Origin: an uncultured Kriegella sp.
GTDB taxonomy: Bacteria; Bacteroidota; Bacteroidia; Flavobacteriales; Flavobacteriaceae
Assembly (NCBI RefSeq): GCF_963975415.1
Contig: NZ_CAXBGN010000011.1
Location: 67,410 to 131,409, forward strand
Direction: 5' to 3'
DNA length: 64,000 bases
Shown: positions 1 through 64,000 of the stretch, one piece after another
Numbering within the stretch: position 1 is the stretch's first letter
How the letters are laid out: each line of letters begins with the position of its first letter
Translations under genes and position numbers: made by a program
Notes under the pieces: generated by a model
Told to the model about the DNA's origin: nothing
What the model saw: only the letters and a program-made list of their open reading frames with translations
The model's database searches: none

Positions 1-1662
1 TACAATGATGATAGCGAAGGAGCAACCCACAGTTCAACTTTTGCCGCTATTACCAAAAATTCAACATTGAGAAAATCAATAACGGTAACAAACAGCCTAA
101 ACTATGCTACCACCTTTAATGACCTTCATAACTTAGAGGTATTGATTCTTGCGGAAAAACAAGAAACGATAGACGAAATATTGAATTCAAATAGTCAAAA
201 TCCGATTACAAACGAATTAAATCAAGTTTCGAACGAACAGTCTTTTTTACAGTCGCAATCTTTTGAATACAACCGAATCGGTTATTTAGGAAGGGTAAAC
301 TATAATTTCGATCAAAAATATATTTTTGCCGCATCCCTTAGGCGTGATGCTTCCTCCCGCTTTGGATCGAACAATAGATGGGGTACTTTTCCTTCGATAG
401 CCGTTGGCTGGAACATTGCACAAGAGAGTTTCTTAAAAGATTCTGCCTTTAACACCTTAAAATTAAGAGGTAGCTGGGGTATCACGGGGAATGATAGAAT
501 TGGGGATTATCAATATAGTGCAACATTACTGTCCGATTTCTTTTATCCTATAGGAGGTAGTTTAGCAACAGGAACCACCCCCGGCGGTCTGGCCAATCCC
601 GATTTGAAATGGGAGGAAACCACCATGAAAAATATTGGTTTAGACTTTGAACTTTTTAACGGGAAACTAACAGGTGCGGTCGAATACTTCAACAATTCGA
701 GTGACGACCTCTTAATGAGTCGTCCCTTACCGGGATCTTTAGGAATAAACTCAGGGTCTGTAACCGAAAATGTCGGATCGGTCGACACAAAAGGTTTTGA
801 ATTTAATTTGGGCTATAATGATTATGAGGGAGACTTTACATGGTCTGCCAACCTAAATGTCGGTACTTCAAGCAACGAAGTCAAGTCATTGGGGGCGAAC
901 GAATCACTGTCTGGTGGTACTTTTGAGGCGCAAGATATTTCACGTATTGAAGTGGGAGAGCCGCTATTCTTTTTCTTTGGCTATGAAACCGATGGTATTT
1001 ACCAAACTACAGCAGAAGTTGATGCTGTTCTGAATCAAACACCCAATGACGAAGGTGAGTTTGCTGTAAACCCCGGCGATATTCGCTTTGTAGATCAAAA
1101 CATTGACGGACAAATAAATGCCGATGATCGTGTTAAAATCGGAAATCCCTATCCCGACGTTACCTACGGCCTTAATTTAGATGCCAAGTATAAGCAATTG
1201 GATATCAATTTATTCATATCAGGTGTTGCCGGAGTCGATGTTTACAACACCAATATTTATGATCTTGAAGGCATGCCACGTTTATTCAATGCGGGTACCA
1301 ATGTATTAAATAGATGGACAGGCCCCGGAACATCCAATTCGGTTCCAAGAGCAGGTGGTTCCGATCAGAATTTCAATTCCATATCCGATCGTTTTGTAGA
1401 AGATGGATCCTATACCCGATTAAAGAATATCACGCTGGGGTATACCCTTGACAATACGTCATTTGATCAATATTTCTCAAAATGTAGAATTTACCTAAGT
1501 GGTCAGAACTTAATAACCTTGTCAGATTATTCAGGTTTAGATCCCGAGATAGGCAACCCATTAACCAATGATGGTGGAAATAGGCAGTATGAATTGGGAA
1601 TCGATAGAGGTAACTACCCTCAGCCTAAATCAATCATACTTGGAGTCCAACTATCATTCTAA
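1..1662 (+). CDS. SusC-family TonB-dependent outer-membrane receptor, C-terminal portion (5' end outside window)
   Basis: Frame 1 is open from base 1, so the TTG at 67 in the track is internal. Beta-barrel-like sequence ends in the aromatic terminus GVQLSF. A SusD-like gene follows 9 nt later. Confidence 0.85.
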   Translation, partial: YNDDSEGATHSSTFAAITKNSTLRKSITVTNSLNYATTFNDLHNLEVLILAEKQETIDEILNSNSQNPITNELNQVSNEQSFLQSQSFEYNRIGYLGRVNYNFDQKYIFAASLRRDASSRFGSNNRWGTFPSIAVGWNIAQESFLKDSAFNTLKLRGSWGITGNDRIGDYQYSATLLSDFFYPIGGSLATGTTPGGLANPDLKWEETTMKNIGLDFELFNGKLTGAVEYFNNSSDDLLMSRPLPGSLGINSGSVTENVGSVDTKGFEFNLGYNDYEGDFTWSANLNVGTSSNEVKSLGANESLSGGTFEAQDISRIEVGEPLFFFFGYETDGIYQTTAEVDAVLNQTPNDEGEFAVNPGDIRFVDQNIDGQINADDRVKIGNPYPDVTYGLNLDAKYKQLDINLFISGVAGVDVYNTNIYDLEGMPRLFNAGTNVLNRWTGPGTSNSVPRAGGSDQNFNSISDRFVEDGSYTRLKNITLGYTLDNTSFDQYFSKCRIYLSGQNLITLSDYSGLDPEIGNPLTNDGGNRQYELGIDRGNYPQPKSIILGVQLSF

Positions 1663-1671
1663 AAAAATATC

Positions 1672-3159
1672 ATGAAAAAAAATAAAATAATTTTAACGAT
1701 TCTGGCCATTATAGGCCTCACCGTATCCTGTAATGAAGATTCTTTGGAACTCACGAACCCCAATGAACTTTCACCGGATACCTTTCTTCAGAATCAGACG
1801 CAAGTACAGTCGGCGGTAAATGCCGTTTACTCGAATTTACAAACTCGGGGCCTATACAGCCGTCATATGTTTTTTATGATGGACAACATGGCCCATGAAA
1901 ATGGAGGAAATCCGCAGCTAGAAGCCGACAAACGACAATACCTTGATTTTTCCTTTGATGCAAGTCACGGTGCAATTGGAGCCTATTGGGAAAGTTGTTA
2001 CAGAGGTATTAACAAAGCTAATTTTGTAGTTGAGAACTCAGATAAAATCAATGCCATATTGCCATCTGTTATGAGCGACGACTTAAAACAAAAGGCCATT
2101 GGCGAAGCAAAATTCCTTAGGGCGCTCTTTTATTTCTTAATTGTTACCAGATATGGCGATGCCCCTTTGATCACGACACTACCACCCGATGATGGAGTAG
2201 GACTTCCTAAAAATACGAGTTCCGAGATTTATGCCCAGATAATTAAAGATTTACAGGAAGCCATTCCCGTATTGTTGGCAAAAGGTGATGAAGAGAACGG
2301 GCGTGCCACCAAAGGTGCCGCACAAGCTTTATTAGGCAAGGTTTATTTGTTTTTGAAACAATACGATGAAGCCCTTGTACAATTCAATGCCTTGAGCGGG
2401 TATGAGCTCGAAGACAATTATTTTGACAATTTTATGGAGGAAACGGAGCATGGCGTTGAGTCGATTTTTGAAATTGAATATGACGATGACTTTGGCACAA
2501 GTGCACAATGGAATTCAGATCGTAGTGGACAAGGACCCAACGAGGCTACTTTTAGAGGTCAGGAATATGGCTTCAACGATTGGTTCAATGTATTTCCTTC
2601 CGATGATCTTTTAAATGAATATGAGCCTAATGATATTCGATTTGAACAAACTTTCTATATCAACGGCGATACTTTTGGTCCCGGTGGTTCACTGGTTGTC
2701 GATCACTTTCCAAGTAATGGCGGCGGAAACGCAGGGTGGTCGAAATATTGTAATTATTACAAAGACGCCAATGAAGATCAAACCTCCGGTATTAATTTCA
2801 AATACCTAAGGTATGCCGATGTACTTTTGATGATGGCCGAATGTGAAAGCATGAGAACGGGTGGAAGCCAAGATGTGGCAATCGGCTATATCAACCAAGT
2901 GCGTGAGAGAGCCGGCTTAGATGATTTAGCAACAGGAATGTCTAAAGATCAAGTTTTTGATGCCCTGGTTCACGAAAGAAAAGTTGAACTTGCCGGTGAA
3001 CAATCAAGGTTCAACGACATAATTCGTTGGGGCATTGCCACAACTGAACTCGCAGGAACAAATTTCCAAGCCGGAAAGCACGAGCTTCTACCCATACCAC
3101 AAGGAGAAATAGATTCAAACATCAATATTAGTTCCGCTGATCAGAACTCCGGATATTAA
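1672..3159 (+). CDS. SusD/RagB-family nutrient-binding outer-membrane lipoprotein
   Basis: 495 aa with a lipoprotein signal peptide (GLTVSC) and SusD-like helical sequence, in the canonical position after SusC. Confidence 0.85.
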   Translation: MKKNKIILTILAIIGLTVSCNEDSLELTNPNELSPDTFLQNQTQVQSAVNAVYSNLQTRGLYSRHMFFMMDNMAHENGGNPQLEADKRQYLDFSFDASHGAIGAYWESCYRGINKANFVVENSDKINAILPSVMSDDLKQKAIGEAKFLRALFYFLIVTRYGDAPLITTLPPDDGVGLPKNTSSEIYAQIIKDLQEAIPVLLAKGDEENGRATKGAAQALLGKVYLFLKQYDEALVQFNALSGYELEDNYFDNFMEETEHGVESIFEIEYDDDFGTSAQWNSDRSGQGPNEATFRGQEYGFNDWFNVFPSDDLLNEYEPNDIRFEQTFYINGDTFGPGGSLVVDHFPSNGGGNAGWSKYCNYYKDANEDQTSGINFKYLRYADVLLMMAECESMRTGGSQDVAIGYINQVRERAGLDDLATGMSKDQVFDALVHERKVELAGEQSRFNDIIRWGIATTELAGTNFQAGKHELLPIPQGEIDSNINISSADQNSGY

Positions 3160-3198
3160 TAACGTAAAAACCATTTAGATTGAGTTAGTCGCAGTTGT

Positions 3199-3232
3199 AA
3201 AAACAGTGTGTTACGCGACACACTGTTTTTTT
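3199..3232 (+). terminator. Rho-independent terminator after the SusCD pair
   Basis: Perfect 9-bp stem ACAGTGTGT (3203-3211) / ACACACTGT (3218-3226) with a 6-nt loop. An A-run precedes it and a T-run of 7 follows. Confidence 0.75.
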
Positions 3233-3285
3233 CTTCTGTTTCGTTCAAAAGCTGTAAATTATGAATTGAAAGTCTACCACATATC

Positions 3286-6200
3286 ATGAAAATAAGCCTA
3301 ATCTATAAAATCTATTTATATTCCATCGGGTTGATGCTCCTGAGCAATTGTTCCCCAAAAAAAGTACAGCAAAAAGAGGATACTAAAATATTCTCCGCTT
3401 TGAGTTCATCTGAAACGGGAATCGATTTCGCCAACAACCTGATAGAGAACGATAGCCTGAACTATTTCACCTATTCTTATCTTTACATGGGCGGCGGAGT
3501 TGCCACCGGTGATATAAACAATGATGGGCTCCTAGATATTTATTTCACCGGAAATCAAGTTCCAAACAAACTATATTTAAATAAAGGCAGTCTACAATTC
3601 GAAGATATTACCCAAAGTGCTGGGGTAGCGGGAGATAATCGTTGGTATACCGGGGTCACTATGGCCGATATCAACGGTGATGGTTTTTTGGATATTTATT
3701 GTTCCGTAGGTGGAAAATTCGCCCCAAAGAACAACGAACTCTATTTAAATAACGGCGATGGTACTTTCTCCGAAAAAGCGGCCCTATACGGCATAGACGA
3801 TATCGGCAATAGTGTTCAAGCCACTTTCTTTGATTATGACAAAGATGGCGACCTTGATCTTTTTGTAGCCAACTACCCTCCTACTAAATTTGACTCACCG
3901 ACATTTGTTTATGCTTACAAGATGAAAAATGTCAAAAATGATGAAACAGGTCACTTGTACGAAAACGACGGAGACCATTTTATCGATGTGACCAATACCT
4001 CGGGTTTGCGGGCTTTTGGTTTATCATTAAGTGCAACGGTAGGAGACCTCAACAATGACTCTTGGCCCGACCTTTATGTTTCCAATGACTTCAATTCTCC
4101 CGATTTCATGTACCTCAACAATCAAGATGGCACGTTCAGCGAAGTCATCAAAGAGGCTACTTCACATACCGCTTTCTATGGAATGGGTACCGACATTTCC
4201 GATTTCAACGACGATGGAAACCTTGATATTTTTCAAGTCGATATGTCGGCACAAAACAACAGAAGACAGAAAGCCAACATGGCGAGTATGAACATCGATC
4301 TTTTTTGGGATGTCGTAGATGCGGGATTTGGATACCAATACATGCACAATTGTATGCAGTTGAATTCAGGTGTATTTGAAAATGATATTCCACATTTTTC
4401 CAACGTTTCTAGAATAACGGGAACCTCCTCTACCGATTGGAGCTGGGGCCCTCTATTTGCCGATTTCGATAATGATGGACTCAAAGATTTATTCGTTTCC
4501 AATGGCACACGAAGGGAAATCAACAACAATGACTACTTTAACAAACTCAAAAATTTAAAGCTTAGTGCCGATACCTTGTTACAACTGAGCCTTAAAATTC
4601 CCTCTGAAAAAATTGATAACTTCATTTTCAAGAATAAGGGGAATCTTGAATTCGAACAGGCCAACAAAACTTGGGGCATCGAATTCAAAGGCTTTTCCAA
4701 CGGCGTCGTCTATGCTGACCTTGACAATGATGGTGATCTTGAAATCATTACAAGTAATATTGACGATCCCGCATCGGTTTTTGAAAACAAAAGCTCAGAA
4801 AACAATCGTTACTTGACCATCAAGTTCGAAGGAGAATCCATGAACAAATTCGGTCTCGGCAATCGGGTATATGTGAGTGCCAATGGCCACTCACAAATGC
4901 AAGAACTTACCCTAACCAGGGGGTTTCAATCTTCTGTCGCTCCAGAACTTCATTTTGGACTGGCAAAGTTGGAAAAAATTGATAGCTTAAAAGTAGTCTG
5001 GACAGATGGCAAGGTTCAAAAACTTAAAAATATCGAAGCGAATCAAACCTTAGTTTTAAAACATTCCGAGGCCGTTGGCAGTGAAATTCGAACAAGCCAT
5101 AAATCCAAATCTTTCGCTTTAGATGCGACTGGTATTTTCCCTGAACATCAACATCAAGAAAACAACTATAATGATTTTGAGAAACAGGTGCTATTGCCCC
5201 ATAAAATGTCGGCTTTTGGCCCTGCCCTCGCAATTGGTGACATGAACAATGATGGTCTTGATGATTATTTCATAGGAGGTTCCGCCAACTTTTCAGGAAG
5301 TATTTTTTTTCAATTCTCCAATGGGTTCGAAAAACAAATTACTCCCTTTTTAGAAGGTGACAAGTTAAGCGAAGACACCGGGGCTCTGCTCTTCGATGCC
5401 GACGGAGATGGAGACAATGACCTGTATGTGGTAAGTGGTGGTTACGAATTCAAGCCAGATTCCAAGACCCTTCAAGATAGGCTCTACCTCAATGACGGAA
5501 ATGGTAATTTCACTAAGGCAGATTCGACATCCTTGCCTGAAATGAAAACAAGTGGCTCAAAGGTATACCATGCCGATTTTGACCAAAATGGCAAAGAAGA
5601 TTTATTGGTACTCGGTAGACAGGTTCCTGGTAATTATCCATCACCCGCCTCCAGTTACATTCTAAAAAATGATAGTAGGGCAAATGAAGTACGATTTGAC
5701 TTTTCTGCGGAAATGCAACCACCTGAATTTGAAAATTTGGGTATGGCCACAGATGCTGTTATTACCGATTTCAACAATGATGGTCGGCTAGATATCATTG
5801 TCGTAGGGGAATGGATGCCCATTCGAATATTTAAAAACACGAACAGGGGCTTTGTAGAAGTATCTGAGGCTATGGGATTGACAAAGGATACCACGGGTTG
5901 GTGGTGGAGCATCGAACAAGGTGATTTTGATCAAGATGGTGATATGGATTATGTGGTGGGAAATAACGGCTTGAATTACAAATACAAAGCCAATGAAAAT
6001 GAAACCTTCGATATTTTCGCTAATGACTTTGATAACGACAGCAATGAAGATATCGTTCTAAGTTATTACAATGAAGGGAAACAATATCCGGTGAGGGGCC
6101 GATCGTGCTCTTCACAGCAGATACCTTCAATTAAACAAAAGTTTGAAGACTATGAAAGTTTTGCTGATGCAACCCTAATTGAGGTATACTCCGAAAAGTC

Positions 6201-6597
6201 TTTAAAATCGGCACTGCACTACCAAGTGAAGTCATTTGCCAGTGTTTATTTGGAAAATAAAAATGGTCGATTCATTGTACATGAACTCCCCATCGAGGCA
6301 CAGACTTCAAGCATAAACGGAATTCTAGCGGATGACTATGACAAAGACGGTCTTTTAGACCTGCTTATTGCCGGCAACTTATACGCTTCAGAAGTAGAAA
6401 CCCCTCGTAACGATGCAAGCTATGGTCTTTTTCTTAAAGGAAACGGGAAAGGTAGTTTTAAGGCAGTTCCCGCATCAGAAAGCGGATTTTTAGTACCTGG
6501 AGATGTAAAAGATTTGGCTACTATCGACTATAATAACAAGACCTATGTTGTTGCAGCGAAGAACAACGATGCAATGCAATTTGTTGAACTGAATTAA
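3286..6597 (+). CDS. VCBS/FG-GAP repeat protein with ASPIC/UnbV domain (CRTAC1-like), probable lipoprotein
   Basis: 1103 aa with a signal peptide plus Cys (LLSNCS). Many DxDxDGxxD[IL] FG-GAP/VCBS-type repeats. UnbV/ASPIC-like block around NRYLTIKFEG...GLGNRVYV. Confidence 0.8.
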   Translation: MKISLIYKIYLYSIGLMLLSNCSPKKVQQKEDTKIFSALSSSETGIDFANNLIENDSLNYFTYSYLYMGGGVATGDINNDGLLDIYFTGNQVPNKLYLNKGSLQFEDITQSAGVAGDNRWYTGVTMADINGDGFLDIYCSVGGKFAPKNNELYLNNGDGTFSEKAALYGIDDIGNSVQATFFDYDKDGDLDLFVANYPPTKFDSPTFVYAYKMKNVKNDETGHLYENDGDHFIDVTNTSGLRAFGLSLSATVGDLNNDSWPDLYVSNDFNSPDFMYLNNQDGTFSEVIKEATSHTAFYGMGTDISDFNDDGNLDIFQVDMSAQNNRRQKANMASMNIDLFWDVVDAGFGYQYMHNCMQLNSGVFENDIPHFSNVSRITGTSSTDWSWGPLFADFDNDGLKDLFVSNGTRREINNNDYFNKLKNLKLSADTLLQLSLKIPSEKIDNFIFKNKGNLEFEQANKTWGIEFKGFSNGVVYADLDNDGDLEIITSNIDDPASVFENKSSENNRYLTIKFEGESMNKFGLGNRVYVSANGHSQMQELTLTRGFQSSVAPELHFGLAKLEKIDSLKVVWTDGKVQKLKNIEANQTLVLKHSEAVGSEIRTSHKSKSFALDATGIFPEHQHQENNYNDFEKQVLLPHKMSAFGPALAIGDMNNDGLDDYFIGGSANFSGSIFFQFSNGFEKQITPFLEGDKLSEDTGALLFDADGDGDNDLYVVSGGYEFKPDSKTLQDRLYLNDGNGNFTKADSTSLPEMKTSGSKVYHADFDQNGKEDLLVLGRQVPGNYPSPASSYILKNDSRANEVRFDFSAEMQPPEFENLGMATDAVITDFNNDGRLDIIVVGEWMPIRIFKNTNRGFVEVSEAMGLTKDTTGWWWSIEQGDFDQDGDMDYVVGNNGLNYKYKANENETFDIFANDFDNDSNEDIVLSYYNEGKQYPVRGRSCSSQQIPSIKQKFEDYESFADATLIEVYSEKSLKSALHYQVKSFASVYLENKNGRFIVHELPIEAQTSSINGILADDYDKDGLLDLLIAGNLYASEVETPRNDASYGLFLKGNGKGSFKAVPASESGFLVPGDVKDLATIDYNNKTYVVAAKNNDAMQFVELN

Positions 6598-7155
6598 ATG
6601 ATAGGGCAAAATACCCAAGGCGCTTTATTCCAATTGACATAGAAAGTTAATCTTCAAACAGACTTAAAGTTCGATGGCTTCACCGGGTCGATATGCGATT
6701 TCTGCAACCTTGAACTATCTTAAATAAGAGGCGCCTTTTGACAAACTTGGATCATGATAGCATAAATACCATTTGTTTTCTAACTTACAGATGGGATGCT
6801 GTGAGAGGCCTTAATAAGAGCTAAAATACGTATAGCGCACGTGAAAAGGGCATATGGGGTATTCCTTAATGACATAACCACTGTAATGCCCGTTTCCTGT
6901 AGCATAAGAAAGGAGCATCTACCCTGATATTTATAAACCCACGATCCTTTAACGAAATTCCGCTCAATTCCCCCTATGAATAAAAAACCACTCTTCATGG
7001 CTACAATCTGAACTTCTTTTGAAGCTGATTTTAAAACAATAGCGGTATATTATATTCTATGCCCAACGATGATTTAAACATGGCATCTGTACCATATTTT
7101 TAGCATAATTTTTAAGTTTCAATTTGGTTAAATTCTAATCAAAAAAATTCACGTA

Positions 7156-10100
7156 TTATTTCAACTCTGTTGGCAATACACCAAAGTGTGCCTTAAAACA
7201 TTTCGTAAAATAGGAAGGTGATGAAAAACCCACTTTAAAGCATACCTCACTGATCGATTCATTGCCAGCCTCTATCATTTGTTTCGCTTTCTCCAATCGT
7301 ATTCTACGTAAAAACTCATTCGCGGAATAACCCGTCAGCGCTTTTATTTTTCGATACAATTGACTCCGGCTCAAATGTAATTCTTCCGCTAAATGTTCTA
7401 CATTGAGGTTTTCATCAGACATGTTCGCTGATATATAGTCCAACACCTTGTTGATGAACTTTTTATCTAGGTTTGTCGTATTCCCAAGTATTTTTACGTT
7501 GTTAGAATCTTTGAAATATTTATTAAATAGAATTTGACGACTGGAGATAATTTGCTTGAGTTGTGCCTTTAAAACCTTCATTTCAAAAGGTTTGCTTAAG
7601 TAAACGTCAGCCCCGGAATCTATGCCCTTTACCCAATCATCGGTCATTGCTTTTGCTGTCAACATCAACAACGGAATATGACTTGTCTTAAGATCCTCTC
7701 GAATACGTTTGCAAAACTCAAATCCATCCATTTCAGGCATTACGACGTCTGTCAAAATCATATCTGGAATTCTTTTCGTAGCCACTTCTAATCCTTGAGC
7801 TCCATTAACCGCTTCAATAATCATATAATCATGGTTTAATTCGTTCTTAAGGTAATCCCGTAATTCTGTATTATCTTCAACGATAAGCAAGGTTTTTTGA
7901 CCATTTGACCCCAATATTTGGTGAATGATTTCTTCTTCAAATTCCGGTACGGAAACCTCTTTACTTTCCTCTTCTGGCCCCAAAAACAATTCATTGGCTT
8001 GAAAATGAGCATTTCCCAAGGGCAAAAAAACCCTGAACTTTGTACCAATTGCCTCATCACTTTCAACCACTACCTTTCCCTTTAAAAGGTCTACAAAGTT
8101 TTTAACTACTTCGAGACCAATACCTGTTCCGCCATAGTACTGACTATTCATTTTTTCGACCTGATAGAACCGCTCAAAAACCTTTTCTATTTCCTCTTTC
8201 TTTATACCGCTGCCGGTATCTTCTACATAAATTTCTAAAGCGTGAACAGGCTGATCTGTATATATCAAAGGAAAAATCACCTTTTGGTTGCACCTCATAA
8301 TTCCCACGGTAATCGCTCCATGGTCAGGTGTTATTTTAAATGCGTTTGAAAGTATGTTGAAAATTATTTTTTCAAGCATAGATGGATCACTCCACAACGT
8401 GATAGGGAATTCGTCTGATTCTACTTCGAATACAATGTTTTTGAGTATCGCCTCTTCCTCAAAATGACCACTGATTTCCTTTACAAAAGATATCGCCTCG
8501 ATTTCGGAAATTTTAACTGACAACTTATTAATTTCAAGTTTCCTGAAATCCATCAGTTCATCTATCAACCGTTTTAGTCTGCTTGTATTCTTATGTATAA
8601 TTCGTAATTTTTCTTGAATGGTCTTTGTCAAAACAATTCCTGAATCGTGCATAATATCTTCTAAAGGATTCAGAATAAGTGTCAATGGGGTTCTAAACTC
8701 ATGTGAGATATTGGTGAAAAACTGAATTTTTCTATCATTTAGTGTTTCTTCTTGAATTCTTCTATCTCTTTCAAACTGTACGATGCGTTTTTCCCTTATT
8801 CGTTGTTTGATCAGGTTCGTCAAAAAGTAAGACGTCAATACCACGGCGAGCACGTAAAAAAATATTGCCAAATTAGTGCCCCACCAAGGACGTAGTATCG
8901 TCAATTCTAAAGTTTGGGGGGTTTCGTTCCAAACGCCATCGTTATTTGCAGCTTTTACTTTAAAGGTATAATCACCCGGGGGCAAATTGGTATAGGTAGC
9001 ACTTCTGGTTTCGCCAACATAATTCCATTTATTTTCAAAACCTTCCAAATAAAATGCATATTGATTTTTCTTGGGTCGGGTAAGGTTCATACCTGCATAT
9101 TCAATTGTAAATACAGATTGATGATGTTTTAAAGTAAGGCTTTCAGTCTGGCCAATGACCTTTTTTAAAGGAGATAGCTCTTGGTTTGGAACTACAGATT
9201 TATTAAAAAGCTTAAAATCGGTAAAATAGACTTGGGGCTTATTTGTATTTAATTTAATGTTTCGTGGATTTACATAGTTAATCCCCCCATAGTTACCGAA
9301 ATATATAACACCATCTTCATCTTTATAGGCGGCATTAAAATTGAAATCGTTCGAGAGTAAACCGTCGTTCATATCAAAGTTCTTGAAAGTCTGGCTTGTC
9401 CTATCAAACTGCGAAAGGCCATTGTTACCTGCCATCCAAAGGTTTCCGTTATCATCTTCCAAAATTGACGCAATGGTTTCTTGGCCTAGACCGTCTTTTT
9501 GACCGTACCAAACAAAACTTTCGTTGTTTGGATCATATCTGCAGAGACCGGCGCCATCCGTTCCTATCCACATCAATCCTTTACTATCTTCAAATAATGA
9601 AACAATCACATCGACCACGAGTTTATTCCCTAAATCTTGGTGCATGCTTTCCTTTAGTGAAATTACTTTTTGGGGCTTTGTTAATTCACTCGACAGTTTA
9701 TAAAGACCTGCAGTAGTCCCCATCCAAATGGTATCGTTTTTATCGACCAATACTTTTCGCATAGCGCCTTGACCAGGACTGGGGTCTTCGAATATTGCAT
9801 TGTTATGGTGACTGAAATTTTTATTGATCGGATTATAGGAATGTAACCCTTGAACATAAGAGCCAATCCAGATAGTTCCCCTCGAGTCTTCCGAAAAACT
9901 CATAATGCGGTTCGACCTTAACCCACAATTCGTATTCGACACCGTATAGTTAATGAAAGTGGCTGTATTGTTGGGTAGAAAAAAAATTCCGGAGTTCCAG
10001 GTACCCACCCACAGGTTATCCTTGCTATCCATAAAAAGGGCTACGACGTCTCCGGCGTCTAAGCCCGATAGAATATTGTTCTTCGAATTTTTTAGGTGTA

Positions 10101-11289
10101 CGATATTCTTCTTAACGGGGTCATAGAGATCAATACCACCGCCATCCATACCGATGAATATGCGGCCACTTTTTCCTTTTACAATTCCGGTAACCGACGG
10201 CAATTGCAAAGAATTGCTCATATTGGCGAGGCTCTCAATGTCTTTAAATTTGTCTGAAAGACCGTCGTATACGCCTACACCATTATTATAATAGCCTATC
10301 CAAATTCGACTTTGTGTATCAACAAATATTGACCAAATAGAATTCGATTTTATACTGTTGGCGTCAAATTTACTGTATCGATAATTTTTACGGAGGGTTC
10401 CATTTTTTTTCAACACGAAAAGCCCGTCATTTTCAGTACCACATAAAATATTGCCGTCGGAAGCCTGTGCAAGGGATAATACTCGTTGGTCGGTTATTCT
10501 AAAGTTATGTACCTCATAGGAATTAAAGGCAGTTACCTCTACTTTTATCAAGCCATTGGAAAATGTGCCAATCCATATCGAACCGTCATCATCTTGCAAC
10601 ATAGATTCGATATTATAGGAGAAATCGGTATCGGAAGACTCGTAAATAGATAAAACCGGATGAGCCTTTGTACCGTCATACTCAAAAAGGCCCTGATTGG
10701 CCCCCATCAATAACTTGCCGGTACTACTTTTTATCAAGCTATTTATTTCAAGATCAGAAATTCGTGTATTGGTAATTATGGGTACGCTATAACCTCTTAA
10801 AGTTTCTGGATCCACCTCGAAAAGGCCATTGTAGTGAGAGCCGATTACCAATGTACCATTTGAGCTCTCTTGAATCGCCTTGATCGGCACATTTTCTAGC
10901 GCTACCGAATCTCTGTAAAGCACTACCTGTTTGAATTCGTCGTAATCGCGATCATATAAATTCAACCCGGCTTTGGTTCCGATCCACAATCTATCTGATC
11001 TATCGACATACGTAACATAAATCAAAGAGCTACTCAACGAGTTATCTTCATTGAAATCTTGCTTATATGACACGAAATCAATACCGTTATATTTTTTTAA
11101 CCCGACCCCGTTTGTACCCATCCATATTAATCCGAGGCTATCTTGCACAATGCTTGAGACCGCCCTTTGGGTGTTGTTCTGCTCTATATTGACGAAAGTA
11201 TATTCTTCAGGGCTATCTTGAGCATTTGTATAACTGCTGATTAGCAATACAATGGAAATACCAATTTTAATTATAAGGGCAACTTTCAT
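7156..11289 (-). CDS. Hybrid two-component system regulator (beta-propeller sensor, HisKA, HATPase, receiver, AraC HTH)
   Basis: Periplasmic propeller-type repeats, one TM, H-box SHEFRTPL, HATPase G-boxes, receiver (MILTDVVMPEMDG) and a C-terminal AraC-type HTH. The start is placed at MKVAL (11289); the track's start at 11313 is also possible. Confidence 0.9.
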   Translation of the reverse strand: MKVALIIKIGISIVLLISSYTNAQDSPEEYTFVNIEQNNTQRAVSSIVQDSLGLIWMGTNGVGLKKYNGIDFVSYKQDFNEDNSLSSSLIYVTYVDRSDRLWIGTKAGLNLYDRDYDEFKQVVLYRDSVALENVPIKAIQESSNGTLVIGSHYNGLFEVDPETLRGYSVPIITNTRISDLEINSLIKSSTGKLLMGANQGLFEYDGTKAHPVLSIYESSDTDFSYNIESMLQDDDGSIWIGTFSNGLIKVEVTAFNSYEVHNFRITDQRVLSLAQASDGNILCGTENDGLFVLKKNGTLRKNYRYSKFDANSIKSNSIWSIFVDTQSRIWIGYYNNGVGVYDGLSDKFKDIESLANMSNSLQLPSVTGIVKGKSGRIFIGMDGGGIDLYDPVKKNIVHLKNSKNNILSGLDAGDVVALFMDSKDNLWVGTWNSGIFFLPNNTATFINYTVSNTNCGLRSNRIMSFSEDSRGTIWIGSYVQGLHSYNPINKNFSHHNNAIFEDPSPGQGAMRKVLVDKNDTIWMGTTAGLYKLSSELTKPQKVISLKESMHQDLGNKLVVDVIVSLFEDSKGLMWIGTDGAGLCRYDPNNESFVWYGQKDGLGQETIASILEDDNGNLWMAGNNGLSQFDRTSQTFKNFDMNDGLLSNDFNFNAAYKDEDGVIYFGNYGGINYVNPRNIKLNTNKPQVYFTDFKLFNKSVVPNQELSPLKKVIGQTESLTLKHHQSVFTIEYAGMNLTRPKKNQYAFYLEGFENKWNYVGETRSATYTNLPPGDYTFKVKAANNDGVWNETPQTLELTILRPWWGTNLAIFFYVLAVVLTSYFLTNLIKQRIREKRIVQFERDRRIQEETLNDRKIQFFTNISHEFRTPLTLILNPLEDIMHDSGIVLTKTIQEKLRIIHKNTSRLKRLIDELMDFRKLEINKLSVKISEIEAISFVKEISGHFEEEAILKNIVFEVESDEFPITLWSDPSMLEKIIFNILSNAFKITPDHGAITVGIMRCNQKVIFPLIYTDQPVHALEIYVEDTGSGIKKEEIEKVFERFYQVEKMNSQYYGGTGIGLEVVKNFVDLLKGKVVVESDEAIGTKFRVFLPLGNAHFQANELFLGPEEESKEVSVPEFEEEIIHQILGSNGQKTLLIVEDNTELRDYLKNELNHDYMIIEAVNGAQGLEVATKRIPDMILTDVVMPEMDGFEFCKRIREDLKTSHIPLLMLTAKAMTDDWVKGIDSGADVYLSKPFEMKVLKAQLKQIISSRQILFNKYFKDSNNVKILGNTTNLDKKFINKVLDYISANMSDENLNVEHLAEELHLSRSQLYRKIKALTGYSANEFLRRIRLEKAKQMIEAGNESISEVCFKVGFSSPSYFTKCFKAHFGVLPTELK

Positions 11290-11999
11290 AATGTCATTAA
11301 AAAAGAATAGCACTTTACGAAAACAATTGTTCTTTCAAGCTTTGAAACCAATCAAAATGTTTTTGAAAAACAACCCGAACATTAAGCCGTTCGTTTAGAT
11401 TCATTTACGGCAAAATCGATCTAAAGTATCAATATAATTAGAAAAAATAGTATACTTGTTCAAATGCATCATAATTACTAGCATGGGCAACATGAATGCT
11501 ACTTTCTTATGGCAGAATCATACATTTTAGAATACTACTTCCCGTTTTCAACGGCAAAAATGTTTAATTACCGCAAAACATATCTTAAAGAATATCTGCT
11601 GTAGTTTCATCACCCTACATAAGATTATCCACTAAAAAATGAACATACCCAATGAAACGGAATTTTAATATAATACCAAGAGAGATAAGAGGAAAGGAAG
11701 ATTATGATTATTACTTGGGGAATTCAAAAGAATATGAAATACGGTAACCATATACGAAAATACAATGGCTTTTGACAAAAAAAATTGAAGAAAGTAAAAT
11801 GGTAGCGCGATGCCACTTATTTACTTTATTTTCTAACCTTTTTTAATAAAAGCTTCTAAAACGAAGAAAAAGATGCAAAATCTATAAGGCCATAAATCGT
11901 TAAAATTCCCTTTGTACCTGATATCGGGCATCATAGGAACCAACAACTATTAATTTTCCCAGTGCTTCAAAGAGAAACAATTCAAGACGAAAACTTAGG

Positions 12000-13142
12000 T
12001 TATTTGTAACTGTAGGCTATCTGAGCTAGCTGACCAACAATTTTAACGGAATCTTTCATAGATAATTTAGAGCCATCAGCATGTATCCATCTTTTTAAGG
12101 GTTGCTCACAAATTAATTTTTTGGTCTGCTCTTTCCCATAAAATTTTCGCATCCTCATAAAAATTTCGACATCGAATAGCCATTTTGTGATGAACTTTTC
12201 ATTGAACATATTCATAGCAATTTCCCTATCCATAATTTTAGCACCACACTGTGTGTCCTTAAATGGCATGCCTAATATGGTCTGAATAATTAAGTTAATG
12301 GTCATACTTATGATTTTTCGTGCCGATTCTTTGGTAATATTGGCTCCCATTCTACTAATTCTAGAACCGCTTACAATTTTAAAATCAGAGTTTTCAATGG
12401 TCTTAACCAAATCATCAAAATCTCTAAAATCCGTAGACAGATCAGCATCTAAAAATCCAATGTAGTCAAATTGTTCGTCTTTGACCAAATGCAATACGCC
12501 TTGGCGTACGGCTTCAGCCTTACCCCCATTTATCTCACAATTATAAACACTTATATTATTGGGGTTCGCATTTTGTAATTCTTCCAAAACTGCCAAGGTA
12601 TTATCTGTACTTCCATCATTCACCAAACACAAATGGTAACCTAGGTTTTTATGGGCGAACTGCTTAAACTCGGCACTCAGCAATCTATCCTCTTCATTAT
12701 AACAGGGAATAACCACGCCGACCACGTTCTTCTGCAGCATACGTGCTTCATTTCTTTCCTCGGTTGTATTGACTGTCGTTGCCGGCACACCAATAATACG
12801 CTTAATTCTTGCAGCCATCTCTTCAAGACTCACAGGCTTTTTCATGTAGTCATCTATTCCTAAAGTGAAACCATCCATGATAACCTGTTCATTGGTATTC
12901 CCTGACATTACCAATACTGGTGTTTTGGATTTCTTTGTTAGGCGAATAAATTCTACAACCTTTAAACCAGACATATCTGGCATGTTAATATCGACCAAGA
13001 CCAAATCTGGTTCAAAGGTTTCATAAAGCGACATACCGGTTTCTCCTGAATTAGCGGTCATTACCTCATAACCTAGTTCCGACAGTTTTTTTTCGACCGA
13101 TAGCAGTATTAATTTTTGATCATCAATGGCCAATATCTTCAT
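12000..13142 (-). CDS. Response-regulator receiver domain fused to a GT2 glycosyltransferase (Dpm1/GtrB/CsbB-like polyprenyl-phosphate glycosyltransferase)
   Basis: The N-terminal REC has all key residues: DD at 8-9, the acceptor Asp in LVLVDINMP, S in VMSG and K in YMKKP. The C-terminal GT2 has VIPCYNEE, VNDGSTDNT and DAD in GFLDADLS. Confidence 0.85.
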   Translation of the reverse strand: MKILAIDDQKLILLSVEKKLSELGYEVMTANSGETGMSLYETFEPDLVLVDINMPDMSGLKVVEFIRLTKKSKTPVLVMSGNTNEQVIMDGFTLGIDDYMKKPVSLEEMAARIKRIIGVPATTVNTTEERNEARMLQKNVVGVVIPCYNEEDRLLSAEFKQFAHKNLGYHLCLVNDGSTDNTLAVLEELQNANPNNISVYNCEINGGKAEAVRQGVLHLVKDEQFDYIGFLDADLSTDFRDFDDLVKTIENSDFKIVSGSRISRMGANITKESARKIISMTINLIIQTILGMPFKDTQCGAKIMDREIAMNMFNEKFITKWLFDVEIFMRMRKFYGKEQTKKLICEQPLKRWIHADGSKLSMKDSVKIVGQLAQIAYSYK

Positions 13143-13398
13143 AGTTTTTAATTTGGTTAAGAATTTAAAGGATAAGGTTTTGGGACGTATCTTTTATTCC
13201 TAAGATTTCTAATTAATACAAGTTATTTTAAAGTTTGTGCTTTTTTTGTCGAGACAACCCCGATATACCATTTTTTTAAGTTGGACCAACATAAAATAAT
13301 TTCGTAGTCGTTTTCTTTCAAATAACGTTCATTTTGCCTCTCCTATTGTACTATTGTAAATTATTATTCGTTTCTAAGAGTAACGATTTTAATTCTAA

Positions 13399-16300
13399 AT
13401 GACCAAAAAGAGTACCAACCCTATTTTAGTGGTGGCCCTATTCATAGCCATAGCATTCCATGGTTCCAGTATTTTCTTTACCTTGGAGACTACCTATGAT
13501 GCCTTAATTCACCTTTTCTTTGCCGACCATTATGCCAATAGTTGGTTCGAACCTTGGGATTATCGATGGTATACCGGATTTACCGTTCAGGCATATCCGC
13601 CATTGGTACATCAATCGATTGCCATATTATCTTACATAGGAGGCTTAAAATTTGGAATGTTCTCAGTGGCAATGATCGGTATTGTTCTTTTCGTCACAGG
13701 TGCATACAGGTTCGGGCTTTTAATGACGGGAGACCGGAAAGTTGCAGGATACACCGCCCTACTTGCTGTATTTTCATCAACTTTTGTCGAAACACTTCAC
13801 ATTTTCGGCCAACTTCCCAGTATTGTCGGACTCTCTATTCTTTTACATTCCTTACCCGAAATATACCAATGGATAAAAACGGGAAAGCTCCGCTACTTTT
13901 TCACCTGCCTTTCGCTTATTGCCGTAACGGTAACCTCACACCATGTAACGCCCATTTTTGGTATGGTTTTTTTCATTTTTCCTTTGATAGGAATGGTGGT
14001 CATGGATGAGGCTTTTGATCAAGCCGGAAGTACGAAGAAGATCAGTTTTCGAATTTTTTGGAAAGCCTTTTTAAAACTTTTCTGGCGTATTGTGAAATTT
14101 GGAGGTGCTTCCCTAGTTTTAATTGTCTTTTGCATTTTGCCCTATTGGATCAATTCTAAAAAAAATCCGATTACCCAAGTCCCCATACCACACGGTTCTA
14201 GGGATAATTTCTTGGAAGTTACTTCGTCTGGTTTGGTATTTTTCGTAATCCCCTGGGGGGTGCTGCTTTTTATTCTACCCTATATTTTTTATCGATTTTA
14301 CAGCAAACGCTATTTATTCTTCGGGCTCTCTTTTACCATGCTGACCATTCTTGGCACCGGAGGAACAACACCCATTCCACTAAAATTATTAGGGGAAACG
14401 GCTTTTAATATTCTCACTTTAGATCGTTTTACGTTATGGGCAACGATTATAGCCTTGCCTATGTTTGGGGAATTTGCATATCGTATGGTAGAGGGTGATT
14501 TAAAAGAACACATGCAAAGGCGATTTGGCCCTGTCTATCATAGACTTGCCGGGGGGTTATTGGCCGGCGGTATCATTGTCATGGTCATTTTCACCATGAG
14601 TTTGGGGTATTTTAGACCCTCACAACCCCAAAAAATAAAAATGTTGCCCATTGTCAATTTCCTCAACCAAGATCAACACGATCAATGGCGCTATCTTCCA
14701 TTAGGCTTCGGGGATCAAATGGCCTGGCTATCGGCACAGACCAAGGCAATGACCGTTGATGGCAATTACCATTCCGCAAGGCGTTTGCCCGAATTGACAA
14801 CAAGGGCCATTGAGCGCTTAGAAAACTCCAAATTTAGAGGTGTCGAGGGCATCGGTTCATTGCAACAGTTCTTAACGGTACCCGAGAAATATAACCTAAA
14901 ATATATTTTCGCCAACGACAAATTCTATGACCCCCTACTCTATTTCTGCGGCTGGCAACGATTGCAGCAATTGGAAAACGGCATTATGGTCTGGGAAAAA
15001 CTAAATGTGCCCCCCCTCCCTAAAGTACTGGCAAAAGAAGATGTATCGGTCTTCTTAAAAATAATTTGGGGCCTTATTCCTATCTCGACGGTAATCATCG
15101 CGTTTATACTCAATATTCAATCAATCTGGTTCCGAGCCTTAAAATCACATAAATCACAGCCTTCCGACTATTTAAAGTATATCAAGATACATCGAAAGTT
15201 TTCAAACAATCTCATTACTTTCAATCTGCTCTGGGCCGGTTTTCTACTTTTAGTTCTCGGCTATGGCACCTATCATTTCTATTTAGACGAATCGGCACAA
15301 ATTAGTCCGGAAAACGTTGTAAGGTCTTACTATGATGCCTTGGATTTTAAGGAATTTGAAAGAGCATATTCTTATCTCGACCCTGAGGGGAATAAATCAC
15401 TTTCCCAATTTATGCTAGAGGTTTCGGTAACCGATGGAATTCTTAGTTCTTATGCCAAGTTAGATGCCATTGGGGTCGCCGTATCTGAGGAAACACCAAA
15501 TAGCGCATTGGCAAATGTTGGAATGCAATGGATTACTCCTTTAGAAAAAATAGCAAAACAAGAACGTCTTGAATTGGTAAAAAGAAAGGGGAAATGGTAC
15601 GTACGACCCAAAAGTATCGATACCGACATTCCTCCAGACCAACTATTCGAGAGCAACGAAACAAAATTCTATAATCATGGAAGACGTAAAATCACGACCC
15701 AACAGACCCATCATGAAGATGTATTGAAACAACCTGTGTTAGAAGTGCTGTCTGCCAAATTGGTCGAAATAGAATCCGAATACGCTATTGTTGGTGAAAT
15801 ACAGAACGTAGATGATGTTCCCGCAGATGTGGTGATTTCCGCCACCCTATACAATAATGAAAATGTCGAACTTGCTAAATTCAATGCCAAATATCATCTC
15901 AAGCATAAATTAATGCCTAAGGAAACCACTGCCTTCAAAATCTTGTTCGAAGGTATTGCATGGACAAATCCTGATGAACACATTCCTGAAACCTTTAATC
16001 CCAATGAATTCACAAAACTCGATTTAAAAGAAATACCTACCAAATTTAATTTACAATGTGCCGGCAATGTCGCCACGACCGACCTTTATAAGTCCATTAC
16101 CCTGCAAAAACTTCAAACCACAGAGAATATGCTTGAAGGGGAATTGTTCAATAGCGGTATACAAGAGGTTACTATTCCACAATTATTGATTTCATATTAC
16201 GATTCAGATAAAACTTTGGTTTGGGTAGATAGTAAATTTATGAGAGAAGGTGTACGAGTACAGCGTAAACAAAATTTTGAATATGAATTATTAGACATCC

Positions 16301-16491
16301 CGAACCTCAGTATCATAAGTAGCAGTTTAGAGAACTGTTTTGTTAATGGTTCACCTAATGCCACAATCGCGGAAAAGATTTTTCCCAATAGAAATCTTGA
16401 ACATAATCAAGAGTTATTACAACCACTGAAAGGCAACGGATATGATTTTATAAAAATTGAGTTGAATAGTTATATCGGAAATCCTAAGTAA
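13399..16491 (+). CDS. Large polytopic membrane protein. N-terminal half is GT-C-like (putative lipid-linked-sugar-dependent glycosyltransferase); the roughly 450-aa C-terminal half is extracytoplasmic.
   Basis: 1030 aa with about 13 hydrophobic segments in the first 600 aa and acidic residues in the first loop (ETTYDA, EPWD). The C-terminus shows an NTF2-like block (VVRSYYDALDFKEFERAYSYLD) and two beta-sandwich-like repeats. The coding call is firm; the function is inference. Confidence 0.5.
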   Translation: MTKKSTNPILVVALFIAIAFHGSSIFFTLETTYDALIHLFFADHYANSWFEPWDYRWYTGFTVQAYPPLVHQSIAILSYIGGLKFGMFSVAMIGIVLFVTGAYRFGLLMTGDRKVAGYTALLAVFSSTFVETLHIFGQLPSIVGLSILLHSLPEIYQWIKTGKLRYFFTCLSLIAVTVTSHHVTPIFGMVFFIFPLIGMVVMDEAFDQAGSTKKISFRIFWKAFLKLFWRIVKFGGASLVLIVFCILPYWINSKKNPITQVPIPHGSRDNFLEVTSSGLVFFVIPWGVLLFILPYIFYRFYSKRYLFFGLSFTMLTILGTGGTTPIPLKLLGETAFNILTLDRFTLWATIIALPMFGEFAYRMVEGDLKEHMQRRFGPVYHRLAGGLLAGGIIVMVIFTMSLGYFRPSQPQKIKMLPIVNFLNQDQHDQWRYLPLGFGDQMAWLSAQTKAMTVDGNYHSARRLPELTTRAIERLENSKFRGVEGIGSLQQFLTVPEKYNLKYIFANDKFYDPLLYFCGWQRLQQLENGIMVWEKLNVPPLPKVLAKEDVSVFLKIIWGLIPISTVIIAFILNIQSIWFRALKSHKSQPSDYLKYIKIHRKFSNNLITFNLLWAGFLLLVLGYGTYHFYLDESAQISPENVVRSYYDALDFKEFERAYSYLDPEGNKSLSQFMLEVSVTDGILSSYAKLDAIGVAVSEETPNSALANVGMQWITPLEKIAKQERLELVKRKGKWYVRPKSIDTDIPPDQLFESNETKFYNHGRRKITTQQTHHEDVLKQPVLEVLSAKLVEIESEYAIVGEIQNVDDVPADVVISATLYNNENVELAKFNAKYHLKHKLMPKETTAFKILFEGIAWTNPDEHIPETFNPNEFTKLDLKEIPTKFNLQCAGNVATTDLYKSITLQKLQTTENMLEGELFNSGIQEVTIPQLLISYYDSDKTLVWVDSKFMREGVRVQRKQNFEYELLDIPNLSIISSSLENCFVNGSPNATIAEKIFPNRNLEHNQELLQPLKGNGYDFIKIELNSYIGNPK

Positions 16492-17720
16492 TGAAAATCT
16501 TCATCGCCATCATAACTTTAATACTCATTGTCTCGTGCCGAACCGAGGTATTGGAGAACAAGACCCCCAATATAAAAGTGTCTCTGAATGCTTCCAATGA
16601 ACAACAGACCGTAAGTAGTGAATTATGTCTTAACTTTGAAATACAAGGTGAAAAAGTACCACAATTATATTTGACCAATGCCATTGGATCAACGATTATT
16701 ACAGGTACAAGAAAGAATAGCCATATCAGGTATTGCTTTCCAAAAAGTTATACCCGTCATGCCGGATTACTTAAATGGAAGATGGTCTCGAATGGAGAAA
16801 TCATCGAAAATGGCGAAGTCAACATGCGACCAGATTCGACCTTTGTTTTTATGGAATCTTATTTTGGTCCTAGGCAAATAACTGCTGGTGACATCGATTT
16901 TTCGATGTTAACGAACATACCTACCGATCAATTTGACAACCTATTACCAGACGGTACAACTGTTACCATAAAACGTCAATTTGAAAATCAAATGGATGAA
17001 TACGCTATTGAAACATCTGGGGGTATTGCATGGAAAAATATAGGAGCAACAAAAAAGGCAGGTCGTATGCTGGTAAGTTCCGCCTGTCTAGGCACCTACT
17101 CAAAACAACTTACGACTATGGTCTATTCGGCAATACCCGCTGATTTTACAATTCACTATGAACGTGATCATTCGTTTGCTGACGGCAACCAGATTTTAAC
17201 ATTGAAAACTTCGAAAATAGTCGATGACTATAACAATATTGTGAGCGATGGTACATATGTGAATTTTATTGTCGAAGATGCTTCGGGTACTTTATTACGT
17301 ACATCGGGCAACACACAAAATGGCATGGCCATAGCAAAGATACTTCACCCTGAAAGGCCCACAAAATGGAATATAAAGGCCTATGTCACTGGAGCCGCAA
17401 CCAGTAATCGGCTGGCTGTAAGCTTTGACCAATCGGTCAAAGATTTTGAAGTCAGCTTTGATGAAAATGAACGAGAAGTTGTCATTGGCCCTTTATATGG
17501 ATTTATCAATCAAAAAGTTCCCGATGGCATTAGCATAACTATTGAACTTAAATCAGAAGAGCATTTAATTTTAGAAAAGACCAAGCTTTTCACTAAAAAT
17601 GGAATGACGTCATTAAAGCTTCCCGCAGAGTTTTATCCTCCAGGAACCTATGCGATTACGATAAATTCCATGGGTATTAAAAAAGAACTAACCATTAAAC
17701 TCTATGGCGACAAAAAATAG
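16491..17720 (+). CDS. Hypothetical lipoprotein
   Basis: 409 aa with signal peptide plus lipobox (LILIVSC). Its start overlaps the upstream stop (TAATG), suggesting translational coupling. Confidence 0.6.
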   Translation: MKIFIAIITLILIVSCRTEVLENKTPNIKVSLNASNEQQTVSSELCLNFEIQGEKVPQLYLTNAIGSTIITGTRKNSHIRYCFPKSYTRHAGLLKWKMVSNGEIIENGEVNMRPDSTFVFMESYFGPRQITAGDIDFSMLTNIPTDQFDNLLPDGTTVTIKRQFENQMDEYAIETSGGIAWKNIGATKKAGRMLVSSACLGTYSKQLTTMVYSAIPADFTIHYERDHSFADGNQILTLKTSKIVDDYNNIVSDGTYVNFIVEDASGTLLRTSGNTQNGMAIAKILHPERPTKWNIKAYVTGAATSNRLAVSFDQSVKDFEVSFDENEREVVIGPLYGFINQKVPDGISITIELKSEEHLILEKTKLFTKNGMTSLKLPAEFYPPGTYAITINSMGIKKELTIKLYGDKK

Positions 17721-19230
17721 AAATGCATATCGGGCGTTTTTGTTGCTTTCCTTTCTCGGGGTCAACATGCTAATTCTATTCGGAATCGGCTCTGCATGGT
17801 CTTATTTAAATACAGGAGCGGATCGTTCTACAATGCTGCACCTCGAAAGTCAATTAAACGAAACTTATCTACCTAAAGTGATATGGTCGGATACGCTAGG
17901 CGAAGGACGTCCATTAGAGAAGCAGACGCTTACAAAAATAGAAAAAGACTATAAACGTGCTTGGTATGTACGCAACCTGGCGTACAGAAATCAAAATGAC
18001 TACGGTCTTGACGATTATTATACAGACAGTGCCTTGATAAAATTTAAAAGGATTTTAGACTTGAACAAAGCCTCTGGCGTCAAAATAAAATCGACAACTA
18101 TTTCACACAACCCAGATTTGGAATTCTACAGTGCCGATGGCCAACTGGTGGTTTTCAAAGACAATAATGTAGCATCATACAGTCAAATCTATCGTAATGA
18201 CAGCCTTTTCCTTGAGCATAAAAGCACTGCAAATTACAGAGTCATCATGCTGCTCGAGGATGGTTTTTGGCGAATACGCCATCTGCAGGAAATTCCATCG
18301 GTATTACAAGACGGTATTGCCGAAAATGACAGCAACAAACTACCGATCGATTTTACCAAAATACGTGGCGTAAACTATTATCCGCAGAAAAACCCATGGG
18401 ATATGTTCGGTGAAAATTTTGATAGCCTGGTGGTTCGTAAAGATTTTGAAAGAATTCGTAAAATGGGTTTGAATATGGTGCGTATTTTCGTACCGTATGA
18501 GAATTTTGGGAAAAATATCATAGACCAGAACAAACTTAAACAATTAAAAAATGTGATGAATATTGCATTGGAAACAGATCTTAAGGTGATGGTCACCTTA
18601 TTCGATTTTTATGGAAATTATGATATTGACGATTGGACGCTAACTCATAGACACGCCGAAATTGTTGTAAATTCTTTGAAGAACCATAAAGCTCTTTTGG
18701 CTTGGGATGTAAAGAACGAGCCGGATCTAGACTTTGATTCAAGAGGGTTTACCACGGTAACCGCTTGGTTAAAAGAAATGATTGCGCAAATCAAGAGTTG
18801 GGACCCCGAACATGATGTCACCATAGGTTGGTCATCAACCGAAGCGGCAACCAATCTTACAGAAGAAGTAGATTTGGTTTCTTTTCATTATTACAAAAAA
18901 CCGGAAGATTTTGTCAAAGCATACCATCAACTACAAGATAAAGTAAACAACAAGCCGTTTATGTTGCAAGAATATGGATTATCTTCCTATAGCGGCGTTT
19001 GGAACGCCTTTAGTGGATCTGAAGAAAAGCAGGCTGCGTATTATAAGCAGATGCAAGAGTATATCTCTCAAGAAAATCTACCTTTCGTATTCTGGACCCT
19101 ATATGATTTCAATGAAGTACCCACTTCGGTAGTAGGCCGATTACCTTGGCGTAAAACACCTCAAAGACATTATGGCTGTATTAATGAGGAAGGAAATCCA
19201 AAGCCTTCTTACCAGTTTCTGAAGCAATAA
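17704..19230 (+). CDS. Membrane-anchored clan GH-A (GH5-like) glycoside hydrolase
   Basis: 508 aa with an N-terminal TM anchor. TIM-barrel signatures are present: acid/base motif WDVKNEPD and a nucleophile-type motif FMLQEYG. It overlaps the upstream gene by 17 nt. Confidence 0.7.
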   Translation: MATKNRNAYRAFLLLSFLGVNMLILFGIGSAWSYLNTGADRSTMLHLESQLNETYLPKVIWSDTLGEGRPLEKQTLTKIEKDYKRAWYVRNLAYRNQNDYGLDDYYTDSALIKFKRILDLNKASGVKIKSTTISHNPDLEFYSADGQLVVFKDNNVASYSQIYRNDSLFLEHKSTANYRVIMLLEDGFWRIRHLQEIPSVLQDGIAENDSNKLPIDFTKIRGVNYYPQKNPWDMFGENFDSLVVRKDFERIRKMGLNMVRIFVPYENFGKNIIDQNKLKQLKNVMNIALETDLKVMVTLFDFYGNYDIDDWTLTHRHAEIVVNSLKNHKALLAWDVKNEPDLDFDSRGFTTVTAWLKEMIAQIKSWDPEHDVTIGWSSTEAATNLTEEVDLVSFHYYKKPEDFVKAYHQLQDKVNNKPFMLQEYGLSSYSGVWNAFSGSEEKQAAYYKQMQEYISQENLPFVFWTLYDFNEVPTSVVGRLPWRKTPQRHYGCINEEGNPKPSYQFLKQ

Positions 19231-19242
19231 CAATTACAAAAA

Positions 19243-19273
19243 AAAGGATGGCCTAAAAAGACCACCCTTTTTA
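19243..19273. terminator. Possible bidirectional terminator between convergent genes
   Basis: Imperfect hairpin AAGGATGG / CCACCCTT (one mismatch), flanked by an A-run upstream and a T-run downstream. Confidence 0.35.
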
Positions 19274-19301
19274 ATAATAGAGCAAAGGAAAGTAATAATT
19301 T

Positions 19302-20540
19302 TTACACGTCTACAACCGAATCTTCAGTCTTTGTATGCGTGATACTTTTTAAATCGAAATTTGAGTTCTTAAGTTGTATGGCTTTAAAACAATCGATGTA
19401 CATTTTCGTTATAGCCGACATGGGTAATGAACAGGCCGCCTTGTAATTAGCCTTCGCCAACTCCGTGCGATACGATTCATTAGTCAATATACTTTGTATC
19501 GCATCTGCCAATGAATCAGCTTTATCGGCTTCAAAAAACTCTCCCCTATACCCTTCGTCTTCTATCAAAGAAGCCAAATCGCCTAAGTTGGGCAGCACCA
19601 CCGCCTTACCATAACTACCGGCTTGGTGCAACACCCCAGAGCTACCTGTAGTCGAGGTATACGGAAAAACTACGACAGCACTTTCACCGAAAATTACAGG
19701 AACATCCTCTTCGGCAACATAACCTGTAAAACGTAACTGCTCTACTCCTGCATATTGCTTGGCTACGTTCTCCAAATAGCCTGGTGTATTTGGGCTATCG
19801 GTACCCGCAATGACAATTTCGATATTTTCATCTGTACGTTTCCGTATTTTTTCTACCGCTTCAATCAATACCTCTACCTTTTTATAAGTACCAAACTTAC
19901 CAAAAGCCATTACCTGTTTCGCGCCTTTGGGCAATTGGTAATTCGGTTCTGGTGGTATCTCAAAAGACCCGTGGGGAATCTGAACCACGTTCTTGGCTTT
20001 GTATTTTTTCTCTAGAATTCCAACATACTTGGTTATGGTTACAGCCACAAGATCTGAAGCCAAAACAAAACGTGTCAAGGTAGATCCGATAAAACCGTAG
20101 ATTTTCTGTAACAATTTATTCTTAGTGAACCCTGCACTTTCCAAGTCAACTGTCTCCAATATATTATGCAACAATGAGATACAAGGAATACCTTTAAGTT
20201 TACATATGAAGGGCATAAGAAGACCCAAGGCAGCCGGCACCTTTTTATCCCCAAATTTTAAGAATTGTAAGTTGAATAAAACAGCATCGGGCTTGGTGCG
20301 GTTCAAGGCTCTATTAATATCCAATATATTTTTGTAGCTATTGAAGCTCCAGCTTTCGGCTACGGTTATTTTACAACCCTCTTCTTCAAAAGAAATGTCT
20401 TTTTCTCCTTCCGTTCGGTCGGTAATCAAAATAATCTCGTCTACATCGGATTGAAGTCTAAAGTGTTTTACGAGATGGTATGCATACTCCGTAAGGGTAA
20501 TTTTACTTGGCGGATATGCCGTTACAATTGCTAATTTCAT
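19302..20540 (-). CDS. GT4-family (GT-B fold) glycosyltransferase
   Basis: 412 aa. The C-terminal half shows the typical GT1/GT4 pattern (FGKFGTYKK..., FTGYV..EDVP, VVVFPY..TTGSSGVLHQA..YGKAVV). Confidence 0.8.
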   Translation of the reverse strand: MKLAIVTAYPPSKITLTEYAYHLVKHFRLQSDVDEIILITDRTEGEKDISFEEEGCKITVAESWSFNSYKNILDINRALNRTKPDAVLFNLQFLKFGDKKVPAALGLLMPFICKLKGIPCISLLHNILETVDLESAGFTKNKLLQKIYGFIGSTLTRFVLASDLVAVTITKYVGILEKKYKAKNVVQIPHGSFEIPPEPNYQLPKGAKQVMAFGKFGTYKKVEVLIEAVEKIRKRTDENIEIVIAGTDSPNTPGYLENVAKQYAGVEQLRFTGYVAEEDVPVIFGESAVVVFPYTSTTGSSGVLHQAGSYGKAVVLPNLGDLASLIEDEGYRGEFFEADKADSLADAIQSILTNESYRTELAKANYKAACSLPMSAITKMYIDCFKAIQLKNSNFDLKSITHTKTEDSVVDV

Positions 20541-20551
20541 TTTTCTTTTTT

Positions 20552-21829
20552 TTATAAGTTTGTTTGATTATCCGTTTGAAGTTCTATATGGTTGGGCCTA
20601 TTGTTCTTATAAATAAAATACCCCAACTGCACAGCCAATAAAATGGCCATTGCCAGAATTTGTACGAGAACTACCTGTTCAAGACTGTCATGATAAATGG
20701 CTATCAAAGCCACTTGGGAAATACCCAAAATTCCTGATAGAATTACTGGACCATAATGGTCTAGGGAAAGATAGTAGTAGGCAAAAATGTTTGAAATGGC
20801 AAAAAGTGAGGTTGCCAAGGCGTATTTCCAAAGTAACCCTGCGATACTTAAATATTCCTCTCCGAACATCAACTGAACGATAAGCTCTGGAAACATCCAA
20901 CACGCAAGTACGATACAGGTTGATAGCAAGCCAATAATAAAAACATACTTAAACAAGACCGGAGCCGTCGACAAACCATCTTTCTTACGTTGCACCACGG
21001 TGGGCAGTAGTATCATAACGAACATCCAGGCAACAAAATATACCACCCTGCCTATCAAGGCAAGTGAGGCATACAAACCAGCAGTGGTCGCATCGAAATA
21101 ATGCTTCACCATTAAAATATCACTGTTGTTAATAATAATCTGGGTGCCTTCATAACATGCCGTAAGAATGATGAACATCGATACATTTTTGGCATTTTCA
21201 GGTGTTAAACGCACTGATTTTTCAAAACTGAAGTTTTTAATATCGGTCGGAATCATGCCAAACAAAAACGATATCAAAATACCAGAAGCGACCAAAGTGG
21301 TCGCATCAAACGGAAGCACCATCACAAAAAACAAAGTAAGCAAGAGCCTACTCCACATTTCGGTTTGGTAACTGGTTGAAAGTTTAATAAACTCCATATT
21401 GCCCTGGTAAATACCCCGGTTTACGCTCATTAAAAAATACAATGGAACCCCTACGGCAAATACAATAAACATTGAAGAAGTTTCCGTTTGAAATAATTGT
21501 TGCAAGTCTTTTGCAAAGAACAGCATCAAAACCATTGCTATTAAACCAATGATGAGCGACCCTTTATATAACTTAAACCGAAACCGAGACCACTGCCCTC
21601 CCTCCAACAACACAGCAAATTTTGCGGAGGCCAGTTGAAAAGTCATACCAACAAAAGACAGCACTAGTAATAAAGTAACGAGCAATGCGGCTTCAGCAAA
21701 AACAGCCGGCCCCAAAATTCTTCCCAGTAAAAGATTATAAATATAATTGCCCCCATTTACCAAGAGCACGCTAAACATGAATATTTGTTCGGGAGAAATT
21801 TTTCGCAATGCCAATCGATATACGGTCAT
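20552..21829 (-). CDS. MOP/PST-superfamily polysaccharide transporter (Wzx/PelG-like)
   Basis: 425 aa with about 12 predicted TM helices. It lies 11 nt upstream of the GT4 gene on the same strand. Confidence 0.6.
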   Translation of the reverse strand: MTVYRLALRKISPEQIFMFSVLLVNGGNYIYNLLLGRILGPAVFAEAALLVTLLLVLSFVGMTFQLASAKFAVLLEGGQWSRFRFKLYKGSLIIGLIAMVLMLFFAKDLQQLFQTETSSMFIVFAVGVPLYFLMSVNRGIYQGNMEFIKLSTSYQTEMWSRLLLTLFFVMVLPFDATTLVASGILISFLFGMIPTDIKNFSFEKSVRLTPENAKNVSMFIILTACYEGTQIIINNSDILMVKHYFDATTAGLYASLALIGRVVYFVAWMFVMILLPTVVQRKKDGLSTAPVLFKYVFIIGLLSTCIVLACWMFPELIVQLMFGEEYLSIAGLLWKYALATSLFAISNIFAYYYLSLDHYGPVILSGILGISQVALIAIYHDSLEQVVLVQILAMAILLAVQLGYFIYKNNRPNHIELQTDNQTNL

Positions 21830-22230
21830 TATTTTGGTTCTTCTTTGGTGGGTTATTGGATGTAGTCTCTCTTTTATTCTATTTTCATATAAAATGACGA
21901 TTGCCCGATGGACCAGATAACAGCCAAATGTGTCATAGTGATTAAATCATAGCTCTTCTAATAAACCAAGGCTAACTTTCAATATAAAATCCATAAGTGT
22001 TTGGTTATAAAGGTTTCTTATCAATTTTATTGTAGGAATAATCTTCTTTTCGATAAACGGCGTTTCATTTTTAACTAAATCCGTATTTGTTCATCCTACC
22101 GATAGCCCTTTCAAAGCAGTTCATATACAATGCTGCTAATTTTATCACTTATTAATTCTTTAACCTTCAAAAAACCACCAATAAATAGTGAATAAGTTCG
22201 TTATCAACTTGTAGTAATAACCTTACCCTC

Positions 22231-24291
22231 ATGTTTCGATATTTTATTTTAATTTTTTTATTGTTTTTTTCGCTTCTTTCAAGTGCTCAAGATGACCTCT
22301 CTGCTGGCTTTGAACTTTTGGAAACAGGGAAATTCGAACAGGCAGAAACCTTCTTCGAAAACTATTTGAAAACAAAGCCAGATAATAAGACCGCCCAATT
22401 GTGTTATGCGAGAGCAGTGGGCTTAAGCGGGGAACCGCAGAAAGCCACCGGGCTTTTTGCTAATTTGTTAAATGATTACCCTGATGATTTTGAAGTACAA
22501 ATCAATTATAACGAGTCTTACCTATGGGCCAAAGAATACGAAAAGGCAAAACCATTATATCAAGAGATGGTACGCTCTTATCCTGATAAATTTGGAGCAC
22601 TATTAGGCTATGCCAATACACTCAGTAATTTAAAGGAATATAAGCAAGCCTTGACTTGGATAGAAAAGGCCATTGCCCTTGAACCTAATAACAAAAGCGC
22701 CAAAGTTTCCAGAAAATACATGAAGTTAGGTTACGCCAATCAATTCGTGAGCAATCAAAATTATCGAAAGGGCGAAGTTTTGCTTCAGGAAATTTTCACT
22801 GACTTTCCTGAAGACAAAGATGCTTTATTAAATCTTGCAAACCTGTACTTAATCACCAAAAATGCTAGTAAAGCCAAAGCAACGTACGGTCGCTATGCAC
22901 TGACCCCCAAAGATTCGGTTACTGCCTTAAATGGGATTGCTTTGGCAGCACATATTGATGAAAATGACAAGGAAGCCCTTAAAGTTGCTACTCTTTCTAA
23001 AAACCGGGTATCCCAATTCAAAGATAGTATACTGACCGAGCGCACGTATGACCGCTATATTCAAGCTTTGATATGGAATAGGAAATATGGAAAAGCAAAA
23101 GCGCAAATTGATAGTCTGTCAAAACTATACCCAAATAAAAATTGGCTTTTTGCCCTAAAGGCAACTTTCGGTCTTTATACGGGAAATCCCAAATACAGCA
23201 TCAAAAATTACAACGCAATTCTTAAAAATGATAGTACCTCGTTCGACGGAAATCTGGGTAGTGCCAACGCATATTTTGCTTCTGACCGTATAATACCTGC
23301 TTACAAAGCGGCCTATAAAACCTTGAAGATTTATAAAAACCAAAAAGATGCTAACGGCTTTATTGAAAAACTAAACGTTCAATTCACCCCAGGCATAGAA
23401 GAACATGCCGCCTATACTTTTGACAATGGCAATAATATAGCTCTCTTTACCAACACTAGTGTCGATGTTCCTTTATCAACCAAATTTAGAACCACGCTTT
23501 CGTATTTATACCGTACTACAAAAAATACGGTTACGCTCAACAAGGCGAACTCTCATGTAATCGTTGCCGGAATGCAGTATAAATTATTTCCTAAGACCAC
23601 TTTGAAAACGGTTCTGGGCCTAAACAATTCCCGCTTTATGGCAGATGCTTACACCCAACCCGTCTTAGAAGCCAAACTGGCTTTACAGCCATTTAAACTT
23701 CAAAACCTAGAAGTTGGCTATCAACGTGAGGTACAAAATTTCAATGCAGACCTTATCGAACGTGAAATCGTGATGAACCATTACGGACTGAACTACAATC
23801 TAGGCACAAACTTTAACCTGGGTTGGTATACGCAAATGATGTACACCCAACAAAGTGATGCTAATATTCGAAACCTTCTTTTTACTTCGTTATACTACAA
23901 TTTACTACGCAAACCAGCCCTTAAAATGGGGCTTAATTATCAGTACATCTCCTTTGCGGACCAATTACCTACCATTTACTTTAGTCCTGAAAAATATCAA
24001 GCTGTGGAGATATTTGCAGATATTCGCGGAAAAATTTCAAAGAATACCAATTATATGGCAAGTGCCGCTACTGGTTTCCAACAAGTAGAGGAAGACCCAA
24101 ATACTACAATTTTCAGAGCCGAAGCAAAATTACAGCATCAATTTTCAAAACGTCTCAGCGGCAATTTATATGGCAAGTATAGTAATATCGCTTCCGCTAC
24201 TGCAGCAGGTTTTGAATTCACCGAAATTGGAATAAAGTTAAAATGGTTGTTCACTAAAAGACCATTGTTCTTCCATAAAATAAAGCAATAG
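22231..24291 (+). CDS. TPR-repeat protein with C-terminal outer-membrane beta-barrel (PelB/PgaA/BcsC-like export scaffold)
   Basis: 686 aa with a signal peptide (LLSSAQD). About 380 aa of TPR-like helical repeats are followed by about 300 aa of alternating beta-strand pattern rich in Y/N/G. Confidence 0.65.
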   Translation: MFRYFILIFLLFFSLLSSAQDDLSAGFELLETGKFEQAETFFENYLKTKPDNKTAQLCYARAVGLSGEPQKATGLFANLLNDYPDDFEVQINYNESYLWAKEYEKAKPLYQEMVRSYPDKFGALLGYANTLSNLKEYKQALTWIEKAIALEPNNKSAKVSRKYMKLGYANQFVSNQNYRKGEVLLQEIFTDFPEDKDALLNLANLYLITKNASKAKATYGRYALTPKDSVTALNGIALAAHIDENDKEALKVATLSKNRVSQFKDSILTERTYDRYIQALIWNRKYGKAKAQIDSLSKLYPNKNWLFALKATFGLYTGNPKYSIKNYNAILKNDSTSFDGNLGSANAYFASDRIIPAYKAAYKTLKIYKNQKDANGFIEKLNVQFTPGIEEHAAYTFDNGNNIALFTNTSVDVPLSTKFRTTLSYLYRTTKNTVTLNKANSHVIVAGMQYKLFPKTTLKTVLGLNNSRFMADAYTQPVLEAKLALQPFKLQNLEVGYQREVQNFNADLIEREIVMNHYGLNYNLGTNFNLGWYTQMMYTQQSDANIRNLLFTSLYYNLLRKPALKMGLNYQYISFADQLPTIYFSPEKYQAVEIFADIRGKISKNTNYMASAATGFQQVEEDPNTTIFRAEAKLQHQFSKRLSGNLYGKYSNIASATAAGFEFTEIGIKLKWLFTKRPLFFHKIKQ

Positions 24292-24486
24292 AAAATTATA
24301 AGACGGGCTTACTCAATTCGACTGAAATTTTACGAATTTATTACTATCGAGGGTGTGGCACAATGGCAAAGTCACACACCTATCAACGACGAACAGCAAT
24401 GGTTATTAGTCAAAAAGGAGTGACTTACAACGCTGGCAGTTGATATTATAAAGTAATTCGGCGGCCAATGTTAAAAGAGAAAATGG

Positions 24487-25197
24487 CTATAACAGGTTTA
24501 ACCTTCGCATCAATTCGGGCCTACTATTACGGCTGATAGGAACAACATTTTTTTCTATTAAAACGCTGTTATCTTCAATATCTATTATCTTGGTGAAGTT
24601 TATTATATACGACCGATGAATCTGTAGAAATGATTTTTCGGGTAACTTTTGCTTTATGTTTTTTAGGGTCGTATGAACGTGATATTGCTGCTTTTCCGTT
24701 AGAATATCAATATAGTCGCCATTTACCTTTATCAAGAGTACTTCTTCAAACTTTAATTTTATCAAACGCCTATCGATGTTGATGTAAAAATAATCTTCAG
24801 CACCGAAACCTTCATGTTCCCCTCCCTCTTTTTTTGCAGGTGTCACCAATGCACTTTTTATTTTTCGAATCGATTTTTCAAAACGCTCAAAATTTATAGG
24901 TTTCACCAAATAGTCTACTATTGATTCATATTCATAGGATTCAATGGCAAAATTAGTGTCAGAGGTAATCAAGACTACCTTGGGAGAATCTTTTAAAGTT
25001 CGTACAAAATCAACTCCACTAAATCCTGGCATGTGAATATCTAAAAACACCACATCGACGGTAGATTGATTTAAAAACTTTATGGCATCGATGGCATTGT
25101 CAAATTGGGCTACTACCTCTATATCTGAAACTTTAGAAGAAAATCTTGCCACTATCGCTCTTGCGGCTTTCTCATCATCTACGATAATACAGGTCAT
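24487..25197 (-). CDS. LytTR-family response regulator (REC + LytTR DNA-binding domain)
   Basis: 236 aa with receiver (IIVDDE, VVFLDIHMPGFSG, KP) and LytTR signature (FLQIHRSYIINF). Confidence 0.9.
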   Translation of the reverse strand: MTCIIVDDEKAARAIVARFSSKVSDIEVVAQFDNAIDAIKFLNQSTVDVVFLDIHMPGFSGVDFVRTLKDSPKVVLITSDTNFAIESYEYESIVDYLVKPINFERFEKSIRKIKSALVTPAKKEGGEHEGFGAEDYFYINIDRRLIKLKFEEVLLIKVNGDYIDILTEKQQYHVHTTLKNIKQKLPEKSFLQIHRSYIINFTKIIDIEDNSVLIEKNVVPISRNSRPELMRRLNLL

Positions 25198-25199
25198 TG

Positions 25200-25520
25200 T
25201 TAAATAGTTTTTAGAAAATTATCTATGTTATCTAAAACATGACAGAAATCTTTGTGTCTTCCAAAATCTTCTGTTTTCAATTCTTCTTCAAAGACTACAG
25301 CCAATTTATAGGCTTCCTCCATGCTCAATATATTCAGTTTATGCTTTAATTTATGAACAATTTGCCAAGCTGCATAAAAATCTTTTTTTTCGATAGCTTC
25401 TTTGTAAATATTATGTTCGATCGGAAACTCTTGTTTCACTATGGAAATAAATTCCAACTCAAAATCGTAGTCGTCTCCTGCAAGTTCTTTAATATAATTT
25501 AAATTAGGCTTGTCCATCAC
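25200..25520 (-). CDS. Hpt (histidine phosphotransfer) domain protein
   Basis: 106 aa, helical, with an Hpt-like HKLKH motif (QIVHKLKHKLNILSM). It sits between a kinase and a response regulator and overlaps the kinase gene by 17 nt. Confidence 0.6.
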   Translation of the reverse strand: MMDKPNLNYIKELAGDDYDFELEFISIVKQEFPIEHNIYKEAIEKKDFYAAWQIVHKLKHKLNILSMEEAYKLAVVFEEELKTEDFGRHKDFCHVLDNIDNFLKTI

Positions 25521-26580
25521 AGTTTTTCTTTAATGTAAAATAAAAAGTTGTTCCCTTATTCTCTTCTGATTCGAGCCAAATATGGCCTTTATAAAGGGCT
25601 ATGATTTTTTTTGCCAAGGCGAGTCCAACTCCGGCAGATGTTGGATTATTCTCCAATTTTCGAAACATCTCGAATATACTTTTGTGGTGACGTTCAGGAA
25701 TTCCTTTTCCATTATCGGATATAGAAAATTTCCAAAATTGGTCATCATCTTCACTTTTAATTTTAATCAACCCTTCAGATAAGTGTTCGGTAGCGGCAAT
25801 GGCATTGGTCAACAAAATGGTAAAAAGTTGTTCGATCCAAATTCTTTCCAAGCAAATGGTTGGTAGATTATCGGACCATTGCAAATCTACATTATCGGGA
25901 ATGTTACTATTTTTTTTGATTTCACCAAGGAGCATTTTAATGTCAATGTTCTTCTTTTCCTCCATTTGAGCCCCAATGCTAGCGTGCTTAAGGATGCCAT
26001 TGATCAAATTATCCATTTTGGTCAAGTTCTCAGATATCAAAAGGCAATTATTCTTACTATCTTCCGACATTCTACTTTTTTCTTCCTCCAATATCCAACT
26101 CATCAACGCATTTACGTTTCTAACGGGTGATTTTAAATCATGGGATACCATTTGAACGTAATTGCTCAGCGACTCGTTCTTTACCTCCAAGCTTTTTAAG
26201 AGTACATTTTTTTCGGCCGTAATTTCACTAACCTCCTGGGCCAAATTGCTTAAATGACGTGCCAATTTTTCAGCATCGAAATTTTTGGTCTCACCATGTT
26301 TCAATTTGTCTCCGCCATCCAAATTCGAATTAAGGCTATTCATAGCCTGCTCAAGAGAAGCAAGAATCTGTTGTTGTCGCTCCGCTTCTTTTGTCAGTTT
26401 GGCGTTTGCCAGATAAAGTTCTTCAGAACTTATTGAGGTCGCACGCTGTATCATTGACAGCTTTTCATCAAAATCAATATACGAATTGTCGACGGCATTT
26501 AAGAACGCTTGAATATCAGGGCTTTCCTTCAAATGGTCGGGCAAGTATTTTCTTAACTGTCTATTGATCAGTGGGTGCAT
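25504..26580 (-). CDS. Cytoplasmic histidine kinase (coiled coil + HisKA + HATPase, no sensor domain)
   Basis: 358 aa with H-box MVSHDLKSPVR, N-box LLTNAI, G-boxes DNGKGI and GVGLALAKK. No TM segment. Confidence 0.9.
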   Translation of the reverse strand: MHPLINRQLRKYLPDHLKESPDIQAFLNAVDNSYIDFDEKLSMIQRATSISSEELYLANAKLTKEAERQQQILASLEQAMNSLNSNLDGGDKLKHGETKNFDAEKLARHLSNLAQEVSEITAEKNVLLKSLEVKNESLSNYVQMVSHDLKSPVRNVNALMSWILEEEKSRMSEDSKNNCLLISENLTKMDNLINGILKHASIGAQMEEKKNIDIKMLLGEIKKNSNIPDNVDLQWSDNLPTICLERIWIEQLFTILLTNAIAATEHLSEGLIKIKSEDDDQFWKFSISDNGKGIPERHHKSIFEMFRKLENNPTSAGVGLALAKKIIALYKGHIWLESEENKGTTFYFTLKKNCDGQA

Positions 26581-27716
26581 TATTCGCTAAGTAAAGTTAA
26601 TGTCATAGTCTGGTTATGCAATTTACACGCATCTTGATCGGCAAAAGGTGCCATCTCCCCATAGGAATAGAATCCGGTAACCACAGTATTTTCCCCAATT
26701 ACAGATAATACTTCGTCTACTTCTTCCTCCGTTCTTTGTCCCATGACCAGCTTACGGCCCACACAACTTATCAACAAGGCCAATTCAGGAGCGGCACTTC
26801 TTTTGTTCATCGCATATTTGGCCGCAGTTCGCGCACCATTGGCAATATCATCGACCGTAGACATCATTAATTGAACCTTCGAACCTTCAGGAATATCACC
26901 GGCAATAATCATGGTATTACTTTCTTCGTCTATATTTAAAATCGTTCTTACTATGGCAACCTCTTCATTCGGATGTCGTACACTCAAAGGAAACAACAAA
27001 GCCGATTGAGGCAATTCTTTTGCTTTTTCTCCAAGGTACTTCTTATAAAGGTCCAAAGCGGGTTTATCATCGAGTTCGTGCAGAATGTTATCCTGAGATT
27101 TCGTGATTACGCGTTCTGGCCCAAAAGGCATCCACCCACCGTAATTGGCACTTGTTATTTCTAGAGATTCGCCGTAAAATGCTATCGCCACTATCTCTCC
27201 CTCTTTAGGATTTTCGTTGTACGAAGAAAGTGTTTTTTCGAAACGGCCATCATCACCACATAAACCACCAGATAAACCGACACCCTTATTTTTATTTTGC
27301 TCAAACCCCGCAATCAAGGCACTGCCGTTAACCGTACTTCCTTCCGACACTAAAAATAAATGTTTTAAATTCTCTTGGGAAAAAGATTTCATCAAATGCT
27401 CGCCAAGATCTGTATCGTCATTGGCGAAATTGGCCACATTCTCCCTTTTAACCAAGAAACTGCCCTTCTCAAATTCAATTGCTGTTAACACCGCCGAATT
27501 TTCATAAACCGAATCTTCCATAATTTCACCCGAAGTCGAGCCAAAAACTATGTGTCCCGATGGAAACAAATCCCTTACCTCTTTATATATTCCTTCATCT
27601 TCCAAAATATATCTATTTCCAAAGACCAGAACTAGGGGATTGTTCAATACCTTATGTTCACCTTTAAACTTAAAGGGTACACCGGCGGCTACTTTTATTG
27701 CTTGTACTGTTTTCAT
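26580..27716 (-). CDS. FIST-domain sensory protein (FIST_N + FIST_C)
   Basis: 378 aa with a FIST-like sequence ending in the typical GFYSYGEMAP...HNQT block. Its stop overlaps the start of the kinase gene by 1 nt. Confidence 0.8.
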   Translation of the reverse strand: MKTVQAIKVAAGVPFKFKGEHKVLNNPLVLVFGNRYILEDEGIYKEVRDLFPSGHIVFGSTSGEIMEDSVYENSAVLTAIEFEKGSFLVKRENVANFANDDTDLGEHLMKSFSQENLKHLFLVSEGSTVNGSALIAGFEQNKNKGVGLSGGLCGDDGRFEKTLSSYNENPKEGEIVAIAFYGESLEITSANYGGWMPFGPERVITKSQDNILHELDDKPALDLYKKYLGEKAKELPQSALLFPLSVRHPNEEVAIVRTILNIDEESNTMIIAGDIPEGSKVQLMMSTVDDIANGARTAAKYAMNKRSAAPELALLISCVGRKLVMGQRTEEEVDEVLSVIGENTVVTGFYSYGEMAPFADQDACKLHNQTMTLTLLSE

Positions 27717-27723
27717 AAAACGC

Positions 27724-29724
27724 TTATTTTAACTGGCAAAATTCTTTCTTTAAGGTAAAGTGAAACTCTGTTCCTACGCCCACTTCACTATCTACCCAAA
27801 CCTCACCGCCATATCTATCTACAATCTTTTTTACAATGGAGAGCCCTATCCCGGTTGATCTTTCGTTATGGCCTACCGATTGAAAAATTTCGAATATTTT
27901 TTTGTGATACTCCTTTGGAATACCTACCCCGTTATCTTTAATGGTAAAGCACAAATGAGTTTTGTTTTCTTTGTAAAGAACTTCTACCAAGCCCTCTTTT
28001 TTATCTATATGCACCACAGCGTTACCCATAATATTTTGAAACAACTGGTGCATTTTAATATCATCTGCCAAAATGGTGGGCAACAATACCGGCACGGAAA
28101 GTTTTACATGTTCAGGAATAAAAATACTCTCTCCAACATCTGCCACTACGGTATTCAGGTCAACCTTTGAATTATCAAGTTCAGAACTATTTGCGGTAGA
28201 GTACTCTAAAATACCATGAATCAGTTTATCCATGGAGGCCACTTTCTCTTGCATTAATTGCAAGTTATGCTGTCCGGCCTCATCTAAAACATCTTTATAA
28301 TCTTCTTGAATCCAAGTGGCCAAAGCACTTATACTTCTTAATGGTGATTTCAAGTCATGGGAAACGATATGCGCATATTCTTGAAGGCCCTTATTGCTAT
28401 TTTCAAGCTCCTTTAATAGTCGCTCTTTTTGCTGTTCAAGAAGTTTCTGATTCGTGATATCAAGATGAATACCTATAGATCCAATAACATTCTTATCCAC
28501 ATCATATCTTGGGGCACCGCTTATCAACCAATATTTTTTGGCTCCCAATTTGTCCCTGACCTCAGCTTCATACGAATCTGATTTACCCTTGATCCTTGCT
28601 ATGTTCTTATCTGCAATTAGTGCTTGATCTTTGATATTCAGATAATTGGATGCTTTTTTACCTAAAAGCTCTTCCTCTCGAAACCCGCTCATGGTACAAA
28701 AACTACGGTTTACCAATTGAATAACATCATCGGTATCAACCTCAAGAAGACCAAGGTTCATGTTGGCTATTATACTGCTATATTTTTGGCGTTCAGCATT
28801 TAATCTTACTTCGGCCTCTCGCTCTTTGGTAATATCTTCGACCAGCACCAATTGATACTCGAGATTTCCTTTGGTGTCTTTGACGGCACTCACTATAGTT
28901 CTTGTTAAGACACAAGATCCATTTTTTCTAAACAACCGTTTGATCACCGTAAATTTATCACGTTTCCCCTCATTCATTTCAGAAGTCAGCCGGTCGTTGG
29001 CCTCAACATCCTCCGGAGCCGAAAAACTACTTACTTTAAGTTTTTTTAGCTCAATTTCACTATATCCTAAAAGGTCAATAAAGGTATTGTTAGCCTTTAC
29101 TATGGTATCGTCAACCCTCAAAACAATACCTAAGGGCGAATTCTGTACAATAGTATCCAATTGCTTGCGCTGCTCTGAAAGTAGTTGTTTAACCTCTATT
29201 TCTTGGGTAATATCGCGTATTATACCTTGTGCGGCAATGGGCCTTCTTTTTTTATCATAGATAAGGCTGCTGTTTACCTCTACCCATTTGGCATCGCCAT
29301 TCTTGGTCACTATTTTTGCCTTATACTTATTAATTTTTCCAAATTCGATCAATGCTTTCATCGATTGACCCGTATATAGGCTAAAATCTTTATGAATTAT
29401 CGATGTAAGGTTAAAACGTTCTTTGGTATGGTCATATCCTAAAAATTCCTTGGCGGAATTATTCATTTTTATAACCTCCCCTTTTAGGTCCATTACCACA
29501 TAAGGATCAATTATATTGATAAAATTACCGTCAAGTTCTGATGTCGTTTCACATAAAAGATCTTCTAGTTTACTTTTAGATTCCTTTAAATGCTCGGTAA
29601 CGTCATATAACTCTTTGGATTTTTCTTCCAATATTTTCTCTGCTTGATGACGTGCCTTTTTCTCGCGTTCCAACGCTCTCTTGAGTACTTGAACCTCTTT
29701 ACTTTCCATTGGTGACGATATCAA
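27724..29724 (-). CDS. Multi-PAS sensor histidine kinase (H-NOX-associated)
   Basis: 666 aa with an N-terminal coiled coil, about three PAS/PAC modules, H-box IVSHDLKSPLR and a HATPase domain (DNGVGI, GIGLSIVKK). It overlaps the H-NOX gene by 26 nt. Confidence 0.9.
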   Translation of the reverse strand: MISSPMESKEVQVLKRALEREKKARHQAEKILEEKSKELYDVTEHLKESKSKLEDLLCETTSELDGNFINIIDPYVVMDLKGEVIKMNNSAKEFLGYDHTKERFNLTSIIHKDFSLYTGQSMKALIEFGKINKYKAKIVTKNGDAKWVEVNSSLIYDKKRRPIAAQGIIRDITQEIEVKQLLSEQRKQLDTIVQNSPLGIVLRVDDTIVKANNTFIDLLGYSEIELKKLKVSSFSAPEDVEANDRLTSEMNEGKRDKFTVIKRLFRKNGSCVLTRTIVSAVKDTKGNLEYQLVLVEDITKEREAEVRLNAERQKYSSIIANMNLGLLEVDTDDVIQLVNRSFCTMSGFREEELLGKKASNYLNIKDQALIADKNIARIKGKSDSYEAEVRDKLGAKKYWLISGAPRYDVDKNVIGSIGIHLDITNQKLLEQQKERLLKELENSNKGLQEYAHIVSHDLKSPLRSISALATWIQEDYKDVLDEAGQHNLQLMQEKVASMDKLIHGILEYSTANSSELDNSKVDLNTVVADVGESIFIPEHVKLSVPVLLPTILADDIKMHQLFQNIMGNAVVHIDKKEGLVEVLYKENKTHLCFTIKDNGVGIPKEYHKKIFEIFQSVGHNERSTGIGLSIVKKIVDRYGGEVWVDSEVGVGTEFHFTLKKEFCQLK

Positions 29725-30244
29725 ATTTAACTTCCGTCCCGTCTTCTTTCAACAACTGGTAAGTGATTTGCGCCGTATCGTTAAAATGTTCGAAGGTTTT
29801 CTCCATTAAGCCATGGGCCAACCTATAGAGTCCTCTTGAGGAAGAATATATCATGGATAACGTAGTATCTGTTTTATCCAGAATTTTGAAGGTAGGAAGC
29901 TCAGCATCGGGGTAGAGCTTCTTAACATGTACATGTATATGGTCTTCAATTGAATAGAGCAGCGCAAGTGGAGACTTGTAACTTTTCACTACCTCAGGAT
30001 GAGATTTGGCCAACCCGTCAAATAAGTATAGGCCAAAAGCGTGGATAAGGTCACCCGCAGGAATATTCGTGACCCCACTTAGTTGTGTAATGAGACTCAC
30101 CATCTCATTAAAATCGTAGGTGCCTACAGAAGTATAGCTGCCCTCTGAAGGCAAATTTGAATTTTCAATTATAGCATCCAAGGTTTCCAAGCCAAACTTG
30201 GATTCTACCATTTCCAAAAATTCAGTAAAAACAATACCTTTCAT
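29699..30244 (-). CDS. H-NOX (heme-nitric oxide/oxygen binding) domain protein
   Basis: 181 aa with the MKGIVFTEFLEMVE N-terminus typical of HNOB. Candidate proximal His lies in EDHIHVHVKKLYP (H102/104/106). The YxSxR heme-propionate motif is Y133-S135-R137. Confidence 0.85.
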   Translation of the reverse strand: MKGIVFTEFLEMVESKFGLETLDAIIENSNLPSEGSYTSVGTYDFNEMVSLITQLSGVTNIPAGDLIHAFGLYLFDGLAKSHPEVVKSYKSPLALLYSIEDHIHVHVKKLYPDAELPTFKILDKTDTTLSMIYSSSRGLYRLAHGLMEKTFEHFNDTAQITYQLLKEDGTEVKFDIVTNGK

Positions 30245-30319
30245 AAAACTGATTTAGTTTTTAAAGGTAGGAAAAGTATGACTTTTACATAAAATTTTGT
30301 TGTGAAACGCCGTTTTTAG

Positions 30320-30721
30320 TTAGCCTTTAACCAACTGATTGATGTCCCAGTATTCCAAGACCTTATTTAACTTTGATTCGTAGTCTTCATATTTTAGGGG
30401 TTTTATAACATAACCAGCGATTCCAATTTGATAACATTTAAGTAAATCGGCCCTGTTTTCAGATGTGGTCAATATAATTGTAGGAAGGTATTTTAAAACA
30501 TCGTCGGCCTTAAGAATTTCTAAAAACTCTATACCGCTCATTCTAGGCATGTTTAAATCTAATAGAATAATATCAGGTGACTTTTCACCCGACCTCAATA
30601 TCTCGAGCGCCTCCTCACCGTTGTTCGCCTTTACAATATTATGTTTAAGTTGCAGCTTAGATAAGGTGCGTTGTAATTTCATGACTTCGATAGTATCGTC
30701 TTCAATTAAAAGAATGTCCAT
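30320..30721 (-). CDS. Stand-alone receiver-domain response regulator (CheY-like)
   Basis: 133 aa with LLIEDD, IILLDLNMPRMSG, LTTS and KP motifs. Confidence 0.9.
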   Translation of the reverse strand: MDILLIEDDTIEVMKLQRTLSKLQLKHNIVKANNGEEALEILRSGEKSPDIILLDLNMPRMSGIEFLEILKADDVLKYLPTIILTTSENRADLLKCYQIGIAGYVIKPLKYEDYESKLNKVLEYWDINQLVKG

Positions 30722-31081
30722 AGTTTTATTGTTTTTCGAATTATTAAAACAAATTTCCGTTTTTGTACTTTATTTGAGGGTTTCAACACGGGCGAATGGT
30801 AGATTGGTGTCGGTGAATGGTAATTTTATGTAGATTTAAAATTGAATATTTTTTCGTAAAGAAAGAAAAAACATACAAACCAACGAATGAAGTTTGTTCA
30901 TAAAATAGCAATCTCCCATTGAAACTAAAGGGCCGTTATTGTTTTTATAAAGTTTCAACAGCTCGTATGGTATTCACTGTGATTATTTCTAAGTCAAGCA
31001 TAATGTCCAATCTTAAAAACAGCCGTATTTGACCGTCAATACTTTATTATGTGAGATAAAGAACAACTAGCTATTCATTGT

Positions 31082-33178
31082 TTACTTCGAAAAAAATACA
31101 GCTTCCGGTACTTCTGCTTGTAAAAGAGAGGGGCCTTTCCATTGCAGATCAAATTTATGTTCTTTACCGGAATCGCTTTGGCTATAAATACGAATCGGAT
31201 GGTACCCTTCCTTTAATTTAATAGCCCCTTTCCTAACCGTTTCAGGCAAATATCCATAATCGGCATCAATCACACTGGCATCGTGAATGCGTATAAAAGC
31301 TTTGTTCGTAACGCTTAAGAAAAAAGTGTATATACCACTTCTCGGGATTCTAATGTATCCCTCAAAAAGGTATACATTTCCTTTCTTTGATTTGATCTGA
31401 TTCAGTGAAGGCCTTTTGGCAGTTCCGTGTTCTAGGGGAATCAAATCGTCAACACGGGCCAGCCAAGGAGCCTCACTTTCATATGCTTTCCAACGCAATC
31501 CCTTTTTTAATCCATTGACAGAGACGGCCGATACCCCTTCACCGTCATAAGGTCGTGCCGCGGCAGTATCGGGCACCCGTATTTGCAAGACACGTTCTTT
31601 CATTCGTTTTTGTAGTTCGGCCATGTTCGCATTACCAGCAAGATTCGTCGCCTGATGGGTATCGTCAATTACATTATAAAATTCAAAATCGTCATCTGCT
31701 TCTTGAATATTATAGCGTAATCCAACAATATCGCCTATGCGCATCATTTGCATCTGTTTTCTTAGCCTACCCCGGTTATTGGGTGCAAATTCATCATACT
31801 CGGGTGATTTTCGGCCTTGATTATATTCAACATAAACCAAACTTTCTTTTTGTTCTCCCTGTCCGCTTAAACTAGGCAATAACGATACCCCGTCACTATT
31901 CGCAGGTGCCGGGAGCCCTGCGGCATCTAAGAAGGTCGGAAGCCAATCGTAGGAAATGTTTGGCGAATCGACTACACTTCCGGCAGGAATTTGTGTCGGC
32001 CATCTTGCTATCAAAGGGGTTCGCTCCCCTCCTTCCAAAACATCTCTTTTGATACCATCAAAGGGGCCAAAACTGTTAAAGAAATTTGCTTTGTAGCGCT
32101 CTTTTGGTAAATAAGATTCAATAGACGGACCATTATCCGAATTAAAAATCACTAAGGTATTTTCATCAATACCTAAATCGCCTAACAATTGCAGAATATC
32201 TCCCACCTCATTATCGATACGTCTTGTGCTAGTAGCATACCGCTTGTATACGTCGGGCCACGCCACCTCGGGGGTTGAAGAATCATTATCATCATCGTAT
32301 GTAGCCATTGCATAATCTGGGTGTACCCAAGAGTCTACTACCCCTGATGCCGTATTGATCATATGGCCCGGGGTACCGGTCCACTGCAATCCTCCCTTGA
32401 GGCCACCTCCCTTAGGATAGGCCTGTGTCGGCAGCTCTAATACAGCATGGGGAGTATCGAAGGCCAAATACATAAAGAAAGGTTGCTTATCTTTATTCTG
32501 GCTCTGTTCTACAATCCATTTTTTGGCAACGGCTGTCCATAAATCTCCGGTATAGCACTTATCAAGGTCTTTACTTACCTCTGTCTTGTTTTCATATACC
32601 TCTTTTTGACCACGATAAACTCCTTCTTTGGGGTAGTGTTCGTGACCGTCTGAATGGCGCATATATCCGTAGTAATAGTCGAAACCCCTATTTAAGGGAT
32701 GTGCAGGCCATGAATCACCATTTTCAGACCATCGCTTCGAACCTTGAAGTCCCCATTTACCAATAGCGGCTGTCTTGTAGCCCGCCTTTTGTAAAACATT
32801 GCCAACGGTGTGGTTATCGGCCAATGCCTTATCGAATTGGTTGTCTCGAACATTGGCATGGCCCTGGCTCAATCCGGATAAAAAAGAAGATCTTGAAGGG
32901 GCGCAAACCGGTGCCGCAGTATAGTGATGGGTTAAAATTGCGCCCTCTGAAGCCATTTGATCAAGATTGGGAGTGAATACCCATGGTTCACTACGGTCAT
33001 TTCTCTTTTTCCTCTGATTTTGAAAAAATACGCCTACATCTCCATACCCCAAATCATCGGTGAGTATATAGATAATATTTGGCTTGCTCTTATCAGTAGC
33101 CTTTTTAGTCTGACTTTTGACCATCTGCTGGCTAAACAGCAACACTACGATACTAATAATGCCATATACTTTTCTCAT
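31082..33178 (-). CDS. Formylglycine-dependent sulfatase with C-terminal PA14-like domain
   Basis: 698 aa with a signal peptide. It carries the sulfatase signature CAPSRSSFLSG (C-x-P-x-R) and the metal-ligand block DDLGYGD. The C-terminal roughly 140 aa is PA14/GLEYA-like (GLRWKAYES...GIYTFFL...IRIHDASVIDAD...GYHPIRIY). Confidence 0.85.
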   Translation of the reverse strand: MRKVYGIISIVVLLFSQQMVKSQTKKATDKSKPNIIYILTDDLGYGDVGVFFQNQRKKRNDRSEPWVFTPNLDQMASEGAILTHHYTAAPVCAPSRSSFLSGLSQGHANVRDNQFDKALADNHTVGNVLQKAGYKTAAIGKWGLQGSKRWSENGDSWPAHPLNRGFDYYYGYMRHSDGHEHYPKEGVYRGQKEVYENKTEVSKDLDKCYTGDLWTAVAKKWIVEQSQNKDKQPFFMYLAFDTPHAVLELPTQAYPKGGGLKGGLQWTGTPGHMINTASGVVDSWVHPDYAMATYDDDNDSSTPEVAWPDVYKRYATSTRRIDNEVGDILQLLGDLGIDENTLVIFNSDNGPSIESYLPKERYKANFFNSFGPFDGIKRDVLEGGERTPLIARWPTQIPAGSVVDSPNISYDWLPTFLDAAGLPAPANSDGVSLLPSLSGQGEQKESLVYVEYNQGRKSPEYDEFAPNNRGRLRKQMQMMRIGDIVGLRYNIQEADDDFEFYNVIDDTHQATNLAGNANMAELQKRMKERVLQIRVPDTAAARPYDGEGVSAVSVNGLKKGLRWKAYESEAPWLARVDDLIPLEHGTAKRPSLNQIKSKKGNVYLFEGYIRIPRSGIYTFFLSVTNKAFIRIHDASVIDADYGYLPETVRKGAIKLKEGYHPIRIYSQSDSGKEHKFDLQWKGPSLLQAEVPEAVFFSK

Positions 33179-33263
33179 AATTCTATGGATGTTGTTTTAT
33201 CGATTTATCGCAATTAAGGAGAATCTCGTTAATTTCATATCGATATTATCTTAAATACTAGCT

Positions 33264-34529
33264 TCAATTCTTTTCATATGCCTGTCCATACCTTAATAAG
33301 CTTTCCAAATAATAGTAATCGGCATAATTTAAAGGAACATCGATTTCATTACCGTGAGGAATACTGCCTACACTATGCTTTAAAATAAAATCATTGTTCC
33401 CCCCTATTTTTGCGGTATATTCCTCAGAAGCCAAAGAATTTAGAATTTCATCGATTTGCGCCCTGTACGACTCTTTTGTAAAACTATCTAGTTCGATAAG
33501 AGCCGATACAATAATGGTGGCCGCGGAAACATCCCGTGGTTCGTCGGGAATTTTGTCGGCATTATAATCCCAATAAGGTATGGCATCGGCCGGTCTATTA
33601 TCATAAATATATTGGGCTATTTTCTTAGCCTGATCAAGATACTTCTCATCTTTAGTGTAGCGATAGCAGACCGTATAGCCATACAGGCCCCAGGCTTGGC
33701 CTCTAGCCCAAGCACTCTCATGGGCGAAACCTTGGGCCGTCTCTTTGTTTCTAACCTTTCCCGTTTCGGGGTCATAATCCACAACGTGATACGAAGAGTT
33801 GTCTTCCCTAAAGTGATGCTTCAAAGTCGTATTCGCATGCGTTATCGCTATTTCCTTGTATTTATCATCTCCGGTCAGTTCACTGACTTTAAATAAAAGC
33901 TCCAAATTCATCATGTTATCAATAATTACAGGAAACATCCAGTTTCTTTCAGATTGCCAACCCCTGTCCACATCCCAGCTCTTAATACATCCGACGTTGG
34001 GGTTAAATCTGGTAGACAAAGATTCGGCCGCCGTTATCATGACCGCCATAAAATCTGTGTTTTGAGTCAATTCATAGCCATTGCCGTATGAACAGTTGAA
34101 GACAAAACCCAAATCATGATTTGTAGTTAAGTTTTTATGTTGTTCGAACATCGCTTGAAAAGATGTTGCGGCACTCTTCCATTTTTCATCTTTAGTGTAT
34201 TTATACAAATACCATAGACTACCAGGGTAAAAACCTTCTGTCCAGTCGAATTTCAGATTCGTCCAATGCATTTCTCCCTCAGGATTGACAGTTCTCGGGA
34301 TTCTATTTTCTTCTGTGGCGAACGCCGTTTGAAGATCTAACTGTCGCAACGCACTAGACAATGCTTCGTCTACGTCTACACTTTTTTCAATGGCACTACT
34401 GGGCACCGCTTTGTCGGAAATCTTTTCGCTATTGTTTTTACAGGAGCTCAACAATACTATAAGAAGTAGAAAACACCTGATTTTTCCGAAATGACCCAAT
34501 TGTAACTTATAGACAAAATTTTCATTCAT
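33264..34529 (-). CDS. GH88-family unsaturated glucuronyl hydrolase, lipoprotein
   Basis: (alpha/alpha)6-type sequence with a GH88-like block (ARGQAWGLYGY, HDLGF). The start is placed at MNENF (34529), giving a lipoprotein signal (LLSSC). The track's start at 34598 is less likely. Confidence 0.75.
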   Translation of the reverse strand: MNENFVYKLQLGHFGKIRCFLLLIVLLSSCKNNSEKISDKAVPSSAIEKSVDVDEALSSALRQLDLQTAFATEENRIPRTVNPEGEMHWTNLKFDWTEGFYPGSLWYLYKYTKDEKWKSAATSFQAMFEQHKNLTTNHDLGFVFNCSYGNGYELTQNTDFMAVMITAAESLSTRFNPNVGCIKSWDVDRGWQSERNWMFPVIIDNMMNLELLFKVSELTGDDKYKEIAITHANTTLKHHFREDNSSYHVVDYDPETGKVRNKETAQGFAHESAWARGQAWGLYGYTVCYRYTKDEKYLDQAKKIAQYIYDNRPADAIPYWDYNADKIPDEPRDVSAATIIVSALIELDSFTKESYRAQIDEILNSLASEEYTAKIGGNNDFILKHSVGSIPHGNEIDVPLNYADYYYLESLLRYGQAYEKN

Positions 34530-34694
34530 AGCACGCTCAATTTTTTTATGAACCCACAAAATACAATTAAAGAAACAATTTGTGAATAATATACCCACTA
34601 CTTCCTTAGCCTAACATATATTAAATCGGTGCTAAAATAGCATCATTTCGCTATTGATTACCTTTGGGGTTGTACAAGACGCCTAAAATACACT

Positions 34695-35369
34695 ATGAGC
34701 TCTGAACAAGAAAAAAAAATAGCGGCTATCGAATCGGTCGCTTTGGTGGAAAACGGGATGTTGGTTGGCTTGGGATCAGGTTCTACAGCGGTATTTATGA
34801 TTCAAAAGCTAGGGGAAGAAGTCGCAAAGGGGCTTTCAATAAAGGGGGTGCCCTCTTCCATCGCCACTGCGAAACTAGCCCGTGAAGTCGGTATACCTTT
34901 AGTTTCTCTAGAAGATGCAATGACATTGGACATAAACATTGACGGAGCTGATGAATTTGACCCATCAATGCAGTTGATCAAAGGCGGCGGCGGTGCGCTT
35001 TTAAGGGAGAAAATTGTTGCTCACAATTCTAAATACAATGTTATTATTGCCAATTCAACCAAGAAAGTTGAAAAATTAGGCAAATTTAAACTGCCCATCG
35101 AAACCATTCCTTTTGCCACGAAGAATATTATGGCTGAATTGGACCAGGTGGGGTTAAAACCGAAACTTCGATCGGTGAAAGGAATCCCGTATAAAACCGA
35201 CGAAAATAACCTGATCGTTGACCTTGATATTTGGGAATGGGACGATATACCACGCCTAAACGAAATATTGCTAAAAATTCCGGGTCTTGTCGAAACCGGA
35301 CTTTTTCTAGATTCTACAGACCTCATACTTGTCGGTAAAGGCGATTCGGTCATTAAAATCGAAAAATAG
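34695..35369 (+). CDS. rpiA: Ribose-5-phosphate isomerase A
   Basis: 224 aa with RpiA motifs GLGSGST, DGADE and KGGGGALLREK. A TACCTTTG -7-like box lies at 34659-34666. Confidence 0.9.
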   Translation: MSSEQEKKIAAIESVALVENGMLVGLGSGSTAVFMIQKLGEEVAKGLSIKGVPSSIATAKLAREVGIPLVSLEDAMTLDINIDGADEFDPSMQLIKGGGGALLREKIVAHNSKYNVIIANSTKKVEKLGKFKLPIETIPFATKNIMAELDQVGLKPKLRSVKGIPYKTDENNLIVDLDIWEWDDIPRLNEILLKIPGLVETGLFLDSTDLILVGKGDSVIKIEK

Positions 35370-35426
35370 GAATCAGTCGACCACCCATCGTGTTATGATG
35401 ACCGTCAATAAACGAATAATGAACAA

Positions 35427-36995
35427 ATGAATTTGAACATAAAAGATACGTTTAATCAAGAATTGCCCGCAGACCCCGTTTTGGAAAATACACGAAGGCA
35501 AGTACTCGAAGCATGTTTTTCGTTCGTCGAACCGAAAAAAACCGCCCATCCGAAACTTGTGCATACCTCTTTTGAAATGACCGAAGCACTGGGGTTGACT
35601 AAAGAGGATTTAAATTCCAATTTATTTCTAAAGGTCTTTACGGGCAATAAAGTACTGTCAGGCACCAAACCTTATGCAATGTGTTATGGAGGGCATCAAT
35701 TTGGAAATTGGGCAGGGCAACTTGGTGATGGAAGGGCCATTAATTTGGCCGAGGTCGAACATGACCATAAAAGTTGGGCATTGCAATTAAAAGGGGCAGG
35801 GAAAACCCCATATTCCCGTACGGCAGATGGGTTGGCCGTATTGCGATCTTCAATACGAGAATACCTCTGTAGCGAGGCTATGTACCATCTTAGAGTGCCC
35901 ACCACTAGGGCATTATCATTGGCCCTTACAGGAGACCAGGTATTACGCGATGTGCTTTACAACGGCAATCCCGCATACGAAAAAGGTGCTATTGTCTGTA
36001 GAGTAGCTCCTTCTTTTCTGCGTTTTGGCAATTACCAGATTCTTGCAGCGCAGCAAGACGACAAAATCCTTAGAATATTGACCGACTACACGTTAAAGCA
36101 TTTCTTTTCAGATTTAGGAAAGCCGTCTAAGAAAACGTACTTGAACTTTTTCGAGGAAGTCGCCGACCGAACGTTGCATATGATAATTCATTGGCAGCGT
36201 GTAGGTTTTGTACACGGGGTCATGAATACTGACAATATGTCTATTTTAGGATTGACAATAGATTATGGCCCCTATGGTTGGCTAGAAGGTTATGATAAAG
36301 GCTGGACCCCCAATACCACTGACAATCAATATAAAAGATATCGTTATGGCAATCAATCGAATATCGGTCTTTGGAATTTATTTCAGTTGGCCAACGCCTT
36401 GTTCCCACTGATAGGGGAAGCGCCGCCTTTGGAGGCCATTTTGGAAGCCTATAAAACCAAGTATCAAATCAAATATCTCGAAATGATGAAGTCTAAAATC
36501 GGACTTTTCACGGATGATTCCGAGGATGTTCAGCTCATTAATACTTTAGAGGAAAACTTAGAGCTGACAGAAACCGATATGACGATTTTCTTTCGAAAGT
36601 TGGGTGATTTCAAAAAGGAAACTAGTAGTGAAACACCATTCACAGATGTGGTCGGAGCTGCTTTTTATGTACCGAGTGAGTTAAAAGAAGAAATACTTTT
36701 AAAATGGCAAACGTGGTTTTCTGCCTATCGCAAACGCCTCAAGAAAGAAGAATTGACCGATAAGGAACGGAAGGACAAAATGAATACTATTAATCCCAAA
36801 TATGTACTACGTAATTACATGGCGCAATTAGCCATCGATGCAGCCGATAATGATGATTTTTCACTTATTGATGAATTGTACGTGCTTTTGAAAAATCCGT
36901 ATGATGAACAGATTGAATCTGAAAAATGGTTCGCAAAACGCCCTGAATGGGCTCGACATAAAGTCGGTTGCTCTATGTTGTCGTGCAGTTCATGA
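35427..36995 (+). CDS. selO: Protein adenylyltransferase SelO/YdiU (UPF0061)
   Basis: 522 aa with SelO-like blocks: YGGHQFGNWAGQLGDGRA, HGVMNTDNMSILGLTIDYGP and the C-terminal CSS terminus. Confidence 0.85.
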   Translation: MNLNIKDTFNQELPADPVLENTRRQVLEACFSFVEPKKTAHPKLVHTSFEMTEALGLTKEDLNSNLFLKVFTGNKVLSGTKPYAMCYGGHQFGNWAGQLGDGRAINLAEVEHDHKSWALQLKGAGKTPYSRTADGLAVLRSSIREYLCSEAMYHLRVPTTRALSLALTGDQVLRDVLYNGNPAYEKGAIVCRVAPSFLRFGNYQILAAQQDDKILRILTDYTLKHFFSDLGKPSKKTYLNFFEEVADRTLHMIIHWQRVGFVHGVMNTDNMSILGLTIDYGPYGWLEGYDKGWTPNTTDNQYKRYRYGNQSNIGLWNLFQLANALFPLIGEAPPLEAILEAYKTKYQIKYLEMMKSKIGLFTDDSEDVQLINTLEENLELTETDMTIFFRKLGDFKKETSSETPFTDVVGAAFYVPSELKEEILLKWQTWFSAYRKRLKKEELTDKERKDKMNTINPKYVLRNYMAQLAIDAADNDDFSLIDELYVLLKNPYDEQIESEKWFAKRPEWARHKVGCSMLSCSS

Positions 36996-37116
36996 AGCAG
37001 CCATCTCAAAAAATGGCGACCTATTAATTCATATCTCACTATTTAGTAATAAGGGCAAGCCGTGATAATTTCCATTAACAGATCATAGTTAATAAAAAAT
37101 ACATTTTTTTTCTTTT

Positions 37117-37161
37117 TGTAACTTTTGTTACTTCATAGCATTGTTATTTCTGTTATTTTTG
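37117..37161 (+). promoter_or_regulatory. Operator TGTAACTTTTGTTACT plus -7 box TATTTTTG (czc operon promoter)
   Basis: The palindrome spans 37117-37132 (centre 37124.5). A perfect TAnnTTTG lies at 37154-37161, 29.5 nt from the centre. Half-sites and phasing match the site at 47987-48002. Confidence 0.65.
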
Positions 37162-37166
37162 TTTCT

Positions 37167-37568
37167 ATGGTCAAGCTATTTTCCATACTGATGTCTAGTC
37201 TGATGTTGATTCAAAGCTTCGGTATTACCTTTGGTGATATTGTACAATTGGACGAATTTATGGAGCATGCCAATTTTCATGCGGAAAAATACGGGGATAA
37301 TTTACTCGTGTTTATTTCAAAACATTATGGTGAATTAAAGGAACAGCATAGTAACGACCACAAAGAAGAAAAAAGAGACCACGAAAACTTACCCTTTCAA
37401 AACAACGGCCATTGCACTTCATCGTCTTTTGCTATCGTATTCAGTACCTTTTCGTCCGAATTAAAGTCACTTCAAAACCTGGAAGATAAAGTGACCAATT
37501 TCTACTATCCGCTTCCTTCCTCCTCCTTGCATTCTACAGGTACATTTCAACCTCCCCGATTCGTATAA
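37167..37568 (+). CDS. Small His-rich secreted protein, first gene of the czc operon
   Basis: The ATG at 37167 gives a signal-like N-terminus (MVKLFSILMSSLMLIQSFG). There is a His/Glu-rich middle (EQHSNDHKEEKRDHEN). The track's TTG start at 37125 lies upstream of the predicted promoter. Confidence 0.55.
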   Translation: MVKLFSILMSSLMLIQSFGITFGDIVQLDEFMEHANFHAEKYGDNLLVFISKHYGELKEQHSNDHKEEKRDHENLPFQNNGHCTSSSFAIVFSTFSSELKSLQNLEDKVTNFYYPLPSSSLHSTGTFQPPRFV

Positions 37569-37659
37569 TTCATTTACCGCTAAAAGTGGTATTTACATGT
37601 TCACAAGTTCAACACCATAGCGTTTTGAGCTAGTAATAACTTATGTTTTTCAATGAATT

Positions 37660-40600
37660 ATGCTATCACGTATCATAGATTTTAGTATTAAGAACAAATT
37701 TGTTGTTCTCTTGTTTACAGTATTTATATTCGGGTTCGGAGTCTATTCGCTTTCTCAAATCCCCATTGGGGCGGTTCCTGATATCACCAACAATCAAGTT
37801 CAGGTAATCACTACCTCACGTAATTTGTCGACCCAAGACATGGAACAGTTCATAACCTATCCTGTTGAATTGGAAATGGCAAATTTGCCCGGTGTGAAGG
37901 AGATTCGCTCCGTTTCAAAATTTGGACTTTCGGTTGTGACTATAGTTTTTGATGAAAATTTAGGCACTTATTTACCGCGTCAACTTATTGCCGAAAAAAT
38001 AAAATCAGCCTCCGAAAAAATACCGGAAGGATTTGGAACTCCTGAAATGGGACCGATTTCGACAGGATTAGGAGAAATCTATCAATACACCTTGGACGTA
38101 GAACCAGCGTTCAAAGATCGGTATTCCACAGAAGATTTACGTACAATTCAAGACTGGATCGTAAAACGCCAACTTTCCGGTATCCCGGGGGTTGTAGAAG
38201 TAAATACATGGGGAGGTCTTCTAAAGCAATATGAGGTCGCCATAAAGACCGAGAAATTAAATGCGATGAACATTACGGCACACGATATTTTCACAGCCTT
38301 GGAAATGAACAATAGCGTAAGTGGTGGGGGCTATATCGAAAAGGTGAATCAAGCTTATTTTATACGTGGCGAAGGGCTGGTGACATCTTTGGAAGACATT
38401 GAAAACATCGTGGTCAAAAATGTCAACGGTACTCCAATTTATGTAAAAAATGTGGCTGAAGTAGGTTTTGGAAGTGCCCTTCGTTTTGGCGCCATAACAG
38501 GAAATGCGGAAGGAGAAAAAGTTCTCGGCCAAGTTATGATGCTCAAAGATGCGAATTCAAAAAAAGTAATCGATGCCGTTAAAGAACGTGTAGCCTCAAT
38601 ATCGAAATCGTTACCTCAAGGCGTCTATATCAATGCTTTTTTAGACCGTAGCGACCTTATTGGCAAGACTACGTTTACCGTAACGGAAAATCTTGTGTTG
38701 GGCTGTTTGATCGTCATCTTTGTCGTAGTTCTATTATTGGGTAATTTTAGATCGGGGCTGGTCGTAGCATCGGTCATACCGCTTAGCTTGCTCTTTGCGC
38801 TCTCATTGATGTACATTTTTGGTGTTGATGCGAATCTAATGAGTCTGGGAGCCATAGATTTTGGGATTATTATCGATGGGGCCGTAATCATCGTGGAATT
38901 TATCGCCTTTCAAATTACCCAACGTAAATCGGAAATCGATGCATCGTCTCAACAATCAAATACTGAAAAGCAAGCGCTAAAAGACGAAATCACCTTTAAT
39001 GGTGCATCTAAAATGATGAACTCAGCCATATTCGGACAACTTATTATTCTCATCGTTTTTATTCCGATTCTGTCGCTAAGTGGTGTTGAAGGCAAGATGT
39101 TCAAACCCATGGCATTGACCTTCAGTTTCGCGCTTATTGGGGCCATGGTTTTCTGCTTTACGTATGTGCCCGTCGCTGCATCATTGTTCTTAAAACCCTC
39201 TAAAAATTCCAATAAAAATATCTCAGTTCGCTTGATGGCCTGGATCAATAGACGTTACGACCCTATTATTGATTGGGCCTTACGCAGCAAATCTATCGTA
39301 TTGGCTACAGCACTTCTTTTATTAAGTATTTCGATATACATATTTACAACCATGGGCAGCGAATTCGTACCCACATTAGACGAAGGGGACTTTGTTATTC
39401 AACCTGTTTTAAAAACAGGAACTTCCTTGAGCAGCACCATAGAAAAGACGACGCAAATTGAAAAAATATTGATTGACAATTTTCCTGAAGTAAATCAAGT
39501 GGTTACCCGTATTGGTGCGGCCGAAGTACCTACCGACCCGATGTCGATGGAAGAAAGCGATGTCATCATCACATTGAGACCCAAAAAAGAATGGGTTTCT
39601 GCCGATTCAAAAGACGAATTGGCCAATAAATTTAAGGAGGCCCTTTCTGTCGTTCCGGGTATGGAAGTAGAGTTTACACAACCCATTGAAATGCGTTTTA
39701 ACGAACTTATTACAGGTGTTCGGGCCGATATTGCCATCAAAATTTTTGGGGAAGACTTAGGCATCCTTTCAGAAAAAGGAAACGAAATTAAATCGCTTAT
39801 TTCAAATGTTGCGGGCGCAGCAGACATTTCAGTTGAAAAAGTCGTTGGTCTACCGCAAATGAATGTTACCTACAATCGTGCTAAAATCGCGCGTTATGGC
39901 CTTAATATTCATGATATAAACAATTTGGTTTCTATGGGTTTTGCAGGAAAAACAGCGGGAAGCGTTTTCGAGGGAGAAAAGCGGTTTGACCTCGTAATGC
40001 GGTTAGAGAAAAAGAATAGACAAGATATCGACAACCTTAAAAATCTTTATGTCGATTTGCCTGCGGGCGGCAAAATCCCCTTGAGCGAACTTGCCGAAAT
40101 AACATACAAAAAAGGAGCAGCCAAAATCTCACGCGACGATACAAAACGTAGAATTGTGGTAGGTGTGAATGTCCGTGACCGCGACCTTCAATCAGTGGTC
40201 GATGATGTTCAAAGACTGATTGAAGAAAATATAAACCTACCCATTGGATATTCCATTACTTACGGCGGCCAATTTGAAAATCTACAAAGTGCAAGAGCCA
40301 GATTATTGATTGCTGTGCCCATTGCACTACTGCTTATTTTTGTCTTATTGTACTTTGCTTTTAAATCGGTCAAGGAGGCACTATTGATTTACTCCGCTAT
40401 TCCCCTTGCCGCGGTTGGCGGTATATTGTTGCTATGGATAAGAGGCCTGCCATTTTCCATCTCCGCCGGCGTGGGCTTTATAGCTTTATTTGGCATCGCG
40501 GTACTTAATGGCATCGTGTTGATCGAGCATTTCAAGGAGCTTAAGAAACAGCCATTTACAACTATAGATGCACTTATTAAACAAGGTACCCAAGACCGCC

Positions 40601-42003
40601 TACGAGCGGTTTTATTAACAGCGTCGGCAGCCGCTTTGGGCTTCTTGCCCATGGCGATATCGACCAATGCAGGAGCAGAGGTACAGCGGCCACTTGCGAC
40701 GGTTGTCATTGGTGGCCTTTTTACGGCTACCATACTTACGCTCGTTGTGCTTCCGGTTCTCTATGCTTTATATAATAAAATGGAAAAAAAGAACAAGAAA
40801 TCATCATCCATAAATATTGCTACGATGATAACTGTGGCTACGTTCTTGTTCGGAATGGGCGCACAAGCCCAGGGATCACCAAAAGAATTACAAGAATTGA
40901 TTCCTATGGCCATTGAAAATAATGCGGCGTTAAATGCGGATCAATTGGAAACATTCCGTACCAACGCGCTAATAAATAGTGCCTTCAGTTTTAACAAAAC
41001 GCATCTTTATTATGAATATGACGAGAACAACCTTGCCATCAATGAGGTGCCATTAGATGTCATTGGCATACAGCAAGATTTCTTGTTTCCTACAGTTTAC
41101 TTTGCTGAAAAACGAGTAAATAAGAATACTTACAAACTGGCAACGAATAGTTTCGAAATTCAGAAAAAAGCCCTAGAACGTGCTGTGACGGCTACTTATT
41201 ATGAGTTTCAATACGCAAAGAAAAAAGAAAACATCTACAGGCAATTAGATAGTTTGTATGCCGAATTTTCAAGTAAAGCCGCGCGAAAATTTGAATTAGG
41301 AGCCACCACCTATCTGGAGAAAATTACAGCCCAATCGAAAAGACGACAAATTTCTGTGCAGTTTGAAAAGGCACAAATAGACGTAGAAATCGCCTATAAG
41401 GCGTTAATGAAATACGTTCAGGTAGAAGAACCTTTGGAAATTGCCGTTGAGCCGGCCACTAAAGCACCTCTTAGAGCGATAGCGCTGTCGGACAGTCCCG
41501 AGTTGGATTTTTACAATAACAGAATTTCGTTGGCCAGGGCCACAAGCGCTTTTGAAAAGCAAAAATTACTCCCCGATATTTCATTCAATTATTTTCAAGG
41601 AACCAATTCGCAGCTCAACAACAATCTCTACGGTTATCAATTAGGGCTTAAAATACCCCTGTTTTTTAGCGGACAATCATCACGTATTAAGGCTGCAAAA
41701 ATTGCATCCGACATTGCAACTAAAGAATCGGAGGAATATAACATTCAATTGAATGCCCGATTACAAGAACTGCTTGATGAGTTGGGCAAATATGAAAAAG
41801 CACTTATTTTTTATAAAGAAGAAGGTACAATGCTTTCTACGGAAATTCTTAAGACTGCAAACGGAAGTTTTAAAAATGGAGAAATAGATTTTTATCAATA
41901 TATCCTAAGCCTGGAAAATGCGTATCAAGTGCAGCTAGACTACCTAGAGAATCTCAACCGATACAACCAGGCAGTCATCAAAATCAATTATATCACTCTT
42001 TAA
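37660..42003 (+). CDS. CusA/CzcA-family heavy-metal RND transporter fused in frame to a TolC/CzcC-like outer-membrane factor
   Basis: 1447 aa. Residues 1-1040 form a complete 12-TM RND pump. Residue 1041 is a Met that begins a signal-peptide-like stretch (MEKKNKKSSSINIATMITVATFLFGMGAQAQ). About 400 aa of TolC-like helical/beta repeats follow. Confidence 0.85.
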   Translation: MLSRIIDFSIKNKFVVLLFTVFIFGFGVYSLSQIPIGAVPDITNNQVQVITTSRNLSTQDMEQFITYPVELEMANLPGVKEIRSVSKFGLSVVTIVFDENLGTYLPRQLIAEKIKSASEKIPEGFGTPEMGPISTGLGEIYQYTLDVEPAFKDRYSTEDLRTIQDWIVKRQLSGIPGVVEVNTWGGLLKQYEVAIKTEKLNAMNITAHDIFTALEMNNSVSGGGYIEKVNQAYFIRGEGLVTSLEDIENIVVKNVNGTPIYVKNVAEVGFGSALRFGAITGNAEGEKVLGQVMMLKDANSKKVIDAVKERVASISKSLPQGVYINAFLDRSDLIGKTTFTVTENLVLGCLIVIFVVVLLLGNFRSGLVVASVIPLSLLFALSLMYIFGVDANLMSLGAIDFGIIIDGAVIIVEFIAFQITQRKSEIDASSQQSNTEKQALKDEITFNGASKMMNSAIFGQLIILIVFIPILSLSGVEGKMFKPMALTFSFALIGAMVFCFTYVPVAASLFLKPSKNSNKNISVRLMAWINRRYDPIIDWALRSKSIVLATALLLLSISIYIFTTMGSEFVPTLDEGDFVIQPVLKTGTSLSSTIEKTTQIEKILIDNFPEVNQVVTRIGAAEVPTDPMSMEESDVIITLRPKKEWVSADSKDELANKFKEALSVVPGMEVEFTQPIEMRFNELITGVRADIAIKIFGEDLGILSEKGNEIKSLISNVAGAADISVEKVVGLPQMNVTYNRAKIARYGLNIHDINNLVSMGFAGKTAGSVFEGEKRFDLVMRLEKKNRQDIDNLKNLYVDLPAGGKIPLSELAEITYKKGAAKISRDDTKRRIVVGVNVRDRDLQSVVDDVQRLIEENINLPIGYSITYGGQFENLQSARARLLIAVPIALLLIFVLLYFAFKSVKEALLIYSAIPLAAVGGILLLWIRGLPFSISAGVGFIALFGIAVLNGIVLIEHFKELKKQPFTTIDALIKQGTQDRLRAVLLTASAAALGFLPMAISTNAGAEVQRPLATVVIGGLFTATILTLVVLPVLYALYNKMEKKNKKSSSINIATMITVATFLFGMGAQAQGSPKELQELIPMAIENNAALNADQLETFRTNALINSAFSFNKTHLYYEYDENNLAINEVPLDVIGIQQDFLFPTVYFAEKRVNKNTYKLATNSFEIQKKALERAVTATYYEFQYAKKKENIYRQLDSLYAEFSSKAARKFELGATTYLEKITAQSKRRQISVQFEKAQIDVEIAYKALMKYVQVEEPLEIAVEPATKAPLRAIALSDSPELDFYNNRISLARATSAFEKQKLLPDISFNYFQGTNSQLNNNLYGYQLGLKIPLFFSGQSSRIKAAKIASDIATKESEEYNIQLNARLQELLDELGKYEKALIFYKEEGTMLSTEILKTANGSFKNGEIDFYQYILSLENAYQVQLDYLENLNRYNQAVIKINYITL

Positions 42004-42013
42004 TTAAGCACTT

Positions 42014-43147
42014 ATGAAAAATTCTATATATCGAACATTCATTTTAATCACATCTCTTATTACCCTCAGTTGTGGTGACAATACCAAGGAAACCACAGAT
42101 AAAGAAGCCATCGGCGATGACCGTATCAAGTTAACCAAGGCCCAATTCGAACAAAATAATATGGCATTAGGCACCTTATCTGAAAAAGAATTTCCCGTAA
42201 TCGTAAAAGCGACCGGAATGATAGATGTTCCACCGGAAAACCGTTCGGTAGTTAGTGCTACTATGGGAGGTTATATTAAGACCCTGCCCCTACTTATCGG
42301 TGATGTCGTCAAAAAAGGCCAAGCAATACTCACTATTGAGAATCCTGAATTTGTAACCTTACAACAAGAGTACATGGAGATTAGGCAGCAATTGGACTAT
42401 TTAAAATCGGAATACGACCGCCAGAAAATAATGTTCGATGAAAACATCACTTCGCAAAAGAGCTATTTAAAAGCCGAGAGCGAGTACAAAACTGCACAGG
42501 CAAAGGCTACTGGTTTTCATAAACAATTGAAAATGCTCAATTTTTCCCCTGCTGCCGTCGAAGCTGGAAATATCGCTTCCGTAACCACAATATACGCACC
42601 CATTTCGGGAAGTGTGACCAAAGTGAACGTGACCAAGGGTAGCTATGTAGCACCAGCAACGGCCATTCTTGAAATTATCGACAACAGCCACATTCATTTA
42701 GAACTATCCGTTTTCGAAAAAGATATTATGAAAGTTAAAAAAGATCAGAATATCACTTTTAAAATTCCCGAAGCATCACCAGATTCATTTGAGGCTGAAG
42801 TACATTTGGTGGGCACAGTTATCGGGGAAGGTCGCACTATAAAGGTGCACGGGCATCTAATGGAAGAAGAAAAAAACCACTTTTTAACAGGAATGTTCGT
42901 CGAAGCCGACATTATTACGGCCACCGCCCATGCCAAGGCCTTGCCTGACCAATCAGTAGTGAACATAGGAGACAAAAATTTTATACTCGTACTAGATAGT
43001 GAAGCCGATGGCAATTACTACTTCAATCAGATGGAAGTAGACGTGAAGGATAACTATAAAGGCTATACGTTGATTCAAAATGAACAGAATTATCGGCCCA
43101 CGGTTAAATTTTTGACCAAGGGAGCCTTTAATCTATTAGGAGAATAA
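42014..43147 (+). CDS. RND efflux periplasmic adaptor (membrane fusion protein, CzcB-like), lipoprotein
   Basis: 377 aa with lipobox (LITLSC), a lipoyl/hairpin/beta-barrel MFP pattern, and a position directly after the pump gene. Confidence 0.85.
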   Translation: MKNSIYRTFILITSLITLSCGDNTKETTDKEAIGDDRIKLTKAQFEQNNMALGTLSEKEFPVIVKATGMIDVPPENRSVVSATMGGYIKTLPLLIGDVVKKGQAILTIENPEFVTLQQEYMEIRQQLDYLKSEYDRQKIMFDENITSQKSYLKAESEYKTAQAKATGFHKQLKMLNFSPAAVEAGNIASVTTIYAPISGSVTKVNVTKGSYVAPATAILEIIDNSHIHLELSVFEKDIMKVKKDQNITFKIPEASPDSFEAEVHLVGTVIGEGRTIKVHGHLMEEEKNHFLTGMFVEADIITATAHAKALPDQSVVNIGDKNFILVLDSEADGNYYFNQMEVDVKDNYKGYTLIQNEQNYRPTVKFLTKGAFNLLGE

Positions 43148-43309
43148 TTGTCATACCTGAAATTTATATTAATCAAAATAGGGAGTTGTTCACGAAATAG
43201 ACAGTTTCTAAATATTTTTATGAAGCCTTTAGCAGTTATGATTAATATTTCCCCAGAATATTGATTTTGCTATAATCGCTTTTATTCAACATATCTAAAA
43301 AAATTTGTC

Positions 43310-43897
43310 ATGATTATTACAAGAGCTAAGGAATATTGTATAAAAATATTATCGAGTTCTAATTGTAAGAAATTACCCTTTCATAACCTCTCGCATACGC
43401 AAGAAGTAGTCGAACATGCGGCATTAATCGCTAAAGAAACCAGTATTGATTCTGAAGAAACGGAACCCATAATTATTGCAGCTTGGTTTCATGATACGGG
43501 GCATTCCAAGACTTATTTCGGACACGAAGAAGTAAGTAAAGAACTAGCGAACGAATATCTCACATCGGTGGGATACGACACCAAAAAAATTAAAATTGTA
43601 CTTTCTTGCATCGATGCGACCAAAATGCCACAACACCCGTCGAACTTGCATGCCAAGGTATTATGTGATGCCGATCTATTCCATATTGGAACAGAACTTT
43701 TCTTCTGTAAAAAACTATTGTTGCGACGTGAATGGGAACTCGAAAAAATAAAGACTTACAGCGATAAAGAATGGCATAAAATAAATCTCGCATTCTTAGA
43801 AAAACATAAATTTAAGACAGATTATGGCCAAACTGTTCTAGAAGACATGAAACTAAAAAATTTAGAAAAGGTTAAAACCATACTTAGTTTTTACTGA
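43310..43897 (+). CDS. HD-domain phosphohydrolase-family protein
   Basis: 195 aa with H...HD pattern (NLSHTQEV, AAWFHDTGH, CDADLFH). Confidence 0.7.
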   Translation: MIITRAKEYCIKILSSSNCKKLPFHNLSHTQEVVEHAALIAKETSIDSEETEPIIIAAWFHDTGHSKTYFGHEEVSKELANEYLTSVGYDTKKIKIVLSCIDATKMPQHPSNLHAKVLCDADLFHIGTELFFCKKLLLRREWELEKIKTYSDKEWHKINLAFLEKHKFKTDYGQTVLEDMKLKNLEKVKTILSFY

Positions 43898-43990
43898 GCC
43901 TATTTAACATTTTAAGACGGAAGTAAAAATCAGCAGTGCTGTACTACCAAAAGAAACAACATAGGCAATAAAAATTAAAGTCCTTAAAAC

Positions 43991-44033
43991 TGACAAATAT
44001 CATGGGTTTACTATCGCAGCAGGAGTAATTTTG
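43991..44033 (+). promoter_or_regulatory. TGAY-N4-RTCA box plus -7 element, promoter of the usp-DUF302-usp operon
   Basis: TGACAAATATCA at 43991-44002 (centre 43996.5). Perfect TAATTTTG at 44026-44033, offset 29.5 nt. Confidence 0.7.
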
Positions 44034-44044
44034 ACTTTAATCAA
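44031..44044. promoter_or_regulatory. FNR-consensus-like palindrome TTGACTTTAATCAA overlapping the -7 box
   Basis: TTGAC-N4-ATCAA. No -7 element lies 29.5 nt downstream of it. It overlaps the TAATTTTG box of the same promoter. Confidence 0.4.
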
Positions 44045-44115
44045 TTGTCGTCGGCCTAAGATTCATGTAAAAACAGACGGTCAACTTCACGAAAATCACC
44101 AATAAACAAAATATC

Positions 44116-44928
44116 ATGAGAATAGTGATCACCACCGATTTTTCGCTCAACGCCCAGAAAGCCATAGACTATGCACTTTGGCTTTTTCGAGGAAGGGCAA
44201 CCAAGTTTTATATTCTTCACGCCTACCAAAATATACCTTCCTCACCTGAAAATAAAACAACCACCTACGAGAAATTAAAGGATTTGGTTAAAAGTTTAAA
44301 AGAAAAAAGTCAAAACCCCCAACACAGTTTTAAATCGGTATTGATAAGTGGATCTATTTTGTATGCCATTTCGGAAGCTGTCAAAGAAAAGCAGGCCGAT
44401 TTTGTTTTTATTGGTACCCAAGGTTCCTCTGCTTTAAAGGAAATATACATGGGAAGCAATGCGGTCAACGTCATCAAGAATATAGATTCATGCCCTGTAG
44501 TAGCCGTTCCCACAACATATGAAGTGAATGCAAATAGCAACGAAATTCTCTTTCCGAACGACCTTAACCATGCCTTTAGCCCAGAAGAACTGAAGCCCCT
44601 AATAAATATGGTAAAATTAAGTGATAGCACGCTGGCTGTCGTGTATTTCAGTGTGGGAAAAAAGTTTTCTGTCGAAGACAAACTGCGGAACAAAGAGTTA
44701 CTTGGGGACCATTTCAAAGAGATTAAATCAAATTTTATATATCTTAATATAGAAGATTCCATTTCGTCAGCTATAGTTAAAATGGAACAGGAGAATCAAA
44801 AAATACAGATGGTCGCCATGTTCCCCAATCCGCATGGCTTCCTTGAAAAATTAATGCGAGAACCTGTCATCCGAAATGTGGTCTTTAAAACGGAAGTCCC
44901 TTTTTTGGTTCTTCCAAAACTCAAATAA
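44116..44928 (+). CDS. Universal stress protein, tandem Usp domains
   Basis: 270 aa. Usp pattern: MRIVITTDFS start, ATP-type motif GTQGSSALKEIYMGS, VPFLVLP terminus. Confidence 0.85.
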   Translation: MRIVITTDFSLNAQKAIDYALWLFRGRATKFYILHAYQNIPSSPENKTTTYEKLKDLVKSLKEKSQNPQHSFKSVLISGSILYAISEAVKEKQADFVFIGTQGSSALKEIYMGSNAVNVIKNIDSCPVVAVPTTYEVNANSNEILFPNDLNHAFSPEELKPLINMVKLSDSTLAVVYFSVGKKFSVEDKLRNKELLGDHFKEIKSNFIYLNIEDSISSAIVKMEQENQKIQMVAMFPNPHGFLEKLMREPVIRNVVFKTEVPFLVLPKLK

Positions 44929-44945
44929 ACTAAAACTCAAGTATC

Positions 44946-45335
44946 ATGGACTATTATTTCAAAAAAGAGCTTCATAACATTGGTTTTGAGCAAGCTATTG
45001 CAAAAACAACGGAAGCTCTAAAAAAAGAAGGCTTCGGCGTATTGACCGAAATAGACATCAAAGCCACTTTAAAGAAAAAATTGGACGTTGATTTCCGCAA
45101 TTACAAAATTCTGGGTGCCTGTAATCCAGCATTTGCCTACAAGGCGCTCTTGGCCGAAGATACTATCGGCACCATGCTTCCCTGCAATGTCATCTTACAA
45201 GAAAAGAACACAGGTTCCATTGAAATTTCGGCAGTCGACCCAGCAGCTTCGATGCAGGCGGTAGCGAATGACAGTCTCAATGTTATTGCCGGCGAAGTAA
45301 GAGATAAGTTAAAAAGAATGATCGAGGGCCTTTGA
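44946..45335 (+). CDS. DUF302-domain protein
   Basis: 129 aa with DUF302-like sequence (GFGVLTEIDIKATLKKKLDVDFRNYKILGACNP). Confidence 0.7.
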   Translation: MDYYFKKELHNIGFEQAIAKTTEALKKEGFGVLTEIDIKATLKKKLDVDFRNYKILGACNPAFAYKALLAEDTIGTMLPCNVILQEKNTGSIEISAVDPAASMQAVANDSLNVIAGEVRDKLKRMIEGL

Positions 45336-45368
45336 GCGAAGCCGAAAGGGAAGAAATAAATCCTATAC

Positions 45369-46205
45369 ATGAAAAAAATACTCGTTCCCGTCGATTTTTC
45401 GGAGTATGCCGAGATGGCGTTAGAAGTCGCCGCTACCTTGGCAAAAAAATACAATGCCGAAATTGCGGTGCTACATATGCTTGGCCTGTCTGAAACAGCG
45501 GTTGCAAAAAATGAAGCTCAAGATTTTTTGGAAATGGAGTATTACATGAAGCTAGCAAAAAAGCGTTTCAATATGTTTTTGAACCGTCCTTGGTTAAAAG
45601 ACATCAAAATAACCCAAACGGTGCAGAACCATAAGGTTTTCAGAGAAATCAACAATGTAGCAAAAGAGCAGAATATTGATTTGATTGTGATGGGCTCACA
45701 TGGTTCTGAAGGTCTTGGTGAAATTTTCGTAGGATCACATACCGAAAAAGTAGTGCAATCTTCGGAAGTACCCGTTCTCGTCATCAAGAAAAGAACCAAG
45801 CATTTTAAAATCGACAAAATTGTTTTTGGCTTTGATTTTCGAATAGAGTATATAACTGCTTACCAAAATGCATTAAAGCTATTCAGTGCATTGGAACTTG
45901 ATGTACACATGGTTTATGTAAATCAACCGGGCATCAATTTTACCAGTACTTCCCAAACTAAGGCCCAAATCGATAGTTTTCTTAGAATTGCCCATCATGG
46001 CGACTTACCCGAAAACTTACAAATCGTTCAAATCTCCGATTATTCGGTAGAAAAGGGCATTTACGCCTACGCCGAAGAAGTCAAAGCCGACACCATAGCA
46101 ATTGCTACCCATGGTCGTAGCGGCTTGGCCCAATTCTTAAAAGGCAGTGTCGGGATGGATGTTGCCAATCATTCAAGTTTACCGGTACTCACATTTAAAA
46201 TATAA
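45369..46205 (+). CDS. Universal stress protein, tandem Usp domains
   Basis: 278 aa with MKKILVPVDFS, GSHGSEGLGEIFVGSHTEKV, VPVLVIK and a second domain with ATHGRSGLAQFLKGS. Confidence 0.9.
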   Translation: MKKILVPVDFSEYAEMALEVAATLAKKYNAEIAVLHMLGLSETAVAKNEAQDFLEMEYYMKLAKKRFNMFLNRPWLKDIKITQTVQNHKVFREINNVAKEQNIDLIVMGSHGSEGLGEIFVGSHTEKVVQSSEVPVLVIKKRTKHFKIDKIVFGFDFRIEYITAYQNALKLFSALELDVHMVYVNQPGINFTSTSQTKAQIDSFLRIAHHGDLPENLQIVQISDYSVEKGIYAYAEEVKADTIAIATHGRSGLAQFLKGSVGMDVANHSSLPVLTFKI

Positions 46206-46210
46206 GCCAG

Positions 46211-46408
46211 CTATTCTTTTGATGATTTCCCACCAAAAGTATTGAAGAGCAATCCGCCCATTACCCCTCCATAAAGGGTACTATTCAATGGTTTAGAAGT
46301 TATGGCACAAGTACCACTCATACAACCTATTTCAACATAGTATAGATAACCTGCAATGGCACCGATTGCGGCACCAATAATTGTTATGATAATAATTTTT
46401 GATGTCAT
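46211..46408 (-). CDS. Small membrane protein with a C-x5-C motif
   Basis: 65 aa counted from MTSK. It has two Gly-rich hydrophobic helices flanking GCMSGTC. The track's longer 98-aa version adds a Cys-rich non-hydrophobic leader, which is uncertain. Confidence 0.5.
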   Translation of the reverse strand: MTSKIIIITIIGAAIGAIAGYLYYVEIGCMSGTCAITSKPLNSTLYGGVMGGLLFNTFGGKSSKE

Positions 46409-46673
46409 TCTTTTCTCTTTCCGCCCGATATCATCGCAACTACGATTCCCACAAGGGCTATACACACTACTACAAAAACTCCAATTATTATGGTTCCGCT
46501 TTCCCAAGAAACTAAGGGAACAATTAGTTTATTATACATTCTCAGAGGGTCTAAAGGTTATCATATTTTTTTTACATGCAAGGGTAAAATGATTTATTTT
46601 ACTGAATTTCTTTTTTGTTCAAATTAAACCACGCTTTATTTGCGCTATTGGATTCCCAAAATACAGGTAATTT

Positions 46674-47663
46674 TCACTCATCAAATTTAATGGCCCAAAT
46701 ACCGCGCACCTCATTACTATCGTAACCGACGGCCATATCTTCGGGATAACGCTCTTTCAACATGGCCAAAGTTTCAATCCCAATTTCCTTCTCAGGTTTT
46801 CCGTGACATTGCAGGCACATGGCGTTAGTGGTAATCGGAAAATAAAAATCAACCTCCCCGTTGGCTACGTTAATTATGGGTTTGACCTCATCTTCAGATG
46901 CTACGATACGCTTAAACAATTCAATGTATCCCAATTCTTCCGTATTGGCCCTATTTTTGGCATTTCGGGGCTTATCGGAAACTCTTTTGATAATGGCATT
47001 TTTCATGACCGAGATGCTATCTGTCAATTTAAGCGCTTCAACATTGCAAAATGATACCGCCCCTACCGTTCCCCTGGTCTGAATGGCTTTCATTAGGTTT
47101 TTGCCCAATGTAGTTTTGGCGGTCAAGACATATTCCATTCCTATATCGGTGTAGTCGGTTTGATCGCCGTCAAACAACATACACTCGCAATCGGCCAATC
47201 CTTTTCCTTTTCTATGCGCTTTCTGAAAATGAGCATCCCACCAATCCGGTTTTTCAAGATCATTATCAAAAATATAATCGGCCACCTGTTTTAAAGCTTC
47301 ATCCGGATAAGGTAAATAAGGCATGGCTCCAAACCTTTTATGAACTCCGGGCATTCTTGTTTTTGTTTCTGGATCGTTCACCCAGCGAATCAAGTCTTCA
47401 GTGAAAGCTTCCCTTGTAGTACTCGAGTCGATATAATGCTGCTTTATAGCCACCATAGGCGGCGCAATCATACTGGATCGGGAAGTTTTTGGGTTATGGC
47501 ATATTTAACATTCGTTTTCTAAAAATTTCTTTCCAGGGTGTGACTTCGCAATTTCTGTCAGATGATTATCGGAAACCTTCCGAACCGGCTTTTTTTCAGT
47601 TTGCTTACCATCGTTACAGCCGACAAATATTATTGCGAAAACGAAGTAGATTAGAAACTTCAT
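46674..47663 (-). pseudogene. Lipoprotein di-heme c-type cytochrome / DUF3365-like heme sensor protein, interrupted by an in-frame TAA
   Basis: The ATG at 47663 (ATGA overlap with the upstream stop) gives a lipoprotein signal MKFLIYFVFAIIFVGC. The frame stays continuous to 46674 except for a TAA at 47505-47507, read as ENEC-stop-ICHNPKTSRSSMIAPPM. A second intact motif, CLQCH, lies near the C-terminus. Confidence 0.7.
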
Positions 47664-47932
47664 GATTTCGACAATTTTAAGGCAACGCCCCTTGTAAACG
47701 AAAAAGTTTTCTTAGAGGTGGAGCTTCTATAATGTATGGAAGGATATCCTATTGCCTTAAGCACTTCTTTCACCACCAAGGCATCATTAAAATTCTCATA
47801 CACAAAGGAAACCCTGGCCAAATCAACATCAACGGTTATATTTGAAATTGTCGGAAGCTCTGATAATTTTGAGATAATGGCCTTTTTACAAGCGCTACCC
47901 TTTAAGTTTTGAACGATAATCGAAGTTTTCAT
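47660..47932 (-). CDS. HMA-like (ferredoxin-fold, heavy-metal-associated-type) small protein lacking the CxxC motif
   Basis: 90 aa with a beta-alpha-beta-beta-alpha-beta pattern typical of HMA domains. GSAC replaces GMxCxxC. Confidence 0.45.
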   Translation of the reverse strand: MKTSIIVQNLKGSACKKAIISKLSELPTISNITVDVDLARVSFVYENFNDALVVKEVLKAIGYPSIHYRSSTSKKTFSFTRGVALKLSKS

Positions 47933-47957
47933 TTTTGTAGTTTCTATGGTACCGATT

Positions 47958-48003
47958 TAAAATTATGAGCTTAATAAATATTATGCTGTAACAACAGTTA
48001 CAG
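47958..48003 (-). promoter_or_regulatory. Operator CTGTAACAACAGTTACAG plus -7-like box (promoter of the HMA-like/heme-c operon)
   Basis: A perfect 7+4+7 palindrome spans 47986-48003 (centre 47994.5). On the minus strand, TAATTTTA has its first T at 47965, offset 29.5 nt. Confidence 0.6.
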
Positions 48004-48034
48004 TACTTAAAAAACAAGGTGTTTTTTTATTGTT

Positions 48035-48439
48035 TTACATTTCAAGAAGTAGGCGGAGCTTTGTCAAAAGATTCAATTCCAATGTATTTGCACTCCGAAA
48101 TGATAATGCAATATCGCATGCGGTCTTCCAAGTCAATTGTTTGATTTTTAAATTGAACTGTTGGGAGTGCTCCTTGTAAAAGGCCGCAAATTCTTCAAAG
48201 TAGTGTTGGCTTTCTTTTTCTTCTTGCTGCAACCAATCAAAAACAATGGCTATCTGATACGCTGCATCAGTACCATATTCGTCTTCCGCCCCATCGACTG
48301 AAAGCCAAAACGTATGCACATTTTTATTCAATTCGGCTACTTCTATCGGCCTTACCACTTTGTCTGCTATGGCGATGGCATAAAACAACTTTCCCAAGCT
48401 TTGGTAAAGTTCATTTGTTATTTTTTCTTTTGATATCAT
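48035..48439 (-). CDS. TerB-like (tellurite-resistance TerB/DjlA N-terminal type) helical protein
   Basis: 134 aa with a TerB-like N-terminus (LGKLFYAIAIADKVVRPIEVAEL). Confidence 0.45.
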   Translation of the reverse strand: MISKEKITNELYQSLGKLFYAIAIADKVVRPIEVAELNKNVHTFWLSVDGAEDEYGTDAAYQIAIVFDWLQQEEKESQHYFEEFAAFYKEHSQQFNLKIKQLTWKTACDIALSFRSANTLELNLLTKLRLLLEM

Positions 48440-48543
48440 CTTGATTCTTTTGATAAAACATCAGTCTGAAATTTGTTTTGTATCTCTTACAGCAGAACAG
48501 CCCCGTACTTAAACTCCATAGTTTGATCAGCCATTTCCGTTTT

Positions 48544-48981
48544 TCAATCCTTCAAATGACCTTGTAATTTTTCGCTGTCGATTACGTACTCGGTAATTTT
48601 AAAAAGCTGCACCCTATGCTGCCTTACCCTTTTAATGAATTCGGCCAATTCATCTTCAAGCTCTCCATGCTCCGTTCTAAAGCGCTTCGAATCATTATCG
48701 GTACTGTTTGCCAAATGGGACAGGTGTGCGTCTACCCTGCCCAAGAGTTCCTCACATTCTCTCGTAGCTTTCAAGATAGTTTCCCCAACCCTCCTTACAT
48801 CATCTAAATTGGCTTGGTCCTCAATCCATACAAAATATTTATCCACCAAATGACGTAGAAATCTAAGGTCATCTTTATAGAATAAAAGATCTGATTTCCA
48901 ATGCCCGGTCAAAATGTACAATTCTTGCCATTTACTGTTTTGAATGGAATTACTTTTTGGTCTACTTCTAAAACTTTCCAT
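48544..48981 (-). CDS. Small helical protein, member 1 of a three-paralogue family of unknown function
   Basis: It shares W-x-S-x-L-x-F-x2-D-[DE]-x2-F-[LI]-x2-L-x3-Y, L-x-R-[VI]-x-[AS]-H and a second invariant His with the genes at 57660 and 59613. The start is moved to the ATG at 48981 because the track's ATG at 49038 lies upstream of the predicted -7 box. Confidence 0.6.
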   Translation of the reverse strand: MESFRSRPKSNSIQNSKWQELYILTGHWKSDLLFYKDDLRFLRHLVDKYFVWIEDQANLDDVRRVGETILKATRECEELLGRVDAHLSHLANSTDNDSKRFRTEHGELEDELAEFIKRVRQHRVQLFKITEYVIDSEKLQGHLKD

Positions 48982-49017
48982 GGCTTCTTTATTTTGATTC
49001 AAAGTACCCTTTGTTCC

Positions 49018-49060
49018 CAAAAGTACTTTTGATTTCAAGCTTTTAGTATGATATTTGTCA
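49018..49060 (-). promoter_or_regulatory. TGAY-N4-RTCA box plus -7 element (promoter of paralogue 1)
   Basis: TGATATTTGTCA at 49049-49060 (centre 49054.5). On the minus strand, TACTTTTG has its first T at 49025, offset 29.5 nt. Confidence 0.7.
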
Positions 49061-49214
49061 TGTAAGGTCTATTTTTTTTATAGGGTGGCAAGATTGTTTT
49101 GCGATAAAAGCAAATTGATGCTATCTGTATTGAGAATACTGATGTCAAAAAACAAACCAGACGTTCATTTCAGTGTTTTCCCGACCAAGACAAACTTTAA
49201 AACACACCAATTAT

Positions 49215-50543
49215 ATGGCAGAGAACAATAATTTTGATATACAAACGATTGGTAACGCTACGATACCTTCTCCTATTCACCTAGACCAAATGACCGGTGA
49301 TAGTATTTATAAATTTATTGAGGAAAAAAATAGAATATTAAGCGATGTTACATTGCAAGGTTTCAATACATGCGTACAAAGTAACAAAGCTCCGGTTTGT
49401 CTTGAAAAAGCAGGTCCCCGAGAGCGCATATTTTTTAGACCTGAAAATACTACGGCGGCAATCGTAACCTGTGGGGGCCTTTGTCCTGGAATCAATAATG
49501 TGATACGCAGTCTTGTCATGGCGTTACATTATTTTTATGGGGTCAAAAGAATTATTGGAATACCCTACGGATACGAGGGGCTGTCACCGAAAAGCACCCA
49601 TGGTCTTACTGAACTTACCCCTGACGTAGTAAACGATATTCATGAGTTCGGTGGAACCGTGCTAGGTTCGTCGAGAGGTGCGCAACCCGTCTCTGAAATG
49701 GTTGATATGCTCGAAAACAATAAAGTCGATTTATTATTTGCCATAGGGGGCGATGGCACCTTAAAGGGGGCTAATGCAATTGGTGATGAAATTGAAAAAC
49801 GAAAACTGCCGATTTCGGTCATTGGAATACCAAAAACCATTGATAACGATATTGACCTTATTGACAAATCGTTCGGATTTGAAACAGCCTTTGACACTGC
49901 GGCGCCCATTATAAGAGATGCACATAACGAGGCAACCGGTGCCTATAACGGAGTGTCGATCGTAAAATTAATGGGAAGGGATAGTGGCTTTATCGCTGCC
50001 TCGGCCGCCATTTCAATGCCCGTAGTGAACTTTGTCTTGGTACCTGAAATGACTTTCGACCTATATGGACCCAATGGCTTTTTCGAAGCTCTCAAGAAAC
50101 GCCTCGACTTCAAACACCATGCCGTCATCGTCGTTGCAGAAGGAGCCGGACAGCACTTGTTTGAAAATGAAAAACAAATAACCGATGCATCGGGAAATGT
50201 GCAGCATAAAGATATTGGTTTGTTGCTAAAGGATAAAATAAAGGAATATTTCGACTCGCAGGCTATTAAAACTACGATCAAGTATATTGACCCGAGTTAT
50301 ATCATCAGGAGTTCCCCTGCCAATGCCAGCGACAGCGTTTTCTGTAATAGACTGGCATATCACGCCGTACATGGTGCAATGGCAGGGAAGACCAGATTTG
50401 TGGTAGGCATGGTCAACAATCAATTTGTGTATCTACCCATATCTAAAGTGGTATCCCAAAGAAAAAAGATAGATTTGGCGGGCGAATTTTGGTTTGCCGC
50501 GCTACAGAGCACAGGGCAACCCTTTTCAATGGTGCAAGCATAA
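49215..50543 (+). CDS. pfkA: ATP-dependent 6-phosphofructokinase (long-form clade)
   Basis: PFK motifs CGGLCPGINNVIR, GGDGTLKG, PKTIDNDI and MGRDSGF. GGDG rather than GGDD suggests ATP dependence. The start is placed at the ATG at 49215 (MAENNN). Confidence 0.85.
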   Translation: MAENNNFDIQTIGNATIPSPIHLDQMTGDSIYKFIEEKNRILSDVTLQGFNTCVQSNKAPVCLEKAGPRERIFFRPENTTAAIVTCGGLCPGINNVIRSLVMALHYFYGVKRIIGIPYGYEGLSPKSTHGLTELTPDVVNDIHEFGGTVLGSSRGAQPVSEMVDMLENNKVDLLFAIGGDGTLKGANAIGDEIEKRKLPISVIGIPKTIDNDIDLIDKSFGFETAFDTAAPIIRDAHNEATGAYNGVSIVKLMGRDSGFIAASAAISMPVVNFVLVPEMTFDLYGPNGFFEALKKRLDFKHHAVIVVAEGAGQHLFENEKQITDASGNVQHKDIGLLLKDKIKEYFDSQAIKTTIKYIDPSYIIRSSPANASDSVFCNRLAYHAVHGAMAGKTRFVVGMVNNQFVYLPISKVVSQRKKIDLAGEFWFAALQSTGQPFSMVQA

Positions 50544-50567
50544 AATTATCTAGGTTTGACCAAGCAT

Positions 50568-50601
50568 AAAAAACCCGACACTATACGAGTATCGGGTTTT
50601 T
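50568..50601. terminator. Bidirectional rho-independent terminator between convergent pfkA and pckA
   Basis: AAAAACCCGA / TCGGGTTTTT arms, with an A-run on one side and a T-run on the other. Confidence 0.75.
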
Positions 50602-50622
50602 ATATACAGTCAATCCATTAAT

Positions 50623-52260
50623 TTAAACATGATCGGCCAAGGCGTGGTGGGTATCTATTAAAGGCCCACCGTTGAGAATTTCTTCCGAAGCCTGATTGGC
50701 AAATTTATCAAAGTTTAGATGGAAGGAATGTGCCAATTGTATGGCCTTACTTACATACACTCCCTTTTGTAACCATGTGTTCATGGGATCTAATAATTCA
50801 GTGGGCACCCCTTGACAGTATTTGGGCATTTGCAAGCCAAATATAGGATGCTGATTGTAATCGACCTTTTCAAGTTCTCCTTTTAGAATTGCGGAAATCA
50901 TCGCCCTTGTATATTTCAATTTTATTCGGGAGCCAACTCCGTAAGGTCCGCCCGTCCAGCCAGTATTGATCAACCAAACGTTGACACCTGCTTCAGTCAT
51001 TTTTTTACTTAGCATTTCTGCATATACCGTTGGATGCAAAGGCATAAAAGGCTCTCCAAAACAAGCAGAGAACGATGGAACAGGTTCATTTATTCCGGCT
51101 TCGGTTCCAGCAACTTTGGCGGTATAGCCCGAAATAAAATGATAGGCCGCTTGACCAGGCGTTAATTTCGATACAGGGGGCAAGACTCCGAAAGCATCAC
51201 AGGTCAGAAAGAAAATGTTCTTCGGATTTTTGGCAAACGAAGGTACCTGAATATTATCGATATGATCAATCGGATAGCTCACCCGGGTATTCTGGGTTAT
51301 CGAACTATCGAAATAGTCCACCTCTTTTGTTCCCTCCCTAAAACCTACATTTTCTAAAAGTGCACCCGGTCGAATGGCACGGAAAATATCGGGTTCCTTG
51401 TCTTCTGTAAGGTCGATTACTTTGGCGTAACAACCTCCTTCAAAATTAAAAATGGTATTGTCAGATGCCCAACCATGCTCGTCATCTCCGATTAACTTTC
51501 GTTCGGGATCGGCAGACAACGTCGTTTTTCCCGTTCCCGATAGCCCAAAGAAAATAGCGGTATCTCCGTCTACACCAACATTGGCCGAGCAATGCATCGG
51601 CAGCACATTACGTTCTGTGGGTAAAATTAAGTTCAAGGCAGAAAAAATGCCCTTCTTCATTTCACCGGTATAGGCCGAACCTGCAATCAATGCAATTTTT
51701 TTTGTGAAATTGATAATGGAAAAGTTACCACTTCCAATACCGAACGATTTGGGCTCTTGGGCCACATAACCTGGTGCACATAGCACCAGCCATTCTTCGT
51801 CAAAATCTTCAAGTTCATCTTCGTTCAACCGAAGAAACATGTTTTTTATAAAATAATTAGACCACGGATATTCGGTAATCGTCCGCACGTTCATATGATA
51901 TTTTGGATCGGCGCAGACATAGGCATCGCGTACATAGACCTCCTTTCCCGATAGATACGTTATCACTTCAGTATGTAGCTTGTCGAAATTTTCGGGAGCC
52001 AATGGCTTATTGACACGACCCCACCATACTTTATCGCTGGTGTAATCATCTTTTACCAAAAAACGATCTTTGGGCGACCGTCCTGTGAACTTACCTGTAT
52101 TTACGCAGAGTGTACCGTTCGCTGTTTCGGTACCCATACCTTTTGCAACGGTCAATTTTTGAAGCGTCTCTCCATCAAGGTTCCAATGGGCAGTGACATT
52201 TTCCAATCCGTATTTTTGAAGGTCTTTATTCTTTGACGTTTTCGCTAATGTTTCTTCCAT
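50623..52260 (-). CDS. pckA: Phosphoenolpyruvate carboxykinase (ATP)
   Basis: 545 aa with the P-loop GLSGTGKTTLS, LIGDDEHGW and NTGWTGG motifs. Confidence 0.95.
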   Translation of the reverse strand: MEETLAKTSKNKDLQKYGLENVTAHWNLDGETLQKLTVAKGMGTETANGTLCVNTGKFTGRSPKDRFLVKDDYTSDKVWWGRVNKPLAPENFDKLHTEVITYLSGKEVYVRDAYVCADPKYHMNVRTITEYPWSNYFIKNMFLRLNEDELEDFDEEWLVLCAPGYVAQEPKSFGIGSGNFSIINFTKKIALIAGSAYTGEMKKGIFSALNLILPTERNVLPMHCSANVGVDGDTAIFFGLSGTGKTTLSADPERKLIGDDEHGWASDNTIFNFEGGCYAKVIDLTEDKEPDIFRAIRPGALLENVGFREGTKEVDYFDSSITQNTRVSYPIDHIDNIQVPSFAKNPKNIFFLTCDAFGVLPPVSKLTPGQAAYHFISGYTAKVAGTEAGINEPVPSFSACFGEPFMPLHPTVYAEMLSKKMTEAGVNVWLINTGWTGGPYGVGSRIKLKYTRAMISAILKGELEKVDYNQHPIFGLQMPKYCQGVPTELLDPMNTWLQKGVYVSKAIQLAHSFHLNFDKFANQASEEILNGGPLIDTHHALADHV

Positions 52261-52287
52261 GGTTCTTTTTTGAGAGGTTTATAAAAA

Positions 52288-53073
52288 TTAATCTATGGCC
52301 AGCACTGGCACTTGTGAATGTAAAGTCAATAACTGGGTAAGCTGACCTTCTGAAGGTTCACTACGTTTGCTATGATTTCTCGGCAAAATGGTAATAAGAT
52401 CGAGTTCTTTTTTAGATGCATAGTTCAATATGCCCTCTACAACATCTTTATTCTTGATAAAGACGCGTTCTGCATAAAAACTTTCTAGATAATATTCTAC
52501 GGCATTTTCATTCTTTTCTTCTTCTTCAGAATAGCCATAATTGCCAGGTTTGTTTTCTATTGTAACCACATGTACTTGGGCATTGAACCTTCGGGCCACC
52601 TGCAATAGCGTTTCCAAAACTCTGGTATCATCAATTTCTTCATTCCCCAAAACCAAAGCGATGCGCTTTAATTTAAAATCTCGGTAGGCATTTGGTACCA
52701 CTAAAACGGGGCAATCTGCTTCGAGTACAAATTTTGAAGTATTCGTAATTTCTGCATCGCCTTCTTTCCCGGTGCCCGAAGTGCCCATGATTACCATATC
52801 TACCTGTCTCGTATTTTGTATGGCCAGCAACGTATTTGTCAAGGATCCACTTTGTGTGACCCATTCCAATTTGTTCTTGAGCTTTGAATTATACTTTTCT
52901 TCAATTTTTTTTAAGTTTTCGGGCATTATACTAAAATTGCTATTCCCTGAAATATGGGCAAGAACAATTCTTATATCATCATTGCGCCCGACAAATGTTA
53001 CGGTGTACTCCAAAGCGCATTTGGCAATATTTGAAAAATCAAAGGGTACTAGTATGGTGGAAATTCTGTCCAT
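52288..53073 (-). CDS. Universal stress protein, tandem Usp domains
   Basis: 261 aa with ILVPFDFS, MGTSGTGKEGDAEITNTSK and VPVLAI. It ends 27 nt upstream of pckA on the same strand, so it is probably co-transcribed. Confidence 0.85.
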   Translation of the reverse strand: MDRISTILVPFDFSNIAKCALEYTVTFVGRNDDIRIVLAHISGNSNFSIMPENLKKIEEKYNSKLKNKLEWVTQSGSLTNTLLAIQNTRQVDMVIMGTSGTGKEGDAEITNTSKFVLEADCPVLVVPNAYRDFKLKRIALVLGNEEIDDTRVLETLLQVARRFNAQVHVVTIENKPGNYGYSEEEEKNENAVEYYLESFYAERVFIKNKDVVEGILNYASKKELDLITILPRNHSKRSEPSEGQLTQLLTLHSQVPVLAID

Positions 53074-53100
53074 TGCTCATGGTTTTTATATGATTCACTA

Positions 53101-53143
53101 CAAAATTACCGATCGATATTGCGGCAAAAAATGACAATAGTCA
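53101..53143 (-). promoter_or_regulatory. TGAY-N4-RTCA box plus -7 element (promoter of usp-pckA)
   Basis: ATGACAATAGTCAT at 53131-53144 (centre 53137.5). On the minus strand, TAATTTTG has its first T at 53108, offset 29.5 nt. Confidence 0.75.
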
Positions 53144-53174
53144 TAAGCATTCAAAAATTAAGTGGCTACTATTG
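53132..53174 (+). promoter_or_regulatory. Same palindrome used in the plus direction (promoter of the ROK glucokinase)
   Basis: TACTATTG at 53167-53174 (one mismatch to TAnnTTTG), offset 29.5 nt from the same centre. Confidence 0.55.
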
Positions 53175-53207
53175 AAATTCAGAAGTATACTTTATAAATT
53201 AGCATAT

Positions 53208-54164
53208 ATGGATTTAGTAGCAGGAATAGATATTGGGGGTACCAAGACAAAAATTGGTTTGGTAGATAAAAATGGTGAATGTCTTGAACAATCATCTTTT
53301 AGAACCCAGGAATTTGAAGATTTCGATAACTTTTTAGTTCAGATAAAGAAGGAAATTGCAGCACTTGAAGCAAGGCTTGAGTTCCCAGTAAATCTCATCG
53401 GATGTGGCATCGGCGCCCCTAATGCCTCCAGTAGAAATGGCACCATAGAAAACGCCGCTAACTTAAGATGGAAAGGATCCTTACCTGTTCTCGAAAAATT
53501 CAAGCAGCACCTCGACGTTCCCATGCGCATAATGAACGATGCCAGTGCTGCGGCATTAGGGGAAATGCTTTTTGGAAACGCAAAAGAGATGGATGATTTT
53601 ATCGTCATCACCCTAGGTACAGGCTTAGGTGCGGGTATCGTTGCGAACGGAAAATTGATAGAGGGCTATGACGGATTTGCCGGTGAACTCGGTCACATCG
53701 ACATGACTTTGGGCGATGGACGCTTAACGGGCCTAAACGTTCGCGGCGGATTGGAAGCCTACGTTTCGGCAACCGGGCTCAAGCGTACCATACTATTTAT
53801 GTTGTGCAAATATATGGATGATAGTCGGTTTCGAAATATAGCCTATAACGACCTGCACGGCGAAGATATTACCAAGGCAGCCGAAGAAGGTGATCTTATT
53901 GCCTTAAAAGCATTTGATTATACTGCAAAAATAATGGGATTGGCACTCGCCAATTTCACGGCCTTCACACAACCACAAGCTTTCTTCTTAATGGGGGGAC
54001 TCGTCAATAGTGGCAAATGGATTTTGGATCCCCTACAAACTTATTTCGCTGATTATTTGCTCGAGGTCTATAAAGGAAAAGTTCAAATACTCACCTCGGG
54101 AATGGAAGGCAAAACGGCTGCAATTTGTGGAGCTGCAGCATTAATTTGGGAGAAACAAAGTTAG
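53208..54164 (+). CDS. ROK-family glucokinase
   Basis: MDLVAGIDIGGTKTK ATP-binding start, ROK motifs (NDASAAALGE, GTGLGAGIV) and GELGH. The start is at the ATG at 53208, since the track's TTG at 53172 falls inside the predicted promoter. Confidence 0.85.
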   Translation: MDLVAGIDIGGTKTKIGLVDKNGECLEQSSFRTQEFEDFDNFLVQIKKEIAALEARLEFPVNLIGCGIGAPNASSRNGTIENAANLRWKGSLPVLEKFKQHLDVPMRIMNDASAAALGEMLFGNAKEMDDFIVITLGTGLGAGIVANGKLIEGYDGFAGELGHIDMTLGDGRLTGLNVRGGLEAYVSATGLKRTILFMLCKYMDDSRFRNIAYNDLHGEDITKAAEEGDLIALKAFDYTAKIMGLALANFTAFTQPQAFFLMGGLVNSGKWILDPLQTYFADYLLEVYKGKVQILTSGMEGKTAAICGAAALIWEKQS

Positions 54165-54326
54165 GCTGACGACCTACCTTTAAAGTAAGCTAGTTTGAGA
54201 AAATCAGAAATATTATTGTCTGCTCGGGTTTTAGTTTTAAAATAAAAGTTATGGATCAATCTATGGTTTCTGCCTGAGAAAATCGCATCCACTACGCATC
54301 TAAAATAAAAACTAGCTTTTCCGATA

Positions 54327-54369
54327 TGACAATAGTCATTTTCTACTGACTTTTACCCTTGTAACTTTG
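54327..54369 (+). promoter_or_regulatory. TGAY-N4-RTCA box plus -7 element (usp 54395)
   Basis: ATGACAATAGTCAT at 54326-54339 is identical to the 14-mer at 53131. Perfect TAACTTTG at 54362-54369, offset 29.5 nt. Confidence 0.75.
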
Positions 54370-54394
54370 GAGGACAAATAAAATTTCTTGAACG

Positions 54395-55234
54395 ATGCAG
54401 ATTTTGATTCCAACCGACTTTTCCGAAAATTCATGGAACGCTATTAAATACGGCCTTGATTTTTTCAAAAAAACGAAATGTACATTTTATATAATGCACA
54501 TTAACCCCATACCCCCCTACTCAGGTGCCGGAAGTTCGATTCGCCTTTCGCGCGATAATTTCAAAGATATCATTCTAAAAGAAAGTAAGGCCGATCTGAA
54601 AAAGTTGTTCAAAAGAATTGAAACGGAACTTCCCTTGAACACCAAACATACCTTTATACCATTGGCATTTTATGATTACTTAGTTGATGCGGTAAAACGA
54701 GAAACTGAAGCCAAGAAAATAGATCTTATAATAATGGGAACGAAGGGAGCCTCTGGCATAAAAAAAGCAACCGTTGGCAGCAATACCGGTGATGTTATCA
54801 CAAAGGTAAAATGCCCGTTATTGGCCGTTCCCGAAAATGCGACATATGCAGACCTCAACGAAATTGCCTTTCCGACCGATTTTCATATTGGCTACGACAT
54901 TAAAGTTTTAGATACCTTAATAGAAATGACTACTAAGCATAAGGCTGTATTACGTATACTGCACATTTCTAAAAAAGGAGAGAATTTAAGTGAAGAGCAG
55001 CAAAAAAATAAAGATTTTTTACATGAATATCTTATCGACATTGACCATACATTTCATTCTTTAACGGGTACTGAACTAGAGACTGCAGTGCAATGTTTTA
55101 CCGAAAGCAGAGATATCGACATGATTGCCATGGTCGCAAAAAATCTAAACTTCTTTCAACGCATATTGTTCAGGCCAAAAGTAGAAAAAATAAGTTACCA
55201 TACCGATGTACCATTTTTGGTCTTACACGAATAG
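54395..55234 (+). CDS. Universal stress protein, tandem Usp domains
   Basis: 279 aa with MQILIPTDFS, MGTKGASGIKKATVGSNT, CPLLAVP and VPFLVLHE. Confidence 0.9.
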   Translation: MQILIPTDFSENSWNAIKYGLDFFKKTKCTFYIMHINPIPPYSGAGSSIRLSRDNFKDIILKESKADLKKLFKRIETELPLNTKHTFIPLAFYDYLVDAVKRETEAKKIDLIIMGTKGASGIKKATVGSNTGDVITKVKCPLLAVPENATYADLNEIAFPTDFHIGYDIKVLDTLIEMTTKHKAVLRILHISKKGENLSEEQQKNKDFLHEYLIDIDHTFHSLTGTELETAVQCFTESRDIDMIAMVAKNLNFFQRILFRPKVEKISYHTDVPFLVLHE

Positions 55235-55318
55235 TAACGTTGAATACCCATCAGAACAAGGTTCCGTCTCCAAATCACTTATGGGGTTTGTCTGGCTCTT
55301 ACATCAGAAATTGTTTTT

Positions 55319-55618
55319 TTAAGCGAATGATTTAATTGTTGTTACAATATCATTTTTTTGAACTACCCCAGACTGCCTCCAAACTTGTTTTCCATTTTTG
55401 AACAACAACATTGTAGGCACTCCCCGTACTTGATATTGACTCGCCAAGGGCTGGTTTTTATCGACATCGATTTTTATAATTTTCACACTGTCGCCCAATT
55501 CGTCCTTAACCTGCTTTAATATAGGGGCCAACATTTTACATGGCCCGCACCAATCGGCAAAAAAATCTACTAAAACCGGAGTTTTCGAATCTATAATGTT
55601 TTGAAAACTACTTTTCAT
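55319..55618 (-). CDS. trxA: Thioredoxin
   Basis: 99 aa counted from MKSSFQ, with the WCGPC active site. The 22-aa extension in the track is hydrophobic and not thioredoxin-like. Confidence 0.85.
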   Translation of the reverse strand: MKSSFQNIIDSKTPVLVDFFADWCGPCKMLAPILKQVKDELGDSVKIIKIDVDKNQPLASQYQVRGVPTMLLFKNGKQVWRQSGVVQKNDIVTTIKSFA

Positions 55619-55671
55619 CTTATTAAAAAATTTATAACGTACAAGGTAGCAAAATAGATAAGAAAAGAAAC

Positions 55672-55714
55672 TGACCAATATCATGTTTTTTAGCCGCCAT
55701 CCACATTATTTTTA
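55672..55714 (+). promoter_or_regulatory. TGAY-N4-RTCA box plus -7 element (usp 55732)
   Basis: TGACCAATATCA at 55672-55683 (centre 55677.5). TATTTTTA at 55707-55714, offset 29.5 nt. Confidence 0.65.
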
Positions 55715-55731
55715 ACTCAAACTTAAATACT

Positions 55732-56568
55732 ATGGAAAAAATATTGGTGCCTACCGATTTTTCGAGTAATGCCTACAATGCTCTTTTTCATGCCGTACAA
55801 TTGGTCAAAAATGAACCTTGCACCTTTTATTTACTCAATGTACATGATGAATTTACTCCGTTAATCAGTAAAAGTAGTGGTAAAGATTTGATACAACAGC
55901 TCAGTGATGAGTCACACGAGGGGCTAAAGGCCCTTGCCCATCGCATCAAAAGAGACGACCCCAATCAACAACATATATTCAAAACCATTTCGAAGTATGG
56001 AGAATTAACACAAACTATTTTCAATGTCGTTGGTAAAGAGGGAATCGATTTAGTGGTAATGGGAAATACAGGGTGTTCTGAAATCGAGGCTATTTTTTTG
56101 GGAAGCAATGTTTTAAACACTATAAGTGCCATCAAAAAATGTCCGGTTTTAACCGTTCCGAAAGAAATAGATTTTGTTCCACCAAAACAGATTGCCTTTG
56201 TCACAGACTATCATCGGCCATACGATGCAGGACTTTTGCAACCACTCCTTTTTTTGGCCAAACAATATGGCGCAAAAATTTGTGTAATGCATATCAACCA
56301 AGAAGAGGTATTGAACAAATACCAAACCATGAACAAAAGTATCTTAATCGACTATCTGTCACCTTTTGAAAATTCATTTCATTGGATGCCACTCTTTAAG
56401 AACAAGGCGAATTCTATAACCACATTTTTAGAAGAATTGAAAATCGACATTCTAACTATGGTGAATTACCAACATAGTATACTAGAGCGTGCCACGCGTG
56501 AACCCGTAATCAAAAGAGTGGCCTTTGATTTGGATATCCCTTTTTTAGTAATTCCTGATTCAGACTGA
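55732..56568 (+). CDS. Universal stress protein, tandem Usp domains
   Basis: 278 aa with MEKILVPTDFS, MGNTGCSEIEAIFLGSN, CPVLTVP and IPFLVIP. Confidence 0.9.
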   Translation: MEKILVPTDFSSNAYNALFHAVQLVKNEPCTFYLLNVHDEFTPLISKSSGKDLIQQLSDESHEGLKALAHRIKRDDPNQQHIFKTISKYGELTQTIFNVVGKEGIDLVVMGNTGCSEIEAIFLGSNVLNTISAIKKCPVLTVPKEIDFVPPKQIAFVTDYHRPYDAGLLQPLLFLAKQYGAKICVMHINQEEVLNKYQTMNKSILIDYLSPFENSFHWMPLFKNKANSITTFLEELKIDILTMVNYQHSILERATREPVIKRVAFDLDIPFLVIPDSD

Positions 56569-56608
56569 CATTCGTCATAGAGTACGGTATCCCAAAGCCT
56601 TAATTTTA
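56566..56608 (+). promoter_or_regulatory. TGAY-N4-RTCA box plus -7 element (usp 56632)
   Basis: TGACATTCGTCA at 56566-56577 overlaps the upstream TGA stop (centre 56571.5). TAATTTTA at 56601-56608, offset 29.5 nt. Confidence 0.65.
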
Positions 56609-56631
56609 TACTATATCCTTAAAATTTCAAT

Positions 56632-57483
56632 ATGGAAAAGCGAATATTGTTACCGACCGATTTCTCAAAAAATGCGTTGAATGCTATTCGATATGCCCTT
56701 TCCCTTTACGAAGAACAACAATGTGATTTCTATTTTTTAAATGTTTACCAGGTCGATGGCTATAATCTCGAAAATGCGATGATGGTGCCCGAACCCGGGG
56801 AGATTGCCTTTGAAGCGGCAAGATCTAAATCAAAGCTTCGTTTCAATGAACTAAAGCAAATTTTGAGTTTAAGTCATCATAATCAAAAACACACCTATCA
56901 TACCATATCTACCTTTAGTTATCTATTCGAAGCCGTAGAAAATGCCATTGCGAAACATGATATTGATATTGTCGTCATGGGTACCAAGGGCAGTACCGGT
57001 TCACATACCATTATCTATGGCACGAATACTATCAACCTCATGGAAAAAGTCACCGAGTGCCCTGTTCTTGCCATACCGGAAAAGGCTCGTTATTCAACGC
57101 CCCGCGAAATTGTATTTCCTACCGATTACAAAACACCTTTTAAGCGTAGGGAACTTAATTACCTGGTTGAAATCGGAAAAATGCACGGCACTGCAATACG
57201 CATTCTACATATCAAAGAAAAAGAAAAACTCACAAAAGCCCAACAGAACAATAAAGAGCTTCTAGAAAACATTTTGAAAGATATCGATCATAGTTCCCAC
57301 AGTTTGGAAGGCGTTAAGGTACACACGGGAATCAATGCATTTATTGAAAGTCGCAAAAGTGATATGGTCGCCTTTCTCAACAAAAAACACCGCTTTTTTG
57401 GCAGCATGTGGTCAAAGCCCCTCGTCAAAGAGTTGGGGTACCACTCACGCGTTCCCGTATTTACATTGAACGACCATTCTTAA
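56632..57483 (+). CDS. Universal stress protein, tandem Usp domains
   Basis: 283 aa with MEKRILLPTDFS, MGTKGSTGSHTIIYGTNT, CPVLAIP and VPVFTLN. Confidence 0.9.
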   Translation: MEKRILLPTDFSKNALNAIRYALSLYEEQQCDFYFLNVYQVDGYNLENAMMVPEPGEIAFEAARSKSKLRFNELKQILSLSHHNQKHTYHTISTFSYLFEAVENAIAKHDIDIVVMGTKGSTGSHTIIYGTNTINLMEKVTECPVLAIPEKARYSTPREIVFPTDYKTPFKRRELNYLVEIGKMHGTAIRILHIKEKEKLTKAQQNNKELLENILKDIDHSSHSLEGVKVHTGINAFIESRKSDMVAFLNKKHRFFGSMWSKPLVKELGYHSRVPVFTLNDHS

Positions 57484-57659
57484 ATTCATTGGTTCAAAAA
57501 AGGGCAAAAACTTAATTTCATCGCGTAGTGCCTACTTATTCAGGTATTCAGGGTCGGTAGCTTTATTAACATAATTTTTAACACCAAAACCGACTCAAGT
57601 AATTGCTTTTCATTAGTTTATGAATTAACTTCATAGGGAATCATAATGCAACACGGACT

Positions 57660-58085
57660 ATGAATAAAGACATTCGAACAAAATCAGACCAGGCACAAAA
57701 AACAGAAATATTTTACTATGACTGCCAAAACTGGAGGTCTAAGCTTTGGTTTATGGAAGATGAGACCATTTTCATAAATCGTTTGCTGACTTCCTATGTT
57801 TTTGAACCCAACACACCCGACCTGTTCGAACGTTTGCAAGAATATTTAAACCGACTAAAAAAATCGAAAACAACGAAGAGCCGAGTTCTTGAACGTATCA
57901 TCGCCCATGAAAAAAATCTCGGGGGTATGTTTGAATGTAAAGATCAGAGCTGCGACCTCGGTTTCGAACGAAAACACAAAACCATTGAGGCACAAGTTGT
58001 CGATTGTATCGAAAATTTTCAAACCCTAAAGACTGAAATATTCAATTATGCCGGATCCATCCTAAAAAAGAGAAAACCGTACTAA
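57660..58085 (+). CDS. Small helical protein, member 2 of the three-paralogue family
   Basis: 141 aa carrying the same conserved W/S/L/F/D/Y block and two invariant His as the genes at 48544 and 59613. Confidence 0.6.
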   Translation: MNKDIRTKSDQAQKTEIFYYDCQNWRSKLWFMEDETIFINRLLTSYVFEPNTPDLFERLQEYLNRLKKSKTTKSRVLERIIAHEKNLGGMFECKDQSCDLGFERKHKTIEAQVVDCIENFQTLKTEIFNYAGSILKKRKPY

Positions 58086-58120
58086 CTAAAGGTTTCCTAA
58101 TAAAAACCATGTTCACATCA

Positions 58121-58819
58121 TCACGCATGGTTAAGCATTTTTTCAAGTTCTTCGCTCTTACCACGACTAATAGGAATCTCCTTTCCACCAATTTCGAGCA
58201 TGGTCGTACAAAATTGGTCTATCTTGGTTACGTTTACACAATACGACCTATGAATTCTTATGAATTTATCTTTAGGCAATTTTTTTAGAAACGATTTTAG
58301 GGTCGTGAGTACCAGTAGGTTTCCATCGTCGGTCACCAGCCGAATATAATCTCCAATAGTCTCAATAAAATTGATGTGATCGATTACCACTTTCTTTTTT
58401 TGCAGATTACTTTTGACATCGATACAAACCTTATCCACGATTTTATTGATCATTCTGTGCTTTGAAAGTGCTCGCCGTACGGCGTTATCAAAACGTCCTT
58501 TATCCAAAGGTTTCTTCAGATAGTCGGTAATCGCATAATCAAAGGCTTTCAAAGCATAATCACCTTTATTACAAACCAGAATGACCTGCGGGGGGTGCTT
58601 TAAGGCTTCCAAAAACTCGAATCCGTTCATCCGTGGCATTTCGACATCTAAAAATATAAGGTCGATATCTTTATGAGCCTCATTGTTCAAGGCCTCCACT
58701 GCATTTCGATATGTGGCCACCAAGGCCAGATCTGAATGACTATTTATCAGTCTAGAAATGGCATGGCGCGAAACCGTAGAGTCATCGATTACAATACATT
58801 TTAAAGTTATACTATTCAT
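58121..58819 (-). CDS. LytTR-family response regulator
   Basis: 232 aa with receiver (VIDDS, LIFLDVEMPRMNG, KP) and LytTR signature (FIRIHRSYCVN). Confidence 0.9.
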   Translation of the reverse strand: MNSITLKCIVIDDSTVSRHAISRLINSHSDLALVATYRNAVEALNNEAHKDIDLIFLDVEMPRMNGFEFLEALKHPPQVILVCNKGDYALKAFDYAITDYLKKPLDKGRFDNAVRRALSKHRMINKIVDKVCIDVKSNLQKKKVVIDHINFIETIGDYIRLVTDDGNLLVLTTLKSFLKKLPKDKFIRIHRSYCVNVTKIDQFCTTMLEIGGKEIPISRGKSEELEKMLNHA

Positions 58820-58886
58820 ATCATATTAGATTACAAAGTTTGATTTTTCAACCTATGAACTCAGTATTTGGTTTATGAAAATCAAT

Positions 58887-58929
58887 CAAAACTAACCTGA
58901 AAGTCCCTCATAAACAATGATAAAAGTCA
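58887..58929 (-). promoter_or_regulatory. TGAY-N4-RTCA box plus -7 element (LytTR regulator)
   Basis: TGATAAAAGTCA at 58918-58929 (centre 58923.5). On the minus strand, a perfect TAGTTTTG has its first T at 58894, offset 29.5 nt. Confidence 0.7.
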
Positions 58930-58993
58930 GGTTAAGCCAGTTTTCGCGGGGCCTTTTGCCATCATGTTATTTCTTGTGCAAAAATCGATGAGC

Positions 58994-59036
58994 TGATAAT
59001 TGTCATTTCATTGCTGCTTCTTTCCTGCTAACTTAG
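58994..59036 (+). promoter_or_regulatory. TGAY-N4-RTCA box plus -7 element (hsp20)
   Basis: TGATAATTGTCA at 58994-59005 (centre 58999.5). TAACTTAG at 59029-59036, offset 29.5 nt. Confidence 0.6.
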
Positions 59037-59078
59037 TTTCACTTATAAAGTAATTAGTAATCTTAAAACCCAACAGTT

Positions 59079-59519
59079 ATGTCATTAGTTAAATTTAACA
59101 GCAACCGATGGCCTTGGAATTATGGCCTTACTGATTTCATTGAACGCAATACTGCCTTTAATGACAATTTCTTCAATCTTGAAAAATCGTTGCCTGCAAT
59201 GAACGTCATGGAACACGATAACGATTTTGAAATCGAACTGGCTTCACCTGGTTTCGATAAAAAAGATTTTGAAATCACCCTTAAAGATGACATTTTGGAA
59301 GTGGCCGCCGAAAAAAAGGCGAACCACGAAGATAAAGAAGATGACTACACCCGAAAGGAGTTCAACTATCGCTCCTTCAGGCGTGCGTTACAGTTACCCA
59401 AAACAGTCGACGATTCAAAAGAAGTAAAAGCAACTTATGAAAACGGAATTCTAAAATTACACCTATTTAAAAAAGCGGAAGCTAAAAAAACGAACAAAAG
59501 AAAAATCGATGTTTTGTGA
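59079..59519 (+). CDS. Hsp20/alpha-crystallin family small heat-shock protein
   Basis: 146 aa with an alpha-crystallin domain pattern (PAMNVMEHDNDFEIELASPGF.KKDFEI, GILKLHL). Confidence 0.9.
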   Translation: MSLVKFNSNRWPWNYGLTDFIERNTAFNDNFFNLEKSLPAMNVMEHDNDFEIELASPGFDKKDFEITLKDDILEVAAEKKANHEDKEDDYTRKEFNYRSFRRALQLPKTVDDSKEVKATYENGILKLHLFKKAEAKKTNKRKIDVL

Positions 59520-59525
59520 TTTGAT

Positions 59526-59561
59526 AGTATGGCATACGGTCGTATGACCGTATGCCATACT
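59526..59561 (+). terminator. Strong hairpin downstream of hsp20 (terminator or processing/attenuation element)
   Basis: Perfect 14-bp stem AGTATGGCATACGG (59526-59539) / CCGTATGCCATACT (59548-59561) with an 8-nt loop. Only a weak T-tract follows (TTGTTT). Confidence 0.55.
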
Positions 59562-59612
59562 TGTTTACATCGCTAGTAGATATTCTTTTTCCTTAAAAGT
59601 CATAAAAGTAAA

Positions 59613-60050
59613 ATGGAAGCAACTGGAAAAAATTACGGTTATATCGAGTGGCTAAGCGCCGAAGAAATGCATGATACAACCTTGCAATGGATATCGGAAT
59701 TGAAATTCGTTCGCGATGAACAACAATTTTTGAACGATTTGGTAACTTCTTACACTCCACAATTGTTAGATCAAAAAGTTTTCGAGGAAAGCCAAGGAAT
59801 CACAAGAGCAATTTCGAAATCGGAAAAAGAAGCCATAAAATATCTACAAAGGGTCAAATCACATGAAAATCTTTTGGAAATCATGATCAACGATATCGAT
59901 GAACTAAAAATGGAAAAGGCCTATATCGAAACCCATTGGGAGCTGGTATCTGAAATTAAAAAGTATATGAACGATTACCGTGAATTGAAGTCGGCACTAT
60001 TTCATCTGGTCGCCAAAGTCAAAAAAATGAACAAACGCCTTTTGAAGTGA
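59613..60050 (+). CDS. Small helical protein, member 3 of the three-paralogue family
   Basis: 145 aa with the same conserved blocks as the genes at 48544 and 57660. Confidence 0.6.
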   Translation: MEATGKNYGYIEWLSAEEMHDTTLQWISELKFVRDEQQFLNDLVTSYTPQLLDQKVFEESQGITRAISKSEKEAIKYLQRVKSHENLLEIMINDIDELKMEKAYIETHWELVSEIKKYMNDYRELKSALFHLVAKVKKMNKRLLK

Positions 60051-60052
60051 AG

Positions 60053-60095
60053 TGACGGGCATCCGTAGATATAACTTCTAAAAAACCTATTTTTG
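60053..60095 (+). promoter_or_regulatory. One-mismatch TGAY-N4-RTCA box plus -7 element (lipoprotein 60132)
   Basis: TGACGGGCATCC at 60053-60064, with the last base C instead of A (centre 60058.5). Perfect TATTTTTG at 60088-60095, offset 29.5 nt. Confidence 0.45.
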
Positions 60096-60131
60096 TCAGG
60101 GTATTCTAAGAAGGAATGGAAAACTCAAATT

Positions 60132-60773
60132 ATGAAAAAATTACTTGCTTTTGCAATTCTTATCTTTAGTGGATGTTCTAACACTTCATTGGTCGAAAGC
60201 TGGAAAAACCCTGACAACGTTATTTTCACCGCCTATAAAGTATTGGTTGTTGGCATGACCTATGACGAAGACGTACGTGCCGACTTTGAAACCAAATTAA
60301 AAAAAGAATTTGACAAAAGAAATGTTGAAGCTATGCGTAGCGTCGATTTATTCGATGTTTCGTTTACCGATTCAAGAAAATCGGAAGAAGAGCTCGACGA
60401 TGTTGAACGTCAACTTCTTGATAAGGACTTCGACGCCATTCTTTTCACCAAAATCGTAGGCTCCGAAGACCGCAAAACGTTTTTGAAGAGTATTGCCGAA
60501 TGGGGTAAATACAAAGGTGATTTTAGTGACGATTACATGTCCCATCAAGACATTTATTATAATTCGAACTACTACGAACCATTTACCGTTTATCATGCCG
60601 AAACCTCTTTATATTGTATTTGCGAAGGCAAAGAGCGCTCTTTGGTCTGGCGTGGCAGTATAGATATCACCGACCCTGAAAATATTGAGAAAACAATCGA
60701 TAAATATGTAAAATTAGTGGTCATGGCCATGGAGGAACAAGACCTAATATTCCGTAAAGACAGTGGCCATTAG
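60132..60773 (+). CDS. Hypothetical lipoprotein
   Basis: The start at MKKLLAFAILIFSGC gives a lipobox. The track's earlier start at 60093 lies inside the predicted promoter. Confidence 0.6.
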   Translation: MKKLLAFAILIFSGCSNTSLVESWKNPDNVIFTAYKVLVVGMTYDEDVRADFETKLKKEFDKRNVEAMRSVDLFDVSFTDSRKSEEELDDVERQLLDKDFDAILFTKIVGSEDRKTFLKSIAEWGKYKGDFSDDYMSHQDIYYNSNYYEPFTVYHAETSLYCICEGKERSLVWRGSIDITDPENIEKTIDKYVKLVVMAMEEQDLIFRKDSGH

Positions 60774-60804
60774 ATTGGGCACTAAAAAATGAAGCCCTCT
60801 TTTT

Positions 60805-61572
60805 TCATCTTTGGTGAAAGTGGGGGTTACTTTCCAAAGCTTTTTTTGTTGCAGCATAGCCCAATTCAAAAATGGCATCGATTCCGTATCTGCTGAAGGT
60901 ACCGAACTTTGTGAGTCCGTCGGGCTGTATCAACAAATCACATTCCGGAAACTTTTGTATCGATTCCGATGCCGCCTTGATCTTATAGGCGCGCTCCATA
61001 ACATTGTAAGAATGTTTTAAATCTGCAATCTTCAATTTCTGTAGAGGATTTACATAAACCCCAATAAGTGAATCGCATAGCGGCTTTAAGGGTTCTATAG
61101 GGAAATTGTTTAAAACGCCTCCATCGACATAATATGATTTGCCGATTTGAACCGGAGTAAAAACACCAGGAAAAGAAGCCGATGCTAAAACAGGATGGAT
61201 CAATGGTCCGGAATCAAAAATATGTAAAGTTCCCTTTTCAACATTCGTCGCGGTAACGAACAAGTGCTTTTTAAGAACCTTGAAATCATCCTCGGGAACA
61301 AATCTCTTAAAATCCGAATAGAATTTTTCGGTATCGATGAATCCCGGCTTTCCCAGGGCATATTTTTTAGCATGAAACAGGGGTATGCTCTTAAAAAAAT
61401 TCAATATTTCAGACCATTCGGCACCTGCGGCATACAATGCACCGACAATGGCCCCCGCACTCGTTCCTGAAACATGGGTCGGGAATATTCCGTTTTCTTC
61501 CAAGGCCTTAATAGCCCCAATGTGAGCCACTCCCCTCACGCCCCCTCCAGATAATACCAATCCTATAGTCAT
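60805..61572 (-). CDS. Patatin-like phospholipase
   Basis: 255 aa with an oxyanion GGGVRG, the nucleophile elbow GTSAG and a DGG motif (YVDGGVLNN). Confidence 0.9.
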   Translation of the reverse strand: MTIGLVLSGGGVRGVAHIGAIKALEENGIFPTHVSGTSAGAIVGALYAAGAEWSEILNFFKSIPLFHAKKYALGKPGFIDTEKFYSDFKRFVPEDDFKVLKKHLFVTATNVEKGTLHIFDSGPLIHPVLASASFPGVFTPVQIGKSYYVDGGVLNNFPIEPLKPLCDSLIGVYVNPLQKLKIADLKHSYNVMERAYKIKAASESIQKFPECDLLIQPDGLTKFGTFSRYGIDAIFELGYAATKKALESNPHFHQR

Positions 61573-61625
61573 ACCATGTTATCTTATTCTGAATTATTTT
61601 AATCAAAAGGCTACACTGGTTATCA

Positions 61626-62240
61626 TTATTTTTTGGCAATTATCTCAAAACTGGCCAACCCTCCATCGATAGTGGCCTTTTCCAAGGCCCCATCTTTATA
61701 GTAATAAATGTTCTCCTTTCCCTTTGAATTGATTTTTTTATAACCGTGATTTCCCAAGGGGATAATCGTATTGAATGTTCCATCTTGCTCTGAAAAACAA
61801 CTGCTGACATTTACAGGCTCTTCAAAATACAATAAAACGGTAGTAAAGTCGATAGGTTTTTGTAATACCTCTTTCTCCTTCCCGTTTTTAATCATCTGAT
61901 ACTCACTATTGCGCCATTCGGTAGAAGTTTCGGCATGTGGCCGGTCATTAATCATTATATTGACATCAGACTTTCTCAATTGACCATTTTCAAAAGAAAC
62001 ATCATAGGTATAATTCACGGTAATATTCCGAATGACCTTAGTCTTCACCGTCGTGGAACTGTGGTAATAATCTTGGGAATTTTTGTTGGTTTTGGTAGCC
62101 TTTAAGCTTCCGATAGTTTTCTCGTTCATAACGATATCGAAGTACAATGCGATATTCTCCGTATGCTTGACACCAGTCGTAAAAACTGCAAAATTTAATA
62201 GTATTAGCCGTATGATAAGATTCTGCAAATTCAATAACAA
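61626..62240 (-). CDS. Hypothetical secreted/anchored protein
   Basis: 204 aa with a hydrophobic N-terminus. No motif recognised. Confidence 0.45.
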   Translation of the reverse strand: MLLNLQNLIIRLILLNFAVFTTGVKHTENIALYFDIVMNEKTIGSLKATKTNKNSQDYYHSSTTVKTKVIRNITVNYTYDVSFENGQLRKSDVNIMINDRPHAETSTEWRNSEYQMIKNGKEKEVLQKPIDFTTVLLYFEEPVNVSSCFSEQDGTFNTIIPLGNHGYKKINSKGKENIYYYKDGALEKATIDGGLASFEIIAKK

Positions 62241-62295
62241 CTTTTAGGGTTTTAATCTGATTCAATAGCTTCATCGAAGCCCTTTAATTTACTCG

Positions 62296-62338
62296 CAAAG
62301 TACTATACTGATCAAGGAATAAACGATGATATGTGTCA
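62296..62338 (-). promoter_or_regulatory. TGAY-N4-RTCA box with an imperfect, off-by-one -7-like element (gene 62240)
   Basis: TGATATGTGTCA at 62327-62338. On the minus strand there is only TACTTTG (one spacer base short), offset 30.5 nt. Confidence 0.3.
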
Positions 62339-62401
62339 TACAAAGCTATACTATTAAAAGCTATTCCCATGGTTACATTGCACAAAATGAAGTTGAAAAA
62401 C

Positions 62402-62444
62402 TGACCGATGTCATATATTTTAGATAGAACAAGTTATAGTTTTG
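62402..62444 (+). promoter_or_regulatory. TGAY-N4-RTCA box plus -7 element (PNPOx-family gene)
   Basis: TGACCGATGTCA at 62402-62413 (centre 62407.5). Perfect TAGTTTTG at 62437-62444, offset 29.5 nt. Confidence 0.7.
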
Positions 62445-62466
62445 ATGACGAAATAAAGCGGGCACT

Positions 62467-62922
62467 ATGAGAAGAAATTTAGAGGAAAAAGAGAGTATTG
62501 AACTCCTTAAAAACAGTTACATCGGAAGTTTGGCCTATATAATGGGCGCTACCCCGTACATTGTACCTATCACCTACTATTATGATAGTGCTAACCATAC
62601 GATCACTGGTTATTCGGCTATCGGTCACAAGTTAGATGCCATGCGAAAAAACCCTTCAGTGGCCTTGGGCGTTAATCTAATTGATTCGGTAGCGAATTGG
62701 CAGTCTGTTCAAGTACATGGCACCTTCGAAGAGCTTGAAGGTATCGACGCAAAACAAACGTTGCACGAGTTTTCAGTGGGCGTAAAAGGCATCTTGAACC
62801 ATAACAAAAAAAACAAAGCCCGATTCATCAGTGAATTCTCGGCAAAAATTGAATCGGAAGCTCCCCCTGTTGTATTTCGTATCAAAATCGGAGATATCGT
62901 GGGAAAATTGCGCAAAAATTAG
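62467..62922 (+). CDS. Pyridoxamine 5'-phosphate oxidase-family (FMN-binding split-barrel, Nim-like) protein
   Basis: 151 aa with a split-barrel flavoprotein-like sequence (IGSLAYIMGATPYIVPITYYYD, WQSVQVHGTFEEL). Confidence 0.65.
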   Translation: MRRNLEEKESIELLKNSYIGSLAYIMGATPYIVPITYYYDSANHTITGYSAIGHKLDAMRKNPSVALGVNLIDSVANWQSVQVHGTFEELEGIDAKQTLHEFSVGVKGILNHNKKNKARFISEFSAKIESEAPPVVFRIKIGDIVGKLRKN

Positions 62923-63032
62923 AAAACAGTCAAAATCGAAGGTTCCATTTTACAATAATGTATACCCTGAACAGACCAGCATTAATCTTAAAAATCGATA
63001 AAAAGTTTGGTACACCGTATCTGTACTAAACT

Positions 63033-63067
63033 AACAGGGGGCCTATGCTTCCTGTTTCTGTTTTTTT
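63033..63067 (+). terminator. Possible rho-independent terminator
   Basis: AACAGG (63033-63038) / CCTGTT (63051-63056) stem, followed by TCTGTTTTTTT. Confidence 0.45.
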
Positions 63068-63125
63068 AGACCTGCGCCAAAACGGCACAAAAAACCATAA
63101 ATTTAGAGGAAGGAAACATATTCTT

Positions 63126-64000
63126 ATGAGCAAAGCATTATATATCGCCACTACCGAACCCAATAGTGGCAAATCGATCATTTCACTGGGAATGATGCAA
63201 CTACTATTGGGGAAAACCGCAAAAGTGGGCTATTTCAGGCCTATAATCGATGATTTTAAAGACGCTTCCATCGACAACCACATCAATACGGTGTTGACCC
63301 ATTTTGAGGTCGACCTTGAGTTCGAAGAAGCCTATGCCTATACTCGAAGTCAGGTCGTTCAACTTAAGAATTTGGACAAGGATGATGAAATTTTGAGCCA
63401 TATCATTCATACCTACAAGGCCATCGAAGAACGGTTCGATTTTGTTTTGGTGGAAGGAACCGACTTTTCGGGCGAAGGTGCCATCATCGAATGGGATATC
63501 AATGTGCTTATCGCAAAAAATCTAGGTATTCCTGCGGTTATAATTGCCAGTGGAACTGGCAAGACCTTGAACGAATTGGTCGGAAACCTATATATGGCCT
63601 ATGATTCTTTTAAGGAAAAAGGGGTCGAAGTTTTGATGGCCGTAGCCAATAAAGTGCAGCCTGAAAATGTAGACCTTGTAATTTCAGGACTCCAAAAAAA
63701 ATTGCCTGCCAAAATATTGATCGGAGTTATTCCATTAAATCAGGTGTTGGGAAGCCCAACCATAAAAGAAATTGCCAAAGAACTCGATGCTGAAGTACTG
63801 TTCGGTTCCGAATTTTTAAACAATCAGGTCGAGGCGTTCAGTGTAGGTGCCATGCAATTACGCAACTATATTACCCATTTAAAAAAAGACAGCTTGGTCA
63901 TCACTCCTGGCGATCGGGCCGATATTATTTTGGGTGCTTTACAGGCGAATATCTCTTCCAACTACCCCAATCTATCCGGTATCGTGCTTACGGGAGGACT
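63126..64000 (+). CDS. pta: Phosphate acetyltransferase, long form, N-terminal part (3' end outside window)
   Basis: This ORF is absent from the ORF track because it runs off the window. My translation from the ATG at 63126 is MSKALYIATTEPNSGKSIISLG...VITPGDRADIILGAL. That matches the Pta N-terminal P-loop-like/DRTGG region. Confidence 0.8.
   Translation, partial: MSKALYIATTEPNSGKSIISLGMMQLLLGKTAKVGYFRPIIDDFKDASIDNHINTVLTHFEVDLEFEEAYAYTRSQVVQLKNLDKDDEILSHIIHTYKAIEERFDFVLVEGTDFSGEGAIIEWDINVLIAKNLGIPAVIIASGTGKTLNELVGNLYMAYDSFKEKGVEVLMAVANKVQPENVDLVISGLQKKLPAKILIGVIPLNQVLGSPTIKEIAKELDAEVLFGSEFLNNQVEAFSVGAMQLRNYITHLKKDSLVITPGDRADIILGALQANISSNYPNLSGIVLTGG

Follow-up and report, generated by a model that had tools for sequence, protein, structure and literature searches.

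The region from 43.99 to 64 kb of the window (the whole 64-kb stretch of DNA that was analysed), together with a few kb past the window end, is probably the main chromosomal cluster of a stress-survival regulon activated by a Crp/Fnr-type protein in the marine flavobacterium Kriegella sp. About ten promoters in this region are built alike: the 12-bp palindrome (A/C)TGAY-N4-RTCAT is followed exactly 23 nt on by a TAnnTTTG box, and the core of the operator is TGA-N6-TCA, as in Crp/Fnr sites. The operator, TGAYANNNGTCA, has 10 matches in the whole 64-kb window compared with 0.81 expected, a number reached by 0 of 100 shuffles, and all 10 copies are confined to positions 43991-62413; exactly 23 nt downstream of 9 of them lies a -7 box (0.09 expected). 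When operator and Bacteroidetes -7 box were combined into a composite promoter pattern, TGA-N6-TCA-N23-TAnnTTWR, 9 matches were obtained in the window versus 0.09 expected, all inside 43991-62444, and a PWM scan of the other 44 kb found no site comparable to the cluster operators. The operator is also present ahead of a P-type cation ATPase gene just beyond the window end. The copies inside the window are as follows:

43991..44002, operator 1 (cTGACAAATATCAt), -7 box TAATTTTG 23 nt downstream, + strand, promoter of the putative USP1-DUF302-USP2 operon, PWM 21.2
49049..49060, operator 2, -7 box TACTTTTG 23 nt away, - strand, serving X164
53132..53143, operator 3 (ATGACAATAGTCAT), bidirectional, TAATTTTG 23 nt on the - strand (USP3) and TACTATTG 23 nt on the + strand (ROK)
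54327..54338, operator 4, -7 box TAACTTTG, USP4 promoter
55672..55683, operator 5, in the gap separating Trx from USP5, TATTTTTA 23 nt on the + strand (USP5) and weaker TACCTTGT on the - strand (Trx), PWM 23.9
56566..56577, operator 6, overlapping the USP5 stop codon, -7 box TAATTTTA, USP6 promoter
58918..58929, operator 7, TAGTTTTG 23 nt away, - strand, LytTR gene promoter
58994..59005, operator 8, -7 box TAACTTAG, + strand, Hsp20 promoter
62327..62338, operator 9, weaker site facing DUF6134 and patatin genes, box GTACTTTG, PWM 12.1
62402..62413, operator 10, -7 box TAGTTTTG, PNPOx-like gene promoter

Operator 2 has no -7 box in the pfkA direction; its box is on the - strand and it is therefore assigned to X164. 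Following the published geometry of Bacteroidetes promoters, the expected start site is predicted to follow the centre of the palindrome at a distance of about 42 nt, with the palindrome abutting the presumed -33 TTG, and the fixed operator-to-box distance would correspond to the class II geometry of Crp/Fnr activation, sites of this family near -41.5 being classically activating. The Crp/Fnr-type site proposed in an earlier reading of the letters (the sequence-only reading) is thus borne out by both the TGA-N6-TCA core and the fixed, class-II-like distance to the core promoter.

The six two-domain universal stress proteins (USPs) of that reading were confirmed as tandem USPs of 261-283 aa, with Pfam matches to PF00582 at E-values of 3e-18 to 6e-45 and C-terminal halves that are degenerate USP domains:

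44116..44928, + strand, USP1, PF00582, N-terminal domain with ATP motif GTQGSSALKEIYMGS
45369..46205, + strand, USP2, two clear Usp stretches, ATP motif
52288..53073, - strand, USP3, without strict ATP motif
54395..55234, + strand, USP4, ortholog directly after the REC-Crp gene in relatives
55732..56568, + strand, USP5, ATP motif
56632..57483, + strand, USP6, ATP motif

Two Pfam Usp stretches each were found in USP2 and USP3, and the C-terminal halves of the others match Usp with E-values of 4e-5 (USP4), 5e-3 (USP6), 0.05 (USP5) and 0.3 (USP1). Five of the six carry the ATP motif G-x2-G-x9-G[ST], noted earlier in USP1 and USP2, in their N-terminal domain; USP3 lacks it. The USP genes are accompanied by the following genes:

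44946..45335, + strand, DUF302 protein, probably sharing an operon with USP1, which ends 17 nt before it
48544..48981, - strand, X164, three-helix family, paralogue of X141 and X145, start corrected to the ATG at 48981
49215..50543, + strand, ATP-dependent 6-phosphofructokinase (pfkA; NF005301, 669 bits), adjoining the cluster
50623..52260, - strand, PEP carboxykinase (ATP)
53208..54164, + strand, ROK-family sugar kinase, start corrected
55319..55618, - strand, thioredoxin, start corrected to give 99 aa
57660..58085, + strand, X141, three-helix family paralogue
58121..58819, - strand, orphan LytTR response regulator
59079..59519, + strand, Hsp20/alpha-crystallin small heat-shock protein
59613..60050, + strand, X145, three-helix family
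60132..60773, + strand, lipoprotein-like conserved partner of X145, no Pfam family, after X145 in nearly all loci
62467..62922, + strand, Pyridox_ox_2 split-barrel flavoprotein (PNPOx-like), weak Nim-like similarity
63126..64000, + strand, phosphate acetyltransferase (pta), N-terminus AAA_26+DRTGG, cut by the window end, ackA next

The neighbours named earlier (DUF302, Hsp20, thioredoxin, Pyridox_ox_2, ATP-PFK, ATP-type PEPCK, ROK, Pta, LytTR and patatin) were recovered, except that the ROK kinase scores below the glucokinase cut-off. X164, X141 and X145 constitute one uncharacterised three-helix protein family, of which X145, the query of the family search, is the founding member and has no relative in Pfam, NCBIfam or PDB. 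Neither X141 nor X145 has an intact operator of its own here, that of X141 being decayed in the Kriegella genome studied, while in related genera these two have such promoters of their own. Between 9 and 11 transcription units bear the operator, so the suggestion that most promoters carry it is roughly right, but for pfkA, pta(-ackA), the HMA/Tll0287 genes and patatin the operator, box and PWM scans gave either no site or weak ones, none convincing. In the case of pta no operator was found upstream and a terminator-like hairpin precedes the gene (63033-63056); the inclusion of pfkA and pta in the programme was therefore not upheld and a fermentative module is not demonstrated. PEPCK and USP3 share a strand, with PEPCK starting 27 nt after USP3, which makes co-transcription of the two possible. 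The LytTR response regulator is a member of the regulon, not its master regulator.

The same promoter and array recur in related genera. In 80 related Flavobacteriaceae loci (1.44 Mb) the composite promoter was found 330 times versus 0-6 in shuffles, and the spacing from TGAY-N4-RTCA to a downstream TAnnTTTG equals 23 nt 100 times, compared with 0-6 times for any other spacing between 10 and 39. Genes behind it across genera encode USPs (148), the X family (79), Hsp20 (17) and Trx (13), with fewer copies for HMA (7), LytTR (5), ROK (5) and PNPOx (4), and, in relatives, also DoxX, baeRF, glyoxalase, a PLD/cardiolipin-synthase-like protein, a CbpA-like DnaJ and the ribosome hibernation factor HPF (Ribosomal_S30AE), the last three of which fit a dormancy flavour. 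USPs, sHSPs and HPF are markers of general stress or stationary phase and are not hypoxia-specific. The comparative check of synteny that had been proposed came out in favour of conservation: the cluster core is syntenic across many genera, at least three USP genes stand beside X145 in 55 of the 80 loci, and orthologous operator sites are kept in Kriegella aquimaris. In both Kriegella loci PFK and PEPCK show linkage to the array; among the other loci, 2 have such linkage, for PFK alone. A mobile island was considered and rejected, since a GC of 0.37-0.43 like the rest of the window, no mobility genes seen and a core syntenic across genera give no signal of horizontal transfer. As a whole, the earlier interpretation is partly supported.

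Neither a Crp/Fnr-family gene nor a FixL-like PAS domain was found in the 64-kb window or in 9 kb beyond it, and the candidate regulator is therefore drawn from relatives only. A hybrid response regulator, REC+cNMP_binding+HTH_Crp_2 (REC-Crp), heads the array in 36 of the 80 related loci, and its Crp module matches the solved Crp/Fnr proteins GlxR, FNR, CAP, DNR and FixK2 with E-values down to 1e-16. Directly upstream of its gene, in 25 of these 36, is that of a cytoplasmic histidine kinase with a PAS domain; in those of the remainder that were checked, the upstream sequence is truncated by the end of the locus. In the PDB this PAS domain has exclusively haem-PAS O2 sensors as its best matches (DosP 1e-14, FixL 3e-12), and in the alignment the position of the DosP proximal His is conserved in 13 of 15 kinases and that of the distal Arg in 12 of 15; haem binding by this domain is putative, the sequence similarity being about 25-30%. 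An unlinked regulator has a precedent in Sediminicola, where one contig carries the kinase, the REC-Crp gene and a USP4-like USP (74% identical to USP4) and another the X145 locus, and the Kriegella kinase and regulator genes presumably sit outside the window in the same way.

Most likely the cluster is a low-oxygen survival programme, unstudied so far. We consider it fairly probable that it is a regulon for persistence under low oxygen or energy limitation comparable to the Pseudomonas Anr-USP, Burkholderia lxa and DosR systems, though wired differently. Since a FixL/DosP-like PAS kinase is found next to REC-Crp in relatives, falling O2, or NO/CO, is the likely signal; this putative haem-PAS kinase and the REC-Crp gene heading the array speak independently for oxygen or a gas as the signal. 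In such a programme the activated kinase would phosphorylate REC-Crp and the promoters would then be activated, a dimeric Crp/Fnr-family protein binding the palindrome and recruiting RNA polymerase. The units turned on would be those of the six tandem USPs, Hsp20, the PNPOx/Nim-like flavoprotein, the LytTR regulator and X164, with thioredoxin and the ROK sugar kinase turned on from weaker boxes; PEPCK would probably follow by read-through from USP3, and X141 and X145 would be reachable by read-through only. The programme would maintain cell viability in oxygen or energy limitation.

A different operator binder is conceivable but unlikely, namely an FNR-like protein of the conventional one-component type, about 229 aa long, whose Cys residues might hold an Fe-S cluster; REC-Crp would then be a mere regulon member or the upstream part of a FixLJ-to-FixK-like cascade. 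One related locus (L085) does encode a 229-aa cNMP_binding+HTH_Crp_2 protein with an N-terminal C5-x2-C8, its gene adjoining a ccoI-type ATPase and a USP and itself lying behind the composite promoter, its recognition helix (TESCIR) is similar to that of REC-Crp (TETLIR), and Kriegella retains the sites though its array is not headed by a REC-Crp gene. However, the 229-aa gene occurs at this locus only and is unlinked to arrays, whereas REC-Crp is array-linked in 36 of 80 loci, and four-Cys Fe-S ligation is not established.

The oxygen tie itself is what a general stationary-phase, energy-starvation or redox-stress regulon would dispense with, the PAS domain then sensing redox state or some other ligand, or a metabolite binding to the cNMP-like domain. 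We regard this as decidedly unlikely: the USPs, Hsp20, Trx, HPF, CbpA-like DnaJ and cardiolipin-synthase-like proteins among the members are classical stationary-phase proteins, and the resemblance of the PAS domain to FixL/DosP is moderate, with the key His or Arg absent in 2-3 of 15 kinases, but the top PDB matches are all haem O2 sensors, and low O2 is what lxa and Anr-USP, the nearest analogues studied that share motif and parts, respond to. That the operators are instead repressor sites, where a Crp-type protein blocks the -33 region until stress derepresses the genes, is highly improbable. As occlusion would have it, the presumed -33 TTG is directly adjoined or partly covered by the operator, yet occlusion needs no strict 23-nt phasing to the -7 box, which is seen in about 100 promoters and is typical of activator-polymerase contact, and the classically activating role of Crp/Fnr sites near -41.5 likewise favours the activated regulon.

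The DosR (DevR) regulon of M. tuberculosis, to which the sequence-only reading had likened the cluster, shares with it many USPs, alpha-crystallin, PFK and nitroreductase/flavoprotein-like proteins, as well as a haem-based gas-sensing kinase, here a putative one known from relatives. While this overlap in parts stands, DosR itself belongs to the NarL/LuxR type and recognises another DNA motif, DosS and DosT have GAF-haem domains, and domain searches found no DosR/DosS/DosT-type proteins in the window; the resemblance is an analogy only. The closer, experimentally studied analogue, with the same TGA-N6-TCA motif, is the lxa locus together with the Pseudomonas Anr-USP genes. In Pseudomonas aeruginosa, Anr activates tandem and single USPs from Crp/Fnr-type boxes under oxygen limitation, along with acetate fermentation genes (ackA-pta), in anaerobic long-term survival. 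In Kriegella no box is detectable at pta-ackA; Anr differs further in being an Fe-S FNR of the one-component type, and its target genes are dispersed. The lxa locus of Burkholderia cenocepacia, described as an aerobe, contains six USPs, alpha-crystallin/Hsp20, a flavin/nitro-reductase-type protein, ackA, a phosphotransacetylase-like gene, a 'PFK' and a cation ATPase, has the promoter motif TGA-N6-TCA, is induced by low O2 and is required for anoxic survival (Sass et al. 2013, PMC3721108). The same paper cites Anr-dependent USP activation in P. aeruginosa and reports a PEPCK gene outside lxa that is likewise low-O2 induced (PMC3721108). Common to both clusters are their location at one chromosomal site, six USPs, Hsp20 and the motif, but the phylum is different and neither orthology nor synteny of lxa with the Kriegella cluster is demonstrated. 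The PFK is ribokinase-like in lxa and a true ATP-PFK without clear operator in Kriegella, the RNR, PHA and alcohol dehydrogenase genes of lxa are absent from the Kriegella cluster, and the Kriegella promoters have a Bacteroidetes -7 box and a likely REC-Crp hybrid regulator as opposed to the Anr/Fnr type.

Rhizobial FixL-FixJ-FixK is similar in that a haem-PAS kinase, putative in the relatives of Kriegella, ultimately drives a Crp/Fnr-family protein on TGA-N6-TCA-type boxes, and the known microaerobic targets of rhizobia include USP and sHSP genes. The preferred flanking bases differ, (A/C)TGA in the cluster operators versus TTGA in rhizobial boxes. Whereas in rhizobia a separate fixK is activated by FixJ, whose output is of the LuxR type, the receiver in the relatives' regulator is fused directly to the Crp module, so that a FixL-FixJ-FixK-type cascade would here be collapsed into two proteins.

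A single rigid promoter class, confined to the universal stress protein (USP) cluster, is kept in at least 10 genera and is associated with genes for USPs, a small heat-shock protein (sHSP), thioredoxin and an uncharacterised three-helix family (the X family), and in relatives of this Kriegella a kinase with a haem-PAS-like domain lies adjacent to REC-Crp, a fusion regulator of Response_reg, cNMP_binding and HTH_Crp_2 architecture. The features concerned are:

44116-44928, plus strand: USP1
45369-46205, plus strand: USP2
46674-47471, minus strand: Tll0287-like protein with the c-type haem motif CLQCH, between the DUF6132 and HMA genes
47660-47932: HMA gene
48544-48981, minus strand: X164, X family
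52288-53073, minus strand: USP3
54395-55234, plus strand: USP4
55732-56568, plus strand: USP5
56632-57483, plus strand: USP6
57660-58085, plus strand: X141, X family
59526-59561: perfect hairpin with a 16-bp stem, directly 3' of Hsp20
59613-60050, plus strand: X145, X family
60132-60773, plus strand: lipoprotein-like protein, signal peptide ending in FSGC, no family assignment
63033-63056: terminator-like hairpin with a T-run, separating pta from the PNPOx-like gene

Gene content between 43 and 64 kb was assigned with Pfam and NCBIfam, and the six tandem USPs proposed by the sequence-only reading all matched the Usp family (PF00582), at 67-154 bits against a cut-off of 24 and with lengths of 261-283 aa. 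For USP2 and USP3 two separate Pfam Usp stretches were obtained and the second domain is clear; it is weak or degenerate in USP1, USP4, USP5 and USP6, whose isolated C-terminal halves matched Usp with E-values of 0.3, 4e-5, 0.05 and 5e-3, respectively. The C-terminal halves of the six USPs are degenerate second USP domains. The G-x2-G-x9-G[ST] motif, reported earlier for USP1 and USP2, with similar Gly-rich blocks noted in the other four, is present in the N-terminal domain of five of the six (USP1, 2, 4, 5 and 6) but was found neither in USP3 nor in any C-terminal domain of the six USPs scanned; the five carry the motif of the ATP-binding subclass (UspFG/MJ0577-like), to which they putatively belong. 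The list of interleaved genes given by the same reading agrees with the Pfam and NCBIfam assignments, which comprise DUF302, DUF6132, an HMA protein, the Tll0287-like protein (CxxCH motif), an ATP-dependent phosphofructokinase (PFK; NF005301 equivalog), PEPCK-ATP, a ROK kinase, thioredoxin (Trx), a LytTR response regulator, Hsp20, patatin, DUF6134, a Pyridox_ox_2 protein and the N-terminus of Pta, with ackA as the next gene after pta, just past the window end.

The palindrome TGAYANNNGTCA, which recurs in the intergenic regions, occurs 10 times in the 64 kb, against 0.81 expected, and always inside 43991-62413. A Bacteroidetes-type -7 box stands exactly 23 nt after nine of these operator sites, and the composite TGA-N6-TCA-N23-TAnnTTWR has nine matches in the window against 0.09 expected. 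By orientation, the composite promoters belong to USP1 (hence also to DUF302 and USP2), X164, USP3, USP4, USP5, USP6 and the LytTR, Hsp20 and PNPOx-like genes; the PEPCK gene, 27 nt downstream of USP3, is possibly served by the USP3 promoter, the sites at 53132 and 55672 additionally face ROK and Trx through weaker boxes, and that at 62327 weakly faces DUF6134 and patatin. The remaining 44 kb of the window gave nothing comparable in a PWM scan, and one more operator lies just past the window end, before a P-type cation ATPase. Such a shared, promoter-enriched palindrome with a TGA-N6-TCA core is that of a Crp/Fnr-type regulon. A scan for sigma-70 promoters, uninformative for Bacteroidetes, gave 57 against 55.5 expected.

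Bacteroidetes promoters start about 7 nt after TAnnTTTG according to their published geometry, and this start, combined with the fixed 23-nt spacing, would place the operator centre near -42, close to the position of about -41.5 that marks class II activation; the spacing to the -7 box is seen here, and the start position is taken from the published geometry.

Not every gene of the cluster is so equipped. For pta, pfkA, HMA, Tll0287 and patatin, the PWM scan gave either no operator or only the weak site at 62327; no site in the right orientation for pfkA was found by the promoter and PWM scan of the window, and pta, for which the PWM scan gave none, is preceded by the terminator-like hairpin. 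The two hairpins, at 59526-59561 and 63033-63056, probably delimit transcription units. The operator before X141 (57600-57659), present in other genera, has decayed here (CGACTCAAGTAA) and in Kriegella aquimaris has one mismatch (GGACCCAAATCA), and X141 may now rely on transcripts reading through from USP6.

A genome-collection scan with an alignment of X145 relatives yielded 80 related loci, from Kriegella, Maribacter, Eudoraea, Flagellimonas, Ulvibacterium, Arenibacter, Sediminicola, Saonia, Spongiimicrobium and others. The earlier reading had asked whether the cluster is syntenic in related genera, and the core array proves to be so across at least 10 of them, with at least three USP genes ahead of X145 in 55 of the 80 loci and the recurring order USP4 > Trx < USP x2-4 > X141 > [LytTR <] [Hsp20 >] X145 > lipoprotein. 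Both Kriegella loci have the PFK-PEPCK-USP3-ROK linkage; elsewhere PFK is nearby in two loci and PEPCK in none. A horizontally acquired genomic island was considered and rejected on account of this synteny and of a GC content equal to that of the rest of the window; neither an integrase nor a transposase was seen.

The promoter design is equally conserved. In the related loci, 100 instances of TGAY-N4-RTCA have TAnnTTTG 23 nt downstream, any other spacing accounting for 0-6, and 1.44 Mb of these loci hold 330 composite promoters against 0-6 in shuffles. The genes behind them encode USPs (148), the X family (79), Hsp20 (17), Trx (13), HMA (7), LytTR (5), ROK (5) and PNPOx (4), as well as a CbpA-like DnaJ, a PLD/cardiolipin-synthase-like protein, DoxX, baeRF, glyoxalase and a ribosome hibernation factor (HPF), the last also at a second locus of a Kriegella MAG. 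The operator consensus over the relatives is a-n-(A/C)-TGA-Y-n-w-a-w-R-TCA-T-k-k, in which the T after TCA is 98% conserved and, with the following T/G-G/T, can supply a -33 TTG about 20 nt from the -7 box.

The X family is the second most frequent operator target in the related genomes. X164, X141 and X145 are mutually paralogous (BLASTP E about 1e-10), and all are without Pfam matches. The family, of about 140 aa, has invariant EWLS..MH, W and SE..F..E..FL elements and two later His residues, and its AlphaFold model consists of three long helices (pLDDT 77). No Pfam or NCBIfam match was obtained for it, Foldseek returned none at E<=0.001, and a profile search of the PDB gave designed coiled coils and no other relative; a hemerythrin-like identity was considered and dropped. 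The lipoprotein-like gene lies 3' of X145 in nearly all of the 80 related loci, and its Sediminicola homologue is located after REC-Crp and USP genes.

As to the regulator, no Crp/Fnr gene was found in the window or 9 kb beyond, either by Pfam on essentially all ORFs of at least 100 aa or by tblastn, and the window contains no FixL-like PAS kinase gene. Of the 80 related loci, 36 have a REC-Crp gene (about 350 aa) directly before the USP4 ortholog; the C-terminal 210 aa of the REC-Crp protein match solved Crp/Fnr proteins over their whole length, and its receiver, as read off the sequences, has the usual acidic pocket and phospho-acceptor Asp. A PAS histidine kinase directly precedes REC-Crp in 25 loci, the other loci checked ending before the upstream sequence. 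The only significant PDB relatives of its PAS domain are the haem O2 sensors DosP (1e-14) and FixL (3e-12). Of 15 kinases, 13 keep a His at the position of the proximal haem ligand of DosP, and 12 an Arg at that of its O2-contacting (distal) Arg; the kinase resembles FixL and DosP and is a putative haem-PAS sensor. When REC-Crp, the PAS kinase and a 229-aa Crp served as tblastn queries against the window, only receiver or kinase-core matches came up, a 1385-aa match being a hybrid two-component regulator of polysaccharide utilisation, and protein searches for a Kriegella REC-Crp returned Sediminicola and MAG copies and no Kriegella copy. A regulator in Kriegella would have to be unlinked to the array, an arrangement with a precedent in Sediminicola, where one contig carries REC-Crp together with the kinase, the lipoprotein homologue and a USP 74% identical to USP4 of the window, and another contig the X145 locus.

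Other regulator types were weighed. FNR proper, with its O2-labile [4Fe-4S], was set aside, since REC-Crp has a receiver where FNR has a Cys-rich N-terminus; a FixJ/NarL- or DosR-type regulator was likewise set aside, the output of REC-Crp being cNMP_binding plus HTH_Crp_2 and not LuxR/GerE, and the scan of window ORFs turned up no GerE-type regulator. A rival to REC-Crp as the activator, or its partner in a cascade, may be a conventional Crp/Fnr protein of 229 aa, which has an N-terminal CxxC and, in one relative, is itself behind a composite promoter. On that scaffold, from another species (Tara scaffold_312, 1019-2907 of the locus), a 300-aa USP also stands behind a composite promoter, and both genes adjoin a ccoI/fixI-type copper ATPase, which suggests a FixK-like second tier or autoregulation. 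Separately, three Flagellimonas loci (L051, L066 and L076) encode a divergent second paralogue of REC-Crp; it has 360 aa, shares about 30% identity in the Crp module, comes with its own PAS kinase and is divergently oriented from Hsp20-X141-X145.

A second potential gas-signalling system, of the NO-sensing type, lies at 24487-30721 on the minus strand:

24487-25197, minus strand: LytTR response regulator
27724-29724, minus strand: three-PAS histidine kinase
29699-30244, minus strand: H-NOX protein
30320-30721, minus strand: stand-alone receiver
remainder, minus strand: FIST protein, second kinase and 106-aa ORF

The LytTR regulator of this system and the orphan LytTR of the USP cluster, the latter behind a Crp-type promoter, share 32% identity (E 8e-43), and a link between the two clusters is possible. 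Perfect GTAAC-N4-GTTAC palindromes occur at 37118-37131, ahead of a small ORF with a CzcA/OEP-fusion RND pump and HlyD (37125-43147), and at 47987-48002, 5' of the HMA gene; the expected count of the 16-mer TGTAACAACAGTTACA is 0.02. An HcpR/NO-type site was considered for this palindrome, which looks metal-related and separate since it also occurs before the Czc-like efflux operon, and it may be a separate metal-responsive operator. At 1-24300 and 31082-34598 the setting is one of polysaccharide utilisation (SusC/SusD, an FG-GAP/ASPIC protein, a 1385-aa hybrid two-component AraC regulator, glycosyltransferases, GH5-like and GH88-like enzymes and a sulfatase with a PA14 domain), as is typical of marine flavobacteria that degrade algae.

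We tentatively propose, giving it not quite an even chance, an undescribed two-protein O2/gas pathway of marine Flavobacteriaceae, in which a haem-PAS kinase would act through a receiver-Crp fusion on fixed-geometry promoters of hibernation genes (tandem USPs, sHSP, HPF, Trx and the new three-helix family). Loss of O2, or else NO or CO, would activate the kinase, these being the candidate inducing signals of the cluster; phosphorylated REC-Crp would be the activator, a Crp-type dimer binding the palindrome and acting as a class II activator, and the output would be a state of persistence or hibernation. A fermentative arm (Glk, PFK, PEPCK, Pta-AckA) of Bacteroidota-type succinate/acetate fermentation is plausible, the promoter evidence within it concerning ROK and perhaps PEPCK only. 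Of the hypoxia- or dormancy-like, Crp/Fnr-wired programme suggested at the outset, the core is supported, in its operator and its conservation beyond this strain, whereas several peripheral genes are without a convincing operator.

Among the major degraders of algal polysaccharides on marine particles and in sediments, where O2 fluctuates, are the Flavobacteriaceae, which are usually regarded as strict aerobes; we know of nothing on their persistence without oxygen. The regulon is sharply defined, by a 12-bp operator whose distance from the -7 box is constant, at about 10 promoters here and hundreds in relatives, has in those relatives a candidate sensor-regulator pair that unusually joins a receiver domain to a Crp/Fnr module, and flags as core members the highly conserved helical X family and its lipoprotein partner. 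If the proposal is true, nominally aerobic particle and sediment flavobacteria could survive anoxic microniches; its confirmation would extend the USP/alpha-crystallin theme of hypoxic persistence beyond Actinobacteria and Proteobacteria to Bacteroidota, and give response regulators a new class of output whose target motif is known.

In full-text literature searches, of incomplete coverage, neither the present regulon nor REC-Crp regulators turned up for Flavobacteriaceae. The closest studied analogue of the Kriegella cluster is the lxa locus of Burkholderia cenocepacia, where six USPs are grouped with alpha-crystallin, ackA, a pta-like gene and a cation ATPase and a TGA-N6-TCA motif is present; low O2 induces the locus, and survival under anoxia requires it (PMC3721108). 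The likeness is one of parts list and motif only. Further analogues are the Anr-dependent USPs and ackA-pta of Pseudomonas and the mycobacterial DosR regulon. FNR has a Cys cluster that REC-Crp lacks, and DosR and FixJ have a LuxR-type output where that of REC-Crp is Crp-type. The signalling logic is similar to that of FixL-FixJ-FixK, with the difference that in the relatives' pair the receiver is fused directly to a FixK-like module, so that REC-Crp would in effect be FixJ and FixK as one polypeptide.

Follow-up and report, generated by a model that had tools for sequence, protein, structure and literature searches.

What protein binds the two palindromes of the type TGTAAC-N4-GTTACA in this DNA, and to what signal would the operons behind them respond? 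The palindromes lie in the window, by which we mean the whole stretch of 64,000 nucleotides that was analysed, and whose closest named relative is Kriegella aquimaris. Marine members of the Flavobacteriaceae account for much of the breakdown of algal and particle-bound organic matter, and sediments, sinking particles and oxygen-minimum zones all expose them to sulfide. The answer at which we arrive is that both palindromes are probably bound by a Crp/Fnr protein that would serve as a class II activator of a sulfide/persulfide regulon. The path to this answer leads from the two sites to their counterparts in relatives, and from there to the genes that the sites precede and to a regulator gene that accompanies them.

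Two palindromes in front of two operons

Site 1, CTGTAACAACAGTTACAG, is a perfect 7+4+7 palindrome in a minus-strand promoter, with its core TGTAAC-N4-GTTACA at 47987-48002. Its centre, at 47994.5, is 29.5 nt from the first T of the minus-strand -7 box TAATTTTA. Site 2, TGTAACTTTTGTTACT, has one mismatch to TGTAAC-N4-GTTACA and is centred on 37124.5, which places it 29.5 nt from its own box, TATTTTTG, as well. The coordinates thus agree with a sequence-only reading of the window, which had described a perfect palindrome at this distance from a -7 box, and a second copy, with the same spacing, in front of a czc operon. Both sites have the symmetry of class II promoters, with half-sites of 5-6 bp about a 4-bp spacer. 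The predicted elements, and the genes behind them, are these:

47986..48003, minus strand: site 1, predicted Crp/Fnr dimer site, centred at -41.5 of the HMA/cytochrome operon promoter
47958..47965, minus strand: -7 box TAATTTTA, whose first T (47965) is -12; predicted transcription start at about 47953, with a 21-nt 5' UTR
47660..47932, minus strand: HMA-domain protein, 90 aa (Pfam PF00403)
46674..47663, minus strand: lipoprotein di-haem cytochrome, a fusion of cytochrome c and a Tll0287/DUF3365 haem-Cache domain (Pfam)
46211..46408, minus strand: DUF6132 small membrane protein with a GCxSGTC motif (Pfam), a possible operon member
37117..37132, plus strand: site 2, predicted Crp/Fnr site, centred at -41.5 of the czc operon promoter
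37154..37161, plus strand: -7 box TATTTTTG; predicted transcription start at about 37166
37167..37568, plus strand: His-rich leader protein of the czc operon, 133 aa, with no Pfam match
37660..42003, plus strand: CusA/CzcA-family heavy-metal RND pump fused to a TolC-like OEP domain, 1447 aa (TIGR00914; Pfam ACR_tran and OEP)
42014..43147, plus strand: HlyD/CusB-type membrane-fusion protein (Pfam)

How readily might such sites arise by chance? With at most one mismatch, sites 1 and 2 are the sole matches in the window, against 0.14 expected, and two matches were reached in 1 of 100 shuffles of the window. With at most two mismatches the count is not significant, being 4 in the window against 2.7 expected. 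When up to four mismatches were accepted and a phased TAnnTTT[GA] box was demanded, the scan of the window returned the two sites and one match at the level of chance (53954; 4 mismatches, 28.5 nt).

The genes had been correctly named from the sequence as an HMA protein, a cytochrome c-DUF3365 protein and czc efflux genes, and Pfam and TIGR00914 concur, the pump scoring 1162 bits on the latter against a cut-off of 701. The czc leader protein matches that of an uncultured Kriegella sp. with 100% identity. The HMA and cytochrome genes overlap by 4 nt, and within the cytochrome gene the cytochrome c domain is N-terminal and the Tll0287/DUF3365 domain C-terminal. The DUF6132 gene lies 265 nt 3' of the cytochrome gene, across a gap that has neither a TGTAAC site nor a clear terminator. 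The HMA/cytochrome and czc operons are the only targets of TGTAAC sites in the window; there is no sqr or pdo gene in its 64 kb, and no Crp/Fnr gene is evident among its open reading frames.

Several details of these genes deserve mention. The cytochrome gene has an in-frame stop at 47505-47507 (minus strand) in place of the Tyr of the first haem motif, CYICH, which splits a 329-aa protein into open reading frames of 52 and 265 aa. The same split into 52 and 265 aa is found in the gene calls of contigs L001 and L002 (ERR2002982); in L003, in K. aquimaris and in all other homologues the gene is intact, with a homologue length of 329 aa. Pseudogene formation, variation between strains or an error in the assembly could each explain the stop. 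The HMA protein of the window reads KGSAC where the family consensus, from 53 relatives, is KCGGC, so that this copy is without the first Cys of the canonical CxxC metal/thiol motif. At the czc promoter, 5 nt separate the end of the -7 box from the annotated ATG, in the window as in the Kriegella clade and in Pseudozobellia; given the predicted start of transcription, either the mRNA would be leaderless or the in-frame ATG at 37191 would serve as the translation start.

The window holds a second family of boxes, [AC]TGAC-N4-[GA]TCAT, which we call stress-island boxes:

43990, 49048 (minus strand), 53131 (minus strand), 54326, 55671, 56565, 58917 (minus strand), 62401: stress-island boxes, eight copies

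All eight are exactly 29.5 nt from a -7 box, in keeping with the earlier claim that the two families share one geometry; they precede Usp genes, a LytTR regulator and a pair of genes for proteins of 145 and 134 aa. A search for the stress box in the form TGTGAC-N4-GTCACA gave nothing meaningful in the window. The gene pair (48035-48439 and 48544-48981, both on the minus strand) encodes small proteins without Pfam families, which recur directly upstream of TGTAAC sites in many relatives. In the window, the pair stands behind the stress-box promoter at 49048 (minus strand) and reads towards site 1, and read-through from it into the HMA operon is possible.

An operator family and its promoters

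Does the palindrome recur where the cytochrome recurs? We collected 80 Flavobacteriaceae loci (937,762 nt), retrieved with the cytochrome family and limited to one genome per species. With at most one mismatch they contain 137 sites, against 1.75 expected from first-order Markov simulations, in which the maximum was 4. In 103 of the 137, the first T of a -7 box is exactly 29.5 nt from the centre of the site; no other offset occurs more than 7 times, and the background frequency of the box is 0.0013 per position. The cytochrome loci have 146 sites per Mb; a set of 80 metagenome loci, picked by way of an unrelated gene, has 19 per Mb. Because the 80 loci are phylogenetically related, the 137 sites are not independent events, yet they come from many genera, and the gene families behind them number more than a dozen. 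The core of the motif logo is circular, since the pattern itself was used to select the sites. Sampling through the regulator gene described below gave loci from Dokdonia (5 sites) and Aquimarina (3 sites); every site is at 29.5 nt, and they precede genes for DUF983-Crp, TauE, PDO-Rhd, rhodanese, peroxiredoxin and SQR. Orthologues of the DUF3365 gene in relatives had been named as a place to look for further copies, and the phased sites found there support the view that TGTAAC-N4-GTTACA represents a real, conserved operator family with a fixed promoter geometry. A LacI/cre-type operator (TGTAA..TTACA) was considered and rejected: the N4 is A/T-rich without CG, the position is rigid, and no LacI gene is co-localised.

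How well are the window's own promoters conserved? At the HMA promoter, both half-sites and the -7 box are kept in K. aquimaris and in an uncultured Kriegella, while the N4 and the flanks vary. At the czc promoter, 15-16 of the 16 bases and the -7 box are kept in five contigs of the Kriegella clade (L164-L168; 80-83% protein identity), and the upstream flank there is unalignable. The proposed link between the two operons holds in that clade. It does not extend far beyond it: the czc site is absent from all 4 genome loci with the same leader gene outside the clade and from 79 of the 80 metagenome loci, the sole exception, L084, having a spacing of 30.5 nt. We take the czc connection to be real but recent, and limited to the Kriegella clade.

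The class II position of CRP and FNR is -41.5. Where do the TGTAAC sites lie relative to the start of transcription? In the map of transcription starts of F. psychrophilum, the sigmaA box TAnnTTTG covers -12 to -5 (PMC9723704). With the -7 boxes of our loci placed there, a distance of 29.5 nt puts the centre of the site at a predicted -41.5, and NtcA in its class II position has GTA-N8-TAC centred at about -41.5 (PMC3898017). In the aligned sites, position 16 is T in 63% and position 17 is G in 65%, 20 nt before the -7 box; we read these two bases as a degenerate -33 TTTG element, overlapped by the proximal half-site. The site itself would extend from about -49 to -34, across the -33 element, and 65% of the -7 boxes end in A (TAnnTTTA) rather than in the consensus G. 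A degenerate -33, sub-consensus -7 boxes and a site over the -33 together indicate that the bound protein is most likely an activator; weak promoters with a site fixed at -41.5 argue for activation. E. coli CRP and FNR at class II promoters share the centre at -41.5 over the -35, the symmetric site and the degenerate upstream promoter element, and the FNR site (TTGAT-N4-ATCAA) has the same 4-bp centre; what differs here is the half-site, the -33/-7 architecture of the promoter and the sensor chemistry.

Might the same protein, at the same sites, be a repressor instead, one that occludes the -33 element and is released by sulfide or persulfide? The overlap of site and -33 element would suit such a role, and the persulfide sensors CstR, SqrR and BigR are indeed repressors. 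One would expect, however, that the sites of a repressor tolerate varied positions, as they usually do, and the rigid -41.5 seen at 103 promoters is what marks class II activation. With the -33 reduced to '..TG' and most -7 boxes below consensus, moreover, these promoters would be weak without an activator. We regard repression as possible, if unlikely.

Regulon, candidate regulator and signal

What do the sites control in relatives? The counts below are loci in which the given gene is the first behind a TGTAAC site, with identities taken from Pfam and the PDB:

27 loci: metallo-beta-lactamase (MBL) plus double-rhodanese protein, of the persulfide dioxygenase-rhodanese (PDO-Rhd) type
18 loci: type II sulfide:quinone oxidoreductase (SQR), E = 1e-100 to human SQOR
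12 loci: TauE/SafE
12 loci: the cytochrome c-haem-Cache gene itself
10 loci: 1-Cys peroxiredoxin
10 loci: sulfite-oxidase-like (SorA-like) molybdoenzyme with a cytochrome partner
8 loci: 114-aa rhodanese
3 loci: CydA
3 loci, the window among them: HMA-like protein
2 loci: SulP
2 loci: TolC

The usual order is regulator, site, PDO-Rhd, rhodanese, HMA and cytochrome, followed by another site and SQR. As judged from these families, the gene set is that of a sulfide/persulfide oxidation regulon and is neither a metal nor an NO regulon. The description of the targets as metal-related operons, which the window by itself invites, therefore does not survive the comparison with relatives, where the regulon comprises SQR, PDO-rhodanese, TauE, rhodanese, SorA-like enzyme, peroxiredoxin and cytochrome bd.

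Only one Crp-type family recurs in the loci, a protein of 210 aa with cNMP_binding and HTH_Crp_2 domains, about 80% identical across genera and annotated generically as 'Crp/Fnr family transcriptional regulator'. Of the 61 loci with sites, 40 encode it, against 2 of the 19 without (Fisher p = 3.5e-5), and 32 of its 42 copies have a site within 300 nt. This co-localisation, with the phasing at -41.5, supports the original assignment of the palindromes to a Crp/Fnr-type regulator. Given that the window itself has no such gene, the presence of the regulator in this genome is surmised from the conservation of the sites. In many loci the regulator is the second gene of a two-gene operon, after a small DUF983-like zinc-ribbon membrane protein (L033 2181-3214, L169 6618-7633 and L170 6600-7636 are examples). 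The operon comes with a TGTAAC site of its own at 29.5 nt, which points to positive autoregulation and to a possible partner of the regulator in the membrane.

Does the recognition helix fit the site? In alignment with CRP, Arg180 and Arg185 are kept and Glu181 has become Val. The Val is invariant (R182 V183 in P0121), and the helix reads SSRVV[IV]SRLL, or R-V-x-x-x-R. Half-sites of the GTAAC type have been linked to loss of Glu181 (Rodionov et al. 2005, PMC1274295). NtcA is among the best PDB matches of the regulator and has the same Arg-Val (STRVTVTRLL against SSRVVISRLL). The 16-mer had been said to fit the NtcA pattern, and it does: GTA-N8-TAC fits, and the regulator carries NtcA's Arg-Val. 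The two systems share the outer motif TGTA-N8-TACA, the position at -41.5, membership of the Crp family and the Arg-Val at CRP 180/181. They are not orthologous, however, the regulator scoring 31.8 bits on TIGR03697 against a cut-off of 244.95. In contrast to NtcA, the sites here have two extra conserved bases per half-site (AC/GT) and a Bacteroidetes -33/-7 promoter, the targets are those of sulfur oxidation rather than nitrogen genes, and the protein has a Cys triad where NtcA has a 2-oxoglutarate pocket.

The triad is invariant and has the form C-x5-CC (Cys77, Cys83 and Cys84); by alignment it stands where CRP binds cAMP. An AlphaFold model of the regulator has a moderate pLDDT of 75.7 and is poor around the triad, so that the thiols cannot be placed. 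A role for the conserved Cys as sulfane-sulfur sensors is plausible.

We picture the system as follows. A dimeric Crp/Fnr factor, conserved across the Flavobacteriaceae, would bind both palindromes at -41.5, in the class II manner, with the helix SSRVV[IV]SRLL and its NtcA-like Arg-Val at 180/181 fitted to the half-site TGTA-AC. Sulfide-derived reactive sulfur, the presumed effector, would act on the Cys triad of the sensor domain at the place of CRP's cAMP. The site overlaps and would replace most of the -33 element, and the regulator would recruit sigmaA RNA polymerase, presumably as an activator. The conserved output would be a regulon for sulfide/persulfide oxidation and detoxification, and in the Kriegella-like genome the regulator would drive the HMA/cytochrome operon and a lineage-specific CzcCBA-type efflux operon. 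The parts of this picture differ in strength. On the evidence of the target genes we favour sulfide or persulfide, with some confidence, as the most likely signal. That the Crp/Fnr protein is itself the reactive-sulfur sensor of the Flavobacteriaceae, with C-x5-CC in a former cyclic-nucleotide pocket and activation from -41.5, we put forward more tentatively.

Other signals can be imagined. The Cys triad might hold an Fe-S cluster as in FNR, so that the protein would sense oxygen or redox state and hypoxia, where sulfide accumulates, would switch the regulon on. Invariant Cys could ligate a cluster, cytochrome bd and peroxiredoxin are among the targets, the stress-box regulon nearby (Usp genes, PFK, PEPCK) resembles one for hypoxia, and in L028 and L066 the regulator gene stands behind a stress box. 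The conserved Cys number only three, however, and they lie in the beta-roll, with no N-terminal cluster motif of the FNR type; the core targets, moreover, are sulfur-specific enzymes. We think an oxygen or redox signal unlikely.

A related issue is whether soft metals (Zn, Cd, Cu) could bind the triad. One might think so from the window, where both targets have metal-type domains (HMA; the CusA/CzcA pump), and from relatives, where the HMA family consensus retains CxxC and TolC-first efflux operons with sites occur in L006 and L045. Against this, the czc site occurs outside the Kriegella clade in a single metagenome contig only, the window's HMA copy is without its first Cys, and the large majority of targets are SQR, PDO, TauE, rhodanese and SorA, which makes a metal-responsive regulator decidedly unlikely.

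What of nitric oxide, suggested earlier from an HcpR-type consensus? The consensus, GTAAC-N4-GTTAC, is real: it is the motif of HcpR2, a Crp/Fnr protein that has likewise lost Glu181, and it is identical to ours (PMC1274295). HcpR2 sites precede hcp, and the regulator gene adjoins hcp (PMC1274295). Signalling-type DUF3365 domains bind NO (bioRxiv 10.64898/2026.02.01.703092), so that an HcpR2-type regulon for NO or nitrosative stress has something to recommend it. The same preprint, however, reports the cytochrome c-DUF3365 fusion to be exclusive to Flavobacteria, and for haem-Cache proteins that stand alone or are fused to a cytochrome it proposes 'redox-related roles' rather than NO sensing. 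Among the 82 loci (about 13 kb per genome) no hcp was recognised; the check, made with no dedicated hcp profile, covered representatives of recurrent families, the starts of all families of 480-640 aa and Pfam on ten site-proximal families, and in L169 and L170 it went through the pipeline's Pfam annotation. Cytochrome bd and peroxiredoxin act in nitrosative stress too, but the other targets (SQR, PDO, TauE, rhodanese) are those of sulfide oxidation, and the regulator has Val where HcpR2 has Pro at the Glu181 position. An NO signal is thus very unlikely.

The last alternative, that nothing is regulated here, the upstream 134-aa gene having its intrinsic terminator at site 1 and site 2 having arisen by chance, can safely be dismissed: a consensus scan does flag site 1 as terminator-like on the minus strand (7-bp stem, tail CATAATATTT), but the hairpin is weak (z = -1.4), the T-tail is absent from K. 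aquimaris, so few sites are expected per window by chance, and across the relatives the sites track promoters at a fixed distance, not gene ends.

Returning to a sulfide- or persulfide-responsive activator, how would it compare with known sensors? CstR (CsoR family), SqrR/BigR (ArsR family) and FisR (a sigma54 activator) govern regulons whose content matches that of the relatives, the shared members being sqr, persulfide dioxygenase, rhodanese and a TauE-type (sulfite) exporter. The protein here belongs to none of their families (CsoR, ArsR, sigma54-EBP), and class II activation is its probable mode of action. As the persulfide sensors known to us are from other families, and CstR, SqrR and BigR repress, a Crp/Fnr activator has no known precedent for this signal. 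In literature outside subscription journals we found neither a Crp/Fnr sulfide sensor nor the motif in Bacteroidetes, and no description of a Crp/Fnr regulator paired with a sulfide-oxidation regulon. If confirmed, the protein would bring the families of known sulfide/persulfide sensors to five, with a family and a mode, class II activation, unlike those of CstR, SqrR/BigR and FisR. The cytochrome c-haem-Cache fusion and its HMA partner would become a component of sulfur oxidation, and an orphan family would gain a physiological context. What is on offer is a testable regulon: a 16-bp motif, a rigid geometry, one named regulator candidate and three cysteines that may be the sensors.

Exchange of boxes, and a leader element

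Are the TGTAAC box and the stress box read by two relatives of one protein? Paralogous Crp/Fnr regulators had been proposed for them, and some promoters bear on the proposal. In L085 and L086, two close relatives of L084, the czc leader gene has a stress box, ATGACCCAGGTCAT, at the same position and at 29.5 nt. In L035, a Kriegella MAG, a paralogous HMA-cytochrome operon stands behind a stress box, and L028 and L066 have one upstream of the Crp/Fnr regulator gene. Since the stress box replaces the TGTAAC box at equivalent promoters, the boxes are interchangeable there, and this exchange lends support to two paralogous regulators with one mode of action. The TGTAAC family is best accounted for by a Crp/Fnr-type regulator with a recognition helix unlike that of whichever protein would read the stress box. 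Two Crp/Fnr boxes that are one symmetric base apart, and that are swapped at orthologous promoters, make a clean natural case of regulon rewiring.

A further element accompanies the regulon. Some 60-100 nt upstream of the 114-aa rhodanese gene lies a conserved sequence, TTGGTTGGTTG, together with a hairpin of 11-15 bp that is often followed by a T-run (L025 5215-5285, L008 5236-5300 and L017 5488-5550 are examples). The exact 11-mer is found in about 30 of 54 loci. The window has no copy, and the leader has no match in Rfam. The element is placed in long 5' leaders behind TGTAAC promoters, and also between genes within the operon. RNAalifold on 12 copies gave 15 pairs, 13 of them with compensatory changes, and the element is a candidate attenuator or protein-binding leader.
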